Translations under genes and position numbers: made by a program
DNA from: Candidatus Latescibacterota bacterium
GTDB lineage: Bacteria > Latescibacterota > UBA2968 > UBA8231
Assembly (NCBI GenBank): GCA_965242865.1
Contig: CBDETK010000013.1
Location: forward strand, 2,080,001-2,144,000
Reading direction: 5' to 3'
Length of the DNA: 64,000 nucleotides
Part shown: one piece after another, positions 1 to 64,000 of the stretch
Layout: the number at the start of each line of letters is the position of its first letter
How positions within the stretch are numbered: the first letter of the stretch is position 1
The notes under the pieces: model-generated
Told to the model about the DNA's origin: nothing
Databases searched by the model: none
Seen by the model: only the letters and a program-made list of their open reading frames with translations

Positions 1-2
1 GG

Positions 3-992
3 GACTCCCGTGAGGCCGACATATATTGGCGTCTTACAGCTCGTCTTCTTCTTATCGTGAAAGACCTTGCGGAGAGCGAAACGCAGCGCGAACAGTATTT
101 CCGCCGCATTATGGCGGGTATCCCTTTAGAGATACTACGGCATCTATTCAGCGGCCAGAGCGACGGCGATGATGCGGCTATCGGAGAAGCTGTTGAAGCA
201 GGCAAGCAACATGTGGATCAAGTGGACGCTGAACTACGCCACAATAGAGTTACTATACCCCCCGACGAAAGAGGCAGGGCTTCGATGGAACATCTAGTTG
301 CGCTGCTCGAAGATTCGGGTAAGATCACAAAGCTTAATAAGCCGGTGGACTACAATAAGGTACGATATGATTCCGATACTGATAGCTTCTTGGCAGAAAA
401 AGGATATGCCAGTAGCTATCGAATCAATGATGGACAAAGGCAGGAGAGGAATAGTTGGGTCGTCTTTGACCGCGAAGCGGCGGCGCTGTCCCCCGACGTG
501 AGTCGAGACCAAAGTGGCGGAATTAACCATCCAATAATCTCCATCGCGCTACAAACGCTACGAACTGCTCAGAACATTGAGGAACTGCCCAGACTTGCCT
601 TCGGTTTGGGCACCTACAACAAGAAATATCTTGCCTATTTCTCAGACGGTGCTAATGAGCCGGTCGTATTGCTCAGTTACCTCGTTGCCCATCTGAGCGA
701 CAAGCACTTCTTCAATCACGAACTTCGGCTGTTCGCCCTCTCGCCCTCCAATCCTCAACGAGAAGAACTCGATAGGGAACTTGTCGAAGACATTATCTGG
801 ACGAACCTTAGGAAGGGTGATACGGAACTGGATAGTCCTGATTTGGCTCAGAGCTTCCTTAACGAGGTTTCTTCTCAGGATGCACAAATCCGAGAAGAAC
901 TCAGCAGCAAGGTTAGGGATGAAGAAGGCCGTTGGCGCGGGGCAGTATGGCCCTTGGCTGCAACCATTCTGCTACCTGTGAATGAGAAGTGA
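3..992 (+). CDS. C-terminal part of a large protein, probably SNF2/helicase-related (5' end lies outside the window)
   Basis: The frame is open from base 3 (DSREADIYWRLTARLLLIVKDL...). This resembles the segment that follows the helicase-C domain in SNF2-type proteins. No catalytic motifs are visible in the window. GC is lower than downstream. Confidence 0.45.
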   Translation, partial: DSREADIYWRLTARLLLIVKDLAESETQREQYFRRIMAGIPLEILRHLFSGQSDGDDAAIGEAVEAGKQHVDQVDAELRHNRVTIPPDERGRASMEHLVALLEDSGKITKLNKPVDYNKVRYDSDTDSFLAEKGYASSYRINDGQRQERNSWVVFDREAAALSPDVSRDQSGGINHPIISIALQTLRTAQNIEELPRLAFGLGTYNKKYLAYFSDGANEPVVLLSYLVAHLSDKHFFNHELRLFALSPSNPQREELDRELVEDIIWTNLRKGDTELDSPDLAQSFLNEVSSQDAQIREELSSKVRDEEGRWRGAVWPLAATILLPVNEK

Positions 993-1139
993 AGCTCTCC
1001 AGCGACTATAATAAAAACATTCGCCGATGGAGAAACCCAACGGGTCTATACAGAAGGACAATCCAGACGTTTACCACCCGATCTAATTCAAAGAGCCGTG
1101 AGGCGATTAGGCCAGACCTTGTATCGAGGTGCAGGAAAA

Positions 1140-1778
1140 ATGAATGTTCGCGATTCCCACAATAAGGCTATGGAGTTTGCCGAACGCGCCTTTATGGTAC
1201 GTGTGCAAGGCAACACAGAAGAATCTATCAAACTCTTCGAGAAAGCATTGGAGAATGAACTTGCGGCGATCTCCCAATTAGAAGTAGAGGGGCGCATCGA
1301 GCCGACGAACTCGGTATTACACCGCAGTGCTGCGACGCTTGCATTAGACTGCAACCAGCCACGGAAGGCCGAGCAAATCGCAACTAAAGCACTCGCCCAA
1401 GATCCACCCCAAGAGATCGCAGACGAATTACGTGAGCTTCTACATCGAATATTCTCGTTCTTAAAAGATCAAAAACGCACCATCCCGCCCACGCATCCTG
1501 GGGCGATGCTAAGAGAAGATTTTCTCCCCGACTACGCACTGACGGCCGACTCGTTGGCCGATGAGTTGGGCGAATCTCGACAGACCATCCATGAACTCTT
1601 GCGAGAGCAGGGCGCTATTTCGTCCATCATGGCCCTAAAACTATCCCGTTTATTCGGGAACTCTCCTGAGTTTTGGCTGAACGCCCAACACGCCAGAGAT
1701 ATTTGGGAGTTGGAGCAGCAATATCGAGACGAATTGGCCCAGATCGAGCCCTTGCCACTGTACGCTTCTGAGCGATAA
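1140..1778 (+). CDS. higA: HigA-family (VapI-like) HTH antitoxin fused to an N-terminal helical/TPR-like domain
   Basis: The C-terminal ~95 aa carry the HigA signature PTHPGAMLREDFL...MALKLSRLFGNSPEFWLNAQ. ATG at 1140 follows a GAGG/AGGA SD-like stretch. The N-terminal ~110 aa are helical. Confidence 0.8.
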   Translation: MNVRDSHNKAMEFAERAFMVRVQGNTEESIKLFEKALENELAAISQLEVEGRIEPTNSVLHRSAATLALDCNQPRKAEQIATKALAQDPPQEIADELRELLHRIFSFLKDQKRTIPPTHPGAMLREDFLPDYALTADSLADELGESRQTIHELLREQGAISSIMALKLSRLFGNSPEFWLNAQHARDIWELEQQYRDELAQIEPLPLYASER

Positions 1779-1789
1779 CGACGCCTTCC

Positions 1790-3664
1790 ATGACCCAAAT
1801 CGACCCCCAAGAGTACCAAAAGCGTCTCGACCGCCTGTCGGGCATTCTCGCGGGCATCGCCACCCATGCCGACGAACAGGCGACCTTCCGCTGCCCGTAC
1901 AAGAACCGCTTCGACCAATGCACCGCCCACTTCGGCTGCCGCAACCAACGCAAGCCGCAACAGCCGGGCGGGCTGTTCCAGTGCGGCAGCGACGACCAGC
2001 TCGACTATCGCTCGGCTTGGGAGTCGGAGCAACGCCCGGCCGCAACCGGCCGCGGTCAAATCCGCTGCAACGGCACCGCGTACCCGCTATCGACCGGCGG
2101 CACCCTCTTTGACTACGCCGACCAACTCGGCGCGCGCGTGCCCACCTCCTGCGGGCGCACGGGCCACTGCCACGAGTGCATCGTCGAAGTCACGAACGGG
2201 GCACAAGCCCTCAACGCGCCGACGCCGGCCGAGGACTTCCTCCGCGGCGAGTTCCGGCTCGCCTGCCAAGCCAAAGTCGCCGACGCCGATGTCGATATAG
2301 AGTTCGCCCCGCTTTTTCGCGCCCCCCGAATTCTGACTCAGACCGTCGACCGTCCCGCCGCGATCGACCCCGTAGTCCAGCGGCGCGGGCAAGCCATCTA
2401 CTACGGCGACGAGGAAATTGACCAATACCGCGGCCACCTCTACGGCCTCGCCATCGACTTGGGCACCACCACCATTGTCCTCGACTTAGTCGATCTAGAG
2501 ACGGGCGAGAGCGTGCATTTGAGCGCGTTTGAAAACCCCCAGCGCTTTGGCGGCAGCGACATCATGCACCGCATTTCCTACGACGGGCACCACCCCGGGG
2601 AATTGCGCCAAGCCTTGGTCAAGGCACTTAACCACGAGATCGAGGGCCTCTGCCGGCGCGGCCGCTTTGTGCGGCAGGAGATTTACGAGATCGCGGTCGC
2701 CGGCAACTCCACGATGCGCGACATCCTCTTCCGCCTCGATGTGCAGAGCATTGGCCAAAAGCCGTACAAATCGCGCATTGAGCACGAATACCTAAATGGC
2801 GAGCGCACCGCGACTAGCCTCGTCGAAAAGACCCGCCGCCTCGGGCTGAAGGCCAATCCCAAAGCGCGTGCGTACTCGTTGCCGCTCATCGCCAGCCACG
2901 TCGGCGCGGACGTGGCCGCCGATCTGGTCGCCGTTGGTATGGACCTTTCCAGCGCGAGCGCGATGCTGGTCGATGTGGGCACCAACACCGAAGTCGTCGT
3001 CGCGCACCAAGGCCGCCTCGTGGCGGCCTCTTGCCCGGCCGGGCCGGCCTTTGAGGGCGGCGGCATCACTTACGGGATGCCCGGGTGCGACGGCGCCATT
3101 GAATCCATCCGCTGGGACGGGGCGCACTGGCAGTGGAAAACCATCGGCAACACCGCGCCGGCCGGGCTGTGCGGCTCCGGGCTGATCGACCTGCTCGCCG
3201 AGTTGCGCCGCCACGACTTAATGACCCCCAAGGGCGTGTTCGCCGACAAAAAACGCCAGTTTGAGCTCGTCCCCGAGCGCGGCATCACCTTCTCGCGCCT
3301 CGACGCTTCAAACCTAGCCCAAGCCAAAGCCGCCAATTTCTGCGGCCAGTACATCGTCTTGCGGACCTTGGGCCTCGCGCCGGGCGACGTGCAACAGCTC
3401 TATCTCGCCGGCGGCTTTGCCAACTTCGTCGATGTCCAAGCCGCCATTGACATCGGCTTTTTGGCCCCCGTGCCTCCAGCGCGGATCGCCAAGGTGGGCA
3501 ATGCCGCCGTCCAAGGGGCGCGCGAAGTGCTGCTCTCGGCCGGCAAACGCGCCCGCATCGAAGCGCTGGCCAAGCGCATTGAGCACGTCGAGCTGGAGAC
3601 GACCCCCGACTTTTTTGAGCTCTTCGTCGAGGGCTGCCAATTCAAACCCATGCCCTCGGGCTGA
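1790..3664 (+). CDS. ASKHA-domain reductive activator of corrinoid proteins (RACo/RamA-like) with a 2Fe-2S ferredoxin domain
   Basis: 2Fe-2S motif CGRTGHCHEC...RLACQ. ASKHA motifs AIDLGTTT, NPQRFGGSDIMHRI, VDVGTNTE, AGPAFEG, GLCGSGLID, LAGGFA, GNAA. Confidence 0.9.
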   Translation: MTQIDPQEYQKRLDRLSGILAGIATHADEQATFRCPYKNRFDQCTAHFGCRNQRKPQQPGGLFQCGSDDQLDYRSAWESEQRPAATGRGQIRCNGTAYPLSTGGTLFDYADQLGARVPTSCGRTGHCHECIVEVTNGAQALNAPTPAEDFLRGEFRLACQAKVADADVDIEFAPLFRAPRILTQTVDRPAAIDPVVQRRGQAIYYGDEEIDQYRGHLYGLAIDLGTTTIVLDLVDLETGESVHLSAFENPQRFGGSDIMHRISYDGHHPGELRQALVKALNHEIEGLCRRGRFVRQEIYEIAVAGNSTMRDILFRLDVQSIGQKPYKSRIEHEYLNGERTATSLVEKTRRLGLKANPKARAYSLPLIASHVGADVAADLVAVGMDLSSASAMLVDVGTNTEVVVAHQGRLVAASCPAGPAFEGGGITYGMPGCDGAIESIRWDGAHWQWKTIGNTAPAGLCGSGLIDLLAELRRHDLMTPKGVFADKKRQFELVPERGITFSRLDASNLAQAKAANFCGQYIVLRTLGLAPGDVQQLYLAGGFANFVDVQAAIDIGFLAPVPPARIAKVGNAAVQGAREVLLSAGKRARIEALAKRIEHVELETTPDFFELFVEGCQFKPMPSG

Positions 3665-3665
3665 C

Positions 3666-5225
3666 ATGCAGAAAACCGCCACCCTGCGCCATCTGCTCGA
3701 AGAGACCGACCGCTTCATCACCTGCGTCGAGCTGGTTACATCGCGGGGCACCTTAGCCGACCGCGGCGGCAAGCGCGTGCTGGAAATGGCCCGCTGCCTA
3801 GCGGCCGACCCGCGCATTGACGCGCTCTCAATTACCGACAATCCCGGCGGCAATCCCATGCTCGCCGCGGACGCGCTGGGAACTCCGCTCAAGGAGGGGG
3901 GCCAAGAGGTCATCATCCACCTGTCCTGCAAGGATTTCAACCGCAACGGGCTGCTGGGCCAAGCTTGGAAGTTGGCCAACGAGGGCTTCGACAATATCCT
4001 CACCCTGTCGGGCGATTACCCCATCGCCGGATATCAAGGCCAAGCGAGCGGCGTGTTCGACGTGGATTCCGTCGGCTTGTTGCAATTGCTCTCCGACATG
4101 AACGAGGGGCGTTTTGCGGAGGCCGCGCCGGGCCGCAAGCCGCGTCCGCTAAAACCCACCCGTTTTTATCTCGGTGCCGCAGTCAACAACCACAAGCGGC
4201 TCGAAGCCGAGGTTATGCCGCAGTATTTCAAGCTGGCCAAAAAGATCCGCACCGGCGCCCGCTTCATCATCAGCCAAATCGGCTACGACGCCCGCAAGCA
4301 GGACGAGCTGCTCAAGTACCTAACCCTGCACGATCTCCAAGTTCCGGTCATCGCCAATGTCTTTGTCTTGTCCGCGGGCGTGGCCCGATTTTTTCACGCC
4401 GGCCGCATCCCCGGCGTCGAAGTCACCGACGAGTTGCTCGCCCTCGCCCAGAAGCAAGCCGCGTCCCCAGATAAGGGCAAAGCCTTCTTCCTCGAATTCG
4501 CGGCCCGGCAGTGCGCCATTGCCCGGGGGCTGGGGTATCGCGGCGTGTACTTGGGGGGGCACATCAAGGCCGAGGAGTACGGCCGCATTTTGGAACGAGC
4601 CGCCCAGTACGCGGCCGACGACTGGCGCGATTTCGCCCGCCAGATTTGCTACTCGCGCCCGGGCGAGTTCTTCTATTTTGCCCAAGACCCAGACACCGGC
4701 CTCGCCTCCACCCAAGTCAACCCAGCCTATCTCGCCTCAAAGACCCCCAGTGGCCATCGCCGCGCTCCTCTGCCGTACCGGATCAATCGCCAGCTCCACG
4801 ACCGCGTCTTTGAGCCAAGCAAGGCCCTGTTTCGCCTCGGAGCGGCCCTGTCGCGCAAAATCGAGGGCGGGACCCTGCAAAAGCCCCTGCACGCCGCGGA
4901 ACACGCGCTCAAGATCGCCGCTTTTGACTGCCGCGACTGCGGCGACTGCTCGCTGCCGGACATCGCCTATTTGTGCCCGGAGTCGCAGTGCGTCAAAAAC
5001 CAGCGCAACGGCCCCTGCGGCGGTACGCGCCAAGGCCAGTGCGAAGTCGGCGACAAAGACTGCATCTGGGTGCGGGCGTACGACCGCCTCAAGGCGTATG
5101 GCGAAGAGGAACAGATGCTCGGCGACTCGGCTGTGATCAAGGACGCGGCCTTACAGGGCACCAGTGCTTGGGCCAACGCCTTTTTGCAAAGAGATCATCG
5201 CGGGAAGAAGAAGGACGCCGAGTAA
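3666..5225 (+). CDS. Methylenetetrahydrofolate reductase (MetF-like) fused to a C-terminal Cys-rich MTHFR_C/MetV-like domain
   Basis: ATG at 3666 immediately follows the upstream TGA. Motifs: ITDNPGG, HLSCKDFNRN, LSGDYP, KKIRTGARFIISQIGYD. The C-terminus is CRDCGDC..CPESQCVKNQRNGPCGG..CEV..CIW. Confidence 0.88.
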   Translation: MQKTATLRHLLEETDRFITCVELVTSRGTLADRGGKRVLEMARCLAADPRIDALSITDNPGGNPMLAADALGTPLKEGGQEVIIHLSCKDFNRNGLLGQAWKLANEGFDNILTLSGDYPIAGYQGQASGVFDVDSVGLLQLLSDMNEGRFAEAAPGRKPRPLKPTRFYLGAAVNNHKRLEAEVMPQYFKLAKKIRTGARFIISQIGYDARKQDELLKYLTLHDLQVPVIANVFVLSAGVARFFHAGRIPGVEVTDELLALAQKQAASPDKGKAFFLEFAARQCAIARGLGYRGVYLGGHIKAEEYGRILERAAQYAADDWRDFARQICYSRPGEFFYFAQDPDTGLASTQVNPAYLASKTPSGHRRAPLPYRINRQLHDRVFEPSKALFRLGAALSRKIEGGTLQKPLHAAEHALKIAAFDCRDCGDCSLPDIAYLCPESQCVKNQRNGPCGGTRQGQCEVGDKDCIWVRAYDRLKAYGEEEQMLGDSAVIKDAALQGTSAWANAFLQRDHRGKKKDAE

Positions 5226-5292
5226 CGCCAAATTTTCGGCTCGCCCAAATGCCGATACCATACCCCGACATCCCGCCAAGACCGGGCCGCTG

Positions 5293-6933
5293 ATGCTGCG
5301 CTGCCTGTGGGTCGCCTGCTTGGGCGCGGCAAGTGGCTGCGGCCTCTTGTCGGAAGCGCCCGTAGCGGAAGTAGGGCCGCACCCAATCACGGCCGCTGCG
5401 CTGAGGAGTTTTGTCGCCGAATGGTCGGGGAGCCGGCCCCCTGCACAGACCGCCGACCAAGCCCGTCGATACTATCTTCAGACCATGATCGACGCCCGTC
5501 TGTTGCTGGTGGAAGCCCGTTCCCGCGGCATCGACACCACGCAGGCCGTGCGAGCAACGGTTCGGGACGCAATCGACGCCCGAGTCCGGGCCCTCTATCG
5601 GGCCCGCGAAATCACGGATGCAATCGCAATTTCCGCAACCGAAATTCGCGCCTATTTCGACGACGAAGGGTATGGGGTAGAGCGCAAAGTCAGCGGCATA
5701 CTGGTAGAAAGCCAGACGGAGGCCGATTCACTGGTGGCCCAGTTGCGTGCGGGACGGCCCTTTGCAGAAGTAGCCGCGGCGCACTCCATAGATGGGCGCT
5801 CGGCCCGCCAAGGCGGGGAGTTGGGGTTCGTCGGGCGCGACATGGTGCCGCGGATTCACATCCCCCCGGAAGTTTTCCGCACGCTCCCCCTCGGCGCGAT
5901 CTCAAAACCTGTGTACACGGGCAAGTACTGGAACATCGTGCGCTTTACCGCAGACCGGCCGGCCGCCTACGACAAGTACCGAGACTCCATCCACCGGCGG
6001 CTCTTTGCGGAGCGGGCGGCCCAAGCCACCGAGGAACACCTCGAGCTGCTGCAAGACGCCTTTGAAGTGCGGCTGCACGAAGAGGCCCTGCAGCCGCTAG
6101 TAACCGCCTACCGCCGACAGAACCTTTCCGCGCTGACCGAGCAATCGCTTCTCCTATATACTTTTGACGAGGGCGCGATCACCGTGGCCGCGGCCGTGAA
6201 GATTTTGCAAGAGCAGCATATCGGCTTTGGCTTCGCCGACCATGTTCAGGCCGCTTCCACGCTCAAGCGCATCGTGCTGAATCCCTTCCTCATCCAAGAG
6301 GCCGCACGGCGGGCGGGCTACTACGAAAAACCCGCGATCCAGCAGCTAAAAAAGGCCAAGGACGAGGAAGCCTTACTCGACGGTCTCAAAGAGGCTGTAA
6401 GCCGAAAACTGGATTTATCCGAGGCGGATGTGCGCCGCTACTACGAAAGCCACCCCGCGGTTTTCAGCCACGAGCCGGCCGTGTGGGTTGAGGAAGTACT
6501 CCTGCCCAGTGCCGACGAGGCGCGAAAAAAGAGAGCGCTGCTAGAACGTGGCACTCCCTTCGCCGAGCTAGCGGGCGCAAGCCTGCGGTCGGACGCTGTT
6601 GAGAAAGCCAATCGATTCCATTTCCATCCGCTAGAGCAGGCTGTCTATCCCAAGCTGATGGCGGCGCTCGAGGACGCATCCGCGGGCGAGCTCGTCGGAC
6701 CAGTGGCTGTCGAAGGCGGCTTTTCCCTCTTTCGCATCCTCGACCACGAGGAGGCCTCCATCGAACCTTATGAACAGGTTCGGAAGCGGGCCGAGGCCCT
6801 GTTGCGCCGCGAGCGGGAACACTGGCACCTGCAAGCCCTGTTGAAGAAATTGCGAGAACAGTACGCCGCCCAGATCGAGATCGACGAAGTGCGCCTGCGC
6901 GAAGCCGTGCCCGACAGTCTCCTGCTCCGCTGA
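5293..6933 (+). CDS. Tandem parvulin-type peptidyl-prolyl isomerase lipoprotein (SurA/PrsA/PpiD-like), module A
   Basis: Lipobox-like signal MLRCLWVACLGAASGC. Rotamase motifs FAEVAAAHSID..SARQGGELG and a second copy FAELA...GELVGPVAVEGGFSLF. SurA-N-like segment LQTMIDARLLLVEARSRGID. Confidence 0.82.
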   Translation: MLRCLWVACLGAASGCGLLSEAPVAEVGPHPITAAALRSFVAEWSGSRPPAQTADQARRYYLQTMIDARLLLVEARSRGIDTTQAVRATVRDAIDARVRALYRAREITDAIAISATEIRAYFDDEGYGVERKVSGILVESQTEADSLVAQLRAGRPFAEVAAAHSIDGRSARQGGELGFVGRDMVPRIHIPPEVFRTLPLGAISKPVYTGKYWNIVRFTADRPAAYDKYRDSIHRRLFAERAAQATEEHLELLQDAFEVRLHEEALQPLVTAYRRQNLSALTEQSLLLYTFDEGAITVAAAVKILQEQHIGFGFADHVQAASTLKRIVLNPFLIQEAARRAGYYEKPAIQQLKKAKDEEALLDGLKEAVSRKLDLSEADVRRYYESHPAVFSHEPAVWVEEVLLPSADEARKKRALLERGTPFAELAGASLRSDAVEKANRFHFHPLEQAVYPKLMAALEDASAGELVGPVAVEGGFSLFRILDHEEASIEPYEQVRKRAEALLRREREHWHLQALLKKLREQYAAQIEIDEVRLREAVPDSLLLR

Positions 6934-7036
6934 GCGGCTCGGCTTTTCAGGGGGCGGATGTATTTACGCAGCCTTGTCAAATTGGTATCCTACACCAAGG
7001 CAAGGCCACCCGGCCCGGCCCAATCAGGAGGTCGCT

Positions 7037-10000
7037 ATGGGACATTCCAGCAAACGGTTCGTCCGGTCGTCGCCGCTGTTTTGCGCCTTGATTTGCCTAG
7101 GCCTGCTCGCCAGTGGGCGCGAGGTGCTCGCTCAGCGCGGCAAAGGACATCGGGTCACCAACAGCCGCATCGTCGTCGAGACCGCCGAACACTGGCGCAA
7201 CTGGCAGTTGCCCGTCCATGCCGTTGACGTGATACCCGAAGGAGGGGTTCGCCCCCACCGCTCGCGCCAGCGCTACAACATCCTCGACGACCAAGCTACC
7301 TTTACCCGCCCGCTGACCGATTTCAGACGCCGGAAAAACCAGCACGCCATCCTCAATATCGATAGCACTGTCACGCGCGACGTGAAGGGCACCGTCATTA
7401 CCGACAGAAAAGACAACCCCCTCTATACCCACTTCGCCCGGCCGGGTATCAGCCGGGTGGGCTCCAATCCGCGAGCAGCAAAAAACATCCTCGATGGCGA
7501 CTCAAGCACCTACTGGGAGCCGGACCGCAACGATCCCCTCAAAGACTGGTGGATCGAAGTGGACTTGGGCCGGGTCGTGGCGGTCGATGAGATTTTGTTG
7601 CACTTCGTCGGCGCCGGGCAGGGCGACCCCTTCCTGCGCTTTAGGGTCCTAACCGCGCCCGACCAAGAAGCCATCCTCGAAGACGCCGACGAAGTGGAAC
7701 TGAGCCGCGTTGGCGGCACGCAGGCACCCAACCGCGACCAGCGCGACTTCAGCTTTGCGCTGGAACAGCCTAAGAGCTCGCCTAGTTGGCGCGGGAGGTT
7801 GGTCCAAACCATTCGCATCGTCGTCACGGATACCCACGCCGGGCGCGGCGCCGAAGTCAGTGAAGAGCAGTGGCTCGCTCTCGACCCGGCAGACCGAGGC
7901 GACATCCTCTATTTTGTCAAGGACCGGCAGGGTTTTGAGGAACGCTTAGATCCGAGCCGCCTCCAAGAGCCGGTGGAGACGTTCTACGACAACCTGCCAT
8001 CCGCCAGGCGAGGAGCAAAGAAATTCTTCATCCGCGAGCGGCCCCGCCTAGCCGATATCGAGGTTTGGGGCTTTGGCGACAACATCAGCCCGGGCATCGT
8101 TGAGGGCGGCGGCAGCCTTTTTCTGTCAGGGGAAAATTTCGCGCCCGGCCCGGGCTTTGACGGCGACTACAATACCAACTTCCTGCACTTGGTCTGGTCG
8201 CCGCTCATCGAGCGCGGCGTCCTGACCGTCGATATGGGCGCATCCTTTTTTCTCGACGCCATAGCGGTTTCGGCTGCTGGGCGGCGGCGCGTCATCGACG
8301 GCTATATCATGCGTGGCTCCGACGGCTCGCGGGATTCCTCCGGCCGCTTGAAGTGGCGGCGCATCAGCCCGCGAGCGCGCGAAGACAACAGCGTTGACCT
8401 GTACGAGCATCTCCTCGATACCTACGACGGAATCGAACTCCGCTTTCTCGAAATGACCATCGTCTCGGTCGATCCGCGCCGCCGTGGCGGCTACAATACG
8501 GGCGCTGATATCGGCGAATACCAGATCTTTTCCCAGGGCTACCCCGCCGAGGTCGTACTGACTTCGGACCTGATTGAATTGCCCGCCGCTCGCAACTTGG
8601 GCCGCATCATCTACGACAGCGAGGTTCCACCCGGCACCAACCTCGAAATTCGCACCCGGTCCGGCGATCTGCTGGGCAAGACCATCCGCTACTTCGACAA
8701 ATCCGGCACCGAACTCACGTTTGATGCCTGGGACAGCTTGCTCCGCAGCTACAAGGGGCCGGTTGATACCTCCTTTGTGCCGGCTAGCGGCTGGAGCCCC
8801 TATAGTCGAGCCTATCAGCAGTCGGGCGATCGCGTCACGTCGCCGGGGCTGCGTAAGTTCTTGCAGATCCAAGTCAAGATGGAGACCACAGACCGCAATA
8901 TCGCCGCGGCGATCCACTCCATAAACATCGAACTCGTCAACCCGGCAGTCTCCAATATCGTGGCCGAACTATGGCCCCCTGAAGTAAAGGTGCCAGGACG
9001 GACCGATACCTTTGAGGTGTTTGTCCAGTCCCAGTTTATTCAGTCGCCCGCCTCGGCGCGCAGCGTCGGCTTTGACGAAATCCTCCTCGTCATGCCCCCC
9101 TCCCAAACGCTGCAACTGCTCGAAGTGGGCATCCAAGACAGCGCCGTTGGCTCGGAGCGGATCTTCTCGCCCGCGGGCGACCCTACCGCTTTTGTCGATG
9201 GGGGCGGCCGCCCACTCGAGCTGCTAAGTCCTAGCGCTGATTCGCTCTGGGTGCGCCTCCCCGAATCCCTCAACGCACTCGCAGACGCCCCCCGCACGTA
9301 CCGCCGCCGCACCGCGGAGGGCGACCAAGTGCCGGTGACCGCAGACGGCTTGCCGCTAACGGACGCTGCGTATGGCCTGCTCGAGGTGGAGGAACAGGGC
9401 GATATCCGCTATTTCCGCCGCACCGAGGGCATCCTGTCCCAAGTCTCCGAAGCCGCCTACCAAGCCTTGGAGCCCGAGCAGCAGGGGCCGATTCGCTACT
9501 TCCGCATCCTGCGCGGCGATGGGGCCCAGTTCCCCTTTGATGCAGCGGGCGACTCGCTCGATGTGACGGCCTACAACCGCCTGCCGACCGCCTCCCGGGG
9601 CACCGTGGTCTCGCCCGGGCCCTTAATGCGGCTGCGCTTTGCCGCTCCCGTCTTTGTCAACGGCACGACCTTGAGCTTGGCCGTGCGCAACACCAGCGGC
9701 GGCGCCAATCTGGCCGCGCCTTGGCAAAGCGTCGAAGCCGGCGACGCGACCGCCCGGATAGGCAGCAATGCCCTCTCGATCAACCTGCCGCTCAACGCCA
9801 AGGCCGTCGATGAATTCCGCATCGCCCCCAATCCGTTTACCCCCAACGGCGATGGCATCAACGACGCGACCGAAATCCACTTCTCCGTCTTCAAACTCAC
9901 CGCTCCCCGCCCGGCTCGGGTGCGGGTGTACACGCTGGCGGGTCGCCCGGTTTGGGAGCATGCCCAGCAATTGCAAAGCGGGCGCTTCAGCACGCGCTGG

Positions 10001-10123
10001 GACGGAACAGACCTGAACGGCCGCAAAGTGCCGCCCGGACTTTACCTTTGCCAAGTGGACCTCGACGTAGATCGGGCAAGCCGCTCGGCGACGCGGACGC
10101 GCCTGCTGTCGATCGCCTATTAG
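7037..10123 (+). CDS. Large secreted protein with discoidin (F5/8-like) domain(s) and a C-terminal FlgD-Ig/CHU_C-like tail, module A
   Basis: AGGAGG at 7026-7031 precedes the ATG. Signal peptide present. Discoidin-like motif ILDGDSSTYW...WWIEVDLGR. Tail PNPFTPNGDGIND...WDGTD.NGRKVPPGLY...SIAY. Confidence 0.8.
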   Translation: MGHSSKRFVRSSPLFCALICLGLLASGREVLAQRGKGHRVTNSRIVVETAEHWRNWQLPVHAVDVIPEGGVRPHRSRQRYNILDDQATFTRPLTDFRRRKNQHAILNIDSTVTRDVKGTVITDRKDNPLYTHFARPGISRVGSNPRAAKNILDGDSSTYWEPDRNDPLKDWWIEVDLGRVVAVDEILLHFVGAGQGDPFLRFRVLTAPDQEAILEDADEVELSRVGGTQAPNRDQRDFSFALEQPKSSPSWRGRLVQTIRIVVTDTHAGRGAEVSEEQWLALDPADRGDILYFVKDRQGFEERLDPSRLQEPVETFYDNLPSARRGAKKFFIRERPRLADIEVWGFGDNISPGIVEGGGSLFLSGENFAPGPGFDGDYNTNFLHLVWSPLIERGVLTVDMGASFFLDAIAVSAAGRRRVIDGYIMRGSDGSRDSSGRLKWRRISPRAREDNSVDLYEHLLDTYDGIELRFLEMTIVSVDPRRRGGYNTGADIGEYQIFSQGYPAEVVLTSDLIELPAARNLGRIIYDSEVPPGTNLEIRTRSGDLLGKTIRYFDKSGTELTFDAWDSLLRSYKGPVDTSFVPASGWSPYSRAYQQSGDRVTSPGLRKFLQIQVKMETTDRNIAAAIHSINIELVNPAVSNIVAELWPPEVKVPGRTDTFEVFVQSQFIQSPASARSVGFDEILLVMPPSQTLQLLEVGIQDSAVGSERIFSPAGDPTAFVDGGGRPLELLSPSADSLWVRLPESLNALADAPRTYRRRTAEGDQVPVTADGLPLTDAAYGLLEVEEQGDIRYFRRTEGILSQVSEAAYQALEPEQQGPIRYFRILRGDGAQFPFDAAGDSLDVTAYNRLPTASRGTVVSPGPLMRLRFAAPVFVNGTTLSLAVRNTSGGANLAAPWQSVEAGDATARIGSNALSINLPLNAKAVDEFRIAPNPFTPNGDGINDATEIHFSVFKLTAPRPARVRVYTLAGRPVWEHAQQLQSGRFSTRWDGTDLNGRKVPPGLYLCQVDLDVDRASRSATRTRLLSIAY

Positions 10124-10224
10124 GACCGTTTCGTTTGACAGACGAGCGGTTTTGCCATACTTAGTTTTGGCCGTGGGGTATTGGTAGTTGCGATTGCGAT
10201 TCCTACTGTTTCGAGGAGGTCGTC

Positions 10225-12900
10225 GTGAAAGGAACGAAAAGCACCCGCTCTTTTGTGCTAACTGTTCTGGTCCCATGTTGTCTCCTGCTGCTCCCCCCGG
10301 TTGGCTCAGCCCAAGAATACGGTGCTCGGCTGGGCACCCTCCAGCCCGGCGGGCACGTTTCCTTTGAGCCTCAAGGGCCTGGGGTTCTCTTCGGGGCCCT
10401 CGATCCGGCCAAGCGCAGGTGGTACGTGCCCCAAGAGCTCTACAACGAGTACCAGTGGCGTCAATGGGAGTATTCCAACTATGCGCGCCAACACTACGAG
10501 CGCTACGTCAGCATCATCAACGAGGGCGACTCGTACTACGACCTCTACGGCAACTTCGTCACCCGAGGTTGGCTCCTTTTTAACAACTCCCAAGCCCAGC
10601 CCCAGCAATTTGGCTCCTCGGTCCTCAAAGGCAGCAATTTCCAAAGTTGGTTCAGTGGGCTGCTGGTCTCGGCCGATGCCAAGGGCCAGCACCACTACTC
10701 AGTGACCATCGGCGATAACATCCGCACCACGCTTACCCCGATGACCTTTTCCAAGCCCCGCTGGGACGGCGTCCAGTTCGACTACGCAGCCGACAAGTAC
10801 CAAGGTACGCTCATCTACTCGCGCCTCAGTCAGCCGGGGGGCAATCCCGACGTAGAAAACCTCGCCACCAACGCCACCTCCCTGATTGGCGGGCGCGGCA
10901 CCCTGCAGGTGGGCGACTTTGCCACCCTAGGCTTGACGGCCGTCAATTCCCACCAGTCCAACACCCTCATCAGCGGCTTTAGGGGCAACCCGGTCACCGG
11001 CAAACTCACGATCGACCAAAACCAGACGATCTCCTTCATCGAGATCGTGCTGCGCGACGACTCGCCCGAAGACCAAACCGGCGGCGCGGCTTTCTTCCCC
11101 ACGGGCTCTGACATCATCATCACCTACGACGACGGCACGGTGGACCGGGGCAAGGACATTCGCTTTGAGCCGATCATCGAAGGCGGCTTTATCCGCCAAG
11201 GCTTTCTCTCGGCCGATGGCACCGAGGAAATTCGCCTGCGCTACGATTTCGACAGCCCGGCGTTTGTCAATCGTTCATCCGGGGCTAAGGAGGCCATCAA
11301 AAAGGTCGAGTTCCGCCTAGTGCTGGGCAATGACTACCAAATCTGGATCTCTTCAAACAACCAACTCAACATCTCGGATGTATCGGTGCTCTTGCTGGTC
11401 GCCCAAGCCGAGGGCAATGTCCAAGACAACACCAACTTGCAGGTCGTCAGCTTTGAGTACGGCTTGCCCACGGCGACTCAAATCTGGGGCGCCACGCTCG
11501 AACTAGCCGAGGTTTTTGGCTTCAACTTCTACGGCGAATACGACTTGAGCTACTCTTATACCCAGTATCCCAACGTGTTGCGCAAAAGCCACTCGACCTC
11601 CGCGGGCCTCCGCGGCGATCGGGCGGCCCCGGCTTGGATGGTCAACCTCTCGCGCAACACGTATCCTTGGTTCGCCTTTGGCGAGGCCTACAGCATGGAC
11701 CCGCGTTACAACACGCGGACCTTCACCACGCTGAGTTCTGGCTTCATCGACTACGAGGACGAACGCGTCCACGTAGTGGAGTTGGTTGAAGACAACGACG
11801 ACCAAGACCGCTATCCCGACACCGTGCGCAAGGATTGGCGGGCCGGCGACCAAGAAGTCTATCCCGGCTGGGACGAGAACAACGACTTCATCTCCGACTT
11901 CAACCAGAACGACAATCGCTTCCTCTCCAACTCCGTTCCCGACTACGAAGAGCCTTTCCTGCGCCACAACGTCGATCATCCCGAGTTCCTCTTTGGCATC
12001 GACCTCAACAACAACGTTTGGATCGACCGCTTTGAAAACGACGAGGCTCCCGACTACCCCTACAAGAAGGACCATCGGGGGTTCAACGTATATGGCGGTA
12101 TGCACCTGACGCCAGCGGTCCGGCTGATGGCCGGGGTCCTGCGCGAGGACCTCATCACCTCGAACCAAGCAAACCGCGTCAACTACGTGCTGTTCACCAT
12201 CGACACGTCCACGCCTAATTGGGGCCGCTTTCGCCTCTTTGAGATGATCAAGTCCGTTGCGGACGACATTCCCGACGACCTGCAACAGTGGTTGCCCAAC
12301 GCCAATATCCGCACTGGCGAATCGACCAAAATCGAGGACCCCCTCATCGCGCGCGACACTTACGTCAACGCCCTGTGGCTGGGCCACGACTACCAGCACG
12401 GCGGCTTCGTCGCCAAGAACTTTCTCAAGTACGACCTGTACTATCAGCGCCTCGACGCGGACCAACGCGCCCCCTTGGGCCTGCGCCAGCGCGACTTTTT
12501 CTTTGGCTTCGTCAACAAAGTGAGCTACCGCATCAACCTAGGCCGCCTCTGGATTGAGCCGCGCTGGAAGAGCCAGTACCGCCAACAGACCATCGACCTG
12601 CTTTCGCAGGAAAAACGCACCGAACTGGCCGAAATCGGCGGTTTCCTGCTGGGTTTTCCCATGCTCCAGCACACGACCCTGCGGTTCGGCTTGGAGTTGA
12701 CCTTTGTCAACGATTTCGAGCGCGACCTCAACGACTTTAACAGCATCGTCGGTGCCGCCCAGTTCACGAATGTATCCGACTATCTGGGCTATAAGCTCAC
12801 CACGCAGATGGGCATGCGGATAGATCGCCGCAACCCCAAGGGCGACGAATCGGAAACCATCACCGAAAGTTTCATCGCCGTGTACGCCGGCCTGCAATAG
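10225..12900 (+). CDS. ~890-aa exported Asp/Asn-rich protein, putative outer-membrane beta-barrel, module A
   Basis: GAGGAGG SD and GTG start. Signal peptide present. DxNDD/DENND calcium-binding-like loops. The C-terminal third shows alternating hydrophobic beta-strand patterns. Closely paralogous to 26245-28914. Confidence 0.6.
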   Translation: MKGTKSTRSFVLTVLVPCCLLLLPPVGSAQEYGARLGTLQPGGHVSFEPQGPGVLFGALDPAKRRWYVPQELYNEYQWRQWEYSNYARQHYERYVSIINEGDSYYDLYGNFVTRGWLLFNNSQAQPQQFGSSVLKGSNFQSWFSGLLVSADAKGQHHYSVTIGDNIRTTLTPMTFSKPRWDGVQFDYAADKYQGTLIYSRLSQPGGNPDVENLATNATSLIGGRGTLQVGDFATLGLTAVNSHQSNTLISGFRGNPVTGKLTIDQNQTISFIEIVLRDDSPEDQTGGAAFFPTGSDIIITYDDGTVDRGKDIRFEPIIEGGFIRQGFLSADGTEEIRLRYDFDSPAFVNRSSGAKEAIKKVEFRLVLGNDYQIWISSNNQLNISDVSVLLLVAQAEGNVQDNTNLQVVSFEYGLPTATQIWGATLELAEVFGFNFYGEYDLSYSYTQYPNVLRKSHSTSAGLRGDRAAPAWMVNLSRNTYPWFAFGEAYSMDPRYNTRTFTTLSSGFIDYEDERVHVVELVEDNDDQDRYPDTVRKDWRAGDQEVYPGWDENNDFISDFNQNDNRFLSNSVPDYEEPFLRHNVDHPEFLFGIDLNNNVWIDRFENDEAPDYPYKKDHRGFNVYGGMHLTPAVRLMAGVLREDLITSNQANRVNYVLFTIDTSTPNWGRFRLFEMIKSVADDIPDDLQQWLPNANIRTGESTKIEDPLIARDTYVNALWLGHDYQHGGFVAKNFLKYDLYYQRLDADQRAPLGLRQRDFFFGFVNKVSYRINLGRLWIEPRWKSQYRQQTIDLLSQEKRTELAEIGGFLLGFPMLQHTTLRFGLELTFVNDFERDLNDFNSIVGAAQFTNVSDYLGYKLTTQMGMRIDRRNPKGDESETITESFIAVYAGLQ

Positions 12901-12910
12901 CTTCGGCCTT

Positions 12911-15181
12911 ATGGCCCCGAGCGTTCCGATCGGCCGCGGCGAACTTTGGACTGGGAGCCTCATCGTCCTGCTGGCCTTGGGGCTGCGCCTCTACTACCTG
13001 AACGAACTCTCGTCAAGCCCGCTTTTCGCCGTTCCGGTCGTCGATGCTCGGACCTATGTCGATGACGCCCGCTACCTCAGCGAGGTCTCTTGGGCTGGGC
13101 GTCCGACGCCCTTTTGGCAACCGCCGCTCTATTCCTATCTACTCGGCTTGCTCTTCGCCGTAGGCGGCGAAAATTACTACCTGCCCCGCCTGCTCCAAGC
13201 CCTATTCGGGGCGCTCGTCTGTGGGGGGACCTACCTGCTCGGTCTTCGGCTCTTTCCCCCGGCCGTGGCGCTCGGCGCGGGGCTGGCCGCCGCTTTCTAC
13301 GGCCCGCTCATGTACTTTGGCGGCGAATTACTGCCCACCACCTTGGCCCTCCTCCTCCACTTGGCTTTGCTGCTGTTGCTGCTCACCGCTCCCCTAAAAC
13401 GGCGTTGGCCGTGGCTGCTCGCCGGTCTGGTACTGGGGCTGGCCGCCCTAGCGGTGGCCAACATTCTCCTGTTCGCGCCGGTATTGCTTCTTTGGCTTTG
13501 GTTTTCTCGCGGGAGCTTTGTCCAGCGAGGAGCCTCGTTTTTCCTCGGCCTCGCGCTGGTCGTGGCCCCGGTCGCGGGGCGCAATTATCTAGTCGGCAAC
13601 GACTCGGTGCTCATCTCGCACAACGCCGGCATCAACTTCTACATTGGCAACAACCCCGATTACCAGCGCACGGTCGAGATCCGCCCGGGCAGGGCTTGGC
13701 TCCAGCTAGTGGAAATGCCCGAGCGCGAAGCCGGCATTGAACGCCCATCGGCTAAATCCCGTTTCTTCTTCGCCCGTTCCTATGACTTTGCCGTTGCGAA
13801 TCCGCTCGACTATGCGCGGCTCCAGCTTTACAAGCTCTATCTGTTTTGGCACGGCGACGAAATAAAGCGCAACATCGATCCATATTTTGCCCGCCGCGAC
13901 TCAGTGCTTTTGGCCGTCCTCTTGTGGAAAAAGGGCGTGGCCTTCCCCTTCGGATTGGTAGCCCCGTTGGCCCTCATCGGCCTAGTGCTCTTTGCGCGCA
14001 CTGCGGCGGGCAAGACCGAGCAGGGGCAACTCTGCTTGCTATTCACGCTGACGTACATGGTCTCGGTGGTCGGCTTCTTCGTCACCGCGCGCTACCGGCT
14101 GCCCGTCGTGCCCTTGCTTTTACTTTACGCCGGTTTTGGGCTGTACTCGCTGTGGAAAGAAGGACCCCAGCGCCGGAAGGCCCTAGTGGCTTTGCCCCTG
14201 CTATTGCTCATGGCCAATCTCGGCGCCGGGGCTATGGACGAGGAGGGCGAACCTCAGCAGCACTTCTGGCTGGGCTATGCTTACGAGCGCAAAGGGATGC
14301 CGGCCAATGCCATGCGCGAATACAAGTGGGTCCTCAACCGGCGGCCCGACCACGACGACGCGCTCTTGCGCCTAGCCGCTCTCTACGTCGAAGAAAAGGA
14401 CTACCACAAGGCCGTTGAACTCTACCGAAAATACTTGGAGTTCTACCCCGAGGCGGCCCGGGTCCGCTACTTTCTCGGCAATGCCCTATTGCAGACGCGC
14501 CACTACGAGGACGCTATTGCGATCTACGAGCAAGTAGTCCAAAAGCGCCCCCACTGGGCGGCCCTCCACGGCCGAATCGGCTATGCCCACGCCATGGCGG
14601 GCCAGCTCGGGCCAGCCGCCGCCGCCTACCGCCGCACCCTAGCGTTGCGTCCCGACTCTACCTTGGTGCGGTACCAGTTGGCCCGGCTCTACGAAACAGA
14701 AGGCCAGTTGCCGGCCGCGGCCGCTGAGTACCGCACGTTGCTGGAGCAAGCCCCTACCGAACCCGAGTACCGCATCCGCTTAGCCGAGCTGCTCGTCGCG
14801 GAAGCAGCCGCGGGACAAACGACCGCGCTCTTGCAGCAGACGCTCCAGACCCAGCGGGCCGAGGTCCTTTTGCGCCGAGCTATCGACCTCGATCCAAGTC
14901 GCGTCCAAGGCTATTGGAGCATGGGGTTACTCTTGGCGCGACAGCAGCGCTATTCCCAAGCGTTAGGATTCTTTGAGAAAATTGCCGAACTCGCGCCGCA
15001 GGATGCCCAAGTACACGCCTGTCTGGGCAATCTGTACGAGCGTCTCGGGCGCGAAGCAAAAGCGCGGGAACACTTTGCGTACTACGACCAACTCAAGCGC
15101 AAACGGCGGTTGCAGGACAAAGCGCGGGCCGAAGTAAAAAAGAATGTAGAACTGGTAGAGAAAATATTCGGGGCGCGATAG
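12911..15181 (+). CDS. GT-C (PMT/ArnT-like, GT39-type) membrane glycosyltransferase with a C-terminal TPR array
   Basis: Many TM helices. First-loop motif DARTY...PFWQPPLY, then NFYIGNNP and RYRLP, followed by many TPR-like repeats. Confidence 0.8.
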   Translation: MAPSVPIGRGELWTGSLIVLLALGLRLYYLNELSSSPLFAVPVVDARTYVDDARYLSEVSWAGRPTPFWQPPLYSYLLGLLFAVGGENYYLPRLLQALFGALVCGGTYLLGLRLFPPAVALGAGLAAAFYGPLMYFGGELLPTTLALLLHLALLLLLLTAPLKRRWPWLLAGLVLGLAALAVANILLFAPVLLLWLWFSRGSFVQRGASFFLGLALVVAPVAGRNYLVGNDSVLISHNAGINFYIGNNPDYQRTVEIRPGRAWLQLVEMPEREAGIERPSAKSRFFFARSYDFAVANPLDYARLQLYKLYLFWHGDEIKRNIDPYFARRDSVLLAVLLWKKGVAFPFGLVAPLALIGLVLFARTAAGKTEQGQLCLLFTLTYMVSVVGFFVTARYRLPVVPLLLLYAGFGLYSLWKEGPQRRKALVALPLLLLMANLGAGAMDEEGEPQQHFWLGYAYERKGMPANAMREYKWVLNRRPDHDDALLRLAALYVEEKDYHKAVELYRKYLEFYPEAARVRYFLGNALLQTRHYEDAIAIYEQVVQKRPHWAALHGRIGYAHAMAGQLGPAAAAYRRTLALRPDSTLVRYQLARLYETEGQLPAAAAEYRTLLEQAPTEPEYRIRLAELLVAEAAAGQTTALLQQTLQTQRAEVLLRRAIDLDPSRVQGYWSMGLLLARQQRYSQALGFFEKIAELAPQDAQVHACLGNLYERLGREAKAREHFAYYDQLKRKRRLQDKARAEVKKNVELVEKIFGAR

Positions 15182-15190
15182 CAGCCGCGT

Positions 15191-17308
15191 TTAGTATGCC
15201 ACGCCCACTAGCCGGGCCTGCTCGTCGCGTTGCGCGTCCCCTTCTACTGCCAACCGCACGATGTAGAGCCCTGGCGGGACTAGCCGCCCTTGGGCATCGC
15301 GGCCGTCCCACGCCTTGTCTTCGTAGCGGCCATTGCGTTCGGGAGCGTCGTGGACGAGGCGAATTAACCGGCCGCTTAGGTCGTACACGGCGATCGCTAC
15401 CGGGCGGGCCACATCCAACGAGAGCAAGTTGTAGTATATCCTCGCCCTATCGTTGACCCGGTCCCCGTTGGGGGTAAAGACCGCCGGCGCGATCTCTACC
15501 TTGTCTAGCAAACGGCCTTGGCGCAGCATGGCGGGGCTCAGTACCGTGGTGCCGGATAGGTCGGCATTGTCGCCGGCCGCCAGCGTTGCAGCATCCCCCG
15601 AAACCACAGCTTGGGATATGCGCCCCTCTTCGCTGAACAGCCGGACGGCCGCGGTAAAGTTGGTGCTATAGGTCAGCACCTCGGTGCGAAAGTGAATTTT
15701 TACCAGCGCATCCCCCTCCTGTAGGAAGGGAATCCGCACGGAGAATTTGTCGTCTTCTACGGCGAGAATTTGGAATCCGTCAGCGCGGGTCGCGTCCGCG
15801 AGCCCAGCAAAGACGCGCTCGGCGACGAGTTGCCCGGTTCCATCCTCCAGCACTAGTCGGTCTATGCTCTCTACTCGGGTGGGGGTGAATATCTCTATGG
15901 TGTCAAAACCGCGCAGGCCGGCCGTCTCCAAGACCGGACGGATGGCATACGTGAAGCCCGTGTTTTCGGCTGTGCGAACCTCGCGCGGAAAAATCTCGCC
16001 GATCACTTGGTCGGCAAAGGGCGGCGTCAGCACATCAAAACTCAGGGATTTCAGCCCTCGGGCTGCGGCTAGGTCGTCGCTTTGAAAAAAAACTTGGAAC
16101 TGGAAGTACCGGTTTGGGCTGGGCGAGGCGATTGGAATTCCCGGGCCGTTGGCCGCACGCGCGGGATAGGGGGTGCTGAACGGGCTCCAGTTGATTAGAT
16201 CGTCCCGGACGAGGCCCGGGTTCCACTGGCGGCCTAGGGCGTCGTCCTTGGGCAGGGTCTCGTACTCGGCTAGTTCCATTGCTTGGGTCGGGTCCGCCAA
16301 CGAGAGCGGAATCTCCTCGGCGTCGCGCTGACCCGCTAACAGCCGCGTAAAGACAAAGGGCGTGGCATCGTTGGCCGTGCGGGTGCGGATCTGCAACCGG
16401 GAAAACACCTCGGGGCCGACGACTTCTTCTACCCAGCGCATGTCGCCCCAGAGGGCGGGCTGGCCGGCGTCGAATATATCCGAAATGTACCGGGCTTCGG
16501 AAAGAAAGCCCGTGCCGTACACCTCGAATTCGTCGAGCTCGAAGTTGACCGTAGAGGTGGCGCGCAGGCGCACGAACTGGACGTACCTGGGCGGGTCTAT
16601 CGCCACATCGACGACGGGGCTTTCGTTGTCGGCCTGCAACAGCAGGGGGTCCCAGATCAAACTGCCGTCGTCGGTCAAGCTAATCCCGTCGTTGGTGAAA
16701 AGCTCAAAGGCCCGCAAGAAGTCGTTGTGAAAGGGCGTGGTTGGGGATTTATGCACGGTATTGCGCGGATAGAAGCGGATGCGATTGACGCCAAACCGCC
16801 CCCCCAAGTTGAGGATTACCAGCGTGCCCAGCGCGTTGAAATTCTTGCGCTCAAACGCCTGCTTTTCACCGCCCTTCTCGCTCGTGAGCAACTCCTCCAA
16901 AGCCAGACGGAGGTCGTTGCGATCAAATATGCTACCACTGGCGACGCCGATGTCGCGTCCAAAGTCAAAGATGTTGGGCGCGTCTATGTTGCCGCCCCGC
17001 GCCACCGTGTTGTTGGCGATGTTTTCGCCGTCTTCTATGCGCAGGGGAAAGATGCCGCGGGGAAAATCGGGATGCGCGAATTCGACTAGATTCCCCGGGG
17101 CGTTGCCCACGAGTAGGCGGTTGGGATTGAGGGGCGACCGATGCTCTGCGTCAATGACCGCCACCGCGGCCCGGCCCTCGCCCCGCCAATCCAAGTCGCC
17201 CCCCTCCCCCAAGGCCACGGTTTCGAGGGCAAAAACCGGGCCCCAAACGACCGCTAGCAACCCTGATGCTAGCGCAAAAATGCGCGAACAACAGCCCAAT
17301 ACACGCAT
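15191..17308 (-). CDS. Secreted FlgD-Ig/CHU_C-tailed protein, module A
   Basis: Signal peptide. Family motifs RIRFYPR, EFEVYGTGF, IRTRT, SPSPNRYFQ, GEIFP. Tail FTPNGDRVND...WDGRD..GRLVPPGLY...VGVAY. Confidence 0.8.
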   Translation of the reverse strand: MRVLGCCSRIFALASGLLAVVWGPVFALETVALGEGGDLDWRGEGRAAVAVIDAEHRSPLNPNRLLVGNAPGNLVEFAHPDFPRGIFPLRIEDGENIANNTVARGGNIDAPNIFDFGRDIGVASGSIFDRNDLRLALEELLTSEKGGEKQAFERKNFNALGTLVILNLGGRFGVNRIRFYPRNTVHKSPTTPFHNDFLRAFELFTNDGISLTDDGSLIWDPLLLQADNESPVVDVAIDPPRYVQFVRLRATSTVNFELDEFEVYGTGFLSEARYISDIFDAGQPALWGDMRWVEEVVGPEVFSRLQIRTRTANDATPFVFTRLLAGQRDAEEIPLSLADPTQAMELAEYETLPKDDALGRQWNPGLVRDDLINWSPFSTPYPARAANGPGIPIASPSPNRYFQFQVFFQSDDLAAARGLKSLSFDVLTPPFADQVIGEIFPREVRTAENTGFTYAIRPVLETAGLRGFDTIEIFTPTRVESIDRLVLEDGTGQLVAERVFAGLADATRADGFQILAVEDDKFSVRIPFLQEGDALVKIHFRTEVLTYSTNFTAAVRLFSEEGRISQAVVSGDAATLAAGDNADLSGTTVLSPAMLRQGRLLDKVEIAPAVFTPNGDRVNDRARIYYNLLSLDVARPVAIAVYDLSGRLIRLVHDAPERNGRYEDKAWDGRDAQGRLVPPGLYIVRLAVEGDAQRDEQARLVGVAY

Positions 17309-17447
17309 TGAAGCACTCCAATAAACCGAGACCGCGGCACCTGTTGGCCGCCAGTGCTTGTGAAATGACTTTTGGCAACGAGTCGATATGGCTTTATTTT
17401 GCCTTTAGATATGAGAATCTCGTCCCCCAGTCAAGGAAGGATGAGCC

Positions 17448-19571
17448 ATGCTTAGGTCTTTGTCTTTCTGCGTCTGCACGGTCCTGCTCACCGCTGCTTG
17501 GGTGAACGCCCGAACCGAGTACCATCTGGGAGGGGTGGAAGGCCCGTCTTGGCAAGACGCCCGCAGCCAAGCCGAAGTGGGTGCGTATCGCGTCTATGAC
17601 GCCAACGGCGAATTGCTCCGAAGCGTCGCCGTGGGCACGGCCCCGCAAGAGACCGGCGGAGACACCCTCGTCGATTTCTCCGACCGCTCCATCCGCCCGC
17701 GCTTCATCGACCCGCACGAAAATTTAGCCCTGACCGATCTAAGCGCCGAATCAAACGAAGTCCCCCTGAATTTCACCGGCGGAGAGGTCAGCGTATCCTA
17801 CGGCAATGGGACCTCGGCGTACAATTGCCTTTTTGCCGGCAACAACGCCCCCCTCAACAAGCTCATGCTCGACGCCAACCCCGTATCCGCTCAGTTCCGC
17901 CCCTTTACGCAGGACCCGAACAAAGCACCGGGCATTGGCAAAGGGCGTCCTTTTTACGATGCGATCATATTCGATTTCGGGGCCAATGTGCCGATCAACC
18001 GCATTCGCTTTTATCCGCGCCTCAGTCAAGAGGAAGACCGCTTACAGATCGAAAGTTTTGCCGCGCCCAAGCCGGCCCTTGAGTCCTTTGGCGCAGACAG
18101 CTTCGCCGATAATTTCGTCGGCTGGTTTGACATCCGCGTGGGCGATGCTTCGCTGCCCTTTCAAGATGGCGCGTGCGGTCGCACCCCCGGCCGACGCTGG
18201 ATCACGCGAAACGACCCCTTGCTGACCGAGCTGTACTCCACCCGCGAAAACCTAGACGTGGTGACGGACCTGAGCTTCCCGCCTAAGTCCATTCGCTTCC
18301 TCGCCTTCCAAGCCTTCCCCTTGCGCAACTGGGAAATCGCCGAGTTTGAAATCTACGGCGAGGGATTCGTCGAAGAGATGATTTACATTACCCAAATTTT
18401 GGACTTTGGCCGCCCGGTCAGCTATGGTCAGATCCGCTGGAGCGGCGAGTTGCCCGAGGGCACCCGGGCCGAGATCCGCACCCGTACCGGACACACCCCG
18501 GACCCCAAGCTCTACTTCGTCCTCAACAACAATGGCGATCTAGACCCGATCACCCTGAAGGAGTACTTAAAGATCGACGCGCTGTCCCGCCTGCCCACCC
18601 AGTACGATGCTGAAAATTGGAGTTTCTGGTCGCCGCCCTACGATTTCGCGGCCGGCTTGCGCGACGAGGCTTTGCCCGCCGAATTTTGGCAGGATGGCAC
18701 GCCCCTGCTCTCGCCAGGGCCTAGCCGCTATATCCAGATCGCCATCCGGTTTTTTTCGCTGCCCTTTGCCGCCCCTCGGCTCGATCAACTCTCGCTCCAG
18801 TTGGGGGAGGCCCCTTCGGCCCAAGAAGTCGTCGGCGAGATTTGGCCCATTGAAGTCGATTCCTTCGGCCCTGCCACCTTCACCTATATCGTGTTGCCCT
18901 CCTTTGAGGCGGACAATATCGGTTTCAACCACCTAGAAATTCTCACCCACGCCCGGGTCGATACCATCGAGGCGGTCGTCCTCGACGGGACTGTAGTGGA
19001 TCCTAGCCTCTTTCCGCATCAGATCTTCGACGACCGGATCGTGGTCGAATTTCCAGAGGTGAAGGGCGAAGAGGATAGCTTCAAGCAGTTGGAGGTGATC
19101 TTCAACGCGCCCGTGCTGCGCTTTGGGACCGAATTCAGTGGCTGGGTTTTTAACAGCGAGGACCCCGATCAAATTCGCCAACAGGTCCGGCCGGGCAACG
19201 CGACCTTCCGTTTTTCCGGCGATGTACTCGCCGTGAAAACCCCGGTGGGCGGCAATTTGCTGGTCAATGTGGAAGTCGGCCCCAACCCCTTTACGCCCAA
19301 TGGCGACGGCCTCAACGAGACCCTGACCATCGCGTACAGTTTGCGCGAGGTGGCAACCGATCGCACCGTCTCCGTGCATATCTATAATCTAGCCGGGCAA
19401 GAGGTGGCTGCATTGCCCCCAACGCGGTCTCGCAGCGGCCAATTTCGCCAAGAGTGGGACGGCACCGACGCCAACGGCCAGCGAGTCCCGCCCGGGATTT
19501 ACCTATACGACCTATCCCTCAATGTCGAACAAAAAGAAAGAACAATGGGATTTCTCGCGGTGGCATATTGA
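17448..19571 (+). CDS. Secreted FlgD-Ig/CHU_C-tailed protein, module A
   Basis: AAGGAAGG SD. Signal peptide. Motifs RIRFYPR, EFEIYGEGF, EIRTRTG, SPGPSRYIQ, GEIWP. Tail PNPFTPNGDGLNE...WDGTDANGQRVPPGIY...LAVAY. Confidence 0.8.
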   Translation: MLRSLSFCVCTVLLTAAWVNARTEYHLGGVEGPSWQDARSQAEVGAYRVYDANGELLRSVAVGTAPQETGGDTLVDFSDRSIRPRFIDPHENLALTDLSAESNEVPLNFTGGEVSVSYGNGTSAYNCLFAGNNAPLNKLMLDANPVSAQFRPFTQDPNKAPGIGKGRPFYDAIIFDFGANVPINRIRFYPRLSQEEDRLQIESFAAPKPALESFGADSFADNFVGWFDIRVGDASLPFQDGACGRTPGRRWITRNDPLLTELYSTRENLDVVTDLSFPPKSIRFLAFQAFPLRNWEIAEFEIYGEGFVEEMIYITQILDFGRPVSYGQIRWSGELPEGTRAEIRTRTGHTPDPKLYFVLNNNGDLDPITLKEYLKIDALSRLPTQYDAENWSFWSPPYDFAAGLRDEALPAEFWQDGTPLLSPGPSRYIQIAIRFFSLPFAAPRLDQLSLQLGEAPSAQEVVGEIWPIEVDSFGPATFTYIVLPSFEADNIGFNHLEILTHARVDTIEAVVLDGTVVDPSLFPHQIFDDRIVVEFPEVKGEEDSFKQLEVIFNAPVLRFGTEFSGWVFNSEDPDQIRQQVRPGNATFRFSGDVLAVKTPVGGNLLVNVEVGPNPFTPNGDGLNETLTIAYSLREVATDRTVSVHIYNLAGQEVAALPPTRSRSGQFRQEWDGTDANGQRVPPGIYLYDLSLNVEQKERTMGFLAVAY

Positions 19572-19591
19572 GTTCTGGACGCGCGATTTGT

Positions 19592-19620
19592 TTGACATTT
19601 TTTTGCGATTGTCGTAGGGT
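19592..19620 (+). promoter_or_regulatory. Sigma70-like promoter for the 19742 gene
   Basis: TTGACA (19592-19597), a 17-bp spacer, then TAGGGT (19615-19620, TAnnnT), in an AT-rich intergenic stretch. Confidence 0.6.
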
Positions 19621-19741
19621 ATAGCCCAATGCTGGCACGAAGCCAAATTTTCCAGAGCCGGTCGTCGAAAGGAGGTTTTTTCGGCAGGCGATTCCTTCGC
19701 AACGCATCCCCTACTCAACTATTCTGAGGAGGTTTCTCGAC

Positions 19742-20629
19742 ATGCAAAAAATCGCAAAAGGACTGATGGTCCTGCTCGTATCGGCTGGGCTCGCTAACGC
19801 CCACAACCCGCCGGGTGAGTTCTTCTTTCTCTTTCAGTTTCCCGATAACGCTGTGCCAACTATAGACGGCGACCTTTCGGACTGGAGTATCGTCCCGGAC
19901 AAGCCTTACGTGATTCGCAGCGACAAGCTCTACGACCCCGCTCAGTTCCACGAAGCGGGTCGCGGCGAGCTCGATCTCAGCGACTTCAACCCGCTGCACA
20001 TCCTCGGTTGGAACGAAAATCTCAACAAGCTCTATTTCGCCAACCAAGTCTTTGACAACATCCACAATACCGACCGCGAAGACCCGGCCCGCCATTGGGA
20101 CGACGACAACTGGGAGGTTGAAGTCAACCCGACCCACCTAGCGGCCGACGAGCAGAACCTCGCGGACGAGCCCGTCAACCGGATCGCCTATAAATGGGTC
20201 GTGCCGCCACTCGAGGGCGTCTATCAGTCGCTCGAGCCCATCGGCAACCTAGCTTGGCTTTCGGACGGCGGCGACTTTACTTCGTTTGGCTGGTCCTTCG
20301 ACGGCGACATGTTCGGCGAAAGTACCTATTACTACGAGCTGGGTATTACGCCGATTGCCTTGATCCCCCGGGAGAATGCCACGCCCGACAACATCGAGAT
20401 TTACGACCTCGAAGAGGACGATATCATCCATATCTCGATCAACAACGGCGATATTGACGCGCCCCAGTCCGACCACGCCTATCAGGGCTTTTGGGGCACC
20501 ACCCCAGAGAGCAGCAATATCGCGCTCAACGACTTTGTCCTCGCGCCGCTCGAAGAGGGGATTGACTTTTCGGAGACGAGCGTCGAAGCAACCAGTTGGG
20601 GCCAGCTCAAGAGCAGCTTGGGTCGATAA
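19742..20629 (+). CDS. Small acidic secreted protein (CBM9/DOMON-like N-terminal motif) with a C-terminal SVEATSWGQLK motif, module A
   Basis: GAGGAGG SD. Signal peptide ending ANA-H. FQFPD..VPTIDGDLSDW motif. Paralogous to 29054-29929. Confidence 0.65.
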   Translation: MQKIAKGLMVLLVSAGLANAHNPPGEFFFLFQFPDNAVPTIDGDLSDWSIVPDKPYVIRSDKLYDPAQFHEAGRGELDLSDFNPLHILGWNENLNKLYFANQVFDNIHNTDREDPARHWDDDNWEVEVNPTHLAADEQNLADEPVNRIAYKWVVPPLEGVYQSLEPIGNLAWLSDGGDFTSFGWSFDGDMFGESTYYYELGITPIALIPRENATPDNIEIYDLEEDDIIHISINNGDIDAPQSDHAYQGFWGTTPESSNIALNDFVLAPLEEGIDFSETSVEATSWGQLKSSLGR

Positions 20630-20649
20630 CCCTACCTGCTAGTTAGCGC

Positions 20650-23613
20650 TCACTCATTTCCACGCCCCTGTTTCGCTTGTGTTTGCGGAACGGGGGCTTT
20701 CTTTTTTGCGAGCTTCTCGCGGGCTACGCGCAACTGACTCGCCGCTCGGGGATAGCGAGGCTCCAACCGCAGCACGGCCTCCCACTCGCGAATGGCCGCT
20801 GGGTACTGTCCCTGGGCGGCATATACCTGTGCCAGCGCGCAGCGGGCGGCGACCAAGGTGGAATCGGTGCTCAGGGCCGTCTTGAAGGCCGCCACGGCCG
20901 GCACTAGGTCGCCCTGCTGGGCGTAGGCCATGCCTAGTTTGGTTCGCACGGTCGGCAGCTCCGGCTGCAGTGCCAGTGCCCGACGATAGGCGGCAATCGC
21001 TCGTTTATAGTCGCGGAGTTGGTGGTAGGCTTGGCCTAGATCGGCAAAGGCCCCCACCAACTCCGGTTGCAGTTCGCCGGCTCGTTCATAGGCCGCAATC
21101 GCCGCTTCCAAATCGTTCTTGTAGTGCAACGCAGCGCCCAAGCCGTACTGGGCCGGCGCGTAGCTGGAGTCGGCGGCAATGACTCGGCGAAAAGCAGCCA
21201 GCCCTTCCTCAACGCGCCCTTGGGCCACGTAGGCTTCGCCCAGCAGGTGGCGCGATTCAATGTCGCCCGGAAAGGAGGACAGGTTGTCCAAATGGCGCTG
21301 CACTTCGTCTTCGATAGGCTGCAACTGCACGAAAATTTGCCGCTGGCGCGTAGCTTCCTGCGCCCTTCCCTGTTGCTCGTAGAGCCGGGCTAGGCTCAGG
21401 TGCGGGTGCGGCTGCCACGGCGCTTGGCGCACGGCGCGTTCAAAGGCCGCGATCGCCGCGGTCGGATTTTCGTTGCGGAGGTGGGCCAACCCCAGTCGGT
21501 TGTGGTTTTCCCACGTGGGGTCCAGCGCCACAGCGCGCTTGAGGAGCGGAATGGCTCGGTCTTGGCGGTTGAGATCCATATAGACCGCTCCCAAAAGCGG
21601 ATAGACCGGCGACCACGACGAATCGCGTCCTACCACCTCTTCCAAAACCGCCGCGGCCTCCTCGGCCCGGCCTAGCCCGGAATAGAGCGCGATACCCAAG
21701 GAGTAGTAGGTTTTGAGAGTGTCCGGCTGCATGCCGATGGACGTTTTCAAGGCGTCAATCGCCTCTTGGTAGCGTCCCTGTCTGTACCGTTCGATTCCCG
21801 CGTTGTAGTGGTCTGCGGCAGTCTGGTCGTCTCCTGCCACGTAGCGGGCGACCGGCCGCTCGCGGTCCCTTTGGACTGGCTGTTCGTGCGTGCCCCAGTC
21901 CGCTGTATCCGCCAGCCCGACGTAGCTGGCAATAGGCCCCTCTTCCCCTTCCCGCACCACCCAGTAACGCCGAGTCTCTGGTCGCTCCAAGAGTTGCACC
22001 CGGCCGCTGGGCCAACGGACCGCTACGCGCTCTGCGGCCTCGGCCGCTCCCAACCCGAAGAGCACCCGGCCATCGCTTTGCGATAAGTACCCGACTCCGC
22101 GCTGTACTTCCCGCACCTGTCGTCCATTGTCTGTCGAGAGCACCACCCGCGCCCCCTGTGCGTCGCGGTTGCTCTCGCTGCCCACCAGCTCGAGCCCCAG
22201 CCAATTGTTGCGGCTCCCGCCGCGATTGTGCAAAAGCGTTGGCGCGTCATTCAGATTCACGATTAGCAAGTCCAGATCGCCATCGTTGTCGTAGTCGCCC
22301 AGTGCCCCGCCGCGGCTGACCTTTTCCTCGGCAAAGCCCGGCCCAACCCGAGCTCCGACCTCGACAAACGTCCCCCCCACATTCTGGTAGAGCAGGTTGC
22401 GCTGGGCATAGCGCAGTCCCGAAGGATGCTGGGCGACTTGGGGGTAGATGTGCCCGTTGACCGCGAAGAGATCGAGCCAGCCGTCGTTGTCGTAATCAAA
22501 AAAACCCGTGCTCCAGCCCAAGTAGGGCCGCACCGGACCGCCTAGCCCCGCTGCCGCCGTGAAATCGACGAACAGGCCGTTCCCCTCGTTCTGGTACAGG
22601 GTGTTGACGTCGTCCGAAAAATGGGTCATGTACAGATCCAGATCGCCATCGTTGTCGTAGTCGCCGGCCGCCGCGCCCATGCCGGCTTGCGCCCGCCCGT
22701 CCTCGCTGTAAGCCGCCCCGGCAAAGGCCGCTACTTCCTCCAGTTGCCAAGGCCCGTCGTTGCGATAGAGCAGGTTGGGGTAGCCGTCGTTGGCCACGTA
22801 GATATCTTGGTCGCCGTCGTCGTCGCCATCGAAAAAGACTACCCCCAAGGATGCCTGCTGGTCTGCGTCAATCCCCGTCGCCCGGCTCATATCTGCAAAG
22901 CCGCCTCCGCCCTCGTTGCGGTAGAGCACGTTGGCTTGGGGCACCATGCCGTGCGGCCCGCAATAGACGTCCAGCCCCTTGAAGCCACTGCAGAGTTGAC
23001 CGCCGCCGGGCGGGTTTTGCAAGTCGAATACCAAATAGTTGGCCGCGTAGAGATCGAGGAATCCGTCGGCATCCACATCGCCAAACGCCGCGCTGGTTCC
23101 CCAGCCGCTGTCTTCCACGCCCAGCCTGACCTCGGCAAACCTGCCCCCGTCGTTGCGATAGAGCACATTGGGCCCCCAATAGGTGAGGTACAGGTCCACA
23201 TCGCCGTCGTTGTCGTAATCTCCCACCGCACACCCCATGCCCCACCCCGTGCGCCGCAGGCCAGCCTCGTCGGTTTGGTCCTCAAAGGCGCGCCCATTGG
23301 TCCCTTCGGTGTTGCGGTAGAGCCGATTGGTGGGATTTGAGGAATCGGCCTCCACTCGCGTGCTGTTGACCAAGAATACATCGAGATACCCATCGCCATC
23401 ATAGTCGAAAAAGGCAGCACCGGACGACATGGACTCGAGAATATAGCGCTGCTCTGCGCCACCGGAGACTTGGCGAAAATCGAGGCCAACAGCCTCGGTC
23501 ACATCGACGAATTGCACCTCGCCCGACGCCGTTTTGGTCTCTACTTCCGGCTCGCATCCTAACCCCAGCAACCCAATACCGGCGATCCATCCGCGCATCC
23601 GTCTTGCTCTCAT
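20650..23613 (-). CDS. CRTAC1-like FG-GAP repeat / ASPIC-UnbV lipoprotein with C-terminal TPRs
   Basis: Lipobox LGLGC. Repeated GDYDNDGDxD motifs. ASPIC/UnbV motif SNRDAQGARV...GYLSQS...FGLG...VRWPSG. Multiple TPR repeats. Confidence 0.9.
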   Translation of the reverse strand: MRARRMRGWIAGIGLLGLGCEPEVETKTASGEVQFVDVTEAVGLDFRQVSGGAEQRYILESMSSGAAFFDYDGDGYLDVFLVNSTRVEADSSNPTNRLYRNTEGTNGRAFEDQTDEAGLRRTGWGMGCAVGDYDNDGDVDLYLTYWGPNVLYRNDGGRFAEVRLGVEDSGWGTSAAFGDVDADGFLDLYAANYLVFDLQNPPGGGQLCSGFKGLDVYCGPHGMVPQANVLYRNEGGGGFADMSRATGIDADQQASLGVVFFDGDDDGDQDIYVANDGYPNLLYRNDGPWQLEEVAAFAGAAYSEDGRAQAGMGAAAGDYDNDGDLDLYMTHFSDDVNTLYQNEGNGLFVDFTAAAGLGGPVRPYLGWSTGFFDYDNDGWLDLFAVNGHIYPQVAQHPSGLRYAQRNLLYQNVGGTFVEVGARVGPGFAEEKVSRGGALGDYDNDGDLDLLIVNLNDAPTLLHNRGGSRNNWLGLELVGSESNRDAQGARVVLSTDNGRQVREVQRGVGYLSQSDGRVLFGLGAAEAAERVAVRWPSGRVQLLERPETRRYWVVREGEEGPIASYVGLADTADWGTHEQPVQRDRERPVARYVAGDDQTAADHYNAGIERYRQGRYQEAIDALKTSIGMQPDTLKTYYSLGIALYSGLGRAEEAAAVLEEVVGRDSSWSPVYPLLGAVYMDLNRQDRAIPLLKRAVALDPTWENHNRLGLAHLRNENPTAAIAAFERAVRQAPWQPHPHLSLARLYEQQGRAQEATRQRQIFVQLQPIEDEVQRHLDNLSSFPGDIESRHLLGEAYVAQGRVEEGLAAFRRVIAADSSYAPAQYGLGAALHYKNDLEAAIAAYERAGELQPELVGAFADLGQAYHQLRDYKRAIAAYRRALALQPELPTVRTKLGMAYAQQGDLVPAVAAFKTALSTDSTLVAARCALAQVYAAQGQYPAAIREWEAVLRLEPRYPRAASQLRVAREKLAKKKAPVPQTQAKQGRGNE

Positions 23614-23735
23614 AGCGGCTTCTTAGAGTCTCGTTGCCCTAACGACTGCTCAAAAATTGAGATTGACCGTATATTCTGATTTCTTCAACCCCGACGGTAT
23701 CAAGCTCGAAGTACCTGTGCGGGAGGGTTAGGACG

Positions 23736-24035
23736 ATGACCGAAGAAAAATGGGAAGAGCCGGAAGCGGTGGAAATCCCCATTGACGGGACGCTGGATCT
23801 GCACACCTTCCAGCCGCGCGACCTCAAGGGGTTGTTGCCCGACTATTTGGATGCTTGTCGCCGAGCGGGCATTTTGCAAGTGCGCGTCATCCACGGCAAG
23901 GGTACGGGCCAGTTGCGGTGCTCGGTCCACGCCATTTTGGGCCGCTTGCCCGAAGTGGAGGCGTTTCGCTTGGCTGGGGCAGGGGGCGGCGGTTGGGGGG
24001 CGACCTTGGTTTGGTTGACGCCGCTCGACGATTGA
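23736..24035 (+). CDS. Stand-alone Smr (small MutS-related) domain protein
   Basis: LDLHTF...VRVIHGKGTG.LR...GGGWGATLVWL. Confidence 0.9.
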   Translation: MTEEKWEEPEAVEIPIDGTLDLHTFQPRDLKGLLPDYLDACRRAGILQVRVIHGKGTGQLRCSVHAILGRLPEVEAFRLAGAGGGGWGATLVWLTPLDD

Positions 24036-24203
24036 CTATACGCGAACGGCCGGACCGCACTAAGTTTTCTTGATTTATCCTATTTAATACCTTATACCTT
24101 ACCACAACCTGCAACAAACGTCACGCTTCAGAGCGTCAGTTTGCGGTGCGCTATCAGAAGTGCATAAGGCTGAAATCTCGGCTAATCTACTTAAAGAGTC
24201 TTC

Positions 24204-26219
24204 TTGGAAGAATATCGCCCCATTGGTCCCCTTTTCGAGCGGCGGCTGTCGTTGCAGATAGTCCCTCCAATCCTGCTGCTGCTGCTGTCCGTGTGCCCAA
24301 CCAGCGCACGGGATGTTTTTACCGTCGGCGGCAACGAACATCCTTGGCGCAATTCTGGCACAACCCCTGGGGGGGTGATCGATTTTGTCGAGCAATTGGG
24401 AACTATTGAGGACGCCAACGGCGAAAAAGTGTTTGCCGTTGGTTTGGATTCTCTGCAAAACTGGATCATGCCGCTGCGCTTGCGCTCCGACTTCAACATT
24501 TCGCTCGGTGTTCTCGAGCGGGGGGGCACTATAGATATTCCGGGGCTGGATGCTAGTCAGAAAAATCCAGAGCAGTTGGTGGGCATGCTCAATGGCGACC
24601 ACCGAGTGGCTTTTGACCGCAAGTTCGTGGCTGGCCGCATCGTGCGCAACAACGGCGTCACCATTCGCATTGACCTCGGTGCGCGCTTTGGAGTGGACCG
24701 AATCGTGTTCTATCCGCGGATGACGGCGTCGTTTCCCTTTGGGAACGAATTCATGCGGGGATACGAGTTGTTCCTCAACGATGGCTTGCCGCAAAACCTC
24801 TTTGCCAGTGGGCAGCCCATTTTTACCTCGCCGGTGCGGCGCGATTCAGACAACCGCGCGGCCAGAGTAGAAGCCCAGATCAACCCCCAATTTGTCCGCT
24901 TTCTGCAACTCAAGTCGATTTCCACCCTCGGGTTTGAAATTGACGAGATAGAGGTGTACGGCAGGGGGTTCGTACCGACGGCTAGCTACGTGTCCAAGGT
25001 GCTGGATCTGGGCGAGGAGGTCGTCTGGGGGCAAATCGCTTGGGGCGAAGTGGCCGCGGGCAATAGCGCGGATTCCAAGCTAGAAATCCGCGTCCGCAGC
25101 GGGCGGGATACGACCCCCGATGTCTTTTTTCGCAATGCCAATGTGGGGGGGCGGCAACCCGAATACGTGCCCACCGATAGCGAAGGCAATACGCTGACAG
25201 AAGAAACCTTTGGAAAACTGGCGAAGAACCAACAGGGGCCGATTAAAGCCGACGCTGACAACGGCTGGGTCCAGTGGCAAGTGATCGACAATGGGGCCTT
25301 TCTGACTGTGCCGGCGCCACGGCGCTACTTCCAGTTCCGCATCGACTTCACCAATCTGAGCTTGGATGCTAGCCGCGCGGTCGCCGACTTAGGCTTTGAG
25401 TTTGCACGGCCCCCGGTGGATCGCATCGTCGCCGAGGTGGGACCGCCGCGCACCGAGGTCGGCCAACAGACGACTTTTACGTACTTTGCCCGCATCACCA
25501 ATACTACGGGCCGGCCGGGATTCACGCGCTTTGAAATCGAAACCCCGGCCCGCATCGCGGCCATCCATTCGGTGGAGATCCAAGACCGGGCGGGCACTCG
25601 CCTAGATGGCGCCGAGTTCAGCGGCGATCTGGCTGCTGCGTCTTTGCCCCTGCGCGTCGGAGCGTTCTCCATTGAGGCGGTGGAGGACGACCACTTTGCC
25701 CTAAGCGTACCCCGGATCGACGCCGATGGCACTCTTTTGAAAATTGTCTTTGATGCAGCCGTGTTCCGCTATGGTACGCGTTTCCAAGGGCGGGCTTTGG
25801 CCGACTCCAGTGTGCAAGTGCCGCTGCAAACTGAGGGCGGGGATGCTTCGGCCGAACAGGATACCGACGAGTTGCTGGTGCAGATTCCCGTGGGCTCGCA
25901 GGTGGCTGGCCCGCTAACAATCCAGCCGCGGACCTTCACCCCCAACGGCGATGGGGCCAATGACGTGGCGGAAATAAGCTATGCGGTTCTGCACCTGCTC
26001 AAACCATCGCCGAGCGAGGTAAATATCTATAACTTGGCTGGTAGCCGCGTGCGGCGGCTCAACTCTGCCGAGGTCCAAAACGGCCGTATCGAGCTACATT
26101 GGGACGGTCGCGGCGACGACGATCGCCTAGTGCCGCCGGGCACCTACTTGGCGGTGGTGGAAATCCGCTCCGACCGGGAGACCGAGCGGCGTTCCACCAG
26201 CGTATCCGTGGTCTATTAA
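24204..26219 (+). CDS. Secreted FlgD-Ig/CHU_C-tailed protein, module B (start uncertain)
   Basis: Hydrophobic signal ILLLLLSVCPTSA. Motifs RIVFYPR, EIEVYGRGF, LEIRVRSG, APRRYFQ. Tail FTPNGDGAND...WDGRGDDDRLVPPGTY...VSVVY. Confidence 0.8.
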   Translation: MEEYRPIGPLFERRLSLQIVPPILLLLLSVCPTSARDVFTVGGNEHPWRNSGTTPGGVIDFVEQLGTIEDANGEKVFAVGLDSLQNWIMPLRLRSDFNISLGVLERGGTIDIPGLDASQKNPEQLVGMLNGDHRVAFDRKFVAGRIVRNNGVTIRIDLGARFGVDRIVFYPRMTASFPFGNEFMRGYELFLNDGLPQNLFASGQPIFTSPVRRDSDNRAARVEAQINPQFVRFLQLKSISTLGFEIDEIEVYGRGFVPTASYVSKVLDLGEEVVWGQIAWGEVAAGNSADSKLEIRVRSGRDTTPDVFFRNANVGGRQPEYVPTDSEGNTLTEETFGKLAKNQQGPIKADADNGWVQWQVIDNGAFLTVPAPRRYFQFRIDFTNLSLDASRAVADLGFEFARPPVDRIVAEVGPPRTEVGQQTTFTYFARITNTTGRPGFTRFEIETPARIAAIHSVEIQDRAGTRLDGAEFSGDLAAASLPLRVGAFSIEAVEDDHFALSVPRIDADGTLLKIVFDAAVFRYGTRFQGRALADSSVQVPLQTEGGDASAEQDTDELLVQIPVGSQVAGPLTIQPRTFTPNGDGANDVAEISYAVLHLLKPSPSEVNIYNLAGSRVRRLNSAEVQNGRIELHWDGRGDDDRLVPPGTYLAVVEIRSDRETERRSTSVSVVY

Positions 26220-26244
26220 GTGCTAGCCAAGCGAGGAGGGGATT

Positions 26245-28914
26245 TTGAACAAGCACTATCGGGTTGTGGTGGGTGCTGTTCTCTGGGCACTAGGCTGGAG
26301 TGCGCCGACTTGGGTTGGTGCCCAAGGGTACGACTCGCGCATGGGTAGAGTGAAACCGGGTGGAAAGGTGGATTTTTCTCCGCAAGGACCGGGGGTATTA
26401 TTCGACGCCCTAGATCCAGCAGTGCGCAAATGGTACGTTCCCCAAGAGCTGTACAAGGAATACCAGTGGAGACAGTGGGAATACTCCAACTACGCCCGCG
26501 CTCCCTATCAGCGCTATGTGGACACCGCGTTGGAGGGCGATTACTTCTACGATTTCTTCGGCAACCTAGTCACCCGAGGTTGGTTGATCTACGATTGGCA
26601 GCAAGATCGCCCCCAGCAATTCGGCAGTAGCATCCTCAAGACCAACAGGTTTAACCAATGGTTCAACCGAGTAGCCATCTCCTCAGACCACAAGGGACAA
26701 TACTACTATAGAATCACGATTGGCGATGAGATCCGCACTACTTTGACCCCCATGACTTTTTCTAAACCCACCTTCAACGGTATTCAGTGGGACTTTGCGG
26801 CCGACAAGTACCAAGGTACTCTACTGCTGGCCCGCCCCAGTCGGCCAGCCGTGGCCACCTCTTTGGATATTCCCGATCAGAAGACTAGCGTCACCAACTT
26901 ACTGGGCGGGCGAGGCATCGTTCAGGTCGGCGACTTCGTCCAACTCGGGGCGACTTATGTGACCGCCTTCCAAGGCCAGACGCTGTTCGACGATTTCACC
27001 GGCAATCCCTTTGCCGGTGGGGCTCTGACCACCGACCAGAATGCGCTGCCTATATCCCGTATCATTATCCGGCTGTCGGACGACTCGCCCGCCGACGGAG
27101 TGGGTGGGGCGGCCCTGTTCGACGACGAAATCATCATCGAGGATGTAGATGGCAACGTTTTCAGAGGCAGTGCCATAGGATTCGAGCCCATACGCGAAGG
27201 GGGGTTCCAACGAGTGGGGTTTTTAGCTGCGGACGGCGACGAGCGCATTACCCTTACCTACGACTTTACGGACCCTTTGTACACCGGGCCCGATCCTACG
27301 ACGATAGAAAGAGTATCCTTTGAATTGGTGATCTCCAACGACTACAAGGTGGAAATCACGTCGGACCGGCAGACGAACCGAGACTCACAGCCCGTCTTCT
27401 TGCTGATAGAACGGGCCCAGAACAATATCCGCGACAACTCCAACCAGCGCCTGTTGAAATTCGACTACGGTCTGCCCACGGCCAATACCATCTTTGGCGT
27501 CACCTTCGAGGCCAACAAGATCTGGGGGTTCGACTTTTACGGCGAGTACGATTTCAACAATCAGTACCGTCAGTATCCCAACCTCAATCTAAAGGATCAT
27601 CATAAGGCGGTGAACGACGCCCAGGCATGGATGTTCAACCTGTCCAAAGCGTCCTACCCTTGGTTCGCCTTTCTCGAAGGCTATAGCATGGACGCGGATT
27701 ACTCCACCCGCACCTTTCTAGCGGGTACTCGGGGACAGGACGAAATCGATTACGAAGACGAAATATCCTATATCTATGAATTCGTCGAGGACAACGACGA
27801 CCAAGACCGCCGGCCGGACTGGAGCCGCTATAGTATGCTGTCGGACAATGCGGTCTTTCCGGGCTTTGACGAGAACAACGATTTCGTCTCGGATTTCAAC
27901 CAGAACGATACGGAGGATCGACAGAACTTCATTCCCGATTACGAAGAGCCTTTCCTGCGCTATCACTCCGATAGGCCCGAATACCTCTTTGGCGTTGACA
28001 TGAACAACAACGGCTGGATCGACCGCTTTGAAAACGACGAAGAACCCGATTATCCCTACGGGCGCGACCACCGCGGCTACAATTTTTACGCGGGAACCCA
28101 CATCGGGCCGGAGGCCCGGCTGACCGTCGGGCATTTGCGCGAAAAATTGCTGGCGGGGGATCGCAACAACGAATCCACGTACCTGCTCTTCACCTACGAA
28201 AGGGATTTTGCCCGGTTGGGCCGTTTGCGCGTGTTCGACAACTTCAAGTGGGTCGAGGACGACATTCCCGACAATCTCTTCCAGTGGGTGCAGCCGTCTA
28301 ACTCCCGCGGTACTCAACAGCGCGTGTTCGATTTGCTCCCGGCGCGCGACACCTGGATCAACACTTCCTATGTGCAGTTCGATTTCACGCTCGTAGGGGA
28401 CCTGAATGTGATCAACAAGTTCAAGACTGAAATCTACAAGCAGTGCCGCGAGCAGCGCGACCTGCGCGACACAGCTAGCTTTGTCGGTCTCATCAACAAA
28501 GTCGATTACACGTTCCCGGTGAGAAACATCGAACTTGAACCGCGCTTCAAGAGCGAATTTTTGCGCGAGCACCCCGTTCGCAAGCGAGCCCCAGAGCGCC
28601 GCGAATTGACCGAGACTCTTTTTCTCATTGCCCGCATTCCTCTGCTCTCCCACACGCTCATCGAGTTGGGACTAGAACTGTCCCATTTTGAGCAGTTCCG
28701 CGACGATGAGGAGGGGGTGCCGGTCCATCGCGACTTGGAGCCGGATTCCTTCAGTCGCATCGTCGCGGTGCAATTTAACAACGCCTCGGATTACTTGGGC
28801 TACAGGCTCCATCTGCAGACGGGGTTTCGCCTACAGAAGCTGACGTTTGAAAATCTGCCCTCTAGCACGACCAGCAAGATATTTATGACGGCCTACGCAG
28901 GGCTAGAACGCTAG
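26245..28914 (+). CDS. ~890-aa exported Asp/Asn-rich protein, putative outer-membrane beta-barrel, module B
   Basis: GAGGAGG SD and TTG start. Signal peptide. Shares long blocks with 10225-12900: WYVPQELYxEYQWRQWEYSNYAR, IRTTLTPMTFSKP, DENNDFxSDFNQND, PDYEEPFLR, WIDRFENDE, and C-terminal YAGL. Confidence 0.6.
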   Translation: MNKHYRVVVGAVLWALGWSAPTWVGAQGYDSRMGRVKPGGKVDFSPQGPGVLFDALDPAVRKWYVPQELYKEYQWRQWEYSNYARAPYQRYVDTALEGDYFYDFFGNLVTRGWLIYDWQQDRPQQFGSSILKTNRFNQWFNRVAISSDHKGQYYYRITIGDEIRTTLTPMTFSKPTFNGIQWDFAADKYQGTLLLARPSRPAVATSLDIPDQKTSVTNLLGGRGIVQVGDFVQLGATYVTAFQGQTLFDDFTGNPFAGGALTTDQNALPISRIIIRLSDDSPADGVGGAALFDDEIIIEDVDGNVFRGSAIGFEPIREGGFQRVGFLAADGDERITLTYDFTDPLYTGPDPTTIERVSFELVISNDYKVEITSDRQTNRDSQPVFLLIERAQNNIRDNSNQRLLKFDYGLPTANTIFGVTFEANKIWGFDFYGEYDFNNQYRQYPNLNLKDHHKAVNDAQAWMFNLSKASYPWFAFLEGYSMDADYSTRTFLAGTRGQDEIDYEDEISYIYEFVEDNDDQDRRPDWSRYSMLSDNAVFPGFDENNDFVSDFNQNDTEDRQNFIPDYEEPFLRYHSDRPEYLFGVDMNNNGWIDRFENDEEPDYPYGRDHRGYNFYAGTHIGPEARLTVGHLREKLLAGDRNNESTYLLFTYERDFARLGRLRVFDNFKWVEDDIPDNLFQWVQPSNSRGTQQRVFDLLPARDTWINTSYVQFDFTLVGDLNVINKFKTEIYKQCREQRDLRDTASFVGLINKVDYTFPVRNIELEPRFKSEFLREHPVRKRAPERRELTETLFLIARIPLLSHTLIELGLELSHFEQFRDDEEGVPVHRDLEPDSFSRIVAVQFNNASDYLGYRLHLQTGFRLQKLTFENLPSSTTSKIFMTAYAGLER

Positions 28915-29053
28915 TGGGTTTGATCTGAGCAAAGGCGACCTGTTAGTAGCTGAAAGGAGGAGAAAGGAACAGGCGTCGTTTTACCCCCGATTGGGGTGGC
29001 AAAAGACACAATGACTCACTCCCGTACTCACTCACTGAAGGAGAGGTGTTGCA

Positions 29054-29929
29054 ATGAAGAGAATCAACGAAGCATCCATTGCGTTACTGGTCTCGATCCT
29101 CATGGTCGGCTCGGCTTTTAGCCACCAAGGGGAGATGAAGTTCATGTTCCAGTTCCCGGATCACCTGACGCCGGTGCTGGACGGCGATATGTCGGACTGG
29201 GACATCGTAAGCGATGTGTACAAGATCAAAGCCGAAACCATGTTCAACCAGTTCGGTGCGCCCATGGATTTGAGCGATTTCAACGCTTGGCTCGTCTGGG
29301 GCTACAACATCAACGACGGCAAGGCCTATTTTGCAGCTTGGGTTGCCGACGACTTCATCAACGACACCGAGAAGTGGTCGACGACTACAGATTGGGACCA
29401 CTCCGGTGGCATCTTTCGCGGCTTTGACCAAGGGGACGATTTTGAGACCCGCTGGGCCAGTGCCCAAGCCCAACGCTACGATCTGGCCGGCCCCATTTTC
29501 AGCTCTTCCGGTTATTATACCCGGATTATCGACGGCTCCAAAGCGTGGGCGGGCCAGTCCCCTTACGTGGAATGGGCCGGCAAGTTTCTCCGCGGCGACG
29601 TCAATACACAGGAGCCAGCAGAAATGTTTGGCGAATACTCCATTGTGCCCTTTGACGACATCCATCCCGACGGTGCCGACCAGAGTGTCAGGCACAATTG
29701 GGTGGAAGGCACCGTTGTCGGCATAGAGGTCAACTGGGGCGACAAGGATGCCGATCCCGGCTCCTACGACGATGCCTATTGGTCCGGTTTCGGCGGCATA
29801 GGTGCTTCTCGGGACGCCGACCAGTTCGGCGACTATTTGTTGGCGCCGATTGAAGAGGGGTTGCCCGAGGCTCGAGCTACCTCAGTCGAGGCCAACACTT
29901 GGGGCCAGATCAAGTCCACCTTCAAGTAA
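29054..29929 (+). CDS. Small acidic secreted protein with a C-terminal SVEANTWGQIK motif, module B
   Basis: AAGGAGAGG SD. Signal peptide ending AFS-H. FQFPD..PVLDGDMSDW motif. Tail LAPIEEG...TSVEANTWGQIKS. Confidence 0.65.
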   Translation: MKRINEASIALLVSILMVGSAFSHQGEMKFMFQFPDHLTPVLDGDMSDWDIVSDVYKIKAETMFNQFGAPMDLSDFNAWLVWGYNINDGKAYFAAWVADDFINDTEKWSTTTDWDHSGGIFRGFDQGDDFETRWASAQAQRYDLAGPIFSSSGYYTRIIDGSKAWAGQSPYVEWAGKFLRGDVNTQEPAEMFGEYSIVPFDDIHPDGADQSVRHNWVEGTVVGIEVNWGDKDADPGSYDDAYWSGFGGIGASRDADQFGDYLLAPIEEGLPEARATSVEANTWGQIKSTFK

Positions 29930-29956
29930 AGTCGAAGAGGTTGTAGGATGGTTTCA

Positions 29957-29996
29957 GGCGGGATTTACGGGCGACTGTAAATCCCGCCGTTCTCTT
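29957..29996 (+). terminator. Intrinsic terminator / 3' stabilising hairpin after the 29054 gene
   Basis: Perfect 12-bp stem GGCGGGATTTAC / GTAAATCCCGCC with an 8-nt loop, followed by GTTCTCTT. Confidence 0.7.
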
Positions 29997-29998
29997 GC

Positions 29999-31861
29999 GT
30001 GGCGACCATGCAAAGGAGGCACTGGGTGAGACGGGTACTGATGCTAGTCCTGACCGCGCTGGGAATGGCCGAGGCGCGCCAATTTTACCAGCTGGGGGGC
30101 CATGGTGGAAACCCTTGGAGCGAAAGCGGCACCCTGAGTTCTATCGATGTGGCAAAGGTGCCGGGTGCCATCCGCCCGTTCAGTACCGAAAGCGGCGAGA
30201 ACCTAATTGCCTCGATGGGCGAGCGGCAGGGCGACATCACCAGCTTGGTGAGCATTTACACCCTGCCGGCCAATTGGCTGGACGACCGCGTGCGGATCGT
30301 AGATGGCGATTCAACTACGGCTTTTGTGCATCCGCCGCGCATCAATTTTTTTCGCGGCCCTGGGTTCTTCTATACCACGCCGATGTTCTTCGATTTGGGG
30401 GCACCATTCCCCATTGAAGGGATTCGCTTTGCAACCCGCGCCGATCATCCGGGGCACAAGATCCGCCAGTTTAGGCTTTCCATCAACGACGGCAGGGAGG
30501 AGAGCAAAGACGAAAAAGGGAATCTCGTCTGGACCTTGCTTCACGACGAGAAAGACAATTTGAGCCCGGTCGTCGAACTGGCTATCGAACCCCAGATAGC
30601 GCGCCACGTCTATCTCCACCCCTTGGAAGTGGGCGAGACTTGGGAAGTGGCCGAGTTTGAGGTGTACGGTCAGGGGTTCGTTCCCCAAGCCTCATTTCGG
30701 TCCGACCCGATTGATCTGGGCCGAGCATCGAGTTTGGGGCGCATTTGGTGGAACGGTCAACTCGATCCAGAAGCGAAAATAGTCATCCAGAGCCGCAGCG
30801 GCCGCGATGACCAGCCCGAGATTTACTGGCGCAAGACCGGGGTGGGCGGAGAGGAAGTGCCATTCGGAGCCAATGGCCGCCCCATGAGCCGCCAATCCTA
30901 TGAAGCCATGCCCCAGAACGTGCAGGGGCGCATTACCCAGGATCTGGAAAACTGGAGCGTATGGCACACCTATGAATATGCGGACGGCCTCGCCGGCAAC
31001 CGCATGCTCTCGCCCAGCCCCCGGCAGTACGTGCAGCTACACATCGCTTTTTTTTCGGCCCGATTAGAGGGGGGACAGATCGACTCCCTGTTTTTTGAAT
31101 TTTCCCAACCCCCGGTCGTCTCCGCGGCGATTGGCGAGATTTACCCTCCCTTTGTCGAGTCGGCCGACCCGGTTCGGTTCACCTATGCGGTGCGGACGCG
31201 ACTGGAGGCAGAGCAATCGGGTTTTAATGTGCTCGAGGTGCGGACTCCCGCTCGTCTAGAGGCCATCCACGAAGTGCGGATCGACCGCGAAGTGGTCCAT
31301 TTTACCCCGAGTTTCGATCCGGCGGCTCCCCACCAGTTCGCAGTCCAATTTGATCGCATTGACCAAGATCAGACGCTGCTAGAAGTCGATTTCGACGCCC
31401 GCGTCTTAAACTATGGAACGACTTTCAGCGGCGCCGTGTCGGATGCAGACCGCGATGAAGTCCCCCAGAGCGTGATTCCCGGAGATGCGATGAGTGAGTT
31501 GTTGAGCGATGCTTTGGACGTCCGCACACCGCTCAAGGGCCGCCTGCTCAGCGCCGTGCAGGTGGTTCCCAACCCGTTTTCACCCAATGGAGACGGCGTC
31601 AACGACCAAGTGCAGTTCTCCTATACCTTACTCCGTCTGACCGATGGCGTACCTCTTGAGACGGAAATCTACACGCTGGCGGGAAACCGAGTGCGCCTCT
31701 TGGACGCCGGGGAGAGGGGGAGCGCGCTTTATCAAGTTACTTGGGACGGTCGGGATGACCGAGGCGAATTGGTGGCCCCAGGGCTATACATCTACCGCGT
31801 GGTGGTAGAAGCGGGCAGGGGTTGGGAGGAGCGACTGGGGCCGGTCGCTCTGGCGTACTGA
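29999..31861 (+). CDS. Secreted FlgD-Ig/CHU_C-tailed protein, module B
   Basis: Signal peptide. Motifs EFEVYGQGF, IQSRSG, SPSPRQYVQ, GEIYP. Tail PNPFSPNGDGVND...WDGRDDRGELVAPGLY...VALAY. Confidence 0.8.
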   Translation: MATMQRRHWVRRVLMLVLTALGMAEARQFYQLGGHGGNPWSESGTLSSIDVAKVPGAIRPFSTESGENLIASMGERQGDITSLVSIYTLPANWLDDRVRIVDGDSTTAFVHPPRINFFRGPGFFYTTPMFFDLGAPFPIEGIRFATRADHPGHKIRQFRLSINDGREESKDEKGNLVWTLLHDEKDNLSPVVELAIEPQIARHVYLHPLEVGETWEVAEFEVYGQGFVPQASFRSDPIDLGRASSLGRIWWNGQLDPEAKIVIQSRSGRDDQPEIYWRKTGVGGEEVPFGANGRPMSRQSYEAMPQNVQGRITQDLENWSVWHTYEYADGLAGNRMLSPSPRQYVQLHIAFFSARLEGGQIDSLFFEFSQPPVVSAAIGEIYPPFVESADPVRFTYAVRTRLEAEQSGFNVLEVRTPARLEAIHEVRIDREVVHFTPSFDPAAPHQFAVQFDRIDQDQTLLEVDFDARVLNYGTTFSGAVSDADRDEVPQSVIPGDAMSELLSDALDVRTPLKGRLLSAVQVVPNPFSPNGDGVNDQVQFSYTLLRLTDGVPLETEIYTLAGNRVRLLDAGERGSALYQVTWDGRDDRGELVAPGLYIYRVVVEAGRGWEERLGPVALAY

Positions 31862-31868
31862 TAAAAAC

Positions 31869-33605
31869 ATGCGACCCAGAAAACCATGGACTCGGCGAGG
31901 ATGCGAGCTAGCCCTCTTATGGAGTCTCGCGGCGTGTTCGCCGGGTGTGGAGGTCGTCCTCGAACCCGGTGTGGTGGCGCGCATTGATTCCACTTCCATC
32001 TCGGCCGCCGAGCTGCGCGATTTCGTCGTCCAGATGCCCCGGTCCTTGCGCCTCCAAGGACCGGGCGACCCCGCGCGACAGCACTACCTGCGCAGCATGC
32101 TGGCCAAATACTTGCTCGTGCTGGAGGCCAAAGAGCGAGGATTGGATACCGCTCAGGTGGTACAGACGAAGGTGATGCACCACTGGCGTCAGCACTTGGT
32201 CGCCACCTATCGCCAGCTCGCACTGGCACCCAAGGTGCAGGTTTCCGCGGAGGAGATCCGCGCCTATTTCGCCCACAGCGGCCTAGACCGCAAGCGCCAG
32301 ATGGCGGGCATTCTGGTGGAAAAGGATAGCACCGCACAGCAAATACATGAGGAGCTCGAAGCGGGTGGGGATTTTGCCCAACTGGCCGCCGAATACACCA
32401 TTGACGAACGGTCGGCGGCCCAAGGGGGGGTGCTGGGATTTATCGATCTGAAGCAGGCCCGCAGGTTGCAGATTCCAGACGAGGTGTTTCGCAGTCTGCC
32501 GAGTGGACAGCCATCCCCGGTCCTGCCCATGGGCACGCGCTACCAAATCGTGCGCTTCCTCCAAGACCAGCCCGTTCCGCTAGCGGAAAAACGACCGCAG
32601 ATTCGCGAGATACTCTACGAACGCAAGCGACTAGAGCAGGAGAACGCGGAGATCGCGACCCTCGTCCGCAAGCTAGATGTGCAGCTAGTGCCAGAGGGAT
32701 TAGAGCTTCTACTGCATAAAGCGGCCCTCCACACCCGGGTGCGCCTCGCCCATCTGGCCGCCGAGGAGGTGGGCCAGCCCCTCTTTACCTATAAGGGGGG
32801 GCAAATCTCGCTGGGCGATTACCTCAATGCCCTGTGGAAGGATCTGCGGGCCTTGTCCGGCTGGGGGGTACGGGACAGTGCCGAGGTGGTTGACACAGCG
32901 AGGGAGCTAATTTTGATACCGGCTTTGTTGGCAGAGGCGGCGCAGCGGGCCGGGTTCGCGGAGATGGTAGATGGACGACAGCGCTTGCAGGAAATACGCA
33001 CGGAATTTCTGATTAAACAGTTGCGCGAGGAAGCGGTCATCGACCAATCCGAGGCGAGCCAAGAGGAAGCGAGGGATTTTTACGATAACAATGAAGAATT
33101 GTTCCGGGAACCGGCCCAATACATCGTCGTTGAAGTGCTGGTCGAGACCGAGGCGGAAGCCGCCGGTTTGCTGCGGGCCATAGAACGAGGGGCATCCTTG
33201 GGAACGCTTGCCCAAAAGCACACCATCCGCTCAGGTATGGAGCAAGAAGAGGGCTTGCTGCATCTAGGCGAGTACGAGCGTTTGACCCTGCCGCGGCTCT
33301 TCAAAGCAGTAAAGGCGGCCGAGCTCGGCAAAATCACCGGGCCAGAGCCTGTTGAAGGCGGGTACAGCATTTTCAGCGTTCTCAACCGCCAAGGGGGAGA
33401 AGTAGCCCCCTTTTTTCAAGTCGAGAACAAGGCGCGGGCTTTGGTGCGCGGACAGAAGCGAGAACAATTGTTTGAAGAACTGATAGACGACCTGCTAGAC
33501 AAGTACAAAGACCGGATCGCGGTGTCTGACAGCGCGTTGGCCGCGGCTCTACCCGATTCGTTCCTACAGCACCACGCAGGGGAAGCCCCAACCAAAGGCG
33601 AATAG
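31869..33605 (+). CDS. Tandem parvulin-type PPIase lipoprotein, module B
   Basis: Lipobox LAAC. FAQLAAEYTIDERSAAQGGVLG and a second rotamase-like unit GKITGPEPVEGGYSIF. Paralogous to 5293-6933. Confidence 0.82.
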   Translation: MRPRKPWTRRGCELALLWSLAACSPGVEVVLEPGVVARIDSTSISAAELRDFVVQMPRSLRLQGPGDPARQHYLRSMLAKYLLVLEAKERGLDTAQVVQTKVMHHWRQHLVATYRQLALAPKVQVSAEEIRAYFAHSGLDRKRQMAGILVEKDSTAQQIHEELEAGGDFAQLAAEYTIDERSAAQGGVLGFIDLKQARRLQIPDEVFRSLPSGQPSPVLPMGTRYQIVRFLQDQPVPLAEKRPQIREILYERKRLEQENAEIATLVRKLDVQLVPEGLELLLHKAALHTRVRLAHLAAEEVGQPLFTYKGGQISLGDYLNALWKDLRALSGWGVRDSAEVVDTARELILIPALLAEAAQRAGFAEMVDGRQRLQEIRTEFLIKQLREEAVIDQSEASQEEARDFYDNNEELFREPAQYIVVEVLVETEAEAAGLLRAIERGASLGTLAQKHTIRSGMEQEEGLLHLGEYERLTLPRLFKAVKAAELGKITGPEPVEGGYSIFSVLNRQGGEVAPFFQVENKARALVRGQKREQLFEELIDDLLDKYKDRIAVSDSALAAALPDSFLQHHAGEAPTKGE

Positions 33606-33608
33606 GGT

Positions 33609-36281
33609 ATGAAACACCGCTTACCTGTGCAGCACTCGACAGACGCGAGGCGATCGGCGTTTTGTCTCCTCGCCCTTCTTCTCTTTACGGCTCTAAACGG
33701 GGTATCGGCCCAGTCAAGGGGGTACAGTGTGGGCGCGGATCGGGTCGAGGTGCGGACTCAGGCGCACTGGCAGGCTTGGGATTTTCCGGCAGATATGGTG
33801 ACCATAACGCCGTCTGGCTCGGTGCAGTCCAGATTCGTACAAGTGCCGCACAACGCCATATTAAATGCGGCCGACTTTAGCTATCCCATTGATGGCAGCC
33901 TGCGAGATCAGTACGCCAATTCGTTTCAAGACGAAAACAATACTCTGCTGGCCCGCGGCGGCATCAAAAGGGCGGGTTCAAATCCGCAGTTAGCGGAGCG
34001 GGTCCTTGACGCGGATCCAACGACCGCTTGGGAGCCGGACCCGGCCGATCCCCTGCGGGACTGGGTACTGGAGATCGACCTGGGCCGTCTGGTGTCGGCC
34101 ACCAAGGTCGTCGTGCGCTTTGCCGAAGCAGGGGATCCGTTCCTGCAATTCAGGGTGCATTCGGCCGGCGGGCAAAACCCCTTTGGCACGGCGGACCGCA
34201 GTGGCGCCCTGGACTACACCTTGGTCGGCAGCACCACTCAGCCCAATCGCGACCAGCGGGTCTTTGAGTTTGACCTCGCGCCCCTGGGCACCCATACAGA
34301 AGAGTGGAGCGGCCGCATTATGCAGTATCTGCGCATCGCGGTCACAGCCACCAATGGCGAGCGGGCCCAACAGCTCTCGGCCGAGGAGTATCAAGCGCTG
34401 GCCGCAGAGAACCAAGGCGCGGTGGAATACGTCTGGAAAATCGCCGGCGAAGAGCGGCTAGTACCGGCCGAGCGCTACGACCAGTTGTCAGTTGAGCAGC
34501 AGGGTGGGGTGCGCTATTATCGCCGCGAACGGCCGCAACTCGCCGAGGTGGAGGTCTGGACTGTGGGTGAGAACATTGCCTTGGGGATCATAGAGCGCGG
34601 CGGTAGCTTACACGATGTCAATCCCAATTCTTCGCCCGAACTTGCCGTCGATGGCAACGTGCGCACTGAGTGGCAGGGCATGGTCTATTTTCCCACCGGG
34701 GAGACCGCCGAGTGGGGGTTGTTGAACGTGGATCTGGGCTCCCACTTCTTAGTCCATGCGGTGCGCATCATTACCCGCGTTGGCGGCAGAAACCTGATTG
34801 GTTATCTATTGCGCGGTTCGGACGGTTTGCTGGCCCCCGATGGCAGTTTGATCTGGGAGGAATTGAGTGGTGAGACTCGGCAGTTAAACCAGAACACGCG
34901 GCTATTCGAGGATCACTTCGCACCGCGCCCGATGCGCTTTTTAGAATTCCGCAACCTAGATATTGCCCGCCGCACGAGGGCCCATGAAGGGCACCGGATC
35001 CTGAGCACAGTGACCGAAATCCAAGTCTTCGCCCATGGGCACTTGCCCATACTAAAGATGACTTCCGATCTCATCGATCTAGGGAGTTCCAAGACGCTAA
35101 CGACCATCGACTGGGAAGCGGACACTCCTCCGGGCACGGCCGTAGAAATCCGCACTCGCACGGGCAATGATCTGCGCGAAGTAAACCGCTATTTCAAAAA
35201 AGACGGTACGGAAGTAGCCAACAAAGAAGAATACGAGGAGCAGCCGTCTTTCTACCGGGGGGAGATCCTCACCGAGTTCCTGCCGGGACCGGGCTGGAGC
35301 AACTGGAGTCAAGTGTACGTCAAACCGGGCGAAGTCGTAAGTTCCCCCAATCCCCGGCGCTATCTGATGCTCCAGACGAGACTGCTCAGTGAAGACGCGG
35401 CGGTCGCCGCCAGCCTAGAGTCGATCCAGCTCCATTTCACAGCACCGCTGGTAGAGCACCTCGCTGGAGAAATAGAGCCCAAGCGGAATGTCCCCAGCGG
35501 CGAACTCACCGATTTCAACCTCTTCATCCGCCCCTCCTTTGCTGCTCAGAACCCAGGATTCGACCTCATTCGGTTCATCGCGCCTTCGCGGGCGAATATC
35601 GAACTGCGCCACGTGAGTTTGGGAGCCGAAAGCGAGTTTGCCGCCGGCGACGAGAAAATATTCGCCGAAGTGGCAAAGGGCCGTTTTGAGAATGGGGCCG
35701 GGGAGGAACTGGCGTTGACTAAGGTGGCAATTGACACGCTGCAACTGGGCCTGCCCAGGATACTGAGACGAGGCCGTGCGGATATTGTGCGGCTCTCTTT
35801 TTCGTCGCGTGTCTTCCTGAGCGGTGCCACTTTTGCCGCCGAAGTTGGGCTCTCGACGCAAGCGGACAACTGGCAGCGGGTGGATCCAGCGGATCCGGTA
35901 GGCGATGAATGGGCCGTTGGTGAGGGGTTGACAGTATTGACGACCGAGCACCCCGATCAGATTGGGATGATCGAGGTAAATCCTGCCACGTTTACCCCAA
36001 ATGGCGATGGCATTAACGACGCGGCGGTCTTTTCATTTGTCGTGCTCAAGGTCAATGTAGCCCGGCGAGTCGTGGTGTATTTATACGACTTGGCGGGCAG
36101 GGAAGTACGGCGTCTTTCTGAGAGGCGCGATATGGCGAATGGGCTGTATCGCGTTGTCTGGGACGGACGGGACGGACGGGAAAATTTAGTACCTCCGGGC
36201 CTGTACCTCGCCCGTATCGAGGTAGATGACGACGCGAGGGATGACAACTCGGCTGCCCGCCTAGTTGGGGTGGCGTATTGA
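33609..36281 (+). CDS. Large secreted discoidin-like, FlgD/CHU_C-tailed protein, module B
   Basis: Paralogous to 7037-10123 (GSNP, WEPD..DPL.DW..E.DLGR, GDPFL.FRV, PNRDQR.F, EIRTR.G). Tail FTPNGDGIND...VGVAY. Confidence 0.8.
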   Translation: MKHRLPVQHSTDARRSAFCLLALLLFTALNGVSAQSRGYSVGADRVEVRTQAHWQAWDFPADMVTITPSGSVQSRFVQVPHNAILNAADFSYPIDGSLRDQYANSFQDENNTLLARGGIKRAGSNPQLAERVLDADPTTAWEPDPADPLRDWVLEIDLGRLVSATKVVVRFAEAGDPFLQFRVHSAGGQNPFGTADRSGALDYTLVGSTTQPNRDQRVFEFDLAPLGTHTEEWSGRIMQYLRIAVTATNGERAQQLSAEEYQALAAENQGAVEYVWKIAGEERLVPAERYDQLSVEQQGGVRYYRRERPQLAEVEVWTVGENIALGIIERGGSLHDVNPNSSPELAVDGNVRTEWQGMVYFPTGETAEWGLLNVDLGSHFLVHAVRIITRVGGRNLIGYLLRGSDGLLAPDGSLIWEELSGETRQLNQNTRLFEDHFAPRPMRFLEFRNLDIARRTRAHEGHRILSTVTEIQVFAHGHLPILKMTSDLIDLGSSKTLTTIDWEADTPPGTAVEIRTRTGNDLREVNRYFKKDGTEVANKEEYEEQPSFYRGEILTEFLPGPGWSNWSQVYVKPGEVVSSPNPRRYLMLQTRLLSEDAAVAASLESIQLHFTAPLVEHLAGEIEPKRNVPSGELTDFNLFIRPSFAAQNPGFDLIRFIAPSRANIELRHVSLGAESEFAAGDEKIFAEVAKGRFENGAGEELALTKVAIDTLQLGLPRILRRGRADIVRLSFSSRVFLSGATFAAEVGLSTQADNWQRVDPADPVGDEWAVGEGLTVLTTEHPDQIGMIEVNPATFTPNGDGINDAAVFSFVVLKVNVARRVVVYLYDLAGREVRRLSERRDMANGLYRVVWDGRDGRENLVPPGLYLARIEVDDDARDDNSAARLVGVAY

Positions 36282-36354
36282 CTGTCGCGTTGTGTCGGTA
36301 GTCGCTTTAAGGCGGCTTTTACTAGCTCAAAGAAGCCAATCTCCGGCAGGTAAC

Positions 36355-36392
36355 GCGGGAATCCAGGCTTGAATGATGTAGGATTGCTATAT
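36355..36392 (+). repeat. 38-bp dispersed repeat, copy 1 (REP/MITE-like end)
   Basis: GCGGGAATCCAGGCTTGAATGATGTAGGATTGCTATAT matches 43527-43564 at 35 of 38 positions. Confidence 0.8.
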
Positions 36393-36433
36393 AGCAGGGA
36401 AAGCAAACGACGCTGTTCAGCGAAAGGAACCCT

Positions 36434-36646
36434 ATGCCGGCGACACTCTACACAGACGATGGGGCGTATTTCATCCGCTTGGGCAATGGTTTGGTCCTCC
36501 GGTGGTGCCGCGAGGGCGAGGAATGGATCAAGGGGCGTTGCGAGCTGCCGAGCGGGGCTAGGCCGATCGGCTTTACAACCCTGCCGGAGGCCCTGCGCGA
36601 GGAAGTGCTGGCGGTGTTGGCCCGCGCGGCCGCCGTGTCGCGCTAG
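36434..36646 (+). CDS. Small hypothetical protein
   Basis: AAAGGA SD upstream. 70 aa with plausible composition. Its stop overlaps the addA stop. Confidence 0.6.
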   Translation: MPATLYTDDGAYFIRLGNGLVLRWCREGEEWIKGRCELPSGARPIGFTTLPEALREEVLAVLARAAAVSR

Positions 36647-39600
36647 TTTTTAGCCGCCATGAGCTGGGCGACGAGATCGTCGAGACGGGTGCGGACCGCG
36701 GCCAGCTCGGCCGGGGCAAAGCGCGTGCCGTGCTCCTCGTCTGAGTCGACAAAGTACAGGGTAGCGCGGTATTCGCCTTGGCCCGGGTAAAGGCCCTGTA
36801 AGCAGAGGGCGTACAGTTCCAATTGCAGTTGGTAGGATTGGACTGACTCGGCTCGATTCGCCCGGTGGCCGGTCTTGTAGTCGATCAATTCCCACCCCCC
36901 ATCGGCCCCGCGTCCCATGTAATCAACCACTCCGTGTACTAGCCCGTGCGCTAGCGGCAGCGCAAAGCGCACTTCGGTGTGAGCCTCCAGATGGGTGCGC
37001 CAGCGCGCGGCTAAGGGCGATTGGCGGCAGCGGCGCAACAGCCCGGCCAACTCGCGCTCAAACGAAGCGCGATAGGATGCTACGGGCAAAGGGGCGGCTG
37101 CGACGAGGTCCGCGGCGAGGGCGGTGGGATCGGCGTCTGGGCGGTTGTGCAGGGCTTCTAAGCCGGCGTGGGCGAGCTGGCCAAAGAGCATACCGCGGCG
37201 GCGAGGCGCATCCACTTGGCCGAGGGGCCACGCCGGCAGGCCCAGCCCATACTGGCGATGGTGCGCGGCCCGGTCTGCGGCGAAGAGGACCAGCTCGCTG
37301 ACTGCAAATTCGGGCCGGTCTTGGGGGTCGTCGAGCGGCGATAGATCCAACGGCGGCGCGGGGGCTTGCACCAGCGAGGCGTCGAGGGCGCGAAAGGCCG
37401 GCTCGGCCGCGGTCGTCGGCGCGGGAGCCGGAAACGCGCTGGGGTCGGTGTAGATGGGCAAGGGGGCCGGTACGCCGGCAACCTCCTTGGTGCCGCGGGC
37501 GAGGTCCGCCTCGGTCAAGGTCAAACTCCCACAAATCCAACTGAGGCAGTCCTTAGCCGCGCTGAGGTCGGCGGGGAGGTGCTCGTCGGCCAGCGCACCG
37601 CCGAGCAACAGGTGATCGCGGGCGCGGGTGCAAGCCACGTACAGCAGACGCTTCTCTTCGGCGCGCTGGCGGCGGATCGCGTCGCGGTTGACGAGGCTGC
37701 GGATATAGGACGGGGCCATTTTGTACCCCTGCTCGGGGTCGCGCGTACTCAAGCCGAGGCCCTTTTCCGCGTCGAGGAGGACCGGGTCGCTGCTTCCCAA
37801 GTTAAATCGCGCGGCCAAGTCGGGCACGACCGCGATGGGAAACTCCAAGCCCTTGGCCGCATGCACGGTTAGGATGTGCAAGGCGTCCGCTGCGAGGACC
37901 GCTTCGCCCTCTTGCTCTTCTTCGGTCGTCAGCAAGTCGAGCCGAACCACGAAATCGGCGAGGGGGCCGCGGAACTCGCGGGCGAGGTGGAGGAGCTTTT
38001 CGACGTTGGCCACGGCCTGCTCCCCGCGGTCCCCATAGCAGAGAAAACCCCAAGCCCCGGTGTCTTCGAGGATGGCGTGCAGCAGCTCAACGAGGGGTAC
38101 GCGGTCGCGCCGCTCCCTCCAGCGCTGGAGCCGGGCGACCGCGTCCGCCGCAGCCTCTCGATCCGCCGGGGCGAGATGTTGCCGCCGACCAGCGTCCTCG
38201 AGGTGCTCGGCGAGCCGCCCGCCGTGGGGCGCGGTCAGCGCATACAGGGCATTGTCCGAGAGACCGAAGTACGGCGAGCGCAACGCACCCAGCAAGGCGA
38301 TGCTGTCGCCGGGGTTGCACAGGACGCGGAGGATATTGGCGAGGTCGTAGATTTCTTGACGCTGGTAAAAGCCCCGGCCGCCCGCCACTTGGAACGGGAT
38401 GCCGCAGGCCCGCAGCGCGTCTTCGTACGCGGAAAGATTGCGGCGGCGACGCAGGAGCAAGGCGATGTCCCCGGGCACCGGCGGTCGCAAGCCCTCTCCA
38501 TCGGCGACCTGCAAGTCGCTACCTGTCAACAGGTGGCTCAAGCGGCGAGCCACGAGCTCGGCTTCGCACCGAGCCGCTTCGGTTGCATCGCGGCTGTCGT
38601 CGGGCGGCAAGAGCAAAAGCTCAACCGAACCCTCGCTTACCTCGGTGGAGCGGCACCCGACGAGCGGATCGTAGCCCACTTGAAACGGCTCGCCCGGGAC
38701 CGCCTGCATGAACTGGGGAAAGAGCGCGTTGACCAAGGCGACGGGCTGGGCGAGGGTGCGGAAATTTTCGCCCATGACGAGCTCCCCAAGCCGCTGGGCC
38801 GGCGAGGCGTCGAGGATTTCGCCGTCGTCGCAAAAGGGCTGGGCATCGCGCTCGTGCGCGGCATTGGCCTGTGCAATGGCCTCGCGAACGCGGGCAAAGA
38901 CCGCGACGTCGGCTGCGCGGAACGAGTAAATCGACTGCTTGGGGTCGCCGACGATGAAGAGTTTATCGCCGGCCATTGGCCCGTCTGGCGCCACCAGCGA
39001 GCGGATGATTTCCCACTGGACGGGATCGGTGTCTTGGAATTCGTCGATCAGGGCGAAGCGATAGTGTTGGGCCAAGCGGTGGCGGATAGCCGCGTCCGTG
39101 GCGATGAGCTGGCGGCTTTTCTCTAGCAGGTCGTCCATGTCCAGCATCCGGCCGTTGCCCTTGCTACCCTCGCAGCGCGCATCGGCTCGGAGGAAGAGGC
39201 GCGACAGAGCGGGCAGCACGGCCGCGGCGCGCTCGTCGTCGGCCCCGAGTTCGCGGCCGAGGAGATCGACGTGGGGCGCGAGGCAGTGCCCCAAGGCCGG
39301 CACGAGTTCGCGGATGCGGGCCAGCGCGTCCGCGTCCCAATTGGATTTACTGCCCAGTCGGCTGCCGCTCAAGGGTTTGCCACTGGTCAAAAGCCCCGCG
39401 GCGAGGCGCGGGAGGATGGCGACCCCCTCGGCGAGCGGGGGCCTTTGACTCAGCCAGCGCATGTCCTCGCGGAGGGGGTCTAGTCGCTTGACAGCCGAAT
39501 CGCGGGCCTCGGTTTGGGGCGCGATCTCGGCCAACTCCGCGAGCATCGCGGGGAAGTGGGGGTCGGCCAGCAGAGTGTGGTACGCAGGCTCGCAGGCCGC

Positions 39601-40239
39601 TTGCTGCATTTGGAGCCAATCGCTGAGGATTTGGTCGGGCGATTGCTCGGCGTAGCGGCGGCACCACGAGCGGGCGAGGTGCTTTTTTGCGAGGAGGAGT
39701 TGCAAGACCTGTTCGAGATAGGGCCGCGACCATTCGGCCAAGGTGTGCCGCAACGCCTCCTTATCCGGGCTGGAGTCGCGCGTCCGGGCTAGGGCCGCTA
39801 GGGTTTGGCGCACCGCTTGAGACCTAAGCTGGGCCGCATCCACTTCCTCCAAGACCGCAAAGGCCGGGTCCACATCCGCTTCAATGGGATACTCGCGCAA
39901 CAAGGCCGCACAGAAGGAGTGAATGGTGGAAATGCGGGCCGCAGGGAGTTCATCGCGGATTTGCCGCAGGCGTTGCCTTTCGGGTTCGGGCAGCACTTGG
40001 GAGAGTCCGTCGGACAGCCGTTGGGCGACGCGCTCGCGCATTTCGGCTGCGGCCTTTTGGGTAAACGTGATGGCCAGCACTTGGCGCACACCGATGTCGG
40101 GATGCTGGCGCAATAGCTCGATGTAGCGCTCGACGAGCGTGGCGGTCTTGCCGGCCCCGGCGCTGGCGGTGACCGCGATGTTGCGCTGGGGGTCGAGGGC
40201 CATGCGCTGGACCGGCGTCAGGGGAACGGCGCGCTTCAC
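36643..40239 (-). CDS. addA: AddA-like UvrD/SF1 helicase-nuclease
   Basis: Motifs ASAGAGKT, AITFTQKAAAEMRERV, STIHSFC, IDEFQDTD, VGDPKQSIYSFR, ENFRT, LTVHAAKGLEFP, RLLYVACTRA. C-terminal PD-(D/E)xK nuclease (GVVD...IDYKTG...QLELY). Confidence 0.9.
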   Translation of the reverse strand: MKRAVPLTPVQRMALDPQRNIAVTASAGAGKTATLVERYIELLRQHPDIGVRQVLAITFTQKAAAEMRERVAQRLSDGLSQVLPEPERQRLRQIRDELPAARISTIHSFCAALLREYPIEADVDPAFAVLEEVDAAQLRSQAVRQTLAALARTRDSSPDKEALRHTLAEWSRPYLEQVLQLLLAKKHLARSWCRRYAEQSPDQILSDWLQMQQAACEPAYHTLLADPHFPAMLAELAEIAPQTEARDSAVKRLDPLREDMRWLSQRPPLAEGVAILPRLAAGLLTSGKPLSGSRLGSKSNWDADALARIRELVPALGHCLAPHVDLLGRELGADDERAAAVLPALSRLFLRADARCEGSKGNGRMLDMDDLLEKSRQLIATDAAIRHRLAQHYRFALIDEFQDTDPVQWEIIRSLVAPDGPMAGDKLFIVGDPKQSIYSFRAADVAVFARVREAIAQANAAHERDAQPFCDDGEILDASPAQRLGELVMGENFRTLAQPVALVNALFPQFMQAVPGEPFQVGYDPLVGCRSTEVSEGSVELLLLPPDDSRDATEAARCEAELVARRLSHLLTGSDLQVADGEGLRPPVPGDIALLLRRRRNLSAYEDALRACGIPFQVAGGRGFYQRQEIYDLANILRVLCNPGDSIALLGALRSPYFGLSDNALYALTAPHGGRLAEHLEDAGRRQHLAPADREAAADAVARLQRWRERRDRVPLVELLHAILEDTGAWGFLCYGDRGEQAVANVEKLLHLAREFRGPLADFVVRLDLLTTEEEQEGEAVLAADALHILTVHAAKGLEFPIAVVPDLAARFNLGSSDPVLLDAEKGLGLSTRDPEQGYKMAPSYIRSLVNRDAIRRQRAEEKRLLYVACTRARDHLLLGGALADEHLPADLSAAKDCLSWICGSLTLTEADLARGTKEVAGVPAPLPIYTDPSAFPAPAPTTAAEPAFRALDASLVQAPAPPLDLSPLDDPQDRPEFAVSELVLFAADRAAHHRQYGLGLPAWPLGQVDAPRRRGMLFGQLAHAGLEALHNRPDADPTALAADLVAAAPLPVASYRASFERELAGLLRRCRQSPLAARWRTHLEAHTEVRFALPLAHGLVHGVVDYMGRGADGGWELIDYKTGHRANRAESVQSYQLQLELYALCLQGLYPGQGEYRATLYFVDSDEEHGTRFAPAELAAVRTRLDDLVAQLMAAKN

Positions 40240-43200
40240 GGCTGCAAGTCCCGCACGCGCTGAGGGTCGAGGCGGCAGCTTTGTTGGTAGGGGCAGTGCG
40301 GGCAGATTTTGGCCGGATCGTGGGCGGTGACGCGAAATTCCCCCCGGCGCATGGCGCGGGCGTACGAGAGGACAAAGCCGCGCACGGTGTCGAGCCGCTG
40401 GCGATATTCCTCGTGCTCGTACTGGCGGCTCCTAGCGACATAAGCTGCATTGCGGTGCGCGTCATCGGCGAACAGCCCCTTGCGGCCGCAGTCGTCTAGG
40501 TCGCGGAGCATCAGGTACGCCGCCCCGGCCCCTTGCCGCAGCCCGAGCTCCCCGAACAGGGATTCAGCCGCGAGCACATAGAGTGGAAGCTGGAGGGTGA
40601 GGCCGGTCTCCTTTTTAAGATCGTCCACAGCGGGCATGCGGCCGGTTTTGTAGTCGAAAACCATGAAGCGGCCGTCGGCCGTGCGGTCGATGCGGTCGAT
40701 CTTGCCGGACAGGCGCACCTCGTCTCCAGTCTCTGGGTCGCCGATGGCATAAGACGTGGTGGTCGATTGCCGGTCGCCATCCCCCATGCCGGGATAGCTG
40801 CCAAAGCTCAACTCAAAGTGGGTCGGCACGGCCGGGTCGGGCGCGTCCGCTTGCAGCCGGAGAAAGCGGGGCAAAATGCCCTCGCGCTCCCCATCGTCCG
40901 TGCCGAGCAGGCGCTCTAATTCTCGCTCCCAGAAAAAGCCGGTAAGCCGCATCTCCTCGGCGATTTGGCGACCGAGGCCGCGCAGGTCCGCGACGTTGGT
41001 CGGCAGGTTTTCCCGGCGTTCGGCCGCTTCGCCGTGGGCGGTATAAAAACGGTAGAGGATGCGGTGGACGAGGTTGCCGCGCTTGAGCGCGGAGTCGTCG
41101 GCTTCCGGGTCGCGCAGGGGCTGGAGCCCGAGCAGGTCTTGGGCGAAAAACCGGAAGGGACAGCGGCCGTACAGCTCCAGTTGGGTCGCGGAAAAAGAGT
41201 GGCCCGCGCCGAGGCGGGTACGCAGCGCGTCGAGCAGCGGCTCCTCGTCAAGGACGCCTTCGTACCGGCCAAACCCCTCGGGACTCGCGCGCCGGGCCGC
41301 GAGATGCAGGCCGCGCACGAGCTGGGCGGTGGCGGGGCTGTCGAGCTGGGCGGCCGCGCCGTACAGGGCGAGGGCATCGCGCCCGAGGTCGGATTCACGC
41401 GCCTCACACAGGCCCCGGCCCAAGGTGCGGTGCAGCTCGCCTGGGGTGCTCGGGGGCCGATCGGCATCGTCCGCCGCCGGCTGCGGCCCGAGTAGCTCGT
41501 CGAGTTCGGTGATAAAGGGCGAGGGGGCGAGCACCTCGCGGCCCGCCTGCTGGGGATAGAAGATGGCGAGGCCGCGGCGAGGCGCACCCACGGCGCGGTA
41601 AAACAGCAAACGCTCGGCCTCAGTGGTGGCGTCCTCGTCCAAGTTCAGGGCGCGCCGCTGCGTTTCTTCGAGGAAAATATCGGCCGGTGGTACGCGGGGA
41701 AATTCGCCTTGCACCAGCCCGCCTAAGAAGAGGTAATCGCAGGGCGCACTGCCCGCCGCGGCGAGGTCGGTCACTTGAATGCCAGCCTGCGTCGTGGCCG
41801 GGATGTGTGCTTGGGCGACGGCGTCGCGCAGCAGGTCGGCGAACTCGCTCGGGGTGCGGGCCTGCTCGGCGGACACCGGCGCACACAGTTCGTCGAGCAG
41901 ATCCAAAAAGCGCGTCAGGGCGTGGCCGTCTGCGGCCGCCCCATCCTCTACGCCCAACGCGCCGAGGGCGTGGAGCAGGTTGTGGCGGAAGGAGGGTAGG
42001 GTTTGGCGGCGATCCAAGGGCTGGAGCAGGTCAAAGAGCGCGGTGAGGCCGGCGCGCAGAGGCTGGAGAGCCACCGACTCGGCGCGCAGGGACTCGCGCC
42101 AAGCGGTGAGATCGCCGATTTCCTCGGAGACGGGTTCGCCTTCGCGGCCGAGTTCGCGCTCTATGTACGCGAGGGTGTCGTCAATGGCGGCGAGCCACGC
42201 ACCGCGCCCGGTGGAGGGGGGAACGTTGCGGGTCCACGCGGCAAAGTCCGCCGCCGAAAGCGCGTTGGTCTGCTCCGCAAAGGCGTAGCGCAGGCACACC
42301 GAGGGCAAGCTGAGCAGGCGGAAGAGCGCGGCGCGGCTGTAGCGCTCTAACACCGCGTCGAGGAGCGCGAAGACCGCGTTCATGGCGGGTGCTGTGGCAA
42401 GGGGCCGCCCGCGGGCGAGGTAAAAAGGCAGGCCGTGGCGCGGCAGCACTTCTGCCACGAGCTCGGCGTAGAGGTCAAGGGTGCGAAAGCCCATGCGAAT
42501 TTGGCCGAGCGCGACCCCTTGCTCGCGGTGCAACTGGCGGATGCGGCGGGCCATGGCCGCGACTTCGCCGACTCGGTCTGGGCAGGCGACCCGCTCTACG
42601 GGCGCGGCGCAATGGGCGCGACTGGGCGCGAAGAGGCGGTTGGCAAACGCGGCGACCGGATGCGGCTCGGCGGCACTGAATTTGACGCGGGCGGCACGGG
42701 CGCGGACCCACTCGTACAGCGGGCGCGTACGATCAAAAAAACCCGGCCCTTCCGGGTCGTAGTCGAGCACGGCGATGGATTCTGGCACCAGGGGGAGCAG
42801 CTTTTCCAGCACGGGCAGAAAAGGCGCGGGCACTTCCACAAAGCCGCAGAGCACGAGCAACTTGAGGCCCGGGAAACGCTGGGCGAGCAGCGAGCGGTCG
42901 AGGTGGGTATGCACCGCGGCAAAACGCTCGCGGCTCCCGCTCCAGCCCGCCGCGAGCCGCGCTAGATACGCCGCATACAGGGCCTGTAATTCCGCGCTGC
43001 GCTGCGTGGTCCCCCCTAGATCGCTCGGCTCGACGCCCAATTCCTCCAGCCGGCCGAACAATTGAGCCAGCCCTCGGATCAGCCGCTCCGGGCGGCGGCT
43101 GTAATAGGGTGCGCTGGCCGCGCTGGCCGCGAGTGCGTCTTCGACTAAGAGCACCTGCGCGCTGAGGGGCAGGGCCGCTCGCCGGCCGGGACAGAGGCTG

Positions 43201-43469
43201 TAGAGGAGGTCGATGAACGCGTTTAGGTCGAGGGCCAAGGGGCCGGTGAGTACGCGGGGGGGGGCTGGATTCCCGCGTTCGCGGGAATGACAAGAGGGGC
43301 GGAAGAGCTGCCGCCGCATGAGTTGGGCTTGGAAGTGCGAGGGGAAGAGCCAGAGAAAAGCGCGGCTGTCGCCCGCGTCGAGGTGCGTTGAGCAGCGCGC
43401 GGACGCAAGCGATGCCTTGTCGGGATGGGCCGGGCCGTAGATGAGGGTCAGTTCGCCCATGAGCAGCAT
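40236..43469 (-). CDS. addB: AddB/RexB-like PD-(D/E)xK nuclease subunit with Fe-S cysteines
   Basis: FSATQLELYGRCPFRFF, GKIDRID...FDYKTG, QLPLY, CPHCPYQQSC. Overlaps the addA start by 4 bp. Confidence 0.85.
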   Translation of the reverse strand: MLLMGELTLIYGPAHPDKASLASARCSTHLDAGDSRAFLWLFPSHFQAQLMRRQLFRPSCHSRERGNPAPPRVLTGPLALDLNAFIDLLYSLCPGRRAALPLSAQVLLVEDALAASAASAPYYSRRPERLIRGLAQLFGRLEELGVEPSDLGGTTQRSAELQALYAAYLARLAAGWSGSRERFAAVHTHLDRSLLAQRFPGLKLLVLCGFVEVPAPFLPVLEKLLPLVPESIAVLDYDPEGPGFFDRTRPLYEWVRARAARVKFSAAEPHPVAAFANRLFAPSRAHCAAPVERVACPDRVGEVAAMARRIRQLHREQGVALGQIRMGFRTLDLYAELVAEVLPRHGLPFYLARGRPLATAPAMNAVFALLDAVLERYSRAALFRLLSLPSVCLRYAFAEQTNALSAADFAAWTRNVPPSTGRGAWLAAIDDTLAYIERELGREGEPVSEEIGDLTAWRESLRAESVALQPLRAGLTALFDLLQPLDRRQTLPSFRHNLLHALGALGVEDGAAADGHALTRFLDLLDELCAPVSAEQARTPSEFADLLRDAVAQAHIPATTQAGIQVTDLAAAGSAPCDYLFLGGLVQGEFPRVPPADIFLEETQRRALNLDEDATTEAERLLFYRAVGAPRRGLAIFYPQQAGREVLAPSPFITELDELLGPQPAADDADRPPSTPGELHRTLGRGLCEARESDLGRDALALYGAAAQLDSPATAQLVRGLHLAARRASPEGFGRYEGVLDEEPLLDALRTRLGAGHSFSATQLELYGRCPFRFFAQDLLGLQPLRDPEADDSALKRGNLVHRILYRFYTAHGEAAERRENLPTNVADLRGLGRQIAEEMRLTGFFWERELERLLGTDDGEREGILPRFLRLQADAPDPAVPTHFELSFGSYPGMGDGDRQSTTTSYAIGDPETGDEVRLSGKIDRIDRTADGRFMVFDYKTGRMPAVDDLKKETGLTLQLPLYVLAAESLFGELGLRQGAGAAYLMLRDLDDCGRKGLFADDAHRNAAYVARSRQYEHEEYRQRLDTVRGFVLSYARAMRRGEFRVTAHDPAKICPHCPYQQSCRLDPQRVRDLQP
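43265..43291. repeat. REP/RPE-like palindrome lying in frame inside addB
   Basis: CTGGATTCCCGCGTTCGCGGGAATGAC has an ATTCCCGC/GCGGGAAT stem. It translates as CHSRERGNP in the AddB frame. Confidence 0.75.
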
Positions 43470-43482
43470 TTACCTATGGAGG

Positions 43483-43564
43483 CGTCATTCCCACAAAAGA
43501 ACGTCACCCCGTGCTTCCGACACGGGGCGGGAATCCAGTCTTGAAGGATGTAGAATTGCTATAT
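43483..43564 (+). repeat. Nested REP-like element plus copy 2 of the 38-bp repeat
   Basis: Outer arms CGTCATTCCC...GCGGGAATCCAG enclose an inner CCCCGTG-CTTCCGA-CACGGGG hairpin. The 3' part matches 36355-36392. Confidence 0.75.
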
Positions 43565-43607
43565 CTCAAAGGATGAGGTTGGGAGCGGCATGAAGGGGTG
43601 CGCTGCC

Positions 43608-43636
43608 AACGTATTGCCGAAGAAAAACACTGTCAA
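43608..43636 (-). promoter_or_regulatory. Sigma70-like promoter for addBA
   Basis: Minus strand TTGACA (43636-43631), a 17-bp spacer, then TACGTT (43613-43608). A second TTGACA on the plus strand at 43657-43662 faces the divergent gene. Confidence 0.55.
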
Positions 43637-43728
43637 GACGCGCCCCGCGCCGTGCGTTGACATAGAACGGGGCAGGTCGCTTTTTATGCCCCGCGGCCTA
43701 GCCGCGCTTTTCTCGGATGAAATTCGCA

Positions 43729-44739
43729 ATGAAAAAATGGACTGTTGCCTTGCTTTTGTGGTGGAGTTGCGCCCCTCTGACTTCGCCGGCCGGTGGCCCG
43801 GCGGAATGGCAAAAACCCGAGCCGCCGCCCCCGCCGCCGAGCGCGTTAGAACAATACTTAAAGACGCGCCAGCACTATGGCCTCGGCCCTCGGCCCGACT
43901 TTGTGGCCGTGGTGCCCTTTGTCGATGAATCCGGGTTTCGCGAGGGCGTGTGGAACCTCGAATACGAGCTGGCGAACTTGGTCAGCGCGGAGCTAGCGGC
44001 CGTGCGCGACTGGGAGGTCGTCCCGTTTGACGCGGTGGCCGAGTTGGCCTTGGAGTGGGGGTTTGCCGACTCAGAGAAAGCCCTCGCAATCGGGCGCAAG
44101 CTAGAGGCCGATTTCGTCATCATGGGCCTTTTGCAGGACTACGACATGCGCCGCCTGTCGGTCGGCGATCCCTTGTTGGGCGGCTACAAATCCTATTCGG
44201 CCACAGCCCAGATGCGCGTGGAGATCGCGCGGGTTGACGACGGCAGCCCGATGGGTCATGCCGAGGCCCAACGCGCCCTCACCGACCGCGACTTGGGCCT
44301 CGACCTGTTGGGCAAGCCGCGCGAGCAGGACTTGCAGTTTGCCGGCTTAAAGGAGCTCGCGTTTGGCTCGGAGACTTTTCGCCAGACCCTGTTGGGGCAG
44401 GCGACGGTGGAGGCCGTCGGCGAGTTGGTACACAAGGTGGCTACCGTGTTTGAGCCGGAGGGCTTGGTGTTTGAGGGCGATGCACCCGAGGTCATCGCCG
44501 TGTACAGCGAGGACCTGTACGCCAATATCGGCAGTGCCCACGGCGTGCGGCCGCGCTTGCGCTTTTTCGTCTATCCGAGCACCGGCCGGATAGAGGCCGA
44601 AGGGCTGGCCCCGGAAGAGTCGGTCGCCCTCGTCGAAGTCGCCGAAATCATCAGCGCTCGGCTCGCCAGCTTGCGGGTGCTCCGCGCCAGCGGGACGATC
44701 AAGCCCGGCGACCGCCTCGAATTAGCGGAAGGAGAATAG
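43729..44739 (+). CDS. Putative lipoprotein with a CsgG/TolB-N-like domain and an FlgT-C-like C-terminus
   Basis: Signal MKKWTVALLLWWSC, a Pro-rich linker, VAVVPFVDESG...ALAIGRKLEADFVIMG, and C-terminal YANIGSAHGV...IKPGDRL. Confidence 0.55.
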   Translation: MKKWTVALLLWWSCAPLTSPAGGPAEWQKPEPPPPPPSALEQYLKTRQHYGLGPRPDFVAVVPFVDESGFREGVWNLEYELANLVSAELAAVRDWEVVPFDAVAELALEWGFADSEKALAIGRKLEADFVIMGLLQDYDMRRLSVGDPLLGGYKSYSATAQMRVEIARVDDGSPMGHAEAQRALTDRDLGLDLLGKPREQDLQFAGLKELAFGSETFRQTLLGQATVEAVGELVHKVATVFEPEGLVFEGDAPEVIAVYSEDLYANIGSAHGVRPRLRFFVYPSTGRIEAEGLAPEESVALVEVAEIISARLASLRVLRASGTIKPGDRLELAEGE

Positions 44740-44741
44740 CG

Positions 44742-45776
44742 ATGCAGGGAGTGGTCAAATACCAGCGGGGCGACGGATTCGTCGAGCTGCGCGCCCTAGG
44801 GGACGCGCCGCCCGGCCCCAAGCAAGTGAAGGTGGCGGTGCAAGCCACCGGGATTTGCGGATCGGACCTCCACGTGTACCGCGACACCATCAACTACAAC
44901 ATCCAGACCCCGGTCGTCATGGGACACGAGTTCAGCGGCGTGGTGGTGGAAAAAGGCGCGGCCGTCGGCGACCATATCCAAGTGGGCGACCGCGTGACGG
45001 GCGAGCCGAGCGTGCATATCTGCGGCGGCTGCGACTATTGCTTGAGCGAGCACTACAACCTCTGTCCCGACCGCAAGGTCATGGGCTACTGGCACCACGG
45101 CTGCTTTGCCCCTTACTGCAATGCGACCTTCGTCCACAAGCTGCCCGCGGGCGTGGGGTTTGAAGCCGGTGCCCTCACCGAGTTGTTGGCCTGCTGCGTG
45201 CATTCGGTCATTGAGCAGGCCGGCGTGACCGCCGGAGACTTCGTCGCGATCACCGGGCCGGGGCCGGTGGGATTGTTCTCGGCGCTGGTCGCGCTGGCCG
45301 AGGGGGGGACGGTGATTCTCTGCGGCACGGAGCGAGATACCGAGCGGCTGCAACTAGCCGAGGAGTTGGGCGTCCAGCACACGGTCGATATTGCGGCCCA
45401 CGATCCGGTGGCGCGGGTGCGCGAGTTGACCGGCGGCTATGGGGCCGATGTGGTGGTCGAGTGCGCGGGGGTGGCCCCAGCAATGCAGTTGGCCTTGGAG
45501 CTCGTCCGCAAGCGGGGACGCTACTCCCAGATGGGCCTGCCGGGTGCGCCCGTAGAAATCGATTTCGAGAAAATCGCGTACAACGAACTCCAAGTCTCCG
45601 GCGGCATTGGCCAGCGGCGACCGGCGTGGCAGCGGGCGTTGCGGCTGATGGAGCGGGATTTTATTCCCAGCGAAAAGCTGATCACCCACCACTTTGCCCT
45701 GCGCCAATGGCAGCGGGCCTTTGACATGGCCGAGGGACAGGAGGGGATCAAGCTCATGTTCATGCCGCAGGACTGA
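44742..45776 (+). CDS. Zinc-dependent medium-chain alcohol/polyol dehydrogenase
   Basis: GICGSDLH, GHEFSG, structural Zn site CGGCDYC...C, Rossmann GPGPVG. Confidence 0.92.
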   Translation: MQGVVKYQRGDGFVELRALGDAPPGPKQVKVAVQATGICGSDLHVYRDTINYNIQTPVVMGHEFSGVVVEKGAAVGDHIQVGDRVTGEPSVHICGGCDYCLSEHYNLCPDRKVMGYWHHGCFAPYCNATFVHKLPAGVGFEAGALTELLACCVHSVIEQAGVTAGDFVAITGPGPVGLFSALVALAEGGTVILCGTERDTERLQLAEELGVQHTVDIAAHDPVARVRELTGGYGADVVVECAGVAPAMQLALELVRKRGRYSQMGLPGAPVEIDFEKIAYNELQVSGGIGQRRPAWQRALRLMERDFIPSEKLITHHFALRQWQRAFDMAEGQEGIKLMFMPQD

Positions 45777-45841
45777 GCGAAACCCGCGCTTGCGGCTTTG
45801 GCGAAAATTGGCGATTATCATAAAAAAGTGATAAACTGGGT

Positions 45842-46207
45842 ATGTGGGACTTCCGCGAATATCAGAGCGCGACCGGAAAGCGTCCTGTATCGGAATGGTA
45901 TGGAGCGTTGTCGGCGAAAAACAGAGCAAGAGCCGATCGGTTTTTGGGCATCGCCCGGAAGCTCAACCGGCTCGAACCGCCGCATTTCAAGAAGTTTCGC
46001 GAGTTATGGGAAGCGCGTTGGCGGGGCGAAAATAGGGTTCCGCATCGGATATTTTGTTACGTCCCTGCCGATAGACAGTTGACCCTGCTCTGTGGCTGCA
46101 TCCACAAGGACGCTCGATACAAACCTACGGAAGCCTACAACACGGCGGTACAGCGCCGCAACGAAATAGAAAACGAGGAGGCAAGCACTCATGCGTTCGA
46201 TTTTTAA
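45842..46207 (+). CDS. RelE/HigB (Gp49-like) toxin
   Basis: Basic 121-aa protein with Y..TGKRPVSEW, LWEARW, HRIFCY and LLCG..HK. It lies upstream of and overlaps an HTH gene. Confidence 0.7.
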   Translation: MWDFREYQSATGKRPVSEWYGALSAKNRARADRFLGIARKLNRLEPPHFKKFRELWEARWRGENRVPHRIFCYVPADRQLTLLCGCIHKDARYKPTEAYNTAVQRRNEIENEEASTHAFDF

Positions 46208-46646
46208 GCTCTGGCGTAAACTGCGCGACAAAGCGTACCGAGACGGGTACACGGAATCTCAGCTTTCCATTGAGGTCCCTTTTCAGATCCGAGCCATCCG
46301 CAAAGCACGCGGCTGGACGCAAGCCCAGCTCGCCGAGCGGAGCGGCATTCCGCAAGCGCGGATATCCCACATTGAACAGGCCGGCCGGGATCCGCTGTCG
46401 TTGCGGACATTGTACCGATTGGCAGCCGCCTTTGACGTCGGCTTGCAGGTACAGTTTGTCCCGTTCAGCGAGTTGGTACGGCGGGAAGCGGCTTTTGATC
46501 CGGAGACGTTTCGCGTCCCTAGCTTTGCAGAGGACCATGTAGAGAAGGCCGTACCGACTAGCGATATGTCGGTGTCAACGGAGCCTTACGCGACCAACTC
46601 CAAGCGTACGCCCAAGGTACACGGCAGGGTGGCCCAACCTGAATGA
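46191..46646 (+). CDS. XRE/HTH_3 antitoxin (HigA-like)
   Basis: QIRAIRKARGWTQAQLAERSGIPQARISHIE...LRTLYRLAAAFD. Confidence 0.8.
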   Translation: MRSIFKLWRKLRDKAYRDGYTESQLSIEVPFQIRAIRKARGWTQAQLAERSGIPQARISHIEQAGRDPLSLRTLYRLAAAFDVGLQVQFVPFSELVRREAAFDPETFRVPSFAEDHVEKAVPTSDMSVSTEPYATNSKRTPKVHGRVAQPE

Positions 46647-46716
46647 AATAGCCCGGAACCCGGCGTTTGGCCCAAGGCAACGCAGCATCAGAGTACTGGC
46701 CCCTTGAGAATGCGCC

Positions 46717-49700
46717 TTGACTGAATTCTTTGAACAGCCCGTCCTCAACTCGCCGTATGAGCGTCCGAGGCGGCATTGGGAACTAGATGAGAGCGGGCAG
46801 CCGACCCAGCAGATCGTCGAAAGCCGCCGGGCAGCCGAGTTCATCACCCCGATCCCGCAGCCCAAGAAGCGCGAGGGAGCAGCCGCGCAACAGGCCGCGC
46901 TGGTGTTTGACGCGGCCGCGCAACAGCTCGAAGCCGCCGGCCAGCAATACGACCTGACGGCCATCATCAATGGGGTTCGCCAGCAGGTTGACCGCTGGCG
47001 CGATCTACCAAACCCCAGCCAATGGCAGGTGACGCCTGAGACGGCCCGCCTGCTCCAGCACTGGCGGCACCACCGCTTCAGCGGCATTCGGCCCTTCTTC
47101 TGCCAAGTCGAAGCGGTCGAGACCGCGATATGGCTCACCGAAGTCGCGCCGCGCATGGGGCGACGCGGCCAGCGCTTCCTCAACCATCTGGCGCAGGCCA
47201 GCCCAGACCTGCCGCGGCTGGCGCTCAAGCTGGCAACCGGCACCGGCAAGACCACGGTCATGGCGATGGTGATCGCTTGGCAAACCGTCAACGCGGTGCG
47301 CCGGCCCCAAAGTCGCCGCTTCACGCGCGGCTTCTTGGTCGTCACGCCCGGCATCACCATCAAGGACCGCCTGCGCGTACTCCAGCCCAACGACCCGGAC
47401 AGCTACTACCAGAGCCGCGAGTTGGTTCCCAGCGACATGCTCCCGGACTTGGAAAAGGCCAAGATCGTCATCACCAACTACCACGCCTTCAAGCGGCGCG
47501 AACGCTTGGAGCTTTCCAAGGGCGGGCGTTCTTTGCTACAGGGACGGGGCGAGACGCTCGCGACCTTGGAGACCGAAGGGCAAATGCTGCAACGGGTCAT
47601 GCCCGAACTCATGGGCGTCAAGAACGTCTTGATCCTCAACGATGAAGCGCACCACTGCTACCGCGAAAACCCGGGCGAGGGCGAGGAAGGTGCGCTCCGG
47701 GGCGACGACCGCAAGGAAGCCGAAAAAAACGCGGAAGCGGCGCGGCTGTGGATTTCGGGGCTGGAAACCGTCGGCCAAAAACTCGGCGTCAACCGGGTGC
47801 TCGACCTGTCGGCCACGCCGTTCTTTTTGCGCGGGTCCGGGTACGCCGAAGGCACGTTGTTCCCTTGGACGATGTGCGACTTCTCGCTCATGGACGCGAT
47901 TGAATGCGGCATCGTCAAGCTGCCCCGGGTGCCGGTGGCCGACAACATCCCCGGCGGCGACATGCCCAAGTTCCGCAACCTCTGGGACCACATCCGCCCC
48001 AACATGCCCAAGAAGGGACGCGGCAAGGGCGAGGAACTCGATCCGCTCAATCTGCCGGTGGAGTTACAGACCGCGTTGGCCGCCCTGTACGGACACTACG
48101 AGAAAACCTTTGAGCTGATGGAAGCGGCGAGCATTGGTGTCCCGCCGTGTTTTATCGTGGTCTGCAACAATACCGCGACTTCCAAGCTGGTACACGACTA
48201 CATCGCGGGCTTTTACCGCGGCACCACGCTGGTACATGGTCGCCTAAAGCTATTTCGCAACTTTGACGAGCAGGGCAACCCATACCTCCCGCCGCGCACA
48301 CTGCTGATCGACAGCGAACAACTCGAGTCCGGCGACGCGCTGGACAAAAACTTCCGCGCCGTGGCTGCCGACGAGATCGACCGCTTTCGGCGAGAAATCA
48401 TCGAGCGCACCGGCGACCGTCGTCAGGCCGACAACATCAGCGATGCAGCACTGCTCCGCGAGGTGATGAACACCGTGGGCAAACCGGGCCGGCTGGGGGC
48501 TTCGATTCGCTGCGTGGTGTCCGTGTCCATGCTGACCGAAGGGTGGGATGCCAATACCGTCAGCCACGTGCTCGGTGTGCGCGCTTTTGGGACGCAACTG
48601 CTGTGCGAGCAGGTCGTTGGCCGAGCGCTGCGCCGGCAGTCGTACGATCTCAACGAGGACGGCCTGTTCGATGTGGAGTACGCGGATGTCTTGGGCATCC
48701 CGTTTGACTTTACGGCCAAGCCCGTGGTGGCGCCGCCCAAGCCACCGCGCGAGACCGTGCAGGTGCGGGCCGTGCGACCGGCGCGCGACGCGCTGGAAAT
48801 CCGTTTCCCGCGGGTGGCCGGGTATCGAGTGGAATTGCCGGCCGACCGGCTCGCCGCCGAGTTCAACGAGGACTCGGTGCTGGAGCTGACGCCCGATCTG
48901 GTCGGCCCGTCGAGTACGCGGAACGAGGGGATCATCGGCGAGGGCGTGGACCTCGATCTGGTGCATACCAACGACCTGCGGACCGCAACCCTGCTTTTTC
49001 ACCTGACCCAGCGGCTGCTCTATGAAAAGTTCCGCGATCCGGGCGAAGAGCCTAAGCTCTACCTCTTCGGCCAGCTCAAGCGCATCACCAGCGAGTGGCT
49101 CGACACCTGTCTCGTCTGCAAGGGCGGCACCTATCCGGCCCAACTCATGTATCAAGCACTGGCGGACACGGCCTGCGAGCGCATCTTTGCCGCCATCACG
49201 CGCAAGGGCATTGACCATCGGCCAGTCAAAGCCGTGCTCGATCCGTACCATCCCATCGGTTCGACCGCCCACGTCCATTTCAACACGACCCAAACCCGCC
49301 GCTGGCAGACCGACGCCCGCCGGTGCCACCTCAACTACGTCGTCCTCGACAGCGACTGGGAAGCGGAGTTTTGTCGCGTCGTCGAAGCCCATCCGCGCGT
49401 CAAAGCCTACGTCAAGAACCACAATTTAGGCTTGGAGGTGCCCTACCGCTCTGGCTCGCAGCCGCGGACGTACCGGCCGGACTTTATCGTGCTGATCGAC
49501 GATGGCAACGGCGACGACCTGCTGCACCTAATCGTCGAGATCAAGGGGTATCGGGGGGAAGACGCCAAGGACAAGAAGGCGGCTATGGACACCTATTGGG
49601 TGCCTGGGGTGAATCAGCACGGGGACTGCGGCCGCTGGGCTTTTGCCGAGTTTGCGGATGTGTACGAGGTGGAAGCCGCGTTTAACGAGATGATCAAACA

Positions 49701-49731
49701 ACGCGCCGTTGGCCCGGTTTCGACCGAGTAA
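46717..49731 (+). CDS. Type III-like restriction endonuclease/helicase Res subunit (BPTD_3080-like)
   Basis: N-terminal PVLNSPY..P.RHW. Motifs KLATGTGKT, NDEAHHCY, LSATP, MLTEGWD, EQVVGRALRR. C-terminal nuclease YRPDF...EIKG. Confidence 0.88.
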   Translation: MTEFFEQPVLNSPYERPRRHWELDESGQPTQQIVESRRAAEFITPIPQPKKREGAAAQQAALVFDAAAQQLEAAGQQYDLTAIINGVRQQVDRWRDLPNPSQWQVTPETARLLQHWRHHRFSGIRPFFCQVEAVETAIWLTEVAPRMGRRGQRFLNHLAQASPDLPRLALKLATGTGKTTVMAMVIAWQTVNAVRRPQSRRFTRGFLVVTPGITIKDRLRVLQPNDPDSYYQSRELVPSDMLPDLEKAKIVITNYHAFKRRERLELSKGGRSLLQGRGETLATLETEGQMLQRVMPELMGVKNVLILNDEAHHCYRENPGEGEEGALRGDDRKEAEKNAEAARLWISGLETVGQKLGVNRVLDLSATPFFLRGSGYAEGTLFPWTMCDFSLMDAIECGIVKLPRVPVADNIPGGDMPKFRNLWDHIRPNMPKKGRGKGEELDPLNLPVELQTALAALYGHYEKTFELMEAASIGVPPCFIVVCNNTATSKLVHDYIAGFYRGTTLVHGRLKLFRNFDEQGNPYLPPRTLLIDSEQLESGDALDKNFRAVAADEIDRFRREIIERTGDRRQADNISDAALLREVMNTVGKPGRLGASIRCVVSVSMLTEGWDANTVSHVLGVRAFGTQLLCEQVVGRALRRQSYDLNEDGLFDVEYADVLGIPFDFTAKPVVAPPKPPRETVQVRAVRPARDALEIRFPRVAGYRVELPADRLAAEFNEDSVLELTPDLVGPSSTRNEGIIGEGVDLDLVHTNDLRTATLLFHLTQRLLYEKFRDPGEEPKLYLFGQLKRITSEWLDTCLVCKGGTYPAQLMYQALADTACERIFAAITRKGIDHRPVKAVLDPYHPIGSTAHVHFNTTQTRRWQTDARRCHLNYVVLDSDWEAEFCRVVEAHPRVKAYVKNHNLGLEVPYRSGSQPRTYRPDFIVLIDDGNGDDLLHLIVEIKGYRGEDAKDKKAAMDTYWVPGVNQHGDCGRWAFAEFADVYEVEAAFNEMIKQRAVGPVSTE

Positions 49732-49939
49732 CTGGAGTTTGCCGCGATAGGGGTTGCTCACTTATTACACGACAGCAGCCGCCCGTCCGCCAAGGAAGGA
49801 GGGCATGATGCGTTCATGGATTCCCGCTGTTGCGAGAATGACCGAACCAGCGGCCCGCCTGCCGAAGGATCGAGGGCATCTTGCCCTCGTCGAGGGCGGG
49901 ACGCCCTCGATCCCGGATGTGTACTTAGGAGGAATGGGA

Positions 49940-51415
49940 ATGCTTTGGGATAGTGATCGCTTGTTGTTGCAACTTGAACTCGGTGAGGACAGCCGCGTTG
50001 AGTTCAAGGAAGCTGTGTTTAGCGGCAACCGCGTCCGCGCACCGCATCGGGACGCCATCGCCGACGAGTTGGCCGCTTTTGGCAACACCATCGGCGGCAC
50101 CTTGATCTTCAGCGTGTCCGACGACGGTGCAGTGCGGTTGATGAGCCGACAACAGCTGGACGCGCTCGAAGCCTTCGTCGGCGAGCTTTGCTCGGATAGC
50201 ATCCGTCCCCCGTTGGCGTTTGTCACCCAACGGCTCGCGCTGCCCGATGGTTCGTTTGTGCTAGTCGTCGCCGTCGAACAGAGCGCGTTGGTCCACAAGA
50301 GTCCCGGGGGCTACCTGTCCCGCCAAGGTAGTTCCAAGCGAGAGCTGTCACCGGAGGCATTGAACCGTTTGTTTCAGCAGCGGGCGCGTTCTGGCTTGCT
50401 CGGGCCGGACGAAGGGATCGTCGCTGGCACCGGGGTCAACACGTTAGACGCGACCCTAGCGGATCGTTTCCTGAGTTCGCGCGCGACCGAGCCTACAACG
50501 GTCCAACTCACAAAGCTGGGGCTGGTGCGGGAGGACGACAGCGGCGTGCTCCGCGCCACGGTGGCCGGGGTGCTGCTTTGCACGACGCGCCCGGATGAGT
50601 ATATACGCGGCGCACTGATCGAGGCGGTGCGCTATCGCGGCACAGTGTCGGGCCGTGCGAGCCAGCTCGATGCCGCGTCCATCACCGGCCCGTTGGACCA
50701 GCAGATCCGCGATGCCGTCCACTTCGCTCGGCTCAATACGCGGGTCGCGGCGCGCAAGGCCCCTGGACGCGTAGAGACTCCGCAGTTTAGTCCGCGCACC
50801 CTGTTTGAGGCCATCGTCAACGCCGTGGTCCACCGCGACTACTCGGAAAAGGCGAAGATACGGCTCTTCATTTTTGACGACCGCTTCGAGTTGTACTCGC
50901 CGGGTGCTTTGCCCAACACCCTGCCTATTGAGGCCATGCGCAATCGACAAGCCACTCGCAACGAAACGCTCGCGTCCATTCTCCGCATGCTCGCGGTCGG
51001 GGATATTGCCGGGGCCGGGGATCGGCAGTATTTCTTGGAGCAACGCGGCGAAGGGGTTCCGGTCATTTACGAGCAGACCCGGGCGCTGACCGGGCGCGAG
51101 CCAGAGTATGAACTGCTTGGCGGCCCAGAACTGCGGCTGACGATACCGTCCGCTCGTCCGCCGGTATCGGGCATCCAAGGGGAAGTGTCGGTATCTGCGG
51201 GCGGTCAGCCGCTTGCCGGCGCACAGGTCGTTGTGCTGTATCCCAACAAGACTTGGATGGAGGAAGCAACCGATACGTTTGGCCGGGTCGCTTTTGGGTT
51301 CCATTCGGAACTTCCCATCACTGTTTTTTGCGCGGCCTCAGGGTATGGTGCTCACGTGGAGCGGGATTGGCACCCGCCGGAACCGCTCGCCGTGCCGCGT
51401 CTTGGGCGTAGATGA
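49940..51415 (+). CDS. AlbA_2 (Schlafen-like) DNA-binding plus HATPase_c_4 (RecG-C-like) protein, C-terminus probably truncated
   Basis: AGGAGG at 49927-49932. Motifs GEDSRVEFKE, AAFGNTIGGTLIFSVSD, EAIVNAVVHRDYS, ELYSPGALP, RNETL, RGEG. Confidence 0.8.
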   Translation: MLWDSDRLLLQLELGEDSRVEFKEAVFSGNRVRAPHRDAIADELAAFGNTIGGTLIFSVSDDGAVRLMSRQQLDALEAFVGELCSDSIRPPLAFVTQRLALPDGSFVLVVAVEQSALVHKSPGGYLSRQGSSKRELSPEALNRLFQQRARSGLLGPDEGIVAGTGVNTLDATLADRFLSSRATEPTTVQLTKLGLVREDDSGVLRATVAGVLLCTTRPDEYIRGALIEAVRYRGTVSGRASQLDAASITGPLDQQIRDAVHFARLNTRVAARKAPGRVETPQFSPRTLFEAIVNAVVHRDYSEKAKIRLFIFDDRFELYSPGALPNTLPIEAMRNRQATRNETLASILRMLAVGDIAGAGDRQYFLEQRGEGVPVIYEQTRALTGREPEYELLGGPELRLTIPSARPPVSGIQGEVSVSAGGQPLAGAQVVVLYPNKTWMEEATDTFGRVAFGFHSELPITVFCAASGYGAHVERDWHPPEPLAVPRLGRR

Positions 51416-52247
51416 AAACGACGAACTCATCGACACCGCAGCCGAAGCCAAGCTCGGCTACGGCGAAAAACAGGACTTCGCCGCCATGATCTTGGACAAC
51501 CTCAAAACCTCCGGCGTCCAGCAGGCGCACAAAGAGGACAAAATCGCCTTCTCCGGCATCAAACCTTGGCCCGGCGACCTCGTCTGCGCCGAAGGAACCT
51601 ACACCGAAGGCGACGCGGACGCCGGCGCGGAGAAACGCGCTGGCATCTTCGTCGGCCCGGAATTTGGCACTGTCTCCCGCCCGGATCTCGTACTCGCCGT
51701 GCGCGAGGCCGCCGACGCCAACTTCGACGTCCTCATCACCTGCGCCTTCAACTACGACGCCCACGCCTCCGAGTTCAACAAACTCGGCCGCGTCCCCGTG
51801 CTCAAGGCCCGCATGAACGCCGATCTACACATGGCCGACGACCTCAAAAACACCGGCAAGGGCAACCTGTTCGTCATCTTCGGCGAGCCAGACATCGACA
51901 TCCTCGACGCACCGGACGATCAAATCCAAGTCAAGGTCAACGGCGTAGATGTGTTCCATCCCAACACCGGCGAAATCCGCAGCGACGACGCCGACGGCAT
52001 TGCCTGCTGGTTCATCGACACCGACTACAACGAGGAGAGCTTCTTCGTCCGCCACGCCTACTTCCTCGGCGCCAACGACCCGTACAAAGCACTGCGAACG
52101 ACGCTCAAAGCCGAGATCAACCCAGAAGCCTGGGAAACCCTCCACAACGACACCTCTCGCCCGTTCGCCAAGCCAGCGTCCGGCCGCATTGCGGTAAAGG
52201 TGATCAATCATCTGGGCGACGAGGTGATGAAGGTGTTTCGGGTGTGA
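51396..52247 (+). pseudogene. C-terminal fragment of the cognate site-specific DNA methyltransferase (Mod); catalytic N-terminal part missing
   Basis: RVLGVDENDEL...GPEFGTV...MNADL...GNLFVIFGEPD...WFIDTDYNEESFFV...RIAVKVINHLGDEVMKVFRV resembles the C-terminal part of methylases partnered with this Res type. No DPPY or FxGxG motif and no credible start. Confidence 0.75.
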
Positions 52248-52255
52248 GGGGGAGT
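52212..52255 (+). repeat. Mod 3'-end repeat, copy 1 (native)
   Basis: CTGGGCGACGAGGTGATGAAGGTGTTTCGGGTGTGAGGGGGAGT. Confidence 0.9.
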
Positions 52256-52264
52256 TGATAATCC

Positions 52265-55200
52265 ATGTCTATCCCTGACCAAAGTCATATCAACCGAGTC
52301 CGCGACGCCCTTTGGCAACGTTCGGGCGGCGGTGCGTCCGTCATGGTTGGGAGCGGATTCAGTAGAAATGCTCTCAAAACCCGCCCCGACGCAAACGACC
52401 CGCCGACATGGCGCGAGGTGGCAGAAGCGGTATATGACAAGCTATATAGAGACCGCGATGCGATTGCGGAAGCCTCGCAAACGAGCGACTTCTTGAGGTT
52501 GGCCCAAGAGTATGAAGTTGCGTTTGGACGTGGGGATCTGCACCGCTTCATCCGAAACCTGATCCGGGACGACGATTTCAAGCCCGGCGATCTACATACG
52601 CGGTTGCTACGGCTTCCTTGGCGCGATGTCTTCACAACCAATTGGGATACCCTTTTGGAACGGGCGCGTATTTCCGTGGCTGGTCGCGCTTACAGCGTCG
52701 TCCGAAATATGGACGAAATTCCGCAGGCGAACCGGCCGCGGATCGTCAAACTGCACGGATCACTCCCTGCTCATTTTCCGCTGATCTTTACGGAAGAAGA
52801 TTACCGAACTTATCCGAGGAAATTTGCTCCTTTCGTGAACACCGCTCAGCAAGCAATGATGGAAACCGTGTTCTGCCTGATTGGTTTCTCAGGGGACGAT
52901 CCGAACTTCTTGGAGTGGTCGGGATGGGTACGCGACAATCTGGGGAAAGCGGCACCGAAGATATATCTAGCCGGGTGGTTAAACCTGTCGTCTCACAGGC
53001 GCCGAATGCTTGAAGATCGCAAGGTCGTCCCTATCGATCTTGCACTTCATCCGAAAGCTAGCGAGTGGCCGGAGTCCCTTCGTCACCAATACGCAACCGA
53101 GTGGCTTCTGTACACGCTGGAACGTGGAAAACCCTATGATGTGACGGCTTGGCCTTCGACAATCGATCAAGAACCTGTGGAGGTGCCAACACACCTTGAT
53201 CCAATTGAAGTGGTCACATCCGTTACTCCCAAAAAGGAGCCATACTCCCCTTCTGAATTGAGTGAATCTGAGAACGTCTCGGATTCGGTCCGGCAACTAC
53301 TTGAAATTTGGCAGCACAACCGGAAAATCTATCCCGGCTGGTTGGCCGTTCCGAGCAGCGAACGAACATTCCTGAGCCTATCTACAGATGAATGGGAACC
53401 GACGATTCTACAGGTGCTCCCTGACTTTGCGCCGATAGACCGGCTGAATGCCATCCGCGAATTAGTGTGGCGCAAGGAAATTCTGCTGGAGCCAATCTCA
53501 CCTCAGCTTGAATCTGCGGCGGAAGAAGCCCTAAAGCCGATAGATTGCCACCGCCGTACTATAGACGGTGTCGTCGATTCGACGATTGAATGGGCCGCTG
53601 TTAGAGAGGCTTGGCGCACGGTCGCGCTCGCGCTTGTGACGATTGCACGATTTCGCTTTGATGAAGATGCCTTTGAGAAGCGGATCGCGGCACTATCACC
53701 TTTCCGTAACGATCATCCCGACGTCGCTCAGCGAATACATCATGAGCGTTGTCTATGGGCAATTTACGCGCTTGACTTCGAGAGATTGGAAGACTTGGTC
53801 AAGGATTGGCAGACTGAAAATTGCGATCCGGCCTGGATGGTACGGAAAGCCGCCATCCTTTCCGAAATGGATCGAAAGGACGACGCAATTGAATTGCTCA
53901 ATAACGCGCTTTCGGCTATTCGTGATAACCCCGGAGATGAGCACAGTTTAGCCGGTCCTTCCCGCGAGGGTTGGGCACTGTTGCAGGCACAGGCGTTTGA
54001 AAGAGAATTTAGTGGACAAGTAAAAAACCAGATCGACGCCCCTCTAGCCTTTACGAGATGGCGGGAGTTGGCATCTCTGAAATGCGATGCGTTCACAGAG
54101 AAGCACTGGTACGCCGAAGCAATCAAGGGCAGTGACAAAAAGGATGAAAAACTGCCCTTCGATCTCGGCCATCAGCAAGGAGATACAATTCATTTTTCCA
54201 ATGCCGAATATGCCCGACAAATCGCAGCTTACCGAGCGATCCGACTCTCCGAAGTGGCCGGACTACCTCCAGTCGTAGCCTCGGATATATTAAAACTTGC
54301 TGCGGGTAAATTGTCCATGACGAATCCAGAGATGGCCGTACGTCTAGTTCTCCGAGTTTCGGACTACGAAGACCCCATGCTTACCCAGGTTTTTTCGCGC
54401 ACTCGGGTGGCCACCCTTTCAGCAGATTCAGCGAAGACACTGGCGGAGATCTGTAATAGCTTGATCGAGTATGCGCTACCCCGGATGGTTAGCACGGCTG
54501 CACGTGGACTCCGCCCTATATTCTGGATTGAGCGAATGGGTGTCGCAATGGAGGCACTATCACGGCTGGTCCTTCGTCTAGACCCCGATACGGCAGAAGC
54601 CATCTTCAACAAGGCACTGGAGCATTATCGAAACCAGCAAGTTGCACAATATCTACAGATGGCAGCCCCTGTCCGAGACCTGTTGAAACGCTCGGGGGAA
54701 ACTCTGCCGGAAGATCGCCGAACTGCTCGTGCTCTCGATTTGTTGAGTTCGCCTATCATCGGAATGGACAACTTTACGGCGAAATCCGCTATCCGCTATC
54801 CAGATCCTGGAGAGTTGCTACAAGACGATGAACTTTTTTCGCTGCCCCGGACTGCCGACAATGAGCACCGCTGGCAGGAAGTCGTCAGTTTATTGGTGCG
54901 TGGCCTACATGCTGGAGGTGAAGCACACAAGCGAGCGTCCCTTAGAATAGTGCCTGTGGGGTTTTGGGGCCGACTGACAGAAGCTGAATCGTCGCAAGTT
55001 GCTCAAGCTCTTTGGAGCGAAAAGTACACTGGTCCCAACGATCTGCCCGGCGAAACTGATCTCTTGGACTGGGTATTTATCTTGCTCCCCGAACCTGAGC
55101 TTGGTTTGGCGGAACAGCGATTCCGTCGCAAATGGCTCACCGCCGGCAATGCGCCACAAGGAGATGCGCCTAGTCACGACGATATTCTCTGGCAAGTCGG

Positions 55201-56056
55201 GAACGCCATATCTTGTCTGAAAAATCACCAGCGTCCACTGGAGCTATCGGAAGACGAACGGGCCTACCTGATTAAGGTAGTTGAGCAGTGGTCAGATACT
55301 CCAGTGCCAAGTCATTTCTTCGGTCCTATTGAGAGGCAACTCCGCGAACCTACCCGGCGTGCGATCATCGGCCTGCGCATGGTCATTTCTGAAATCCAAA
55401 TTCCTATGCCTATCGGTGAAAAGCTCTACAAAAAAATTCAAGCCTTAAAAGGTTCCGACACGCCAGGACTAGAGCTTATCGCCGGCATCGTTAGGGCATT
55501 GCCTGATCATCTTGATAAAATCGCTTTATTGGTGAGGATGGAATTGACATCTGATGATAGCACCTCGGCCAAGAACGCAGCATGGGGATTGCTCTTTTGG
55601 TTGGTCGAGTCCGCCTCAACACCTGAACTCTGTCCTCCGTCGGACGATTTGATTCGTGAAATCGGCATCATAATCGCTACCCGTAGGAAAGTGGTTCTCG
55701 CACAGGCATTGCAGACCGCTAAGTGGGTGTTTGCGGAGGGGAGCGAAGCTCAGCGAGAAGTCATTGGGCAATTGGCGATACAGGGTCTCGGTTATCTGGC
55801 CGAGGAGTTACGCTACGACAGGGAACACGATCAGGGCGATGACTTCGACGTACCGCTTCTGCGTTGGGGCTGTGCCCACCTTGCCTTGGCAATGGCGGAG
55901 CGTGGCTTTAGCGACGACCCGACAGTTACTCGCTGGTTGGAGATTTCCAAAGAAGACCCCCTCCCCGAGGTGCGACACGCAAAGCATCCCTCTCTCGCTC
56001 GTCAGCGTAAGGAAGCGGAGGGCACTGACGACGCACCAACTTCTCAGGCCGAGTAG
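52265..56056 (+). CDS. Large SIR2_2-domain protein, putative NAD+-depleting antiphage effector (Dsr-like architecture)
   Basis: VMVGSGFS, FTTNWDTLLE, IVKLHGS, LIGFSGDDPNF..W, followed by a ~950-aa helical C-terminal region. Confidence 0.82.
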   Translation: MSIPDQSHINRVRDALWQRSGGGASVMVGSGFSRNALKTRPDANDPPTWREVAEAVYDKLYRDRDAIAEASQTSDFLRLAQEYEVAFGRGDLHRFIRNLIRDDDFKPGDLHTRLLRLPWRDVFTTNWDTLLERARISVAGRAYSVVRNMDEIPQANRPRIVKLHGSLPAHFPLIFTEEDYRTYPRKFAPFVNTAQQAMMETVFCLIGFSGDDPNFLEWSGWVRDNLGKAAPKIYLAGWLNLSSHRRRMLEDRKVVPIDLALHPKASEWPESLRHQYATEWLLYTLERGKPYDVTAWPSTIDQEPVEVPTHLDPIEVVTSVTPKKEPYSPSELSESENVSDSVRQLLEIWQHNRKIYPGWLAVPSSERTFLSLSTDEWEPTILQVLPDFAPIDRLNAIRELVWRKEILLEPISPQLESAAEEALKPIDCHRRTIDGVVDSTIEWAAVREAWRTVALALVTIARFRFDEDAFEKRIAALSPFRNDHPDVAQRIHHERCLWAIYALDFERLEDLVKDWQTENCDPAWMVRKAAILSEMDRKDDAIELLNNALSAIRDNPGDEHSLAGPSREGWALLQAQAFEREFSGQVKNQIDAPLAFTRWRELASLKCDAFTEKHWYAEAIKGSDKKDEKLPFDLGHQQGDTIHFSNAEYARQIAAYRAIRLSEVAGLPPVVASDILKLAAGKLSMTNPEMAVRLVLRVSDYEDPMLTQVFSRTRVATLSADSAKTLAEICNSLIEYALPRMVSTAARGLRPIFWIERMGVAMEALSRLVLRLDPDTAEAIFNKALEHYRNQQVAQYLQMAAPVRDLLKRSGETLPEDRRTARALDLLSSPIIGMDNFTAKSAIRYPDPGELLQDDELFSLPRTADNEHRWQEVVSLLVRGLHAGGEAHKRASLRIVPVGFWGRLTEAESSQVAQALWSEKYTGPNDLPGETDLLDWVFILLPEPELGLAEQRFRRKWLTAGNAPQGDAPSHDDILWQVGNAISCLKNHQRPLELSEDERAYLIKVVEQWSDTPVPSHFFGPIERQLREPTRRAIIGLRMVISEIQIPMPIGEKLYKKIQALKGSDTPGLELIAGIVRALPDHLDKIALLVRMELTSDDSTSAKNAAWGLLFWLVESASTPELCPPSDDLIREIGIIIATRRKVVLAQALQTAKWVFAEGSEAQREVIGQLAIQGLGYLAEELRYDREHDQGDDFDVPLLRWGCAHLALAMAERGFSDDPTVTRWLEISKEDPLPEVRHAKHPSLARQRKEAEGTDDAPTSQAE

Positions 56057-56074
56057 CTTATTGACCCCCCAAAA

Positions 56075-56116
56075 GTGATGAAGGTGTTTCGGGTGTGAGG
56101 GGGAGTGCTACACTTA
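56075..56116 (+). repeat. Mod 3'-end repeat, copy 2
   Basis: GTGATGAAGGTGTTTCGGGTGTGAGGGGGAGT is identical over 32 bp to 52224-52255, and continues GCTACACTTA. Confidence 0.9.
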
Positions 56117-56150
56117 CTGACCGGGTAAACGATCAGAGAAAGCTGAGAAA

Positions 56151-56462
56151 ATGAAAAACATAACGCTGAGTGCTGACGAGCAGCTAATCGAAGCGGCGTA
56201 TCAACGCGCCGCAGAAGAGCACACTACGCTGAACGAGCAGTTTCGGCTGTGGCTCAAACACTACGTTCAATCCGAGCGGCAATCGTCAGCGGCACAAGGA
56301 ACATTGGCGGACTTTCTCCAAGGGCATATCGGCATCCTGCACAGCAGTGAATACGTGCCCGGCGGTGCTCGTATGTCGGTAGATAGCGGCAAAAAGGTGC
56401 TTGGGGCCAGTGAACTGAGACCGGCTGGGCAGAGTAGGCCAAAAACAGGAGACTCGCAATGA
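56151..56462 (+). CDS. Small ribbon-helix-helix antitoxin-like protein
   Basis: N-terminus MKNITLSADEQLIEAA...TTLNEQFRLWL shows an RHH pattern. Its stop overlaps the next start (ATGA). Confidence 0.55.
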   Translation: MKNITLSADEQLIEAAYQRAAEEHTTLNEQFRLWLKHYVQSERQSSAAQGTLADFLQGHIGILHSSEYVPGGARMSVDSGKKVLGASELRPAGQSRPKTGDSQ

Positions 56463-57877
56463 ACGAACTTGGGAACTCCACAGGCGCGACCCATCCCGAT
56501 GTTCGGATTTCGGCAACAAATTTCGGCCCCATCGCGAGCAGCACCGTCGATCTGCGCCCATTGACCGTATTCGTCGGTCCGAGCAATACCGGCAAGACTT
56601 ATTTCGCCACTTTGATTTACGCCTTGCACCGGATTCTGGGTGGATTTCCACGGCTTCCTAGTATGCGCCGCTATCGTCATCCCTTTTTTCAAGGGCTACC
56701 TTATGGACTGGCCACGGATGCTGAGGCACAGCAAGAGCTCCAAGACTTTCTCAAGAAGTTAGATGTCAAGGGGCGGACATTCAGGTTCTCCGACCTGCCC
56801 AGAAGTGTGCGCGATGCAGCACAGGCGGCTGTCAGTGATCCCGATTTTCTGGGCGAGTTTCTACAGACAGAACTCAGACGCTGTTTCGCTCTGGAGTCGG
56901 TTTCCGGTCTAGTTCGATTCTCCGGTCAATCCAACAGGATGGAGGTTGCGCTGGCTATCAGTGAACAAGAGCAAGACCTCTGGCGTTTCCGCATGGAGAT
57001 CGCCGAATCGGGTGCCATCACGGATGGACGAATCGCGGACCGTTTCCATGGCGACCCCTCGCACTGGATCGACTCTGTTCGCGAACGCGAGACGCATTAC
57101 TTGCCGGCCGCCCGCAGCGGTACCATGCAGAGCCATCGCCTCATCGCCAGTGCTCTCGTGGCGCGTTCCCCCCACGTGAGAATGGAACATTTTCCCGAGC
57201 TTCCGACGCTTTCAGGTGTAATGGCCGATTTCATGCAGCATCTCATCCTTTACGAAGAGCACCGATCAACCAACCCGTCAGTGAACGCACTAGCGGAAGT
57301 AGCGGAAGTACTGGAACGCGAGGTGCTGGCCGGACAGATTAGGACTAGGCGGTCCCTATCGGGAGGGTTCCCAGAATTTGTGTACCGACCGTATGCAACC
57401 GAAGAGGAGGTTCGCCTGACCCGCGTTTCATCCATGGTGTCCGAACTCGCTCCCGTTGTGCTGTTTCTCCGCGGTGCTATCGGACGTGGCGACACGGTCA
57501 TCATTGAGGAGCCCGAAGCGCATCTTCATCCCGCCGCCCAGACCCAGATGGCGGAGACCCTAGGGCGCATGATCTGCACAGGGATCCGAGCGGTGGTCAC
57601 GACGCACAGCGACTGGTTGCTCAAGGAACTCGGCAACCTGATGCGGGAGGGGGAACTAAAAGAGAAAACAGGGGAACCCCTTTCGGGTTCGCTCCGGCCA
57701 AGCGAGGTGGGAATCTGGTTATTCCGCAAGGATGGAACGTCGGGTTCGACCGTGGAGGAAATCCCGTTTGACCGCAGCGAAGGCGTGGAGCCTAATGAGT
57801 ACGAAGGCGTCGCTGAAGAACTTTACAACCGCTCAGCGAACCTACAAAACCAACTCGAGGAACGCGAGCATGAATGA
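56459..57877 (+). CDS. ABC-type AAA ATPase (AAA_15/AAA_21, AbiEii/OLD-like)
   Basis: NFGPI, Walker A GPSNTGKT, signature-like SSMVSEL, Walker B IIEEPEAHLHP, and TTHS. Confidence 0.85.
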   Translation: MNELGNSTGATHPDVRISATNFGPIASSTVDLRPLTVFVGPSNTGKTYFATLIYALHRILGGFPRLPSMRRYRHPFFQGLPYGLATDAEAQQELQDFLKKLDVKGRTFRFSDLPRSVRDAAQAAVSDPDFLGEFLQTELRRCFALESVSGLVRFSGQSNRMEVALAISEQEQDLWRFRMEIAESGAITDGRIADRFHGDPSHWIDSVRERETHYLPAARSGTMQSHRLIASALVARSPHVRMEHFPELPTLSGVMADFMQHLILYEEHRSTNPSVNALAEVAEVLEREVLAGQIRTRRSLSGGFPEFVYRPYATEEEVRLTRVSSMVSELAPVVLFLRGAIGRGDTVIIEEPEAHLHPAAQTQMAETLGRMICTGIRAVVTTHSDWLLKELGNLMREGELKEKTGEPLSGSLRPSEVGIWLFRKDGTSGSTVEEIPFDRSEGVEPNEYEGVAEELYNRSANLQNQLEEREHE

Positions 57878-58376
57878 GGTTCTCGACGAAATTCAGTCAC
57901 AAGTGGGCACCGACAACCTCAGCAATTCGTGCAGCCGCGATGGATGCCGGGTGTCCATGGAGGATGTTCCATCTCGTCGAGTCGTGATCGACGCGGATCG
58001 GGCGTTCCCGGCTCACTAGATGGAAGAAGGTAAACAATGCGATTATATCCTCTTTTTTACTAATGCAGGCCAAGACATTCTCTTCACGGTTCCGATGGAG
58101 CTCAAAAGCGGCGGTGTTGACGCATCGGCGGTGTCCGAGCAATTGCAACGGGGCGCGGAGTTCGCCGCTCGCTTCGTGCCGACAGCTTTCAGGACTATAT
58201 GCCACCCGGTCCTATTCCATGGCAAGAGCATTCACCCCAAGCAACGCAAGACGCTTAACCGCGCCAAGGTTCTCTTTCGCGGCCGCCAGTTGACTATCAA
58301 GACGGCACGCTGCAATCAACCCAAGAATCTGGCGCGTGTGCTAGGGGACGAGGTGATGAAGGCGTTTCGGGTGTGA
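57870..58376 (+). pseudogene. Putative PD-(D/E)xK nuclease partner of the ATPase, interrupted by an in-frame TAG at 58017-58019
   Basis: ATG 57870 overlaps the ATPase stop. The same frame continues past the TAG into CDY...ELKSG...EQLQ.G. It ends in LGDEVMKAFRV, which is the Mod tail. Confidence 0.6.
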
Positions 58377-58391
58377 GGAGTGCTGCACTTA
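58341..58391 (+). repeat. Mod 3'-end repeat, copy 3
   Basis: CTAGGGGACGAGGTGATGAAGGCGTTTCGGGTGTGAGGAGTGCTGCACTTA. The 5' part matches copy 1 and the 3' tail matches copy 2. Confidence 0.88.
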
Positions 58392-58413
58392 TGACTACTA
58401 AAAAGAGGTTCCT

Positions 58414-58644
58414 ATGAAAAAACAAACCATCCAATACACTTCGCCCATTGACGCGCTCATTGCCGTGACCAAGCGGTTGAGTACCTATGAAAATCAGCAA
58501 CAGATGGATTCGGGAGAGTTCTTTGACCAGTACAGCCGGGGGCAACTAGCCGACGACGCACAATTCGTCGATTGGGCCAACGATTACCGCCACTATTTGC
58601 AACTATTACAAAGTACCCTCAAAACACCGCCCGATGCCGCTTGA
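58414..58644 (+). CDS. Small antitoxin-like protein (TumA-like), without a downstream toxin
   Basis: AGAGG SD. QYTSPIDAL..KRLS.YE...MDS.EFF..Y..G.L.DD..F.DWANDY resembles TumA-type antitoxins. The last 39 nt overlap the convergent gene. Confidence 0.6.
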   Translation: MKKQTIQYTSPIDALIAVTKRLSTYENQQQMDSGEFFDQYSRGQLADDAQFVDWANDYRHYLQLLQSTLKTPPDAA

Positions 58645-59496
58645 ATAATTCTCATTAAATTGATTAGAGGGGGCATAAACAAGCCCGATTTTCTGCCTTT
58701 GTCTTTGGATTTTGTACAACGTTATGGCTGTGGGCTTTGGCCCTAAGGAACTCATGATTATGTTGTAAGAAGAGCCAAGTTGCTCCAAGACATCTTGGAT
58801 TGCGGACATTCCTCGATCTTCAGCGAAAGCATCTAACTCAAATCTCTCGCAGTCGTATTCTTTTTTGTATTTATCGATTATTTCATTATAAGTCTTCACA
58901 GCGTTCTCGTTCTGCGGAAAAGGCGATGGATGTTGAACGCCAAGCATTAGCTTTGCCGGCTCATACCAACTGATGGGCCTCTCTGCTCTTGAGGGATCAA
59001 AGCCCACAGTTACCAAAAGTGCTGTCTTAGCTGACGGGGCCGCAATCCCTGAGAGTTTATATACAAGCCGTGGAGCTCGGGGATCTCTGCTTAACCACTC
59101 GCTTCCATAGTTACTAGGACGGTGATACACGTACCGTGCTAGTATTGAATTTTGCTCAACTTGCCACAATACATACCAAATTATTTCGCGTGGCATAGTC
59201 GAGATATCAATTAAGGTCCCTCGACATTCTGCAATAACCCGTTCAATAGAGTCCAGTACTTTCCGCCAATTATCTGCGGGTTCGTCAATGTCAAGTTCTA
59301 CTGGAATATACTCAATACACCCAGCTTTGCATGTCTTTTCAACCTCATCTCGATTCGCTTGCGTTCGGTTCGCATAACTGCTGAAATAAAACACTAGCAC
59401 TTTCTGAAGGCCGATCTTCTCCAAATTACGCTCGAATCCTATTCTGAAGCGATCTTCCCAGCTCGCGAAAGTGACGAGTAAATTACTGTTGTTCAT
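58606..59496 (-). CDS. Hypothetical alpha/beta protein, possibly a tandem Rossmann/CARF-like fold
   Basis: Start MNNSNLLV overlaps the ATPase stop. Motifs SWEDR, LIDISTMPR, VGFD..RA, SLGPKP, VYA, YSSGIG. Confidence 0.65.
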   Translation of the reverse strand: MNNSNLLVTFASWEDRFRIGFERNLEKIGLQKVLVFYFSSYANRTQANRDEVEKTCKAGCIEYIPVELDIDEPADNWRKVLDSIERVIAECRGTLIDISTMPREIIWYVLWQVEQNSILARYVYHRPSNYGSEWLSRDPRAPRLVYKLSGIAAPSAKTALLVTVGFDPSRAERPISWYEPAKLMLGVQHPSPFPQNENAVKTYNEIIDKYKKEYDCERFELDAFAEDRGMSAIQDVLEQLGSSYNIIMSSLGPKPTAITLYKIQRQRQKIGLVYAPSNQFNENYSSGIGRCFEGTL

Positions 59497-61228
59497 CCCA
59501 TAACTCCATCTGGTTATCATCTTGGTGATTCAACCCTATATCAAGCGTTCCGCTTTCCGTCGCCTTCCAAAGAGCAGCGGCTGGTATCGAGACCCTTGCA
59601 TGCTGGCCATGTGGATCAAGACCGCGAATTGGCCAGAGGATTTTGTTTGGCATATAATGAGTTTCTCTTCTGCCTTCATCCTTAGCCGAACCACTTCGTA
59701 TGTATAATAGCTGTGCCTTCCGCAGTAATTCAATTAAGCGATTCAAATTGACCATTATATCTTGGTCCCGGCCAGAAATAGTAAATGACAGGGCACACGG
59801 CTCCGATGGATGGTGTAGAAGTCGATCGCGGAAATGGACAGCAAGGGCATCAAGCAGATTAAATATCCGTCGGCCATCTTCCATAGAACAGTCCTCAATA
59901 TCCTGCGCGACTCTGTCCTTTACCCACTCCCAAGTACGTTCGCTCCGTTCCAAAATAACCTTGGTTTGTATTTCTGAGGGTATATTGGAAATTCTCTCCA
60001 AGCCTCCTTCTCTTTCCGTTTCTTTCATCTTAGAAACTACGCTATCGAACATCCAAAAACACGGTTCGAGAAGATTTCGGATCACGCCGGTTGATATAAA
60101 CACTAGTGTTTCAAAACCGGAGTATGGTGGCCTATTCGCTTTTGATGGACGGTTCTTAAAATAATGCGCCCTTTTATGTTTATACACATAATCATTTATA
60201 GGCTTTCTGTTTTCTTCTCCAAATTTACGAACAGCCTCCTCTCGAACTATTTTCTCTGATTTTTCTAAGTCCCTTTCCATAGTAGCACTCACTGGAAAGA
60301 ATTCTTTGGGAGTGGCGGAAATAGATGCCTTCTTCAGCCGTCGCTCAATTAGACTGCAAGCGAGTTTGTAGAAATTGGTATTCTTGTTATGCAAAGGTGC
60401 TTCCAAGTCAATTTGTGTGTAGTCATGCCCTTCAAGAATCGATCCACCAGATGACGTGATTTTTGTTTGAGTACCAACTTTAGCGACCGCTACCTTAAAG
60501 CTAAAAAGAGAATGATCGCGATACGCTATCCAAGAGTTCAATGCGCGGACTTGATGTTCATTCAGCGCATGTGCATCATCAAGCAAAAGAAGAAAATGAG
60601 AATTTTTAAGCCGCGGAATTTTATTAGAACACATATTTAGAATTGGAACAAGTACAGATGCAAACGAAAACGTATTCTCATAGAACGTTTCCTCGTTTCC
60701 GCTATTGATCGTTCTTTGAGTGACCAATAACTCTCTCTGAAGGAACTGCTTAACGGCTTCAAAGAAACTTACACTTTCTGGCAACTCTCCTCCCATTACA
60801 AAATTCGTCTCACTATGTAGATGTGATTCGTCAGAACCTTCAAGTACATCAGGTATTTCTGCAAGAGTTTCAGCCAAGCCGTATGCGATTGACAATACGA
60901 GAAAATGCTCCGATAGCACAGACCCTTGAAAGTCGTTGAGCAGTTGATATTCTGTTTTGTGAGTTAGCGGCGTATTGCAGGGTATATACACACCGATTGC
61001 CGAGAACGATGGCTCTTTTCCTTCCCTCTCTGCGAGAAGTTTCTGAAGCCGCCACCTGTTAAATAGCAAGGCCATGGTTTTACCACTGCCACGTTCACCA
61101 ACCAAAAAGACATTGCGTTTGGATTGAATGAATCGAGAATAATTGAAGTCGTCAATGTAGTAGTCCACTATCATCTCATCAGTGAGGTTATTTGCGGCCT
61201 CGTACTCAAACGGATTATTGTTATTCAT
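59483..61228 (-). CDS. P-loop ATPase, ORC/CDC6-like (STAND-related)
   Basis: N-terminal NPF, Walker A GERGSGKT, Walker B LLLLDDA, GHDY, and YSGF..LV..STGVIRNLLE.C. Confidence 0.75.
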   Translation of the reverse strand: MNNNNPFEYEAANNLTDEMIVDYYIDDFNYSRFIQSKRNVFLVGERGSGKTMALLFNRWRLQKLLAEREGKEPSFSAIGVYIPCNTPLTHKTEYQLLNDFQGSVLSEHFLVLSIAYGLAETLAEIPDVLEGSDESHLHSETNFVMGGELPESVSFFEAVKQFLQRELLVTQRTINSGNEETFYENTFSFASVLVPILNMCSNKIPRLKNSHFLLLLDDAHALNEHQVRALNSWIAYRDHSLFSFKVAVAKVGTQTKITSSGGSILEGHDYTQIDLEAPLHNKNTNFYKLACSLIERRLKKASISATPKEFFPVSATMERDLEKSEKIVREEAVRKFGEENRKPINDYVYKHKRAHYFKNRPSKANRPPYSGFETLVFISTGVIRNLLEPCFWMFDSVVSKMKETEREGGLERISNIPSEIQTKVILERSERTWEWVKDRVAQDIEDCSMEDGRRIFNLLDALAVHFRDRLLHHPSEPCALSFTISGRDQDIMVNLNRLIELLRKAQLLYIRSGSAKDEGRRETHYMPNKILWPIRGLDPHGQHARVSIPAAALWKATESGTLDIGLNHQDDNQMELWDEQQ

Positions 61229-61233
61229 AATGG

Positions 61234-62232
61234 CTATCTCCGCGGGCATTTAGAAAGTAGGTCAGCAACAAGGGCATCAATTGAGTAAGCCGAATTTATG
61301 TCTGCAATCTCCTTTGTTTGGTCCCCAGGAATTACTATATCAGTCAATTTGAGCGGCATAAGATCAATATCGAGTATATCACTACCACAGTGAAAGTTAA
61401 AGGTAACTTGAGTGAACTTAAACGGTTCGAGAAGAGGACTATAATAGCGAGCGTACTGCCGTTCTTGATTGAGTTTTTGAATTCTCTGATAAGTACGGTT
61501 TAAGTGGTCTGAAAGATGTTTCTCACGGATCTCGTCGGTACTATCCACATCTATATCTATCTCGTACGTTAAAACAATTCGGTTGTTCTGACGGTCAATT
61601 AGAATGTTCGTACTAGACGCATAATCATGAAATTGTTGTGACTCTGGTTCATAAAGACCTTCCTTTTGCATAAAATCCGACGTTCGTTGAGGACCTTCCG
61701 CTAGTTCATCGGCAAAGCGAAGAATAGCTGCTAATTCGCGCAACCGTACACGGCTTCCTTCCAATTGATCGACTTCGCCAACTTCTTTGAGTGTATCCTG
61801 TGAACCGTCTTGTGCAGTTCCCGTATGGGCACGTGTGGATCGAACGATTAGCGTCTTTTCACGGCGGAGCGATGCATCCGTTCCGCGAATGCGATCAAAA
61901 ATGTTGGAGACATTCTTGTGATGATCGTTTCGTCCATAAACATTACCTGCATCATGGAAGATGATAAACATTCCGAGGCAATACATTTCGATACCTGATA
62001 GATCTTTGATCATGTCGTCGTCTGCGAGAAGACGAATGACGTTCTGCTTCACATTTGACACATGCGTTGCACCGTGATCGGAGAGACTTGGTTCAGCACC
62101 TTGAATGTTCGGGTACACTTCCCTTTCGAGCTTTGACTGGGCTTGCTCGTAGGCACTGGCGAGTTCTCTTCCCTTACTTCCTTCAAATTGTTCCAGAATT
62201 TTGTCGCGCAGTTGCTCGTCAAAAGTTGGCAC
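61234..62232 (-). CDS. HD-domain phosphohydrolase (type seen at the N-terminus of HD-HSP90-like conflict proteins)
   Basis: LSDHGATH, IIFHDAG, AHTG, LAAILRFADEL. Confidence 0.78.
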   Translation of the reverse strand: MPTFDEQLRDKILEQFEGSKGRELASAYEQAQSKLEREVYPNIQGAEPSLSDHGATHVSNVKQNVIRLLADDDMIKDLSGIEMYCLGMFIIFHDAGNVYGRNDHHKNVSNIFDRIRGTDASLRREKTLIVRSTRAHTGTAQDGSQDTLKEVGEVDQLEGSRVRLRELAAILRFADELAEGPQRTSDFMQKEGLYEPESQQFHDYASSTNILIDRQNNRIVLTYEIDIDVDSTDEIREKHLSDHLNRTYQRIQKLNQERQYARYYSPLLEPFKFTQVTFNFHCGSDILDIDLMPLKLTDIVIPGDQTKEIADINSAYSIDALVADLLSKCPRR

Positions 62233-62256
62233 CTTTTTACTCCCTATATTGTTCTC

Positions 62257-63318
62257 TCAAACACAACTGTCTTGAAGTTGTCTAAACACAGCCTTCGCAA
62301 GCAGTGGGGGTACAGCGTTGCCGACCTGCTGCTGCTGAAATCCAATGGATCCAGCGAACTCGTATGAATCGGGGAACGATTGTATCCGAGCGGCTTCACG
62401 AACCGAAAGACCTCGATCTTGTGATGGATGGATGAGCATATTCTTTCGGTAATTTCCAATGACAATAGACGGACGGTCGTAACGGAGTCTATGGTAAATA
62501 CCCGTGTGGCATCGGTGCCGGTCTTTGTAATTTTTCATCATCTTCAGAGGAATGTCCTCCCAATTACCTCCCGGGGGAACAAATCGGTATCGACGTATTA
62601 CTTCATCATTATTCTTAGTAACCAAATGGCTGGAGCACCCAGCTAATCCTTGGCGAATCTCCTCGGCGTATGTAGATGGCGGGATATTACCATAAGGCAA
62701 CCATGACTCAGTGGTGCCATTTACGAGATGAGGCAGATCGGCAATAGCATCCTCAACTGTCGTCGGTAGCGATACTGTTGGTCGGGGTAGTTCAATCTCT
62801 TTATTGATTCGTGAACCTATTAAAAAAAATCGGTTACGTCTTTGTGGCACACCGAAGTCAAGAGCATTTAATATGCCACAATTTATCGTATAACCCAATA
62901 GTTTGAATCGATCAATGATGATGTCGAGAATAATTCCCTTATCCGTATCGACAATTCCTCGGACATTTTCAAATACGACGAAATCAGGTTGCCAGATTTT
63001 AACCACACGGACGAAATCATCGAACAACCAGTTATTTTTATTTTTTATCCCACGGGTGCGTGTATTGGAATACGAAAAACCCTGACAAGGAGGTCCCCCA
63101 AAGACAACAGTACCATCCGAACCGCGAGGTATCTGCCTAATTTTTTTTGAAGGTAATCGGCGAATGTCGTCAACAAAAATCTCGCAATGCGGATGATTGT
63201 TGCGATATGCACAGGCAGCGTATTGATCGGACTCAACAGCGAATTTCACATCAATTCCGGCTTGGGCAGCACCTGTGCTCATCCCACCGACGCCGGCGAA
63301 TAAATCTATGGCTATCAT
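62257..63318 (-). CDS. DNA (cytosine-5)-methyltransferase
   Basis: Motif I DLFAGVGG, IV GGPPCQGFS, VI ENV, VIII QRRNR, IX LSVREAARIQSFPD, X QVGNAVPP. Confidence 0.95.
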   Translation of the reverse strand: MIAIDLFAGVGGMSTGAAQAGIDVKFAVESDQYAACAYRNNHPHCEIFVDDIRRLPSKKIRQIPRGSDGTVVFGGPPCQGFSYSNTRTRGIKNKNNWLFDDFVRVVKIWQPDFVVFENVRGIVDTDKGIILDIIIDRFKLLGYTINCGILNALDFGVPQRRNRFFLIGSRINKEIELPRPTVSLPTTVEDAIADLPHLVNGTTESWLPYGNIPPSTYAEEIRQGLAGCSSHLVTKNNDEVIRRYRFVPPGGNWEDIPLKMMKNYKDRHRCHTGIYHRLRYDRPSIVIGNYRKNMLIHPSQDRGLSVREAARIQSFPDSYEFAGSIGFQQQQVGNAVPPLLAKAVFRQLQDSCV

Positions 63319-63377
63319 TGTAATCGAGTTCTATATAAACTCGCTCATGGTGTTAAGAATCTGACTTCCGCTGGGGA

Positions 63378-63421
63378 CGCCGTGTCTCGCCTAAAACTCG
63401 GATGTATGGCGAGACACGGCG
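63378..63421. repeat. Perfect 14-bp inverted repeat (REP-like hairpin) at the island boundary
   Basis: CGCCGTGTCTCGCC (63378-63391) and GGCGAGACACGGCG (63408-63421) with a 16-nt loop. Confidence 0.75.
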
Positions 63422-63491
63422 ACCTCTCCTTGGAAGCAATATACAAGAATAGGAAAAAGAGCAAAAGACCTAATGCCCTTCGCAAGTTATG

Positions 63492-63518
63492 AGACCGCTT
63501 GCTTCTAAGAAGCGGTCT
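63492..63518 (-). terminator. Hairpin just downstream of dnaK (possible terminator)
   Basis: 9-bp stem AGACCGCTT/AAGCGGTCT about 10 nt past the stop. The U-tract is weak. Confidence 0.45.
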
Positions 63519-63527
63519 GAAACCCCC

Positions 63528-63998
63528 CTACTTCTTGTCGTCATCTACCACCTTGAAGTCCGCATCCACCGCCCCCGAGTCTCCGCCCCCTTTCGGCTGA
63601 CCGGCGGCACCCTCCGGGGTTGGCCTGTCCTGCGCCTGTTGGGCTTGGGCGTCCTTGTAGATCTCCTCGGCCAGCTTGTGCGACGCCTGTTGCAGCGCGG
63701 TCATGGCCAGCTTGATGGCCTCGTCGTCCGTGCCTTCGAGGGCTTCCTTTAGCGCGGCCACCGCGTCCTCAACGCCTTTCTTGTCGGCGTCGGTTAGCTT
63801 GTCGCCGTGCTCGGCAACGGACTTTTCGGTCGCGTAGATGAGTTGGTCGGCCTCGTTGCGGCGATCGACGGCTTCGCGGCGCTTTTTGTCCTCATCCGCG
63901 TGGGCCTCGGCGTCCTTTTGCATGGTGTCAATCTCGTCTTGGCTCAGGCCCGAGGACGCCTCAATGCGGATGGATTGCTCCTTGTTGGTGCCCTTGTC
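63528..63998 (-). CDS. dnaK: Chaperone DnaK, C-terminal part (runs off the window end)
   Basis: [23 protein letters not shown]...[14 protein letters not shown]...RNEADQLIY...[13 protein letters not shown]. Confidence 0.95.
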
Positions 63999-64000
63999 CT

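Follow-up and report, generated by a model that had tools for sequence, protein, structure and literature searches.

The window, a 64,000-nucleotide stretch of a Latescibacterota genome, harbors two gene sets between positions 5293 and 36281, and all twelve open reading frames (ORFs) that a sequence-only reading had placed there are present. Module A consists of a double-parvulin PPIase that resembles SurA/PrsA and was read as a lipoprotein (5293-6933), a large discoidin (CBM32-like) protein ending in a T9SS type-B-like C-terminal domain (7037-10123), an ~890-aa outer-membrane beta-barrel termed OM890 (10225-12900), two mid-size CBM32/Ig proteins with T9SS-like tails (15191-17308, minus strand, and 17448-19571), and a CBM9-like ~295-aa protein termed the WGQ protein (19742-20629), all on the plus strand except where stated. 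Module B, entirely on the plus strand, opens with a mid-size CBM32/Ig protein with a T9SS-like tail (24204-26219), encoded immediately ahead of the second OM890 barrel (26245-28914), and continues with a CBM9-like WGQ protein (29054-29929), another mid-size CBM32/Ig protein with such a tail (29999-31861), a double-parvulin PPIase also read as a lipoprotein (31869-33605), and a large discoidin protein that again has a T9SS-like tail (33609-36281). Positions 5293 and 7037, given earlier as gene starts, are ATGs inside longer ORFs (5164-6933 and 6974-10123). By eye, all twelve translations begin with a hydrophobic signal segment or a lipobox-like Cys motif. The earlier inventory holds for the twelve listed genes but missed two accessory genes within the span. 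One encodes a GT-C (PMT_2) membrane glycosyltransferase that bears TPR repeats at its C-terminus (12911-15181, plus strand), the other an FG-GAP/UnbV_ASPIC protein, also with TPR repeats and by eye a lipoprotein (20650-23613, minus strand).

Judged by sequence identity (31-49%), modules A and B are real and old paralogous copies of one cassette. In blastp comparisons between the modules, the ~890-aa proteins share 49% identity over 901 aa (E 0), the large discoidin proteins 34% over 729 aa (E 2e-119), the PPIases 33% over 569 aa (E 1e-78) and the WGQ proteins 31% over 311 aa (E 2e-29). The mid-size tailed proteins are 27-33% identical among themselves (E 1e-50 to 4e-87; 31-33% for the 15191-17308 protein against the others), and together with the large ones they form one superfamily (26-30%, E 2e-31 to 2e-44).

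The module A PPIase matches Rotamase_2 (71.3 bits, cut-off 27), Rotamase and Rotamase_3, with SurA_N_3 below its cut-off at 23.5 bits, and a Cys-containing lipobox-like N-terminus is visible by eye after ATG 5293; its module B counterpart matches Rotamase_2 (61.7 bits) and Rotamase (50.2 bits) and bears, again by eye, an LAAC lipobox. The module A WGQ protein has no Pfam match of its own, and the family is CBM9-like, CBM9_1 being matched by 14 of 35 members and PF06452 by 9 of 102 homologues. Its C-terminal tail is conserved as TSVE..SWGxIK (TSVE..SWGQLK in module A, TSVEANTWGQIK in module B), with V281, E282, W286 and K290 nearly invariant. The relative P0374, in which this CBM9 module occurs as a fusion with PA14, cohesin and a T9SS tail, was counted for a surface location of the module. 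Regarding the accessory proteins, that encoded 10 nt past the stop of the module A barrel gene matches PMT_2 (39.3 bits, cut-off 26.1) and many TPR families, and the 20650-23613 protein matches FG-GAP_3 (135.5 bits), UnbV_ASPIC (68.8 bits) and, likewise, many TPR families.

The tailed proteins combine a CBM32/discoidin lectin domain and Ig-like domains with a T9SS C-terminal domain featuring the FxPNGDGxND type-B motif, and both Pfam and a structural model support the T9SS-type tail that had been proposed. A motif of this type occurs in all six, one reading NGDR (FTPNGDRVND, 15191-17308) and another NE for ND. The assignment to type B is borderline, because CHU_C passes the gathering score in only three of the six (CHU_C or FlgD_ig in four) and none of the five tailed proteins with a TIGR04131 match reaches the cut-off of that model (17.9-27.4 vs 35 bits). 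The large protein of module A carries F5_F8_type_C (32.9 bits, cut-off 28.2), CHU_C (34.9 bits, cut-off 27) and the motif FTPNGDGIND, which is also found in its module B homologue together with CHU_C (25.5 bits), FlgD_ig (25.2 bits) and F5_F8_type_C (23.4 bits), all just below the cut-offs. Among the mid-size proteins, CHU_C and FlgD_ig score 49.1 and 47 bits in the 17448-19571 protein, 37.8 and 35.6 bits in the 24204-26219 protein (FTPNGDGAND), 24.5 (sub-cut-off) and 30.5 bits in the 29999-31861 protein (FSPNGDGVND), and 23.1 and 18.9 bits, both sub-cut-off, in the 15191-17308 protein. In the AF2 model of the 17448-19571 protein (pLDDT 84.1), residues ~90-305 match CBM32 with a Z of 14.3 (rmsd 2.0 over 122 aa), and residues 601-707 match the C-terminal domains of PorU (Z 13.2) and PorZ (Z 11.1).

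The barrel family is undescribed. Neither barrel of the window matches Pfam or NCBIfam, and for barrel and cassette alike no model in these collections, no name in any source and no paper was found, in agreement with the earlier statement that no named system is known to have this composition. The AF2 model of the module A barrel (pLDDT 77.4, pTM 0.76) is built almost entirely of long beta hairpins, and its Foldseek and VIA matches are outer-membrane barrels with a few mitochondrial exceptions (VDAC, Tom40), MtrB ranking first (E 3.3e-10) and SlpA, FimD, LptD and porins also occurring. The barrel half of the earlier barrel/anchor guess thus agrees with the model, a large outer-membrane beta-barrel of roughly 24 predicted strands. 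Two large inserts, a beta-sandwich and an acidic loop region, would lie on the outer face, as read from the secondary-structure string of the model rather than from its coordinates. Two EF-hand-like loops (residues 550 and 593 of the module A barrel), located in a highly conserved acidic region, probably bind calcium, and the N-terminal segment ahead of the barrel is conserved and aromatic-rich.

Both modules exist as proposed, but about 25 such loci are present in the 6.0-Mb genome, which encodes 36 barrel, 95 discoidin-tail, 25 parvulin and 22 WGQ genes. Within 15 kb of a barrel gene, a zone making up 15.8% of the contig, lie 74 of the 95 discoidin-tail genes, 21 of the 25 parvulin, 17 of the 22 WGQ and 10 of the 11 PMT genes, as well as 19 of 35 UnbV_ASPIC/FG-GAP paralogues, but only 6 of 61 genes for other cargo sharing just the tail. 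As 21 of the 95 discoidin-tail genes and 55 of the 61 other tail-bearing genes are found elsewhere, the barrel cannot be required next to every such cargo. For barrel genes, the upstream neighbour on the same strand is a discoidin-tail gene in 26 of 37 cases (78 of 110 in other genomes) and another barrel gene in 6 of 37 (20 of 110). At the edges of two loci of this genome, one ABC-2 and one binding-protein-dependent permease were observed.

In other genomes, discoidin-tail genes accompany the barrel in all 80 loci, parvulin in 62 and WGQ in 62, and the accessory PMT and ASPIC genes in 34 and 24, PMT being the same-strand downstream neighbour of 29 of 110 barrel genes. A cassette thus usually includes a parvulin and a CBM9-like protein, and often the GT-C/TPR and FG-GAP/ASPIC/TPR proteins. 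The families are linked far beyond chance both here and elsewhere, as the sequence-only reading had anticipated, and therefore do not occur scattered. Its 1:1:1:2:1 composition is not fixed, as a locus holds one or two barrels and one to four tailed proteins besides the frequent parvulin and WGQ. Nor is the gene order freely reshuffled, since whole-order orthologues (39-95% identity) keep the order of module A in 16 and that of module B in 4 of the 80 loci. A PPIase gene immediately preceding the large discoidin gene is a frequent arrangement (26 of 62 external, 6 of 24 own-genome cases) but no rule. The components of the cassette diverged together, as demonstrated by Mantel correlations of the barrel with the nearest parvulin (r 0.45, reached by 3 of 2000 permutations), the WGQ protein (r 0.57, 0 of 2000) and the large discoidin protein (r 0.37, 1 of 2000). 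Across 151 sampled genomes of the phylum, the distribution of the barrel follows that of CHU_C cargo at family level, barrel and cargo being found in 63/63 and 63/63 genomes of family f1, 12/13 and 13/13 of f10, 0/30 and 5/30 of f2, and 0/19 and 0/19 of f3. The cassette is a hallmark of Latescibacterota.

The T9SS core genes for SprA (482 and 114 bits), PorU (624 bits) and the adjacent PorV are all present in the genome above the cut-offs. T9SS function outside Bacteroidota is assumed, because genome searches, run without a positive control, gave no match for GldM or GldN and only sub-threshold ones for GldK and GldL. According to two papers (PMC9143113; PMC12618676), type-B cargo binds neighbouring PorP/SprF-like barrels and depends on them. 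In Bacteroidota such barrels anchor this cargo, and OM890 is proposed for that role in the cassette. OM890 shows no sequence relation to PorP/SprF, as it does not match the model PF11751, and it has roughly three times the length of that model (273 positions). PorP_SprF has no match in this genome or in the 63 genomes of family f1. The complementary pattern of barrel and PorP across the phylum is weak evidence, because the PorP_SprF matches elsewhere are marginal (19.7-28.1 bits); of two inspected, one has a PorV match as well, and neither has a tail-bearing cargo gene next to it. Related genomes are, moreover, non-independent samples.

With the observed gene content, conservation, folds and T9SS genes, the loci read best as cargo and cognate barrel served by the single T9SS of the genome rather than as the stand-alone secretion machine suggested earlier. 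That they are T9SS cargo-plus-anchor cassettes is given about an even chance.

A glycan capture and import locus, analogous to a Sus-like PUL, is an improbable alternative, in which surface CBM32 and CBM9-like proteins would feed polymers to the barrel as substrate channel, with the N-terminal segment or loop inserts gating the pore. In its favour, carbohydrate-binding modules of two kinds are found in every full cassette, the dozens of diverged paralogous loci in a genome recall the expansion of PULs, and a ~24-strand barrel would be wide enough for oligomers. However, Pfam finds neither a plug nor a TonB-dependent receptor in the barrel, and none of 33 other ORFs in 20 own-genome loci is a glycoside hydrolase, lyase or sugar-specific regulator. 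TonB-dependent transporters and the SusC-like BT1762-63 are among the weaker fold matches (Z 8.4-10.1), but these are no better than any other barrel.

The ranking of the Deinococcus SlpA and S-layer complex at 2-4 in Foldseek for the barrel raises a structural coat, in which the barrels would assemble with the Ig-rich proteins into a lattice, S-layer-like or envelope-tethering, comparable to that of the SlpA barrel complex in Deinococcus, and the paralogues would represent surface variation against phages or grazers instead of ligand specificity. This appears quite unlikely. SlpA_C is matched sub-threshold by 7 of 22 distant family members (19.7-30.2 bits vs cut-off 35), but the barrels of the window have neither an SlpA_C match nor an SLH domain, and the barrel profile matches no solved structure by sequence. 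Likewise, Foldseek ranks an archaeal S-layer protein first for the cargo model (E 1.9e-8), but this match reflects a generic string of Ig domains (TM 0.12). Restriction-modification and Schlafen-like genes inserted into some cassettes fit a coat, whereas orthologous cassettes are well kept between genomes (barrel and WGQ 90-95%), unlike fast surface variation.

Self-contained, T9SS-independent export, with the barrel as usher-like translocon for the neighbouring Ig-fold proteins and the parvulin as their periplasmic chaperone, could account for the ~24 modelled strands and inserted beta-sandwich as in chaperone-usher pores, the FimD and PapC matches in Foldseek (E about 1e-6), the chaperone gene in most cassettes and the lack of detected GldL, GldM and GldN, but is very unlikely, as the barrel has no usher Pfam match, the usher matches (TM about 0.2) are no better than LptD, MtrB or porins, the sandwich is read on the outer instead of the periplasmic face of the model, and the cargo tail has the structure of a T9SS C-terminal domain in a genome with SprA, PorU and PorV.

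In the favoured reading as T9SS cargo-plus-anchor cassettes, all products would leave the cytoplasm via Sec, and the parvulin would act as periplasmic chaperone for the large barrel, the cargo or both. The lectin-like proteins would then pass the outer membrane through the T9SS of the genome and, by analogy with type-B cargo, may be held on the surface by docking of the uncleaved C-terminal domain on the barrel of their own cassette, resulting in a lectin-decorated outer-membrane platform; this docking, the client of the chaperone and the ligands are what we infer. The cassette probably builds a sugar-binding cell surface, and if this is true, the many diverged cassettes would provide many ligand specificities for the capture of glycans or particles.

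All twelve open reading frames (ORFs) listed for two modules by the sequence-only reading are present in the window, with the starts given at 5293 and 7037 being internal ATGs of slightly longer ORFs. The claim that the same inventory occurs twice was borne out by all-against-all blastp, in which the modules were paralogous family by family, with 33% identity between the double-parvulin peptidyl-prolyl isomerases (PPIases; E 1e-78), 34% between the large discoidin/Ig proteins with a C-terminal tail (DISC; E 2e-119), 49% between the ~890-aa proteins (termed OM890; E 0) and 31% between the ~295-aa CBM9-like proteins (termed WGQ; E 2e-29). The four mid-size tailed proteins are mutually 27-33% identical and make up one superfamily with the large ones. 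The listed genes are real, but two more in the span had been missed, namely a TPR-repeat glycosyltransferase of the PMT_2 (GT-C) type (PMT, 12911-15181) and, on the minus strand, an FG-GAP/UnbV_ASPIC protein with TPR repeats (ASPIC, 20650-23613), both assigned by Pfam; the latter looks like a lipoprotein by eye, which is also how signal peptides and lipoboxes were called throughout.

Other genes surround the modules. The genes directly upstream of module A, at 1790-5225, encode a RACo-type corrinoid activator (Fer2 + Raco_middle + RACo_C_ter) and, adjoining it, a methylenetetrahydrofolate reductase whose C-terminus is DUF5981; they seem unrelated to the module. On the minus strand at 36643-43469, a 1198-aa AddA-like UvrD helicase that includes a PD-(D/E)XK nuclease domain is followed by another PD-(D/E)XK protein, of 1077 aa, a pair that looks like the AddAB type. 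A defence-gene island after the cassettes (46717-63318) contains proteins of the types ResIII/RE_endonuc, Schlafen AlbA_2 + HATPase_c_4 and SIR2_2 (1263 aa), as well as an AAA_15 ATPase, ORC-CDC6-like plus HD-CE and a C-5 cytosine methylase, with G+C dropping to 42-50% at 58-64 kb. For positions 10700-20629 of the window, a search of sequencing data sets listed none of RNA, and four of DNA or unknown type from two studies.

OM890, the central protein of the cassette, is 889-891 aa long in the window (10225..12900 in module A and 26245..28914 in module B, both on the plus strand), and neither copy matched any family of Pfam or NCBIfam. The AF2 model (pLDDT 77.4, pTM 0.76) features long beta hairpins, and the secondary-structure string suggests a barrel of 24 transmembrane strands in which tight turns alternate with longer loops; read in the same manner, both big inserts would lie on the loop (outer) side. 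Insert 1 is a ~160-aa beta-sandwich (residues ~247-405) and insert 2 a ~125-aa acidic region (residues 492-616), which is the best-conserved part of the protein, with 49 of 125 columns at least 90% conserved, D, E or N accounting for 36% of residues, and two 12-residue EF-hand-like loops starting at 550 and 593. The N-terminal residues 30-100 are conserved too (18 of 71 columns) and are modelled at low confidence.

Structure searches with OM890 gave MtrB (6r2q_B, E 3.3e-10) and Deinococcus SlpA (8ae1 and 7zgx, 1.1e-7) as the top Foldseek matches, followed by FimD and LptD at E about 1e-6, and VIA-align returned generic barrels alone (Z up to 14.1). As the fold searches yielded only generic barrels, OM890 was assigned to no specific family. 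The OM890 profile had no sequence match among solved structures apart from a single chance hit (E 1.3), and the ESM Atlas offered only unnamed clusters, with the nearest named one (DUF6029, at 0.88) being a lead only.

The tailed DISC proteins are characterized by CHU_C and/or FlgD_ig at the C-terminus in all six cases, above the Pfam cut-off in four. CHU_C (PF13585, cut-off 27) reached 34.9, 49.1 and 37.8 bits in three of them and 23.1, 24.5 and 25.5 bits in the rest; TIGR04131 matched five without reaching its cut-off of 35 in any (17.9-27.4 bits), and the type A model TIGR04183 peaked at 17.7 bits, its cut-off being 23. The FTPNGDGxND tail reported from the sequence holds as a motif type in all six, although one protein has NGDR and another NE in place of the corresponding residues. 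The FxPNGDGxND motif, a mark of the type-B C-terminal domain of type IX secretion systems (T9SS), stands where the final ~100 residues begin. The AF2 model of the mid-size DISC protein at 17448-19571 (pLDDT 84.1) is all beta; its residues 601-707 matched the C-terminal domains of PorU (Z 13.2, rmsd 2.2, 98 aa, 26% identity) and PorZ (Z 11.1), its residues ~90-305 matched CBM32 (Z 14.3, rmsd 2.0, 122 aa, 21% identity, with further CBM32 matches at Z 13.3 and many at 10-12.8), and Ig-like domains lie in between. No enzyme fold appeared among the structure matches of this model. F5_F8_type_C (cut-off 28.2) scored 32.9 bits in the large DISC protein of module A and 23.4 in that of module B. The DISC proteins are thus predicted to carry a discoidin jelly-roll (CBM32-like) domain with putative sugar binding.

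Co-occurrence and synteny of the families in other genomes, which had been proposed as a check, were supported by a survey. Among 7999 scored candidates, 887 OM890 relatives were found at E <= 1e-5; in the 120 listed of these, none had a Pfam domain or a name beyond 'hypothetical protein', and the taxon, where stated, was Latescibacteria or Latescibacterota. A profile of 64 OM890 sequences retrieved 1089 cluster representatives among 1.84 billion proteins. A one-genome-per-species scan uncovered at least 516 OM890-encoding stretches, some in records that their submitters assign to Gemmatimonadetes or Handelsmanbacteria, and 80 loci were kept with flanks of up to 10 kb on each side. Around OM890 in these loci, DISC was present in 80/80, parvulin in 62/80, WGQ in 62/80, PMT in 34/80 and ASPIC in 24/80. 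The same-strand upstream neighbour of OM890 was a DISC gene in 78 of 110 external cases and 26 of 37 in the own genome, and a second OM890 gene in 20/110 and 6/37, respectively.

Gene order had been read as reshuffled between the two modules. The full module A order (PPIase, large DISC, OM890, PMT) recurs in 16 of the 80 external loci and the module B order in four, so that the two orders are stable lineages and not the outcome of free shuffling. Gene-by-gene orthology of the cassette order could be followed down to 39-70% identity (locus L035) and 50-76% (locus L056). Within the phylum, OM890 was found in 94 of 151 sampled genomes, comprising all 63 of the window's own family, none of the 30 and 19 that represent two families sister to it, and the majority of those in the other families. 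The distribution of CHU_C-tailed genes follows that of OM890 from family to family (63/63, 5/30, 0/19, 6/6 and 13/13 for CHU_C vs 63/63, 0/30, 0/19, 5/6 and 12/13 for OM890), with related genomes being non-independent samples.

The assembly holding the window (6.0 Mb, 13 contigs, 93.6% complete, 6.8% contaminated) was searched by tblastn with the window proteins followed by a crude longest-ORF map, so that the counts may err by a few. It encodes 36 OM890, 95 DISC, 25 parvulin, 22 WGQ, 35 ASPIC/TPR and 11 PMT/TPR genes, as well as 61 more proteins with the tail alone in common, and OM890 and DISC are combined at about 25 loci, the locus of the window being counted once. The zone lying 15 kb or less from an OM890 gene covers 15.8% of the contig and holds 74/95 DISC, 21/25 parvulin, 17/22 WGQ, 10/11 PMT and 19/35 ASPIC genes, in contrast to just 6 of the 61 other tail-bearing genes, which indicates that proximity to OM890 is particular to the cassette families and not general to secreted proteins. 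Similarity matrices of OM890 correlated with those of the nearest parvulin (r 0.45, reached by 3 of 2000 permutations), WGQ (r 0.57, 0 of 2000) and large DISC (r 0.37, 1 of 2000), showing that the cassettes were duplicated and diverged as units; these values speak of co-divergence, not of binding.

Two dense arrays of T9SS-tailed ORFs were also observed away from OM890 genes, at G000:C13:3157996-3203553 and 367171-406357 of the same genome. Their ORFs are about 290-950 aa long (most about 720-950 aa) and carry at the C-terminus a PorU-like/T9SS domain (31-37 bits on NF033707 positions ~1000-1088), representing another expanded cargo family. Some sister cassettes in this genome contain foreign-looking genes (L004:10180-11472, L017:12472-14060 and L019:7969-9350), of the types DNA methylase with an IS1595-type zinc ribbon, TdeIII restriction enzyme plus methylase, and Schlafen/HATPase_c_4.

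The WGQ proteins of the window (19742..20629 and 29054..29929) had no Pfam match at E <= 0.01, CBM9_1 (PF06452) included, and none in NCBIfam, where no model matched their tail either. CBM9_1 was detected in 14 of 35 aligned family members (best E 1.1e-6), in the precomputed annotation of 9 of 102 homologues, and in 13%, 37% and 94% of the members of the nearest Atlas clusters. Conservation within the protein is among the highest over its final ~15 residues, TSVE..SWGxIK. In the 1104-aa metagenome protein P0374, a WGQ-like N-terminal CBM9 module (39% identity over 281 aa) is followed by PA14, by two stretches of cohesin and, replacing the short WGQ tail, by a tail of the T9SS type, an architecture suggesting that the CBM9-like module works outside the cell. 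The cohesin of P0374 and the EF-hand-like loops in OM890, taken jointly, raised a cohesin-dockerin-like idea; the acidic OM890 loop had no Dockerin Pfam match and P0374 is a lone cohesin-bearing case, so that the idea is kept as speculation.

The tail is more widespread than the family. WG-x-[ILVM]-K (usually TSVE..SWGxIK) fell within the last 25 residues in 59 of its 74 occurrences in the genome, compared with an expectation of 6.5%, and 40 of these 59 C-terminal cases are outside the WGQ family. Besides the window (20590-20629 and 29890-29929), examples are found at G000:C13:694205-739668 (loci L112-L114) and 2422010-2452113 (L115-L116), and many non-WGQ bearers are proteins of 190-360 aa without Pfam matches, adjoining giant FN3-rich proteins of 1081-2206 aa. 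Judged by its position, the tail behaves like a proteome-wide C-terminal signal. The parvulins were well supported by Rotamase_2 (71.3 and 61.7 bits, cut-off 27) and Rotamase (47.2 and 50.2 bits, cut-off 21.7) and were placed in no named orthologue group, because the NCBIfam equivalogs (SurA, PrsA, PpiD-like) all scored far below their cut-offs.

The T9SS core genes, whose presence had been proposed as a check, were recovered in part: SprA was matched at 481.9 + 114.2 bits in a single 2150-aa frame, above the cut-off, and PorU (624.3 bits, cut-off 420) adjoins PorV (65.2 bits, above the cut-off). GldK reached only 68.8 bits against a cut-off of 350, on an FGE-sulfatase-like part, with three control genomes below the cut-off and none above. 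The host is a Latescibacterota and not one of the Bacteroidota; in its genome GldL was sub-threshold (17.9 bits, with no control genome matched) and the GldM and GldN models had no match; control genomes were likewise unmatched, so that absence is not implied. Either this phylum has a strongly divergent T9SS motor or its system operates in another way. PorP/SprF (PF11751) had no match in the window barrels (E <= 0.01), in the own genome or in the family (0/63 genomes). Marginal PorP_SprF matches occurred in 25 of 30 genomes of a sister family without OM890, and of two examined, one was also a PorV match and neither had tail-bearing cargo beside it; PorP_SprF was not accepted as a family complementary to OM890, the matches being marginal and the pattern treated as weak.

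According to two reports, type-B cargo of Bacteroidota binds and needs an adjoining PorP/SprF-like barrel, as in the pairs SprB-SprF of Flavobacterium johnsoniae and PG1035-PorP-PorE of Porphyromonas gingivalis (PMC9143113; PMC12618676). Similar to type-B cargo, DISC has at its C-terminus an Ig-like domain of ~100 aa that bears the FxPNGDGxND motif and matches CHU_C; the barrel gene has the cargo gene directly upstream on the same strand, many such pairs occur per genome, and the genome has SprA, PorU and PorV. Different from PorP/SprF of about 300 aa, OM890 is about 890 aa with about 24 predicted strands and two large inserts, each barrel is accompanied by several cargo proteins, and the cassette further contains a dedicated parvulin, a CBM9-like protein bearing a C-terminal tail of its own and, in many cases, a GT-C/TPR glycosyltransferase. 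The about 25 cassette loci per genome compare with 12 type-B substrates in F. johnsoniae (PMC12618676).

Because the type-B-like tails, the cargo-then-barrel order and the co-diversification of components parallel the Bacteroidota type-B arrangement, we infer that the cassette comprises T9SS cargo with a cognate barrel, which would build a lectin-decorated platform. DISC proteins would exit through the T9SS and dock on the OM890 barrel of their own cassette, the parvulin would act as a chaperone for the barrel, the cargo or both, the CBM9-like WGQ protein would join the assembly at the surface, and the GT-C enzyme may glycosylate some cassette component.

Sus-like polysaccharide utilisation loci (PULs) of Bacteroidota combine a SusC barrel, SusD and surface glycan-binding proteins. 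The cassettes resemble them in being many paralogous loci per genome, each with an outer-membrane barrel and surface carbohydrate-binding proteins, a likeness that accommodates OM890 as an import channel fed by the lectins. This reading is nevertheless unlikely. OM890 has no plug or TonB_dep_Rec match in Pfam or NCBIfam, which led to rejection of a TonB-dependent transporter/SusC identity, the cassette is without SusD, no CAZyme or regulator genes were present in the loci examined, and the binding proteins read as T9SS cargo, not lipoproteins. A classical PUL was discarded as well, with no CAZyme among 33 ORFs inside cassettes.

MtrB (of MtrCAB), SlpA, LptD and FimD are barrels of at least 24 strands that hold or pass a partner protein. 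They are the best fold matches of OM890, yet with TM-scores of just 0.17-0.33 and no sequence relation, and the cassette lacks the cytochromes, SLH domain, LptE and pilins of their systems. That the cassette is a structural coat is very improbable; SlpA ranks among the top fold matches, and an SlpA_C (PF21620) identity was dismissed, the window barrels having no match and 7 of 22 distant OM890 relatives scoring 19.7-30.2 bits on a single short stretch, against a cut-off of 35. An usher-like autonomous exporter is the least plausible, at a very slim chance, since OM890 has no usher Pfam match, FimD and PapC are generic fold matches only, and in place of pilins and PapD the genes beside it encode CBM32/Ig cargo and a parvulin.

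A more far-reaching version of the platform, to which we give a rather low probability, would be a new class of modular outer-membrane organelle limited to Latescibacterota and close kin, in which a calcium-loaded giant barrel anchors T9SS-delivered lectins and a CBM9-like cap and conducts captured glycans inward, as a separately evolved, T9SS-built and TonB-independent counterpart of Sus, with TSVE..SWGxIK acting as an unrecognised C-terminal signal that targets small proteins to such surface assemblies.

The view that no named system has this composition stands, as neither model, name nor paper was found for barrel or cassette; a search outside subscription journals returned no literature on the cassette in Latescibacteria, and the available text of a Latescibacteria genomics paper has no mention of it (PMC4454575). 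Some 5% of the genome, estimated from about 25 loci of roughly 13 kb, is spent on one cassette type, the central protein of which falls outside every described family, and the same is true throughout an uncultured phylum that is common in sediment, soil and sponge habitats. If OM890 anchors type-B-like cargo, the principle of cargo with a cognate barrel would reach beyond Bacteroidota, with an unrelated and far larger barrel, and would provide a second independent anchor family for T9SS comparison. If the cassettes bind glycans, they would be a likely means for Latescibacterota to attach to and harvest polysaccharide detritus, and the range of substrates could then be read from how diverse the cassettes of a genome are.

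Follow-up and report, generated by a model that had tools for sequence, protein, structure and literature searches.

Copies of a methyltransferase gene end delimit defence genes behind a Type III-like restriction–modification locus and are probably scars of serial insertion

Integron arrays hold co-oriented, mostly promoter-less cassettes behind one conserved point, with a repeat after each cassette and an order that can vary between strains. Where an island is lodged in the 3′ end of a tRNA or protein gene and bounded by an attL/attR duplication, an integrase comes with it and crossover takes place in a fixed core. Insertion with long target duplication, a concept of the Kobayashi laboratory, reportedly goes back to a paper on H. 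pylori published in 2000. In the screen described by Furuta, Abe and Kobayashi (2010, PMC2853133), such events are recognized by direct repeats that exceed 30 bp and align with a target present once in an insert-free genome, and by an insert of less than 20 kb that contains both R and M homologues and is free of other mobile-element genes; the repeats given there span 46–423 bp and sometimes overlap the 3′ end of a gene. Core defence hotspots are known as cDHS1 of Pseudomonas aeruginosa (Johnson et al. 2023, PMC10250203) and from E. coli (Hochhauser et al. 2023, PMC10121019), and homologous recombination through the flanks has been proposed as their mode of exchange. Johnson et al. call hotspots enigmatic and leave the question of how they are built to future work (PMC10250203).

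The stretch of DNA analyzed here (64,000 nt of Candidatus Latescibacterota contig CBDETK010000013.1; hereafter the window) carries a chromosomal defence hotspot with conserved framing genes, laid out as res, slot 1, mod, slot 2 and dnaK/uvrB (Table 1). It lies between a Type III-like restriction–modification (R-M) locus, comprising a BPTD_3080-family Res gene, a Schlafen-like gene and a mod remnant, and dnaK/uvrB. Both marks of a core defence hotspot, conserved flanks and defence content that varies among relatives, are present, with more than 10 different defence systems in the slot. The conserved left frame is res, which shares 81–85% nucleotide identity with relatives and encodes the helicase and endonuclease domains (PF04851, PF19778) of a Type III Res subunit. 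Beyond the right end of the window, dnaK is followed by uvrB and then by an ABC ATPase gene. A toxin–antitoxin-like pair (45842–46646, + strand) marks the left edge of the island.

Table 1. Features of the hotspot, in window coordinates
Feature	Position	Strand	Basis
Gp49/HigB-like toxin	45842–46207	+	Pfam PF05973, E 1.4e-5
Xre-type HTH	46191–46646	+	PF01381, E 2.7e-15
Res subunit, BPTD_3080-family restriction endonuclease, 1004 aa	46717–49731	+	NCBIfam NF046055, 1342 bits; Pfam ResIII and RE_endonuc
Schlafen AlbA_2 and HATPase_c_4 protein, 553 aa	49754–51415	+	Pfam PF04326, PF13749
mod remnant, final 286 codons and stop of a ~930–990-aa Type III methyltransferase	51387–52247	+	PADLOC MTase_III PDLC03632, profile positions 681–983 only
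12-nt microhomology, joint of Schlafen 3′ region and internal mod point	51387–51398	+	flanks compared with six relatives
Tail copy 1, resident mod end (12-nt head, 26-nt core including stop, GGGAGT)	52212–52255	+	repeat search, direct reading
Cassette 1: Dsr2-like SIR2 defence protein, 1263 aa	52265–56056	+	PADLOC Dsr2, E 5.4e-174, residues 6–1229
Tail copy 2, 26-nt relic of the mod end and GGGAGT, then remnant of native mod-downstream intergenic element	56075–56125	+	repeat search, relatives
Cassette 2, four ORFs	56151–58376	+	domain scans, relatives
Cassette 2: RHH-like ORF, 103 aa	56151–56462	+	weak VapB-like match only
Cassette 2: AAA_15 ATPase resembling PD-T4-4_A	56459–57877	+	Pfam/PADLOC
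Cassette 2: 49-aa ORF, stop TAG	57870–58016	+	
Cassette 2: 118-aa ORF, final 12 codons mod-tail-derived	58020–58376	+	same mod-derived end in L034, L059
Tail copy 3, 38-nt relic of the mod end (35/38 identical to copy 1)	58341–58399	+	repeat search, relatives
Cassette 3: orphan antitoxin TumA, 76 aa	58414–58644	+	NCBIfam NF045776, 126.9 bits; PADLOC PDC-M44A
Low-GC block (41–49% GC): CARF-like, ORC/CDC6-like ATPase, HD-CE, C5 DNA methylase	58605–63523	−	domain scans
dnaK 3′ part, conserved right frame of the hotspot	63528–64000	−	comparison with relatives

Slot 1, between res and mod, holds the Schlafen gene as cargo, and its homology to relatives stops at 51398. Two blastn blocks, one on the Schlafen side and one on the mod side, overlap precisely over the microhomology, where a deletion took away the first ~650 codons of mod and changed the final codons of the Schlafen gene. 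What the original prediction named the Mod gene is thus a terminal fragment in which Pfam finds no methyltransferase domain; full-length Mod proteins of relatives contain N6_N4_Mtase (PF01555), the N6/N4 DNA methyltransferase domain expected of a Type III Mod.

Direct reading and a repeat search bear out that three direct copies of the mod 3′ end delimit defence cargo behind the R-M locus. The repeat finder returned a three-copy family with 52212–52249 as reference, to which the last 26 nt of the copy at 56063–56100 are identical and which the copy at 58341–58378 matches over its whole length apart from three positions. An exact 32-mer occurs twice only (52224–52255 and 56075–56106), with two or more matches in none of 100 shuffles, and the whole genome (5,997,474 bases) contains just these three copies, a reversed-pattern control yielding zero. 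Copy 1 closes the mod frame (LGDEVMKVFRV, then stop), and copy 2 begins 18 nt past the Dsr2-like stop codon. Copy 3 supplies the final 12 codons and stop of the last cassette 2 ORF (LGDEVMKAFRV) and continues into the native intergenic element and tumA, like the uninterrupted mod–tumA junction of relatives; 58341–58604 is collinear with 6041–6306 of locus L047. The additional tail that had been noticed on copies 2 and 3 is real, reads GCT(A/G)CACTTA and corresponds to native sequence downstream of mod in relatives. A second repeated element as the true site was considered and rejected, since the motif following the tail is confined to sites immediately after tail copies, before tumA or GmrSD, and is therefore the native intergenic region. 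Gene conversion, instead of recent duplication, could account for the 32/32 match between copies 1 and 2.

The cargo annotation could be refined in several places. The SIR2 assignment of cassette 1 stands in the narrower form "Dsr2-like": PADLOC supports Dsr2, but the score against the NCBIfam Dsr2 equivalog (607.6 bits) falls under its cut-off of 1400. The nuclease once proposed for the 118-aa ORF of cassette 2 finds no match in Pfam, PADLOC or NCBIfam, while the TumA-like label of cassette 3 holds against a cut-off of 100 bits. The 3′ end of tumA diverges past 58604, and no TumE toxin follows TumA in the window, leaving it unpaired; TumE (PF20126 = DUF6516, E 2.6e-22) does follow TumA in L043. 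A functional pairing of TumA with Dsr2, considered for the five relatives in which TumA directly precedes Dsr2, was rejected on that arrangement in L043 and on the mod relic between TumA and Dsr2 in L037 and L043. The low-GC block stands in place of ~122 nt between tumA and dnaK, shows no mod relic at its borders and was found in none of the 27 relatives' loci. The inserts measure 3.85 and 2.28 kb, and domain scans revealed no transposase or integrase inside them. Neither promoter nor terminator was found at the tail copies, and 51300–58800 holds one promoter-like and seven terminator-like sites, neither count exceeding its shuffle mean (4.0 and 8.0).

The statement that the window has no integrase agrees with the domain scan of 39 ORFs, of which those in 1–43,700 measure at least 200 aa. 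No PF00589 or resolvase domain occurs among these ORFs or among 45 family representatives and 46 singleton ORFs of relatives, the scan of 27 relatives' loci having covered one representative per recurring family together with singletons of at least 140 aa. The genome contains three PF00589 genes, the nearest ~618 kb from the locus. An attC-like structure was sought and rejected: when each copy was folded as single-stranded DNA, on either strand, z values lay between +0.48 and +1.51, so that shuffles were the more stable. Nor is the tail specially conserved at the DNA level, as the last 863 nt of mod are all 0.78–0.97 conserved (third codon positions 0.68–0.96) and the last 53 nt fall within the same range; identity drops to 0.42 immediately past TGAGG. 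For phage carriage, a degenerate 24-nt core had no exact match in viral contigs.

Among 76 genomes of the order, 27 contain the 26-nt core with at most three mismatches, and in these loci Res lies upstream in 18 and dnaK downstream, within the fetched stretch, in 16. Their cargo includes Dsr2, TumA/TumE, PD-T4-4_A-like ATPase, GmrSD/HEC-06, IetA/S, SIR2-HerA, HEC-01A/B, AriA/B-like (PARIS-like), Ppl-like and FRG/PDC-S15 genes, so the variable cargo bounded by this tail that the original prediction expected in related genomes does exist. Cargo next to mod is always co-oriented with it. Secondary mod-tail relics were found in 11 of 28 loci of the family and in four loci from two other families, where they flank CBASS, DRT, HEC-01, Schlafen, Ppl-like and PDC-M66 cargo. 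Relic lengths range ~70-fold, from 14 to 994 nt: the window has repeats of 32 and 38 nt, relatives have relics of 40, 51, 58, 66, 117, about 500 and 994 nt, those after Dsr2 in L038 and L045 measure 14–19 nt, and those in other families of the class 113, 144, 210, 227, 237 and 334 nt. Left ends are scattered over positions 2–375 of a 400-nt profile; right ends lie at position 391 (the stop) or beyond in 19 of 23 relics. Strong matches are all in direct orientation, and inverted relics were rejected because an opposite-strand control gave just weak matches inside dnaK (E 0.013 or worse). Several left ends in differing contexts (window copies 2 and 3, L034 at 8348, L035 at 11913, L051 at 10603) fall within about 13 nt, at positions 362–375. 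This could hint at a preferred crossover point; we read it as probable shared ancestry in which the upstream portion has decayed, since an alignment by eye matches the Dsr2 3′ flanks of the window, L038 and L037 to each other.

Compared with their own and with foreign mod genes, relics prove to be of two sorts, recent ones and others that are old or imported. Those duplicated from the resident mod are closer to it than to the best other genome (0.982 vs 0.955 in L035, 0.958 vs 0.805 in L095, 0.92 vs 0.85 in L094). Dsr2-linked relics, of the old or imported sort, are 0.85–0.88 identical to their own mod vs 0.89–0.94 to another genome, and the relics of L092 and L093, of the same sort, show 0.72–0.83 identity; several relics have decayed to 72–83%. 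A strict order with the newest insert next to mod, as at attI, was rejected, relic identity to the resident mod being unordered by position in L034 and L092. Mod-tail–tumA junctions are single-copy in L043, L047 and L054. IS transposases occur only in L055 and L058 among the examined loci. Many cassette borders (Iet, SIR2-HerA, AriA/B-like, the low-GC block) lack any relic, which means that other insertion modes operate too.

In other public runs, available as assembled contigs in which rare variants drop out, the cassettes stand in another order and the breaks fall at the tail or the intergenic element, which makes the predicted recombination involving the copies plausible. In run X12, a contig has cassette 2 with 4 differences in 1809 nt (99.8% identical) joined after tumA (58604>56113), and Dsr2 in that run differs from the window at 91 of 1129 nt (8%). 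No tail-to-tail deletion or circle joint appears among the joints listed for X9, the likely source run, whose contigs do not capture rare events.

In our view the three copies are probably variable-length scars of serial gene insertion behind mod rather than functional attachment sites. From the original prediction, the delimiting role of the copies and the plausibility of recombination are retained; the dedicated, integron-like attachment site is not. The route of recombination and any present-day activity we infer from comparison of sequences. New cargo would enter immediately after the mod stop codon, and the recombination involved, homology-dependent or illegitimate, would leave a second copy of more or less of the mod 3′ end, as in insertion with long target duplication. 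This could proceed by single-crossover (Campbell-type) integration of circularized DNA bearing a mod 3′ fragment together with cargo formerly behind the donor's mod, or by joining of a donor allele to the recipient with homology on one side and microhomology on the other. By either route each older cassette would gain a mod-tail relic after it, whose left end would be the illegitimate joint and whose right end would pass the stop codon into native downstream sequence. Relics would then travel with cassettes between genomes and decay over time, and those still similar would serve as substrates for RecA-type unequal crossing-over by which cassettes are reordered, duplicated or deleted. Illegitimate joining does act at the locus, as indicated by the microhomology deletion in the window and by slot 1 of L041, where a 157-nt relic shows that the Res 3′ end has been duplicated just like the mod tail. 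That cassettes move together with their relics is suggested by the mod-derived ORF end shared by the window, L034 and L059, by the X12 contig and by G083, where an isolated 104-nt relic, the only match of the mod query there, lies just upstream of a PD-T4-4_A-like ATPase gene.

A further and decidedly more tentative proposal is that mod-tail pieces act as portable homology "address labels", by which RecA might dock cassettes once located behind mod behind any family member or existing relic, with no integrase. Consistent with such labels are the cassette 2 of run X12, nearly identical but placed elsewhere in the array, the isolated relic before the same ATPase family in the distant G083 and the fixed co-orientation of cargo with mod.

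Serial insertion has to be weighed against readings that give the repeats another origin. The tail might be an attachment site for a dedicated recombinase, encoded at another locus, by which cassettes are inserted and excised one at a time. Direct repeats do bound the cargo, the cassettes beside mod are all co-oriented, some left ends lie close together, cassette order varies between samples with breaks at the tail or intergenic element, and a recombinase acting in trans is conceivable given the three tyrosine recombinase genes elsewhere in the genome. A fixed crossover would nonetheless leave uniform repeats, whereas the extents observed vary between 14 and 994 nt, left ends are scattered and some relics are decayed. 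The tail has no hairpin and no special conservation, and no integrase was found among the ORFs scanned in the window and in 27 relatives' loci; many borders lack a relic, the Res 3′ end has been duplicated likewise, and relic age is unordered by position. We regard such a site as improbable. An assembly artefact, in which alternative alleles of coexisting strains were concatenated at the shared 32-mer, is less credible still and can almost be discounted. Short-read contigs of the likely source run do break exactly at copies 1 and 2, and this run is rich in relatives of the mod 3′ region, the depth at 51505–52506 being 40–70 times higher. Segment depths are equal rather than additive, however (167 before copy 1, 145–160 across Dsr2, 141 after copy 2), and a single contig runs from 56077 to 64000 through copy 3, which speaks for a genuine tandem layout. 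The window moreover sits on a 5.6-Mb contig, and comparable arrays in other species sit on contigs of 4.5 to 7 Mb (G010, G011, G045, G053).

The strongest competitor, though still an unlikely one, is pure allele concatenation, in which entire homologous res–mod–cargo loci from other strains became linked in tandem through unequal or illegitimate recombination and later lost parts by deletion, relics being the remains of complete second mod genes and not target duplications made by insertion. Long relics favour it (994 nt in L035, with a Schlafen gene before it; about 500 nt in L034; 334 nt in L095), as does the succession of Schlafen gene and mod 3′ piece in the window, L035, L092 (twice) and L093. 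The window shows erosion of this type at a microhomology, Dsr2-linked relics are nearer to the mod of other genomes than to the resident one, and L058 has the start of res joined to the mod tail. On the other hand, the long relics of L035, L094 and L095 are nearest the resident mod (0.92–0.98 vs 0.81–0.955 for the best other genome), which fits in-place duplication, and in the examined loci no second res remnant precedes any slot 2 relic. Concatenation also overlaps with the donor-allele route of serial insertion, the main difference being the amount of incoming DNA.

For the question of how defence islands and core defence hotspots are assembled, this locus keeps a physical record of single insertions in relics of varied length and age. 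As the same record exists in many species from at least three families, the mode of accretion is testable: joints can be read from the ends of relics and relative age from their divergence, and comparison with resident and foreign mod tails separates in-place duplication from import. Serial insertion would carry insertion with long target duplication beyond R-M genes to many further defence systems and would mean that an R-M gene end can serve as a landing site again and again, even once the R-M system has died. Should the address-label idea prove true, homology-addressed cassette exchange would span a whole bacterial class, possibly via proteobacterial plasmids carrying the same R-M family, and relics would be readable growth rings of defence-island building. 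In the open-access papers searched, none was found that joins "defense island" or "hotspot" with "target duplication".

The locus shares with integron arrays its co-oriented cassettes, stacked behind one point with a repeat after each and variable in order. Unlike integrons, it has no IntI, attI or attC hairpin; its repeats derive from a neighbouring gene, are arbitrary in length and decay, and a cassette is often multi-gene. As in attL/attR islands, a gene 3′ end is duplicated as direct repeats around foreign DNA with the target frame kept to the stop, but there is no integrase and repeat extents vary about 70-fold. With cDHS1 and the E. coli hotspots, as the cited portions describe them, it has in common conserved flanks and highly variable defence content that does not obviously belong to any single mobile element; it differs in lying within and behind an R-M operon and in mod-tail relics that record single insertion events, scars of a kind not reported in those descriptions (PMC10250203, PMC10121019). 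The closest likeness is to insertion with long target duplication, as far as the cited portion defines it (PMC2853133). Defence genes lie between direct repeats longer than 30 bp (32 and 38 nt) of a target that is single-copy in insert-free relatives (L043, L047, L054) and duplicated in place in L035, L094 and L095; repeat length differs per event, gene 3′ ends can be overlapped, and the inserts stay well within 20 kb without other mobile-element genes. In place of R and M homologues, the window's inserts hold Dsr2-like, ATPase/small-ORF, TumA and similar genes, which makes the locus a variant of this kind rather than a member by the authors' screen. What sets it apart is cargo of Dsr2, a toxin–antitoxin pair, ATPase systems, CBASS, DRT and others, one target, the end of one mod family, struck repeatedly into tandem arrays with up to four relics, and the occurrence of this pattern in at least three families of a bacterial class.

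Three direct copies of the 3′ end of mod, the methyltransferase gene of a Type III-like restriction-modification (R-M) locus, punctuate the defence genes of the window, as the original prediction had it; an exact 32-mer search, a repeat finder and reading of the sequence all bear this out. The 32-mer matches at 52224–52255 and 56075–56106 (32/32 identical between copies 1 and 2), with two matches in 0 of 100 dinucleotide shuffles, while the repeat finder returned a three-copy direct family at 52212–52249, 56063–56100 (identical over the last 26 nt) and 58341–58378 (35/38). Copy 1 is the mod frame's own end (...LGDEVMKVFRV*), copy 2 starts 18 nt past the stop of the 1263-aa Dsr2-like ORF (cassette 1), and copy 3, behind the RHH-like/ATPase/small-ORF block (cassette 2) and ahead of tumA (cassette 3), encodes the final 12 codons plus stop codon of ORF 58020–58376. 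The copies share parts pairwise: TGAGGGGGAGT is common to copies 1 and 2, the following GCT(A/G)CACTTA to copies 2 and 3, and a 12-nt head, CT(G/A)GG(C/G)GACGAG, to copies 1 and 3. The GCT(A/G)CACTTA stretch is native intergenic sequence seen only directly behind tails, before tumA or GmrSD, and the copy 3 head variant, CTAGGGGAC, is known from other genomes, the resident form being CTGGGCGAC. Genome-wide (6 Mb), only these three tail copies were found, against 0 for the reversed-pattern control.

Features of the window around the mod locus (window positions)
Feature	Position	Remarks
Ordinary chromosome	up to ~45.8 kb	T9SS-type surface proteins, AddAB-like nucleases, dehydrogenase
Gp49/HigB-like + HTH pair	45842–46646	
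BPTD_3080-family Res	46717–49731	
Schlafen AlbA_2/HATPase_c_4 protein	49754–51415	
mod remnant	51387–52247	
Dsr2-like	52265–56056	
103-aa RHH-like ORF	56151–56462	VapB-like match, E 0.047 only
AAA_15 ATPase	56459–57877	closest to PD-T4-4_A
Two small ORFs	57870–58016, 58020–58376	no family match
TumA	58414–58644	
Low-GC block: CARF-like, ORC/CDC6-like ATPase, HD-CE, C5 DNA methylase	58605–63523	minus strand; genes within 58606–63318
dnaK	from 63528	uvrB and ABC ATPase next, past window end

The low-GC block (4.9 kb, 41–49% GC vs about 60%) stands in place of ~122 nt between tumA and dnaK, with the tumA 3′ end clipped; it occurs in none of the relatives' 27 loci and is almost missing from public sequencing run X12, and run X13 contains 0-difference fragments of it. 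Behind the ATPase stop, the TAG of a 49-aa ORF (58017–58019) is immediately followed, in the same frame, by the ATG of a 118-aa ORF; relative locus L059 has TGA in place of this TAG, and this could be a pair of tiny genes or a single gene containing a stop. The TumA antitoxin is an orphan in the window and is also kept without a partner in several relatives, and the cognate TumE toxin (PF20126) follows TumA in locus L043 (1237–1614, oriented). Farther upstream, 6974–36281 holds a row of large paralogous secreted proteins with CHU_C/FlgD_ig (T9SS-type) C-terminal domains, accompanied by two similar PPIase (SurA-like) genes.

The label "Mod gene" in the original prediction had to be given up, since the window frame is a remnant lacking the methyltransferase domain: it matches the PADLOC MTase_III profile at positions 681–983 only, and no Pfam domain was found in it. 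Homology to relatives' mod (913–1112 aa, with N6_N4_Mtase) sets in sharply at 51387, and homology to the relatives' Schlafen gene stops at 51398. Because these borders overlap on 12 nt, TCGCCGTGCCGC (51387–51398), present in both the Schlafen gene and the mod of six relatives, a microhomology deletion must have taken the ~650 first codons of mod, methyltransferase domain included. The Type III-like R-M system thus looks dead in the window strain; the frame of res, of 1004 aa, is still open. Some 270 kb upstream in the genome lies a distant second mod paralogue (C13:1859672–1860481; 880-aa frame, 34% identity).

A 26-nt core of the tail, allowing ≤3 mismatches, was present in 27 of 76 genomes of the order (control pattern, 0 everywhere), with several copies inside 2–7 kb in G010, G011, G045, G053 and the window. 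About 20 kb around each of the 27 places were fetched and oriented, and their ORFs were called and clustered. The resulting common frame reads res – slot 1 – mod – tail – slot 2 – dnaK (minus strand) – uvrB – ABC ATPase, the res 3′ end lying upstream in 18/27 loci and dnaK inside the fetched stretch in 16/27. Slot 1 carries HepT/MNT, BrnT, VapB-like, HicB-like and M78+HTH/DUF4411 genes or a Schlafen gene. Slot 2 is occupied by Dsr2, TumA(-TumE), the ATPase block, GmrSD/HEC-06, IetA/IetS, SIR2-HerA, HEC-01A/B, AriA/AriB-like, Ppl-like, FRG/PDC-S15, NucC-like and PDC-M24A/B systems. Cargo bounded by the tail therefore does vary among relatives, as had been proposed: many slot 2 systems were met across the 27 loci, and 11 of 28 loci have at least one relic, that is, a secondary mod-tail piece beyond the resident mod end. 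No integrase or resolvase domain occurred among 45 family representatives and 46 singleton ORFs of the relatives, and the IS transposases among the ORFs scanned in their loci are confined to L055 and L058. Across the phylum, the C-terminal part of mod was found in 61 of 168 genomes, with 81–92% amino-acid identity across families f1, f3 and f4.

Locus L058 (G054) also holds, at 5830–6058, a second, decayed locus copy: hardly any sequence separates the initial ~150 nt of res from the terminal 67 nt of mod, and transposase genes of the IS1595 and IS4/5 types adjoin it. On Pseudomonas and Rhizobium plasmids (L097, L098), the window's R-M family recurs with the annotation Res (BPTD_3080 family) – methyltransferase – 3′-5′ exonuclease; the mod 3′ part of these plasmids is about 70–74% identical at the nucleotide level, and the Rhizobium record has extra hypothetical genes between the R-M components. 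In L092, L093 and L095, the third (exonuclease) component may be represented by downstream NERD+UvrD-like genes.

Self-comparison gave duplicated mod 3′ stretches of 32 and 38 nt in the window and of 30, 40, 51, 58, 66, about 500 and 994 nt elsewhere. Mapped on a profile built from the last 400 nt of mod, the relic behind Dsr2 spans 319–395 in L034, L037 and L057 and 373–399 in the window, shrinking to 14–19 nt in L038 and L045. Behind the ATPase block it covers 280–398 in L034 (73% identical) and 363–399 in the window, is decayed in L059, and remains in L051 (362–399) though the block itself is deleted. Internal pieces follow TumA(-TumE), at ~290–355 in L037, L043 and L051 and 340–391 in L054, and a 70-aa gene is followed by a relic in L046 and L034. 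No relics were found behind the Iet, SIR2-HerA or AriA/B-like genes or the window's low-GC block. Beyond the window's own family, the pattern is recognizable in relics of 113–334 nt in four loci of f3 and f4, which sit behind Ppl-like+Schlafen genes, a DRT UG5-nitrilase block, HEC-01A/B+Schlafen, Schlafen alone, a CBASS operon and PDC-M66A/B. In G083, a genome from another family of the phylum, an isolated 104-nt relic (L096, 8096–8199), about 89% identical to relatives' mod and the sole match of the mod query there, sits immediately upstream of a PD-T4-4_A-like ATPase. Left ends, taken across the loci, range from profile position 2 to 375, right ends reach the stop in 19/23, and orientation is direct in every case, the opposite-strand control giving weak matches inside dnaK only.

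Relic identity to the own genome's mod was compared with that to the best other genome. Values of 0.982 vs 0.955 (L035), 0.958 vs 0.805 (L095), 0.92 vs 0.85 (L094) and 0.922 vs 0.855 (one L034 relic) clearly point to copies of the resident tail. Dsr2-linked relics reach 0.85–0.88 against their own mod and 0.89–0.94 against others, and those of L092 and L093 0.72–0.83; judged by identity, the remaining relics are closer to other genomes' mod or simply old.

Thirteen public runs, those with a partial share being labelled sponge metagenomes, hold part of the stretch, and four were compared over 49000–64000, all as assembled contigs. X9 (share 0.99) is probably the source run; its contig breaks fall on copies 1 and 2, which is what the exact 32-mer predicts, and a single contig (56077–64000) crosses copy 3. 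A chimera of alleles is opposed by the X9 depths (167 before copy 1, 145–160 in Dsr2, 141 after copy 2), which are equal rather than additive. The order also differs between runs: X12 and X1 share the joint 58604>56113, which places the tumA end ahead of the cassette 2 start, and with the joints 56025>58392 (X12) and 56100>58401 (X1, across 24 intervening letters similar to the native intergenic element) they read Dsr2 – tail – tumA – cassette 2. In X12, which may be multi-strain (depths 76 vs 168–194), separate contigs differ from the window at 4/1809 positions for cassette 2 and 91/1129 for Dsr2, and thus a near-identical cassette probably occupies another array place, in what may be a strain with a neighbouring gene 8% diverged. 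Over 51505–52506 (mod 3′ part; X9, X12, X13 and X1), the likely source run shows a summed contig depth 40–70x that of adjacent genes; the conserved piece seems common to many co-occurring genomes or loci.

The original prediction took the mod tail for a recombination or attachment site of an integron-like tandem array without attC sites. Taken together, the evidence argues against such a dedicated site. Majority identity is 0.78–0.97 throughout the last 863 nt of mod (third codon positions, 0.68–0.96), is no higher in the last 53 nt and drops to 0.42 just past TGAGG. The three copies showed no single-strand folding (z +0.48 to +1.51), and in neither L034 nor L092 does the identity of relics to the resident mod follow their distance from it. 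Slot 1 cargo is likewise followed by duplicates of the res 3′ end (L041 2453–2609, 157 nt, after the M78+HTH/DUF4411 pair; a weak 48-nt piece in L052, 2644–2691). The tail copies do not overlap any promoter-like or terminator-like site. An integron was ruled out on three tested features.

The anatomy of the locus fits insertion with long target duplication, for which PMC2853133 describes R-M gene insertions between long, variable direct target repeats (46–423 bp, at times overlapping a gene 3′ end) with no other mobile element. Two routes can be envisaged, Campbell-type integration of a circularised fragment made of a mod 3′ piece plus cargo, or attachment of a donor allele through homology at one flank and microhomology at the opposite flank; we infer that both would yield exactly the observed structure. 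The window's microhomology deletion demonstrates that such joining does occur at the locus. Cassette-borne relics could then offer homology through which cassettes dock again, change order or are lost; relics carried with cassettes are exemplified by the small ORF whose end derives from mod in three genomes and by the isolated G083 relic. Such relics make the growth of a defence island readable and testable.

Among known systems, TumE-TumA is described in PMC10584680. The window locus is no member of the Furuta screen for long target duplication, as its inserts are not R-M pairs. Hotspots in E. coli are mobile-element-linked for the most part (PMC10121019). How hotspots such as P. aeruginosa cDHS1 are built is open according to the authors (PMC10250203), and in the sense used there the window locus is likewise a core defence hotspot.
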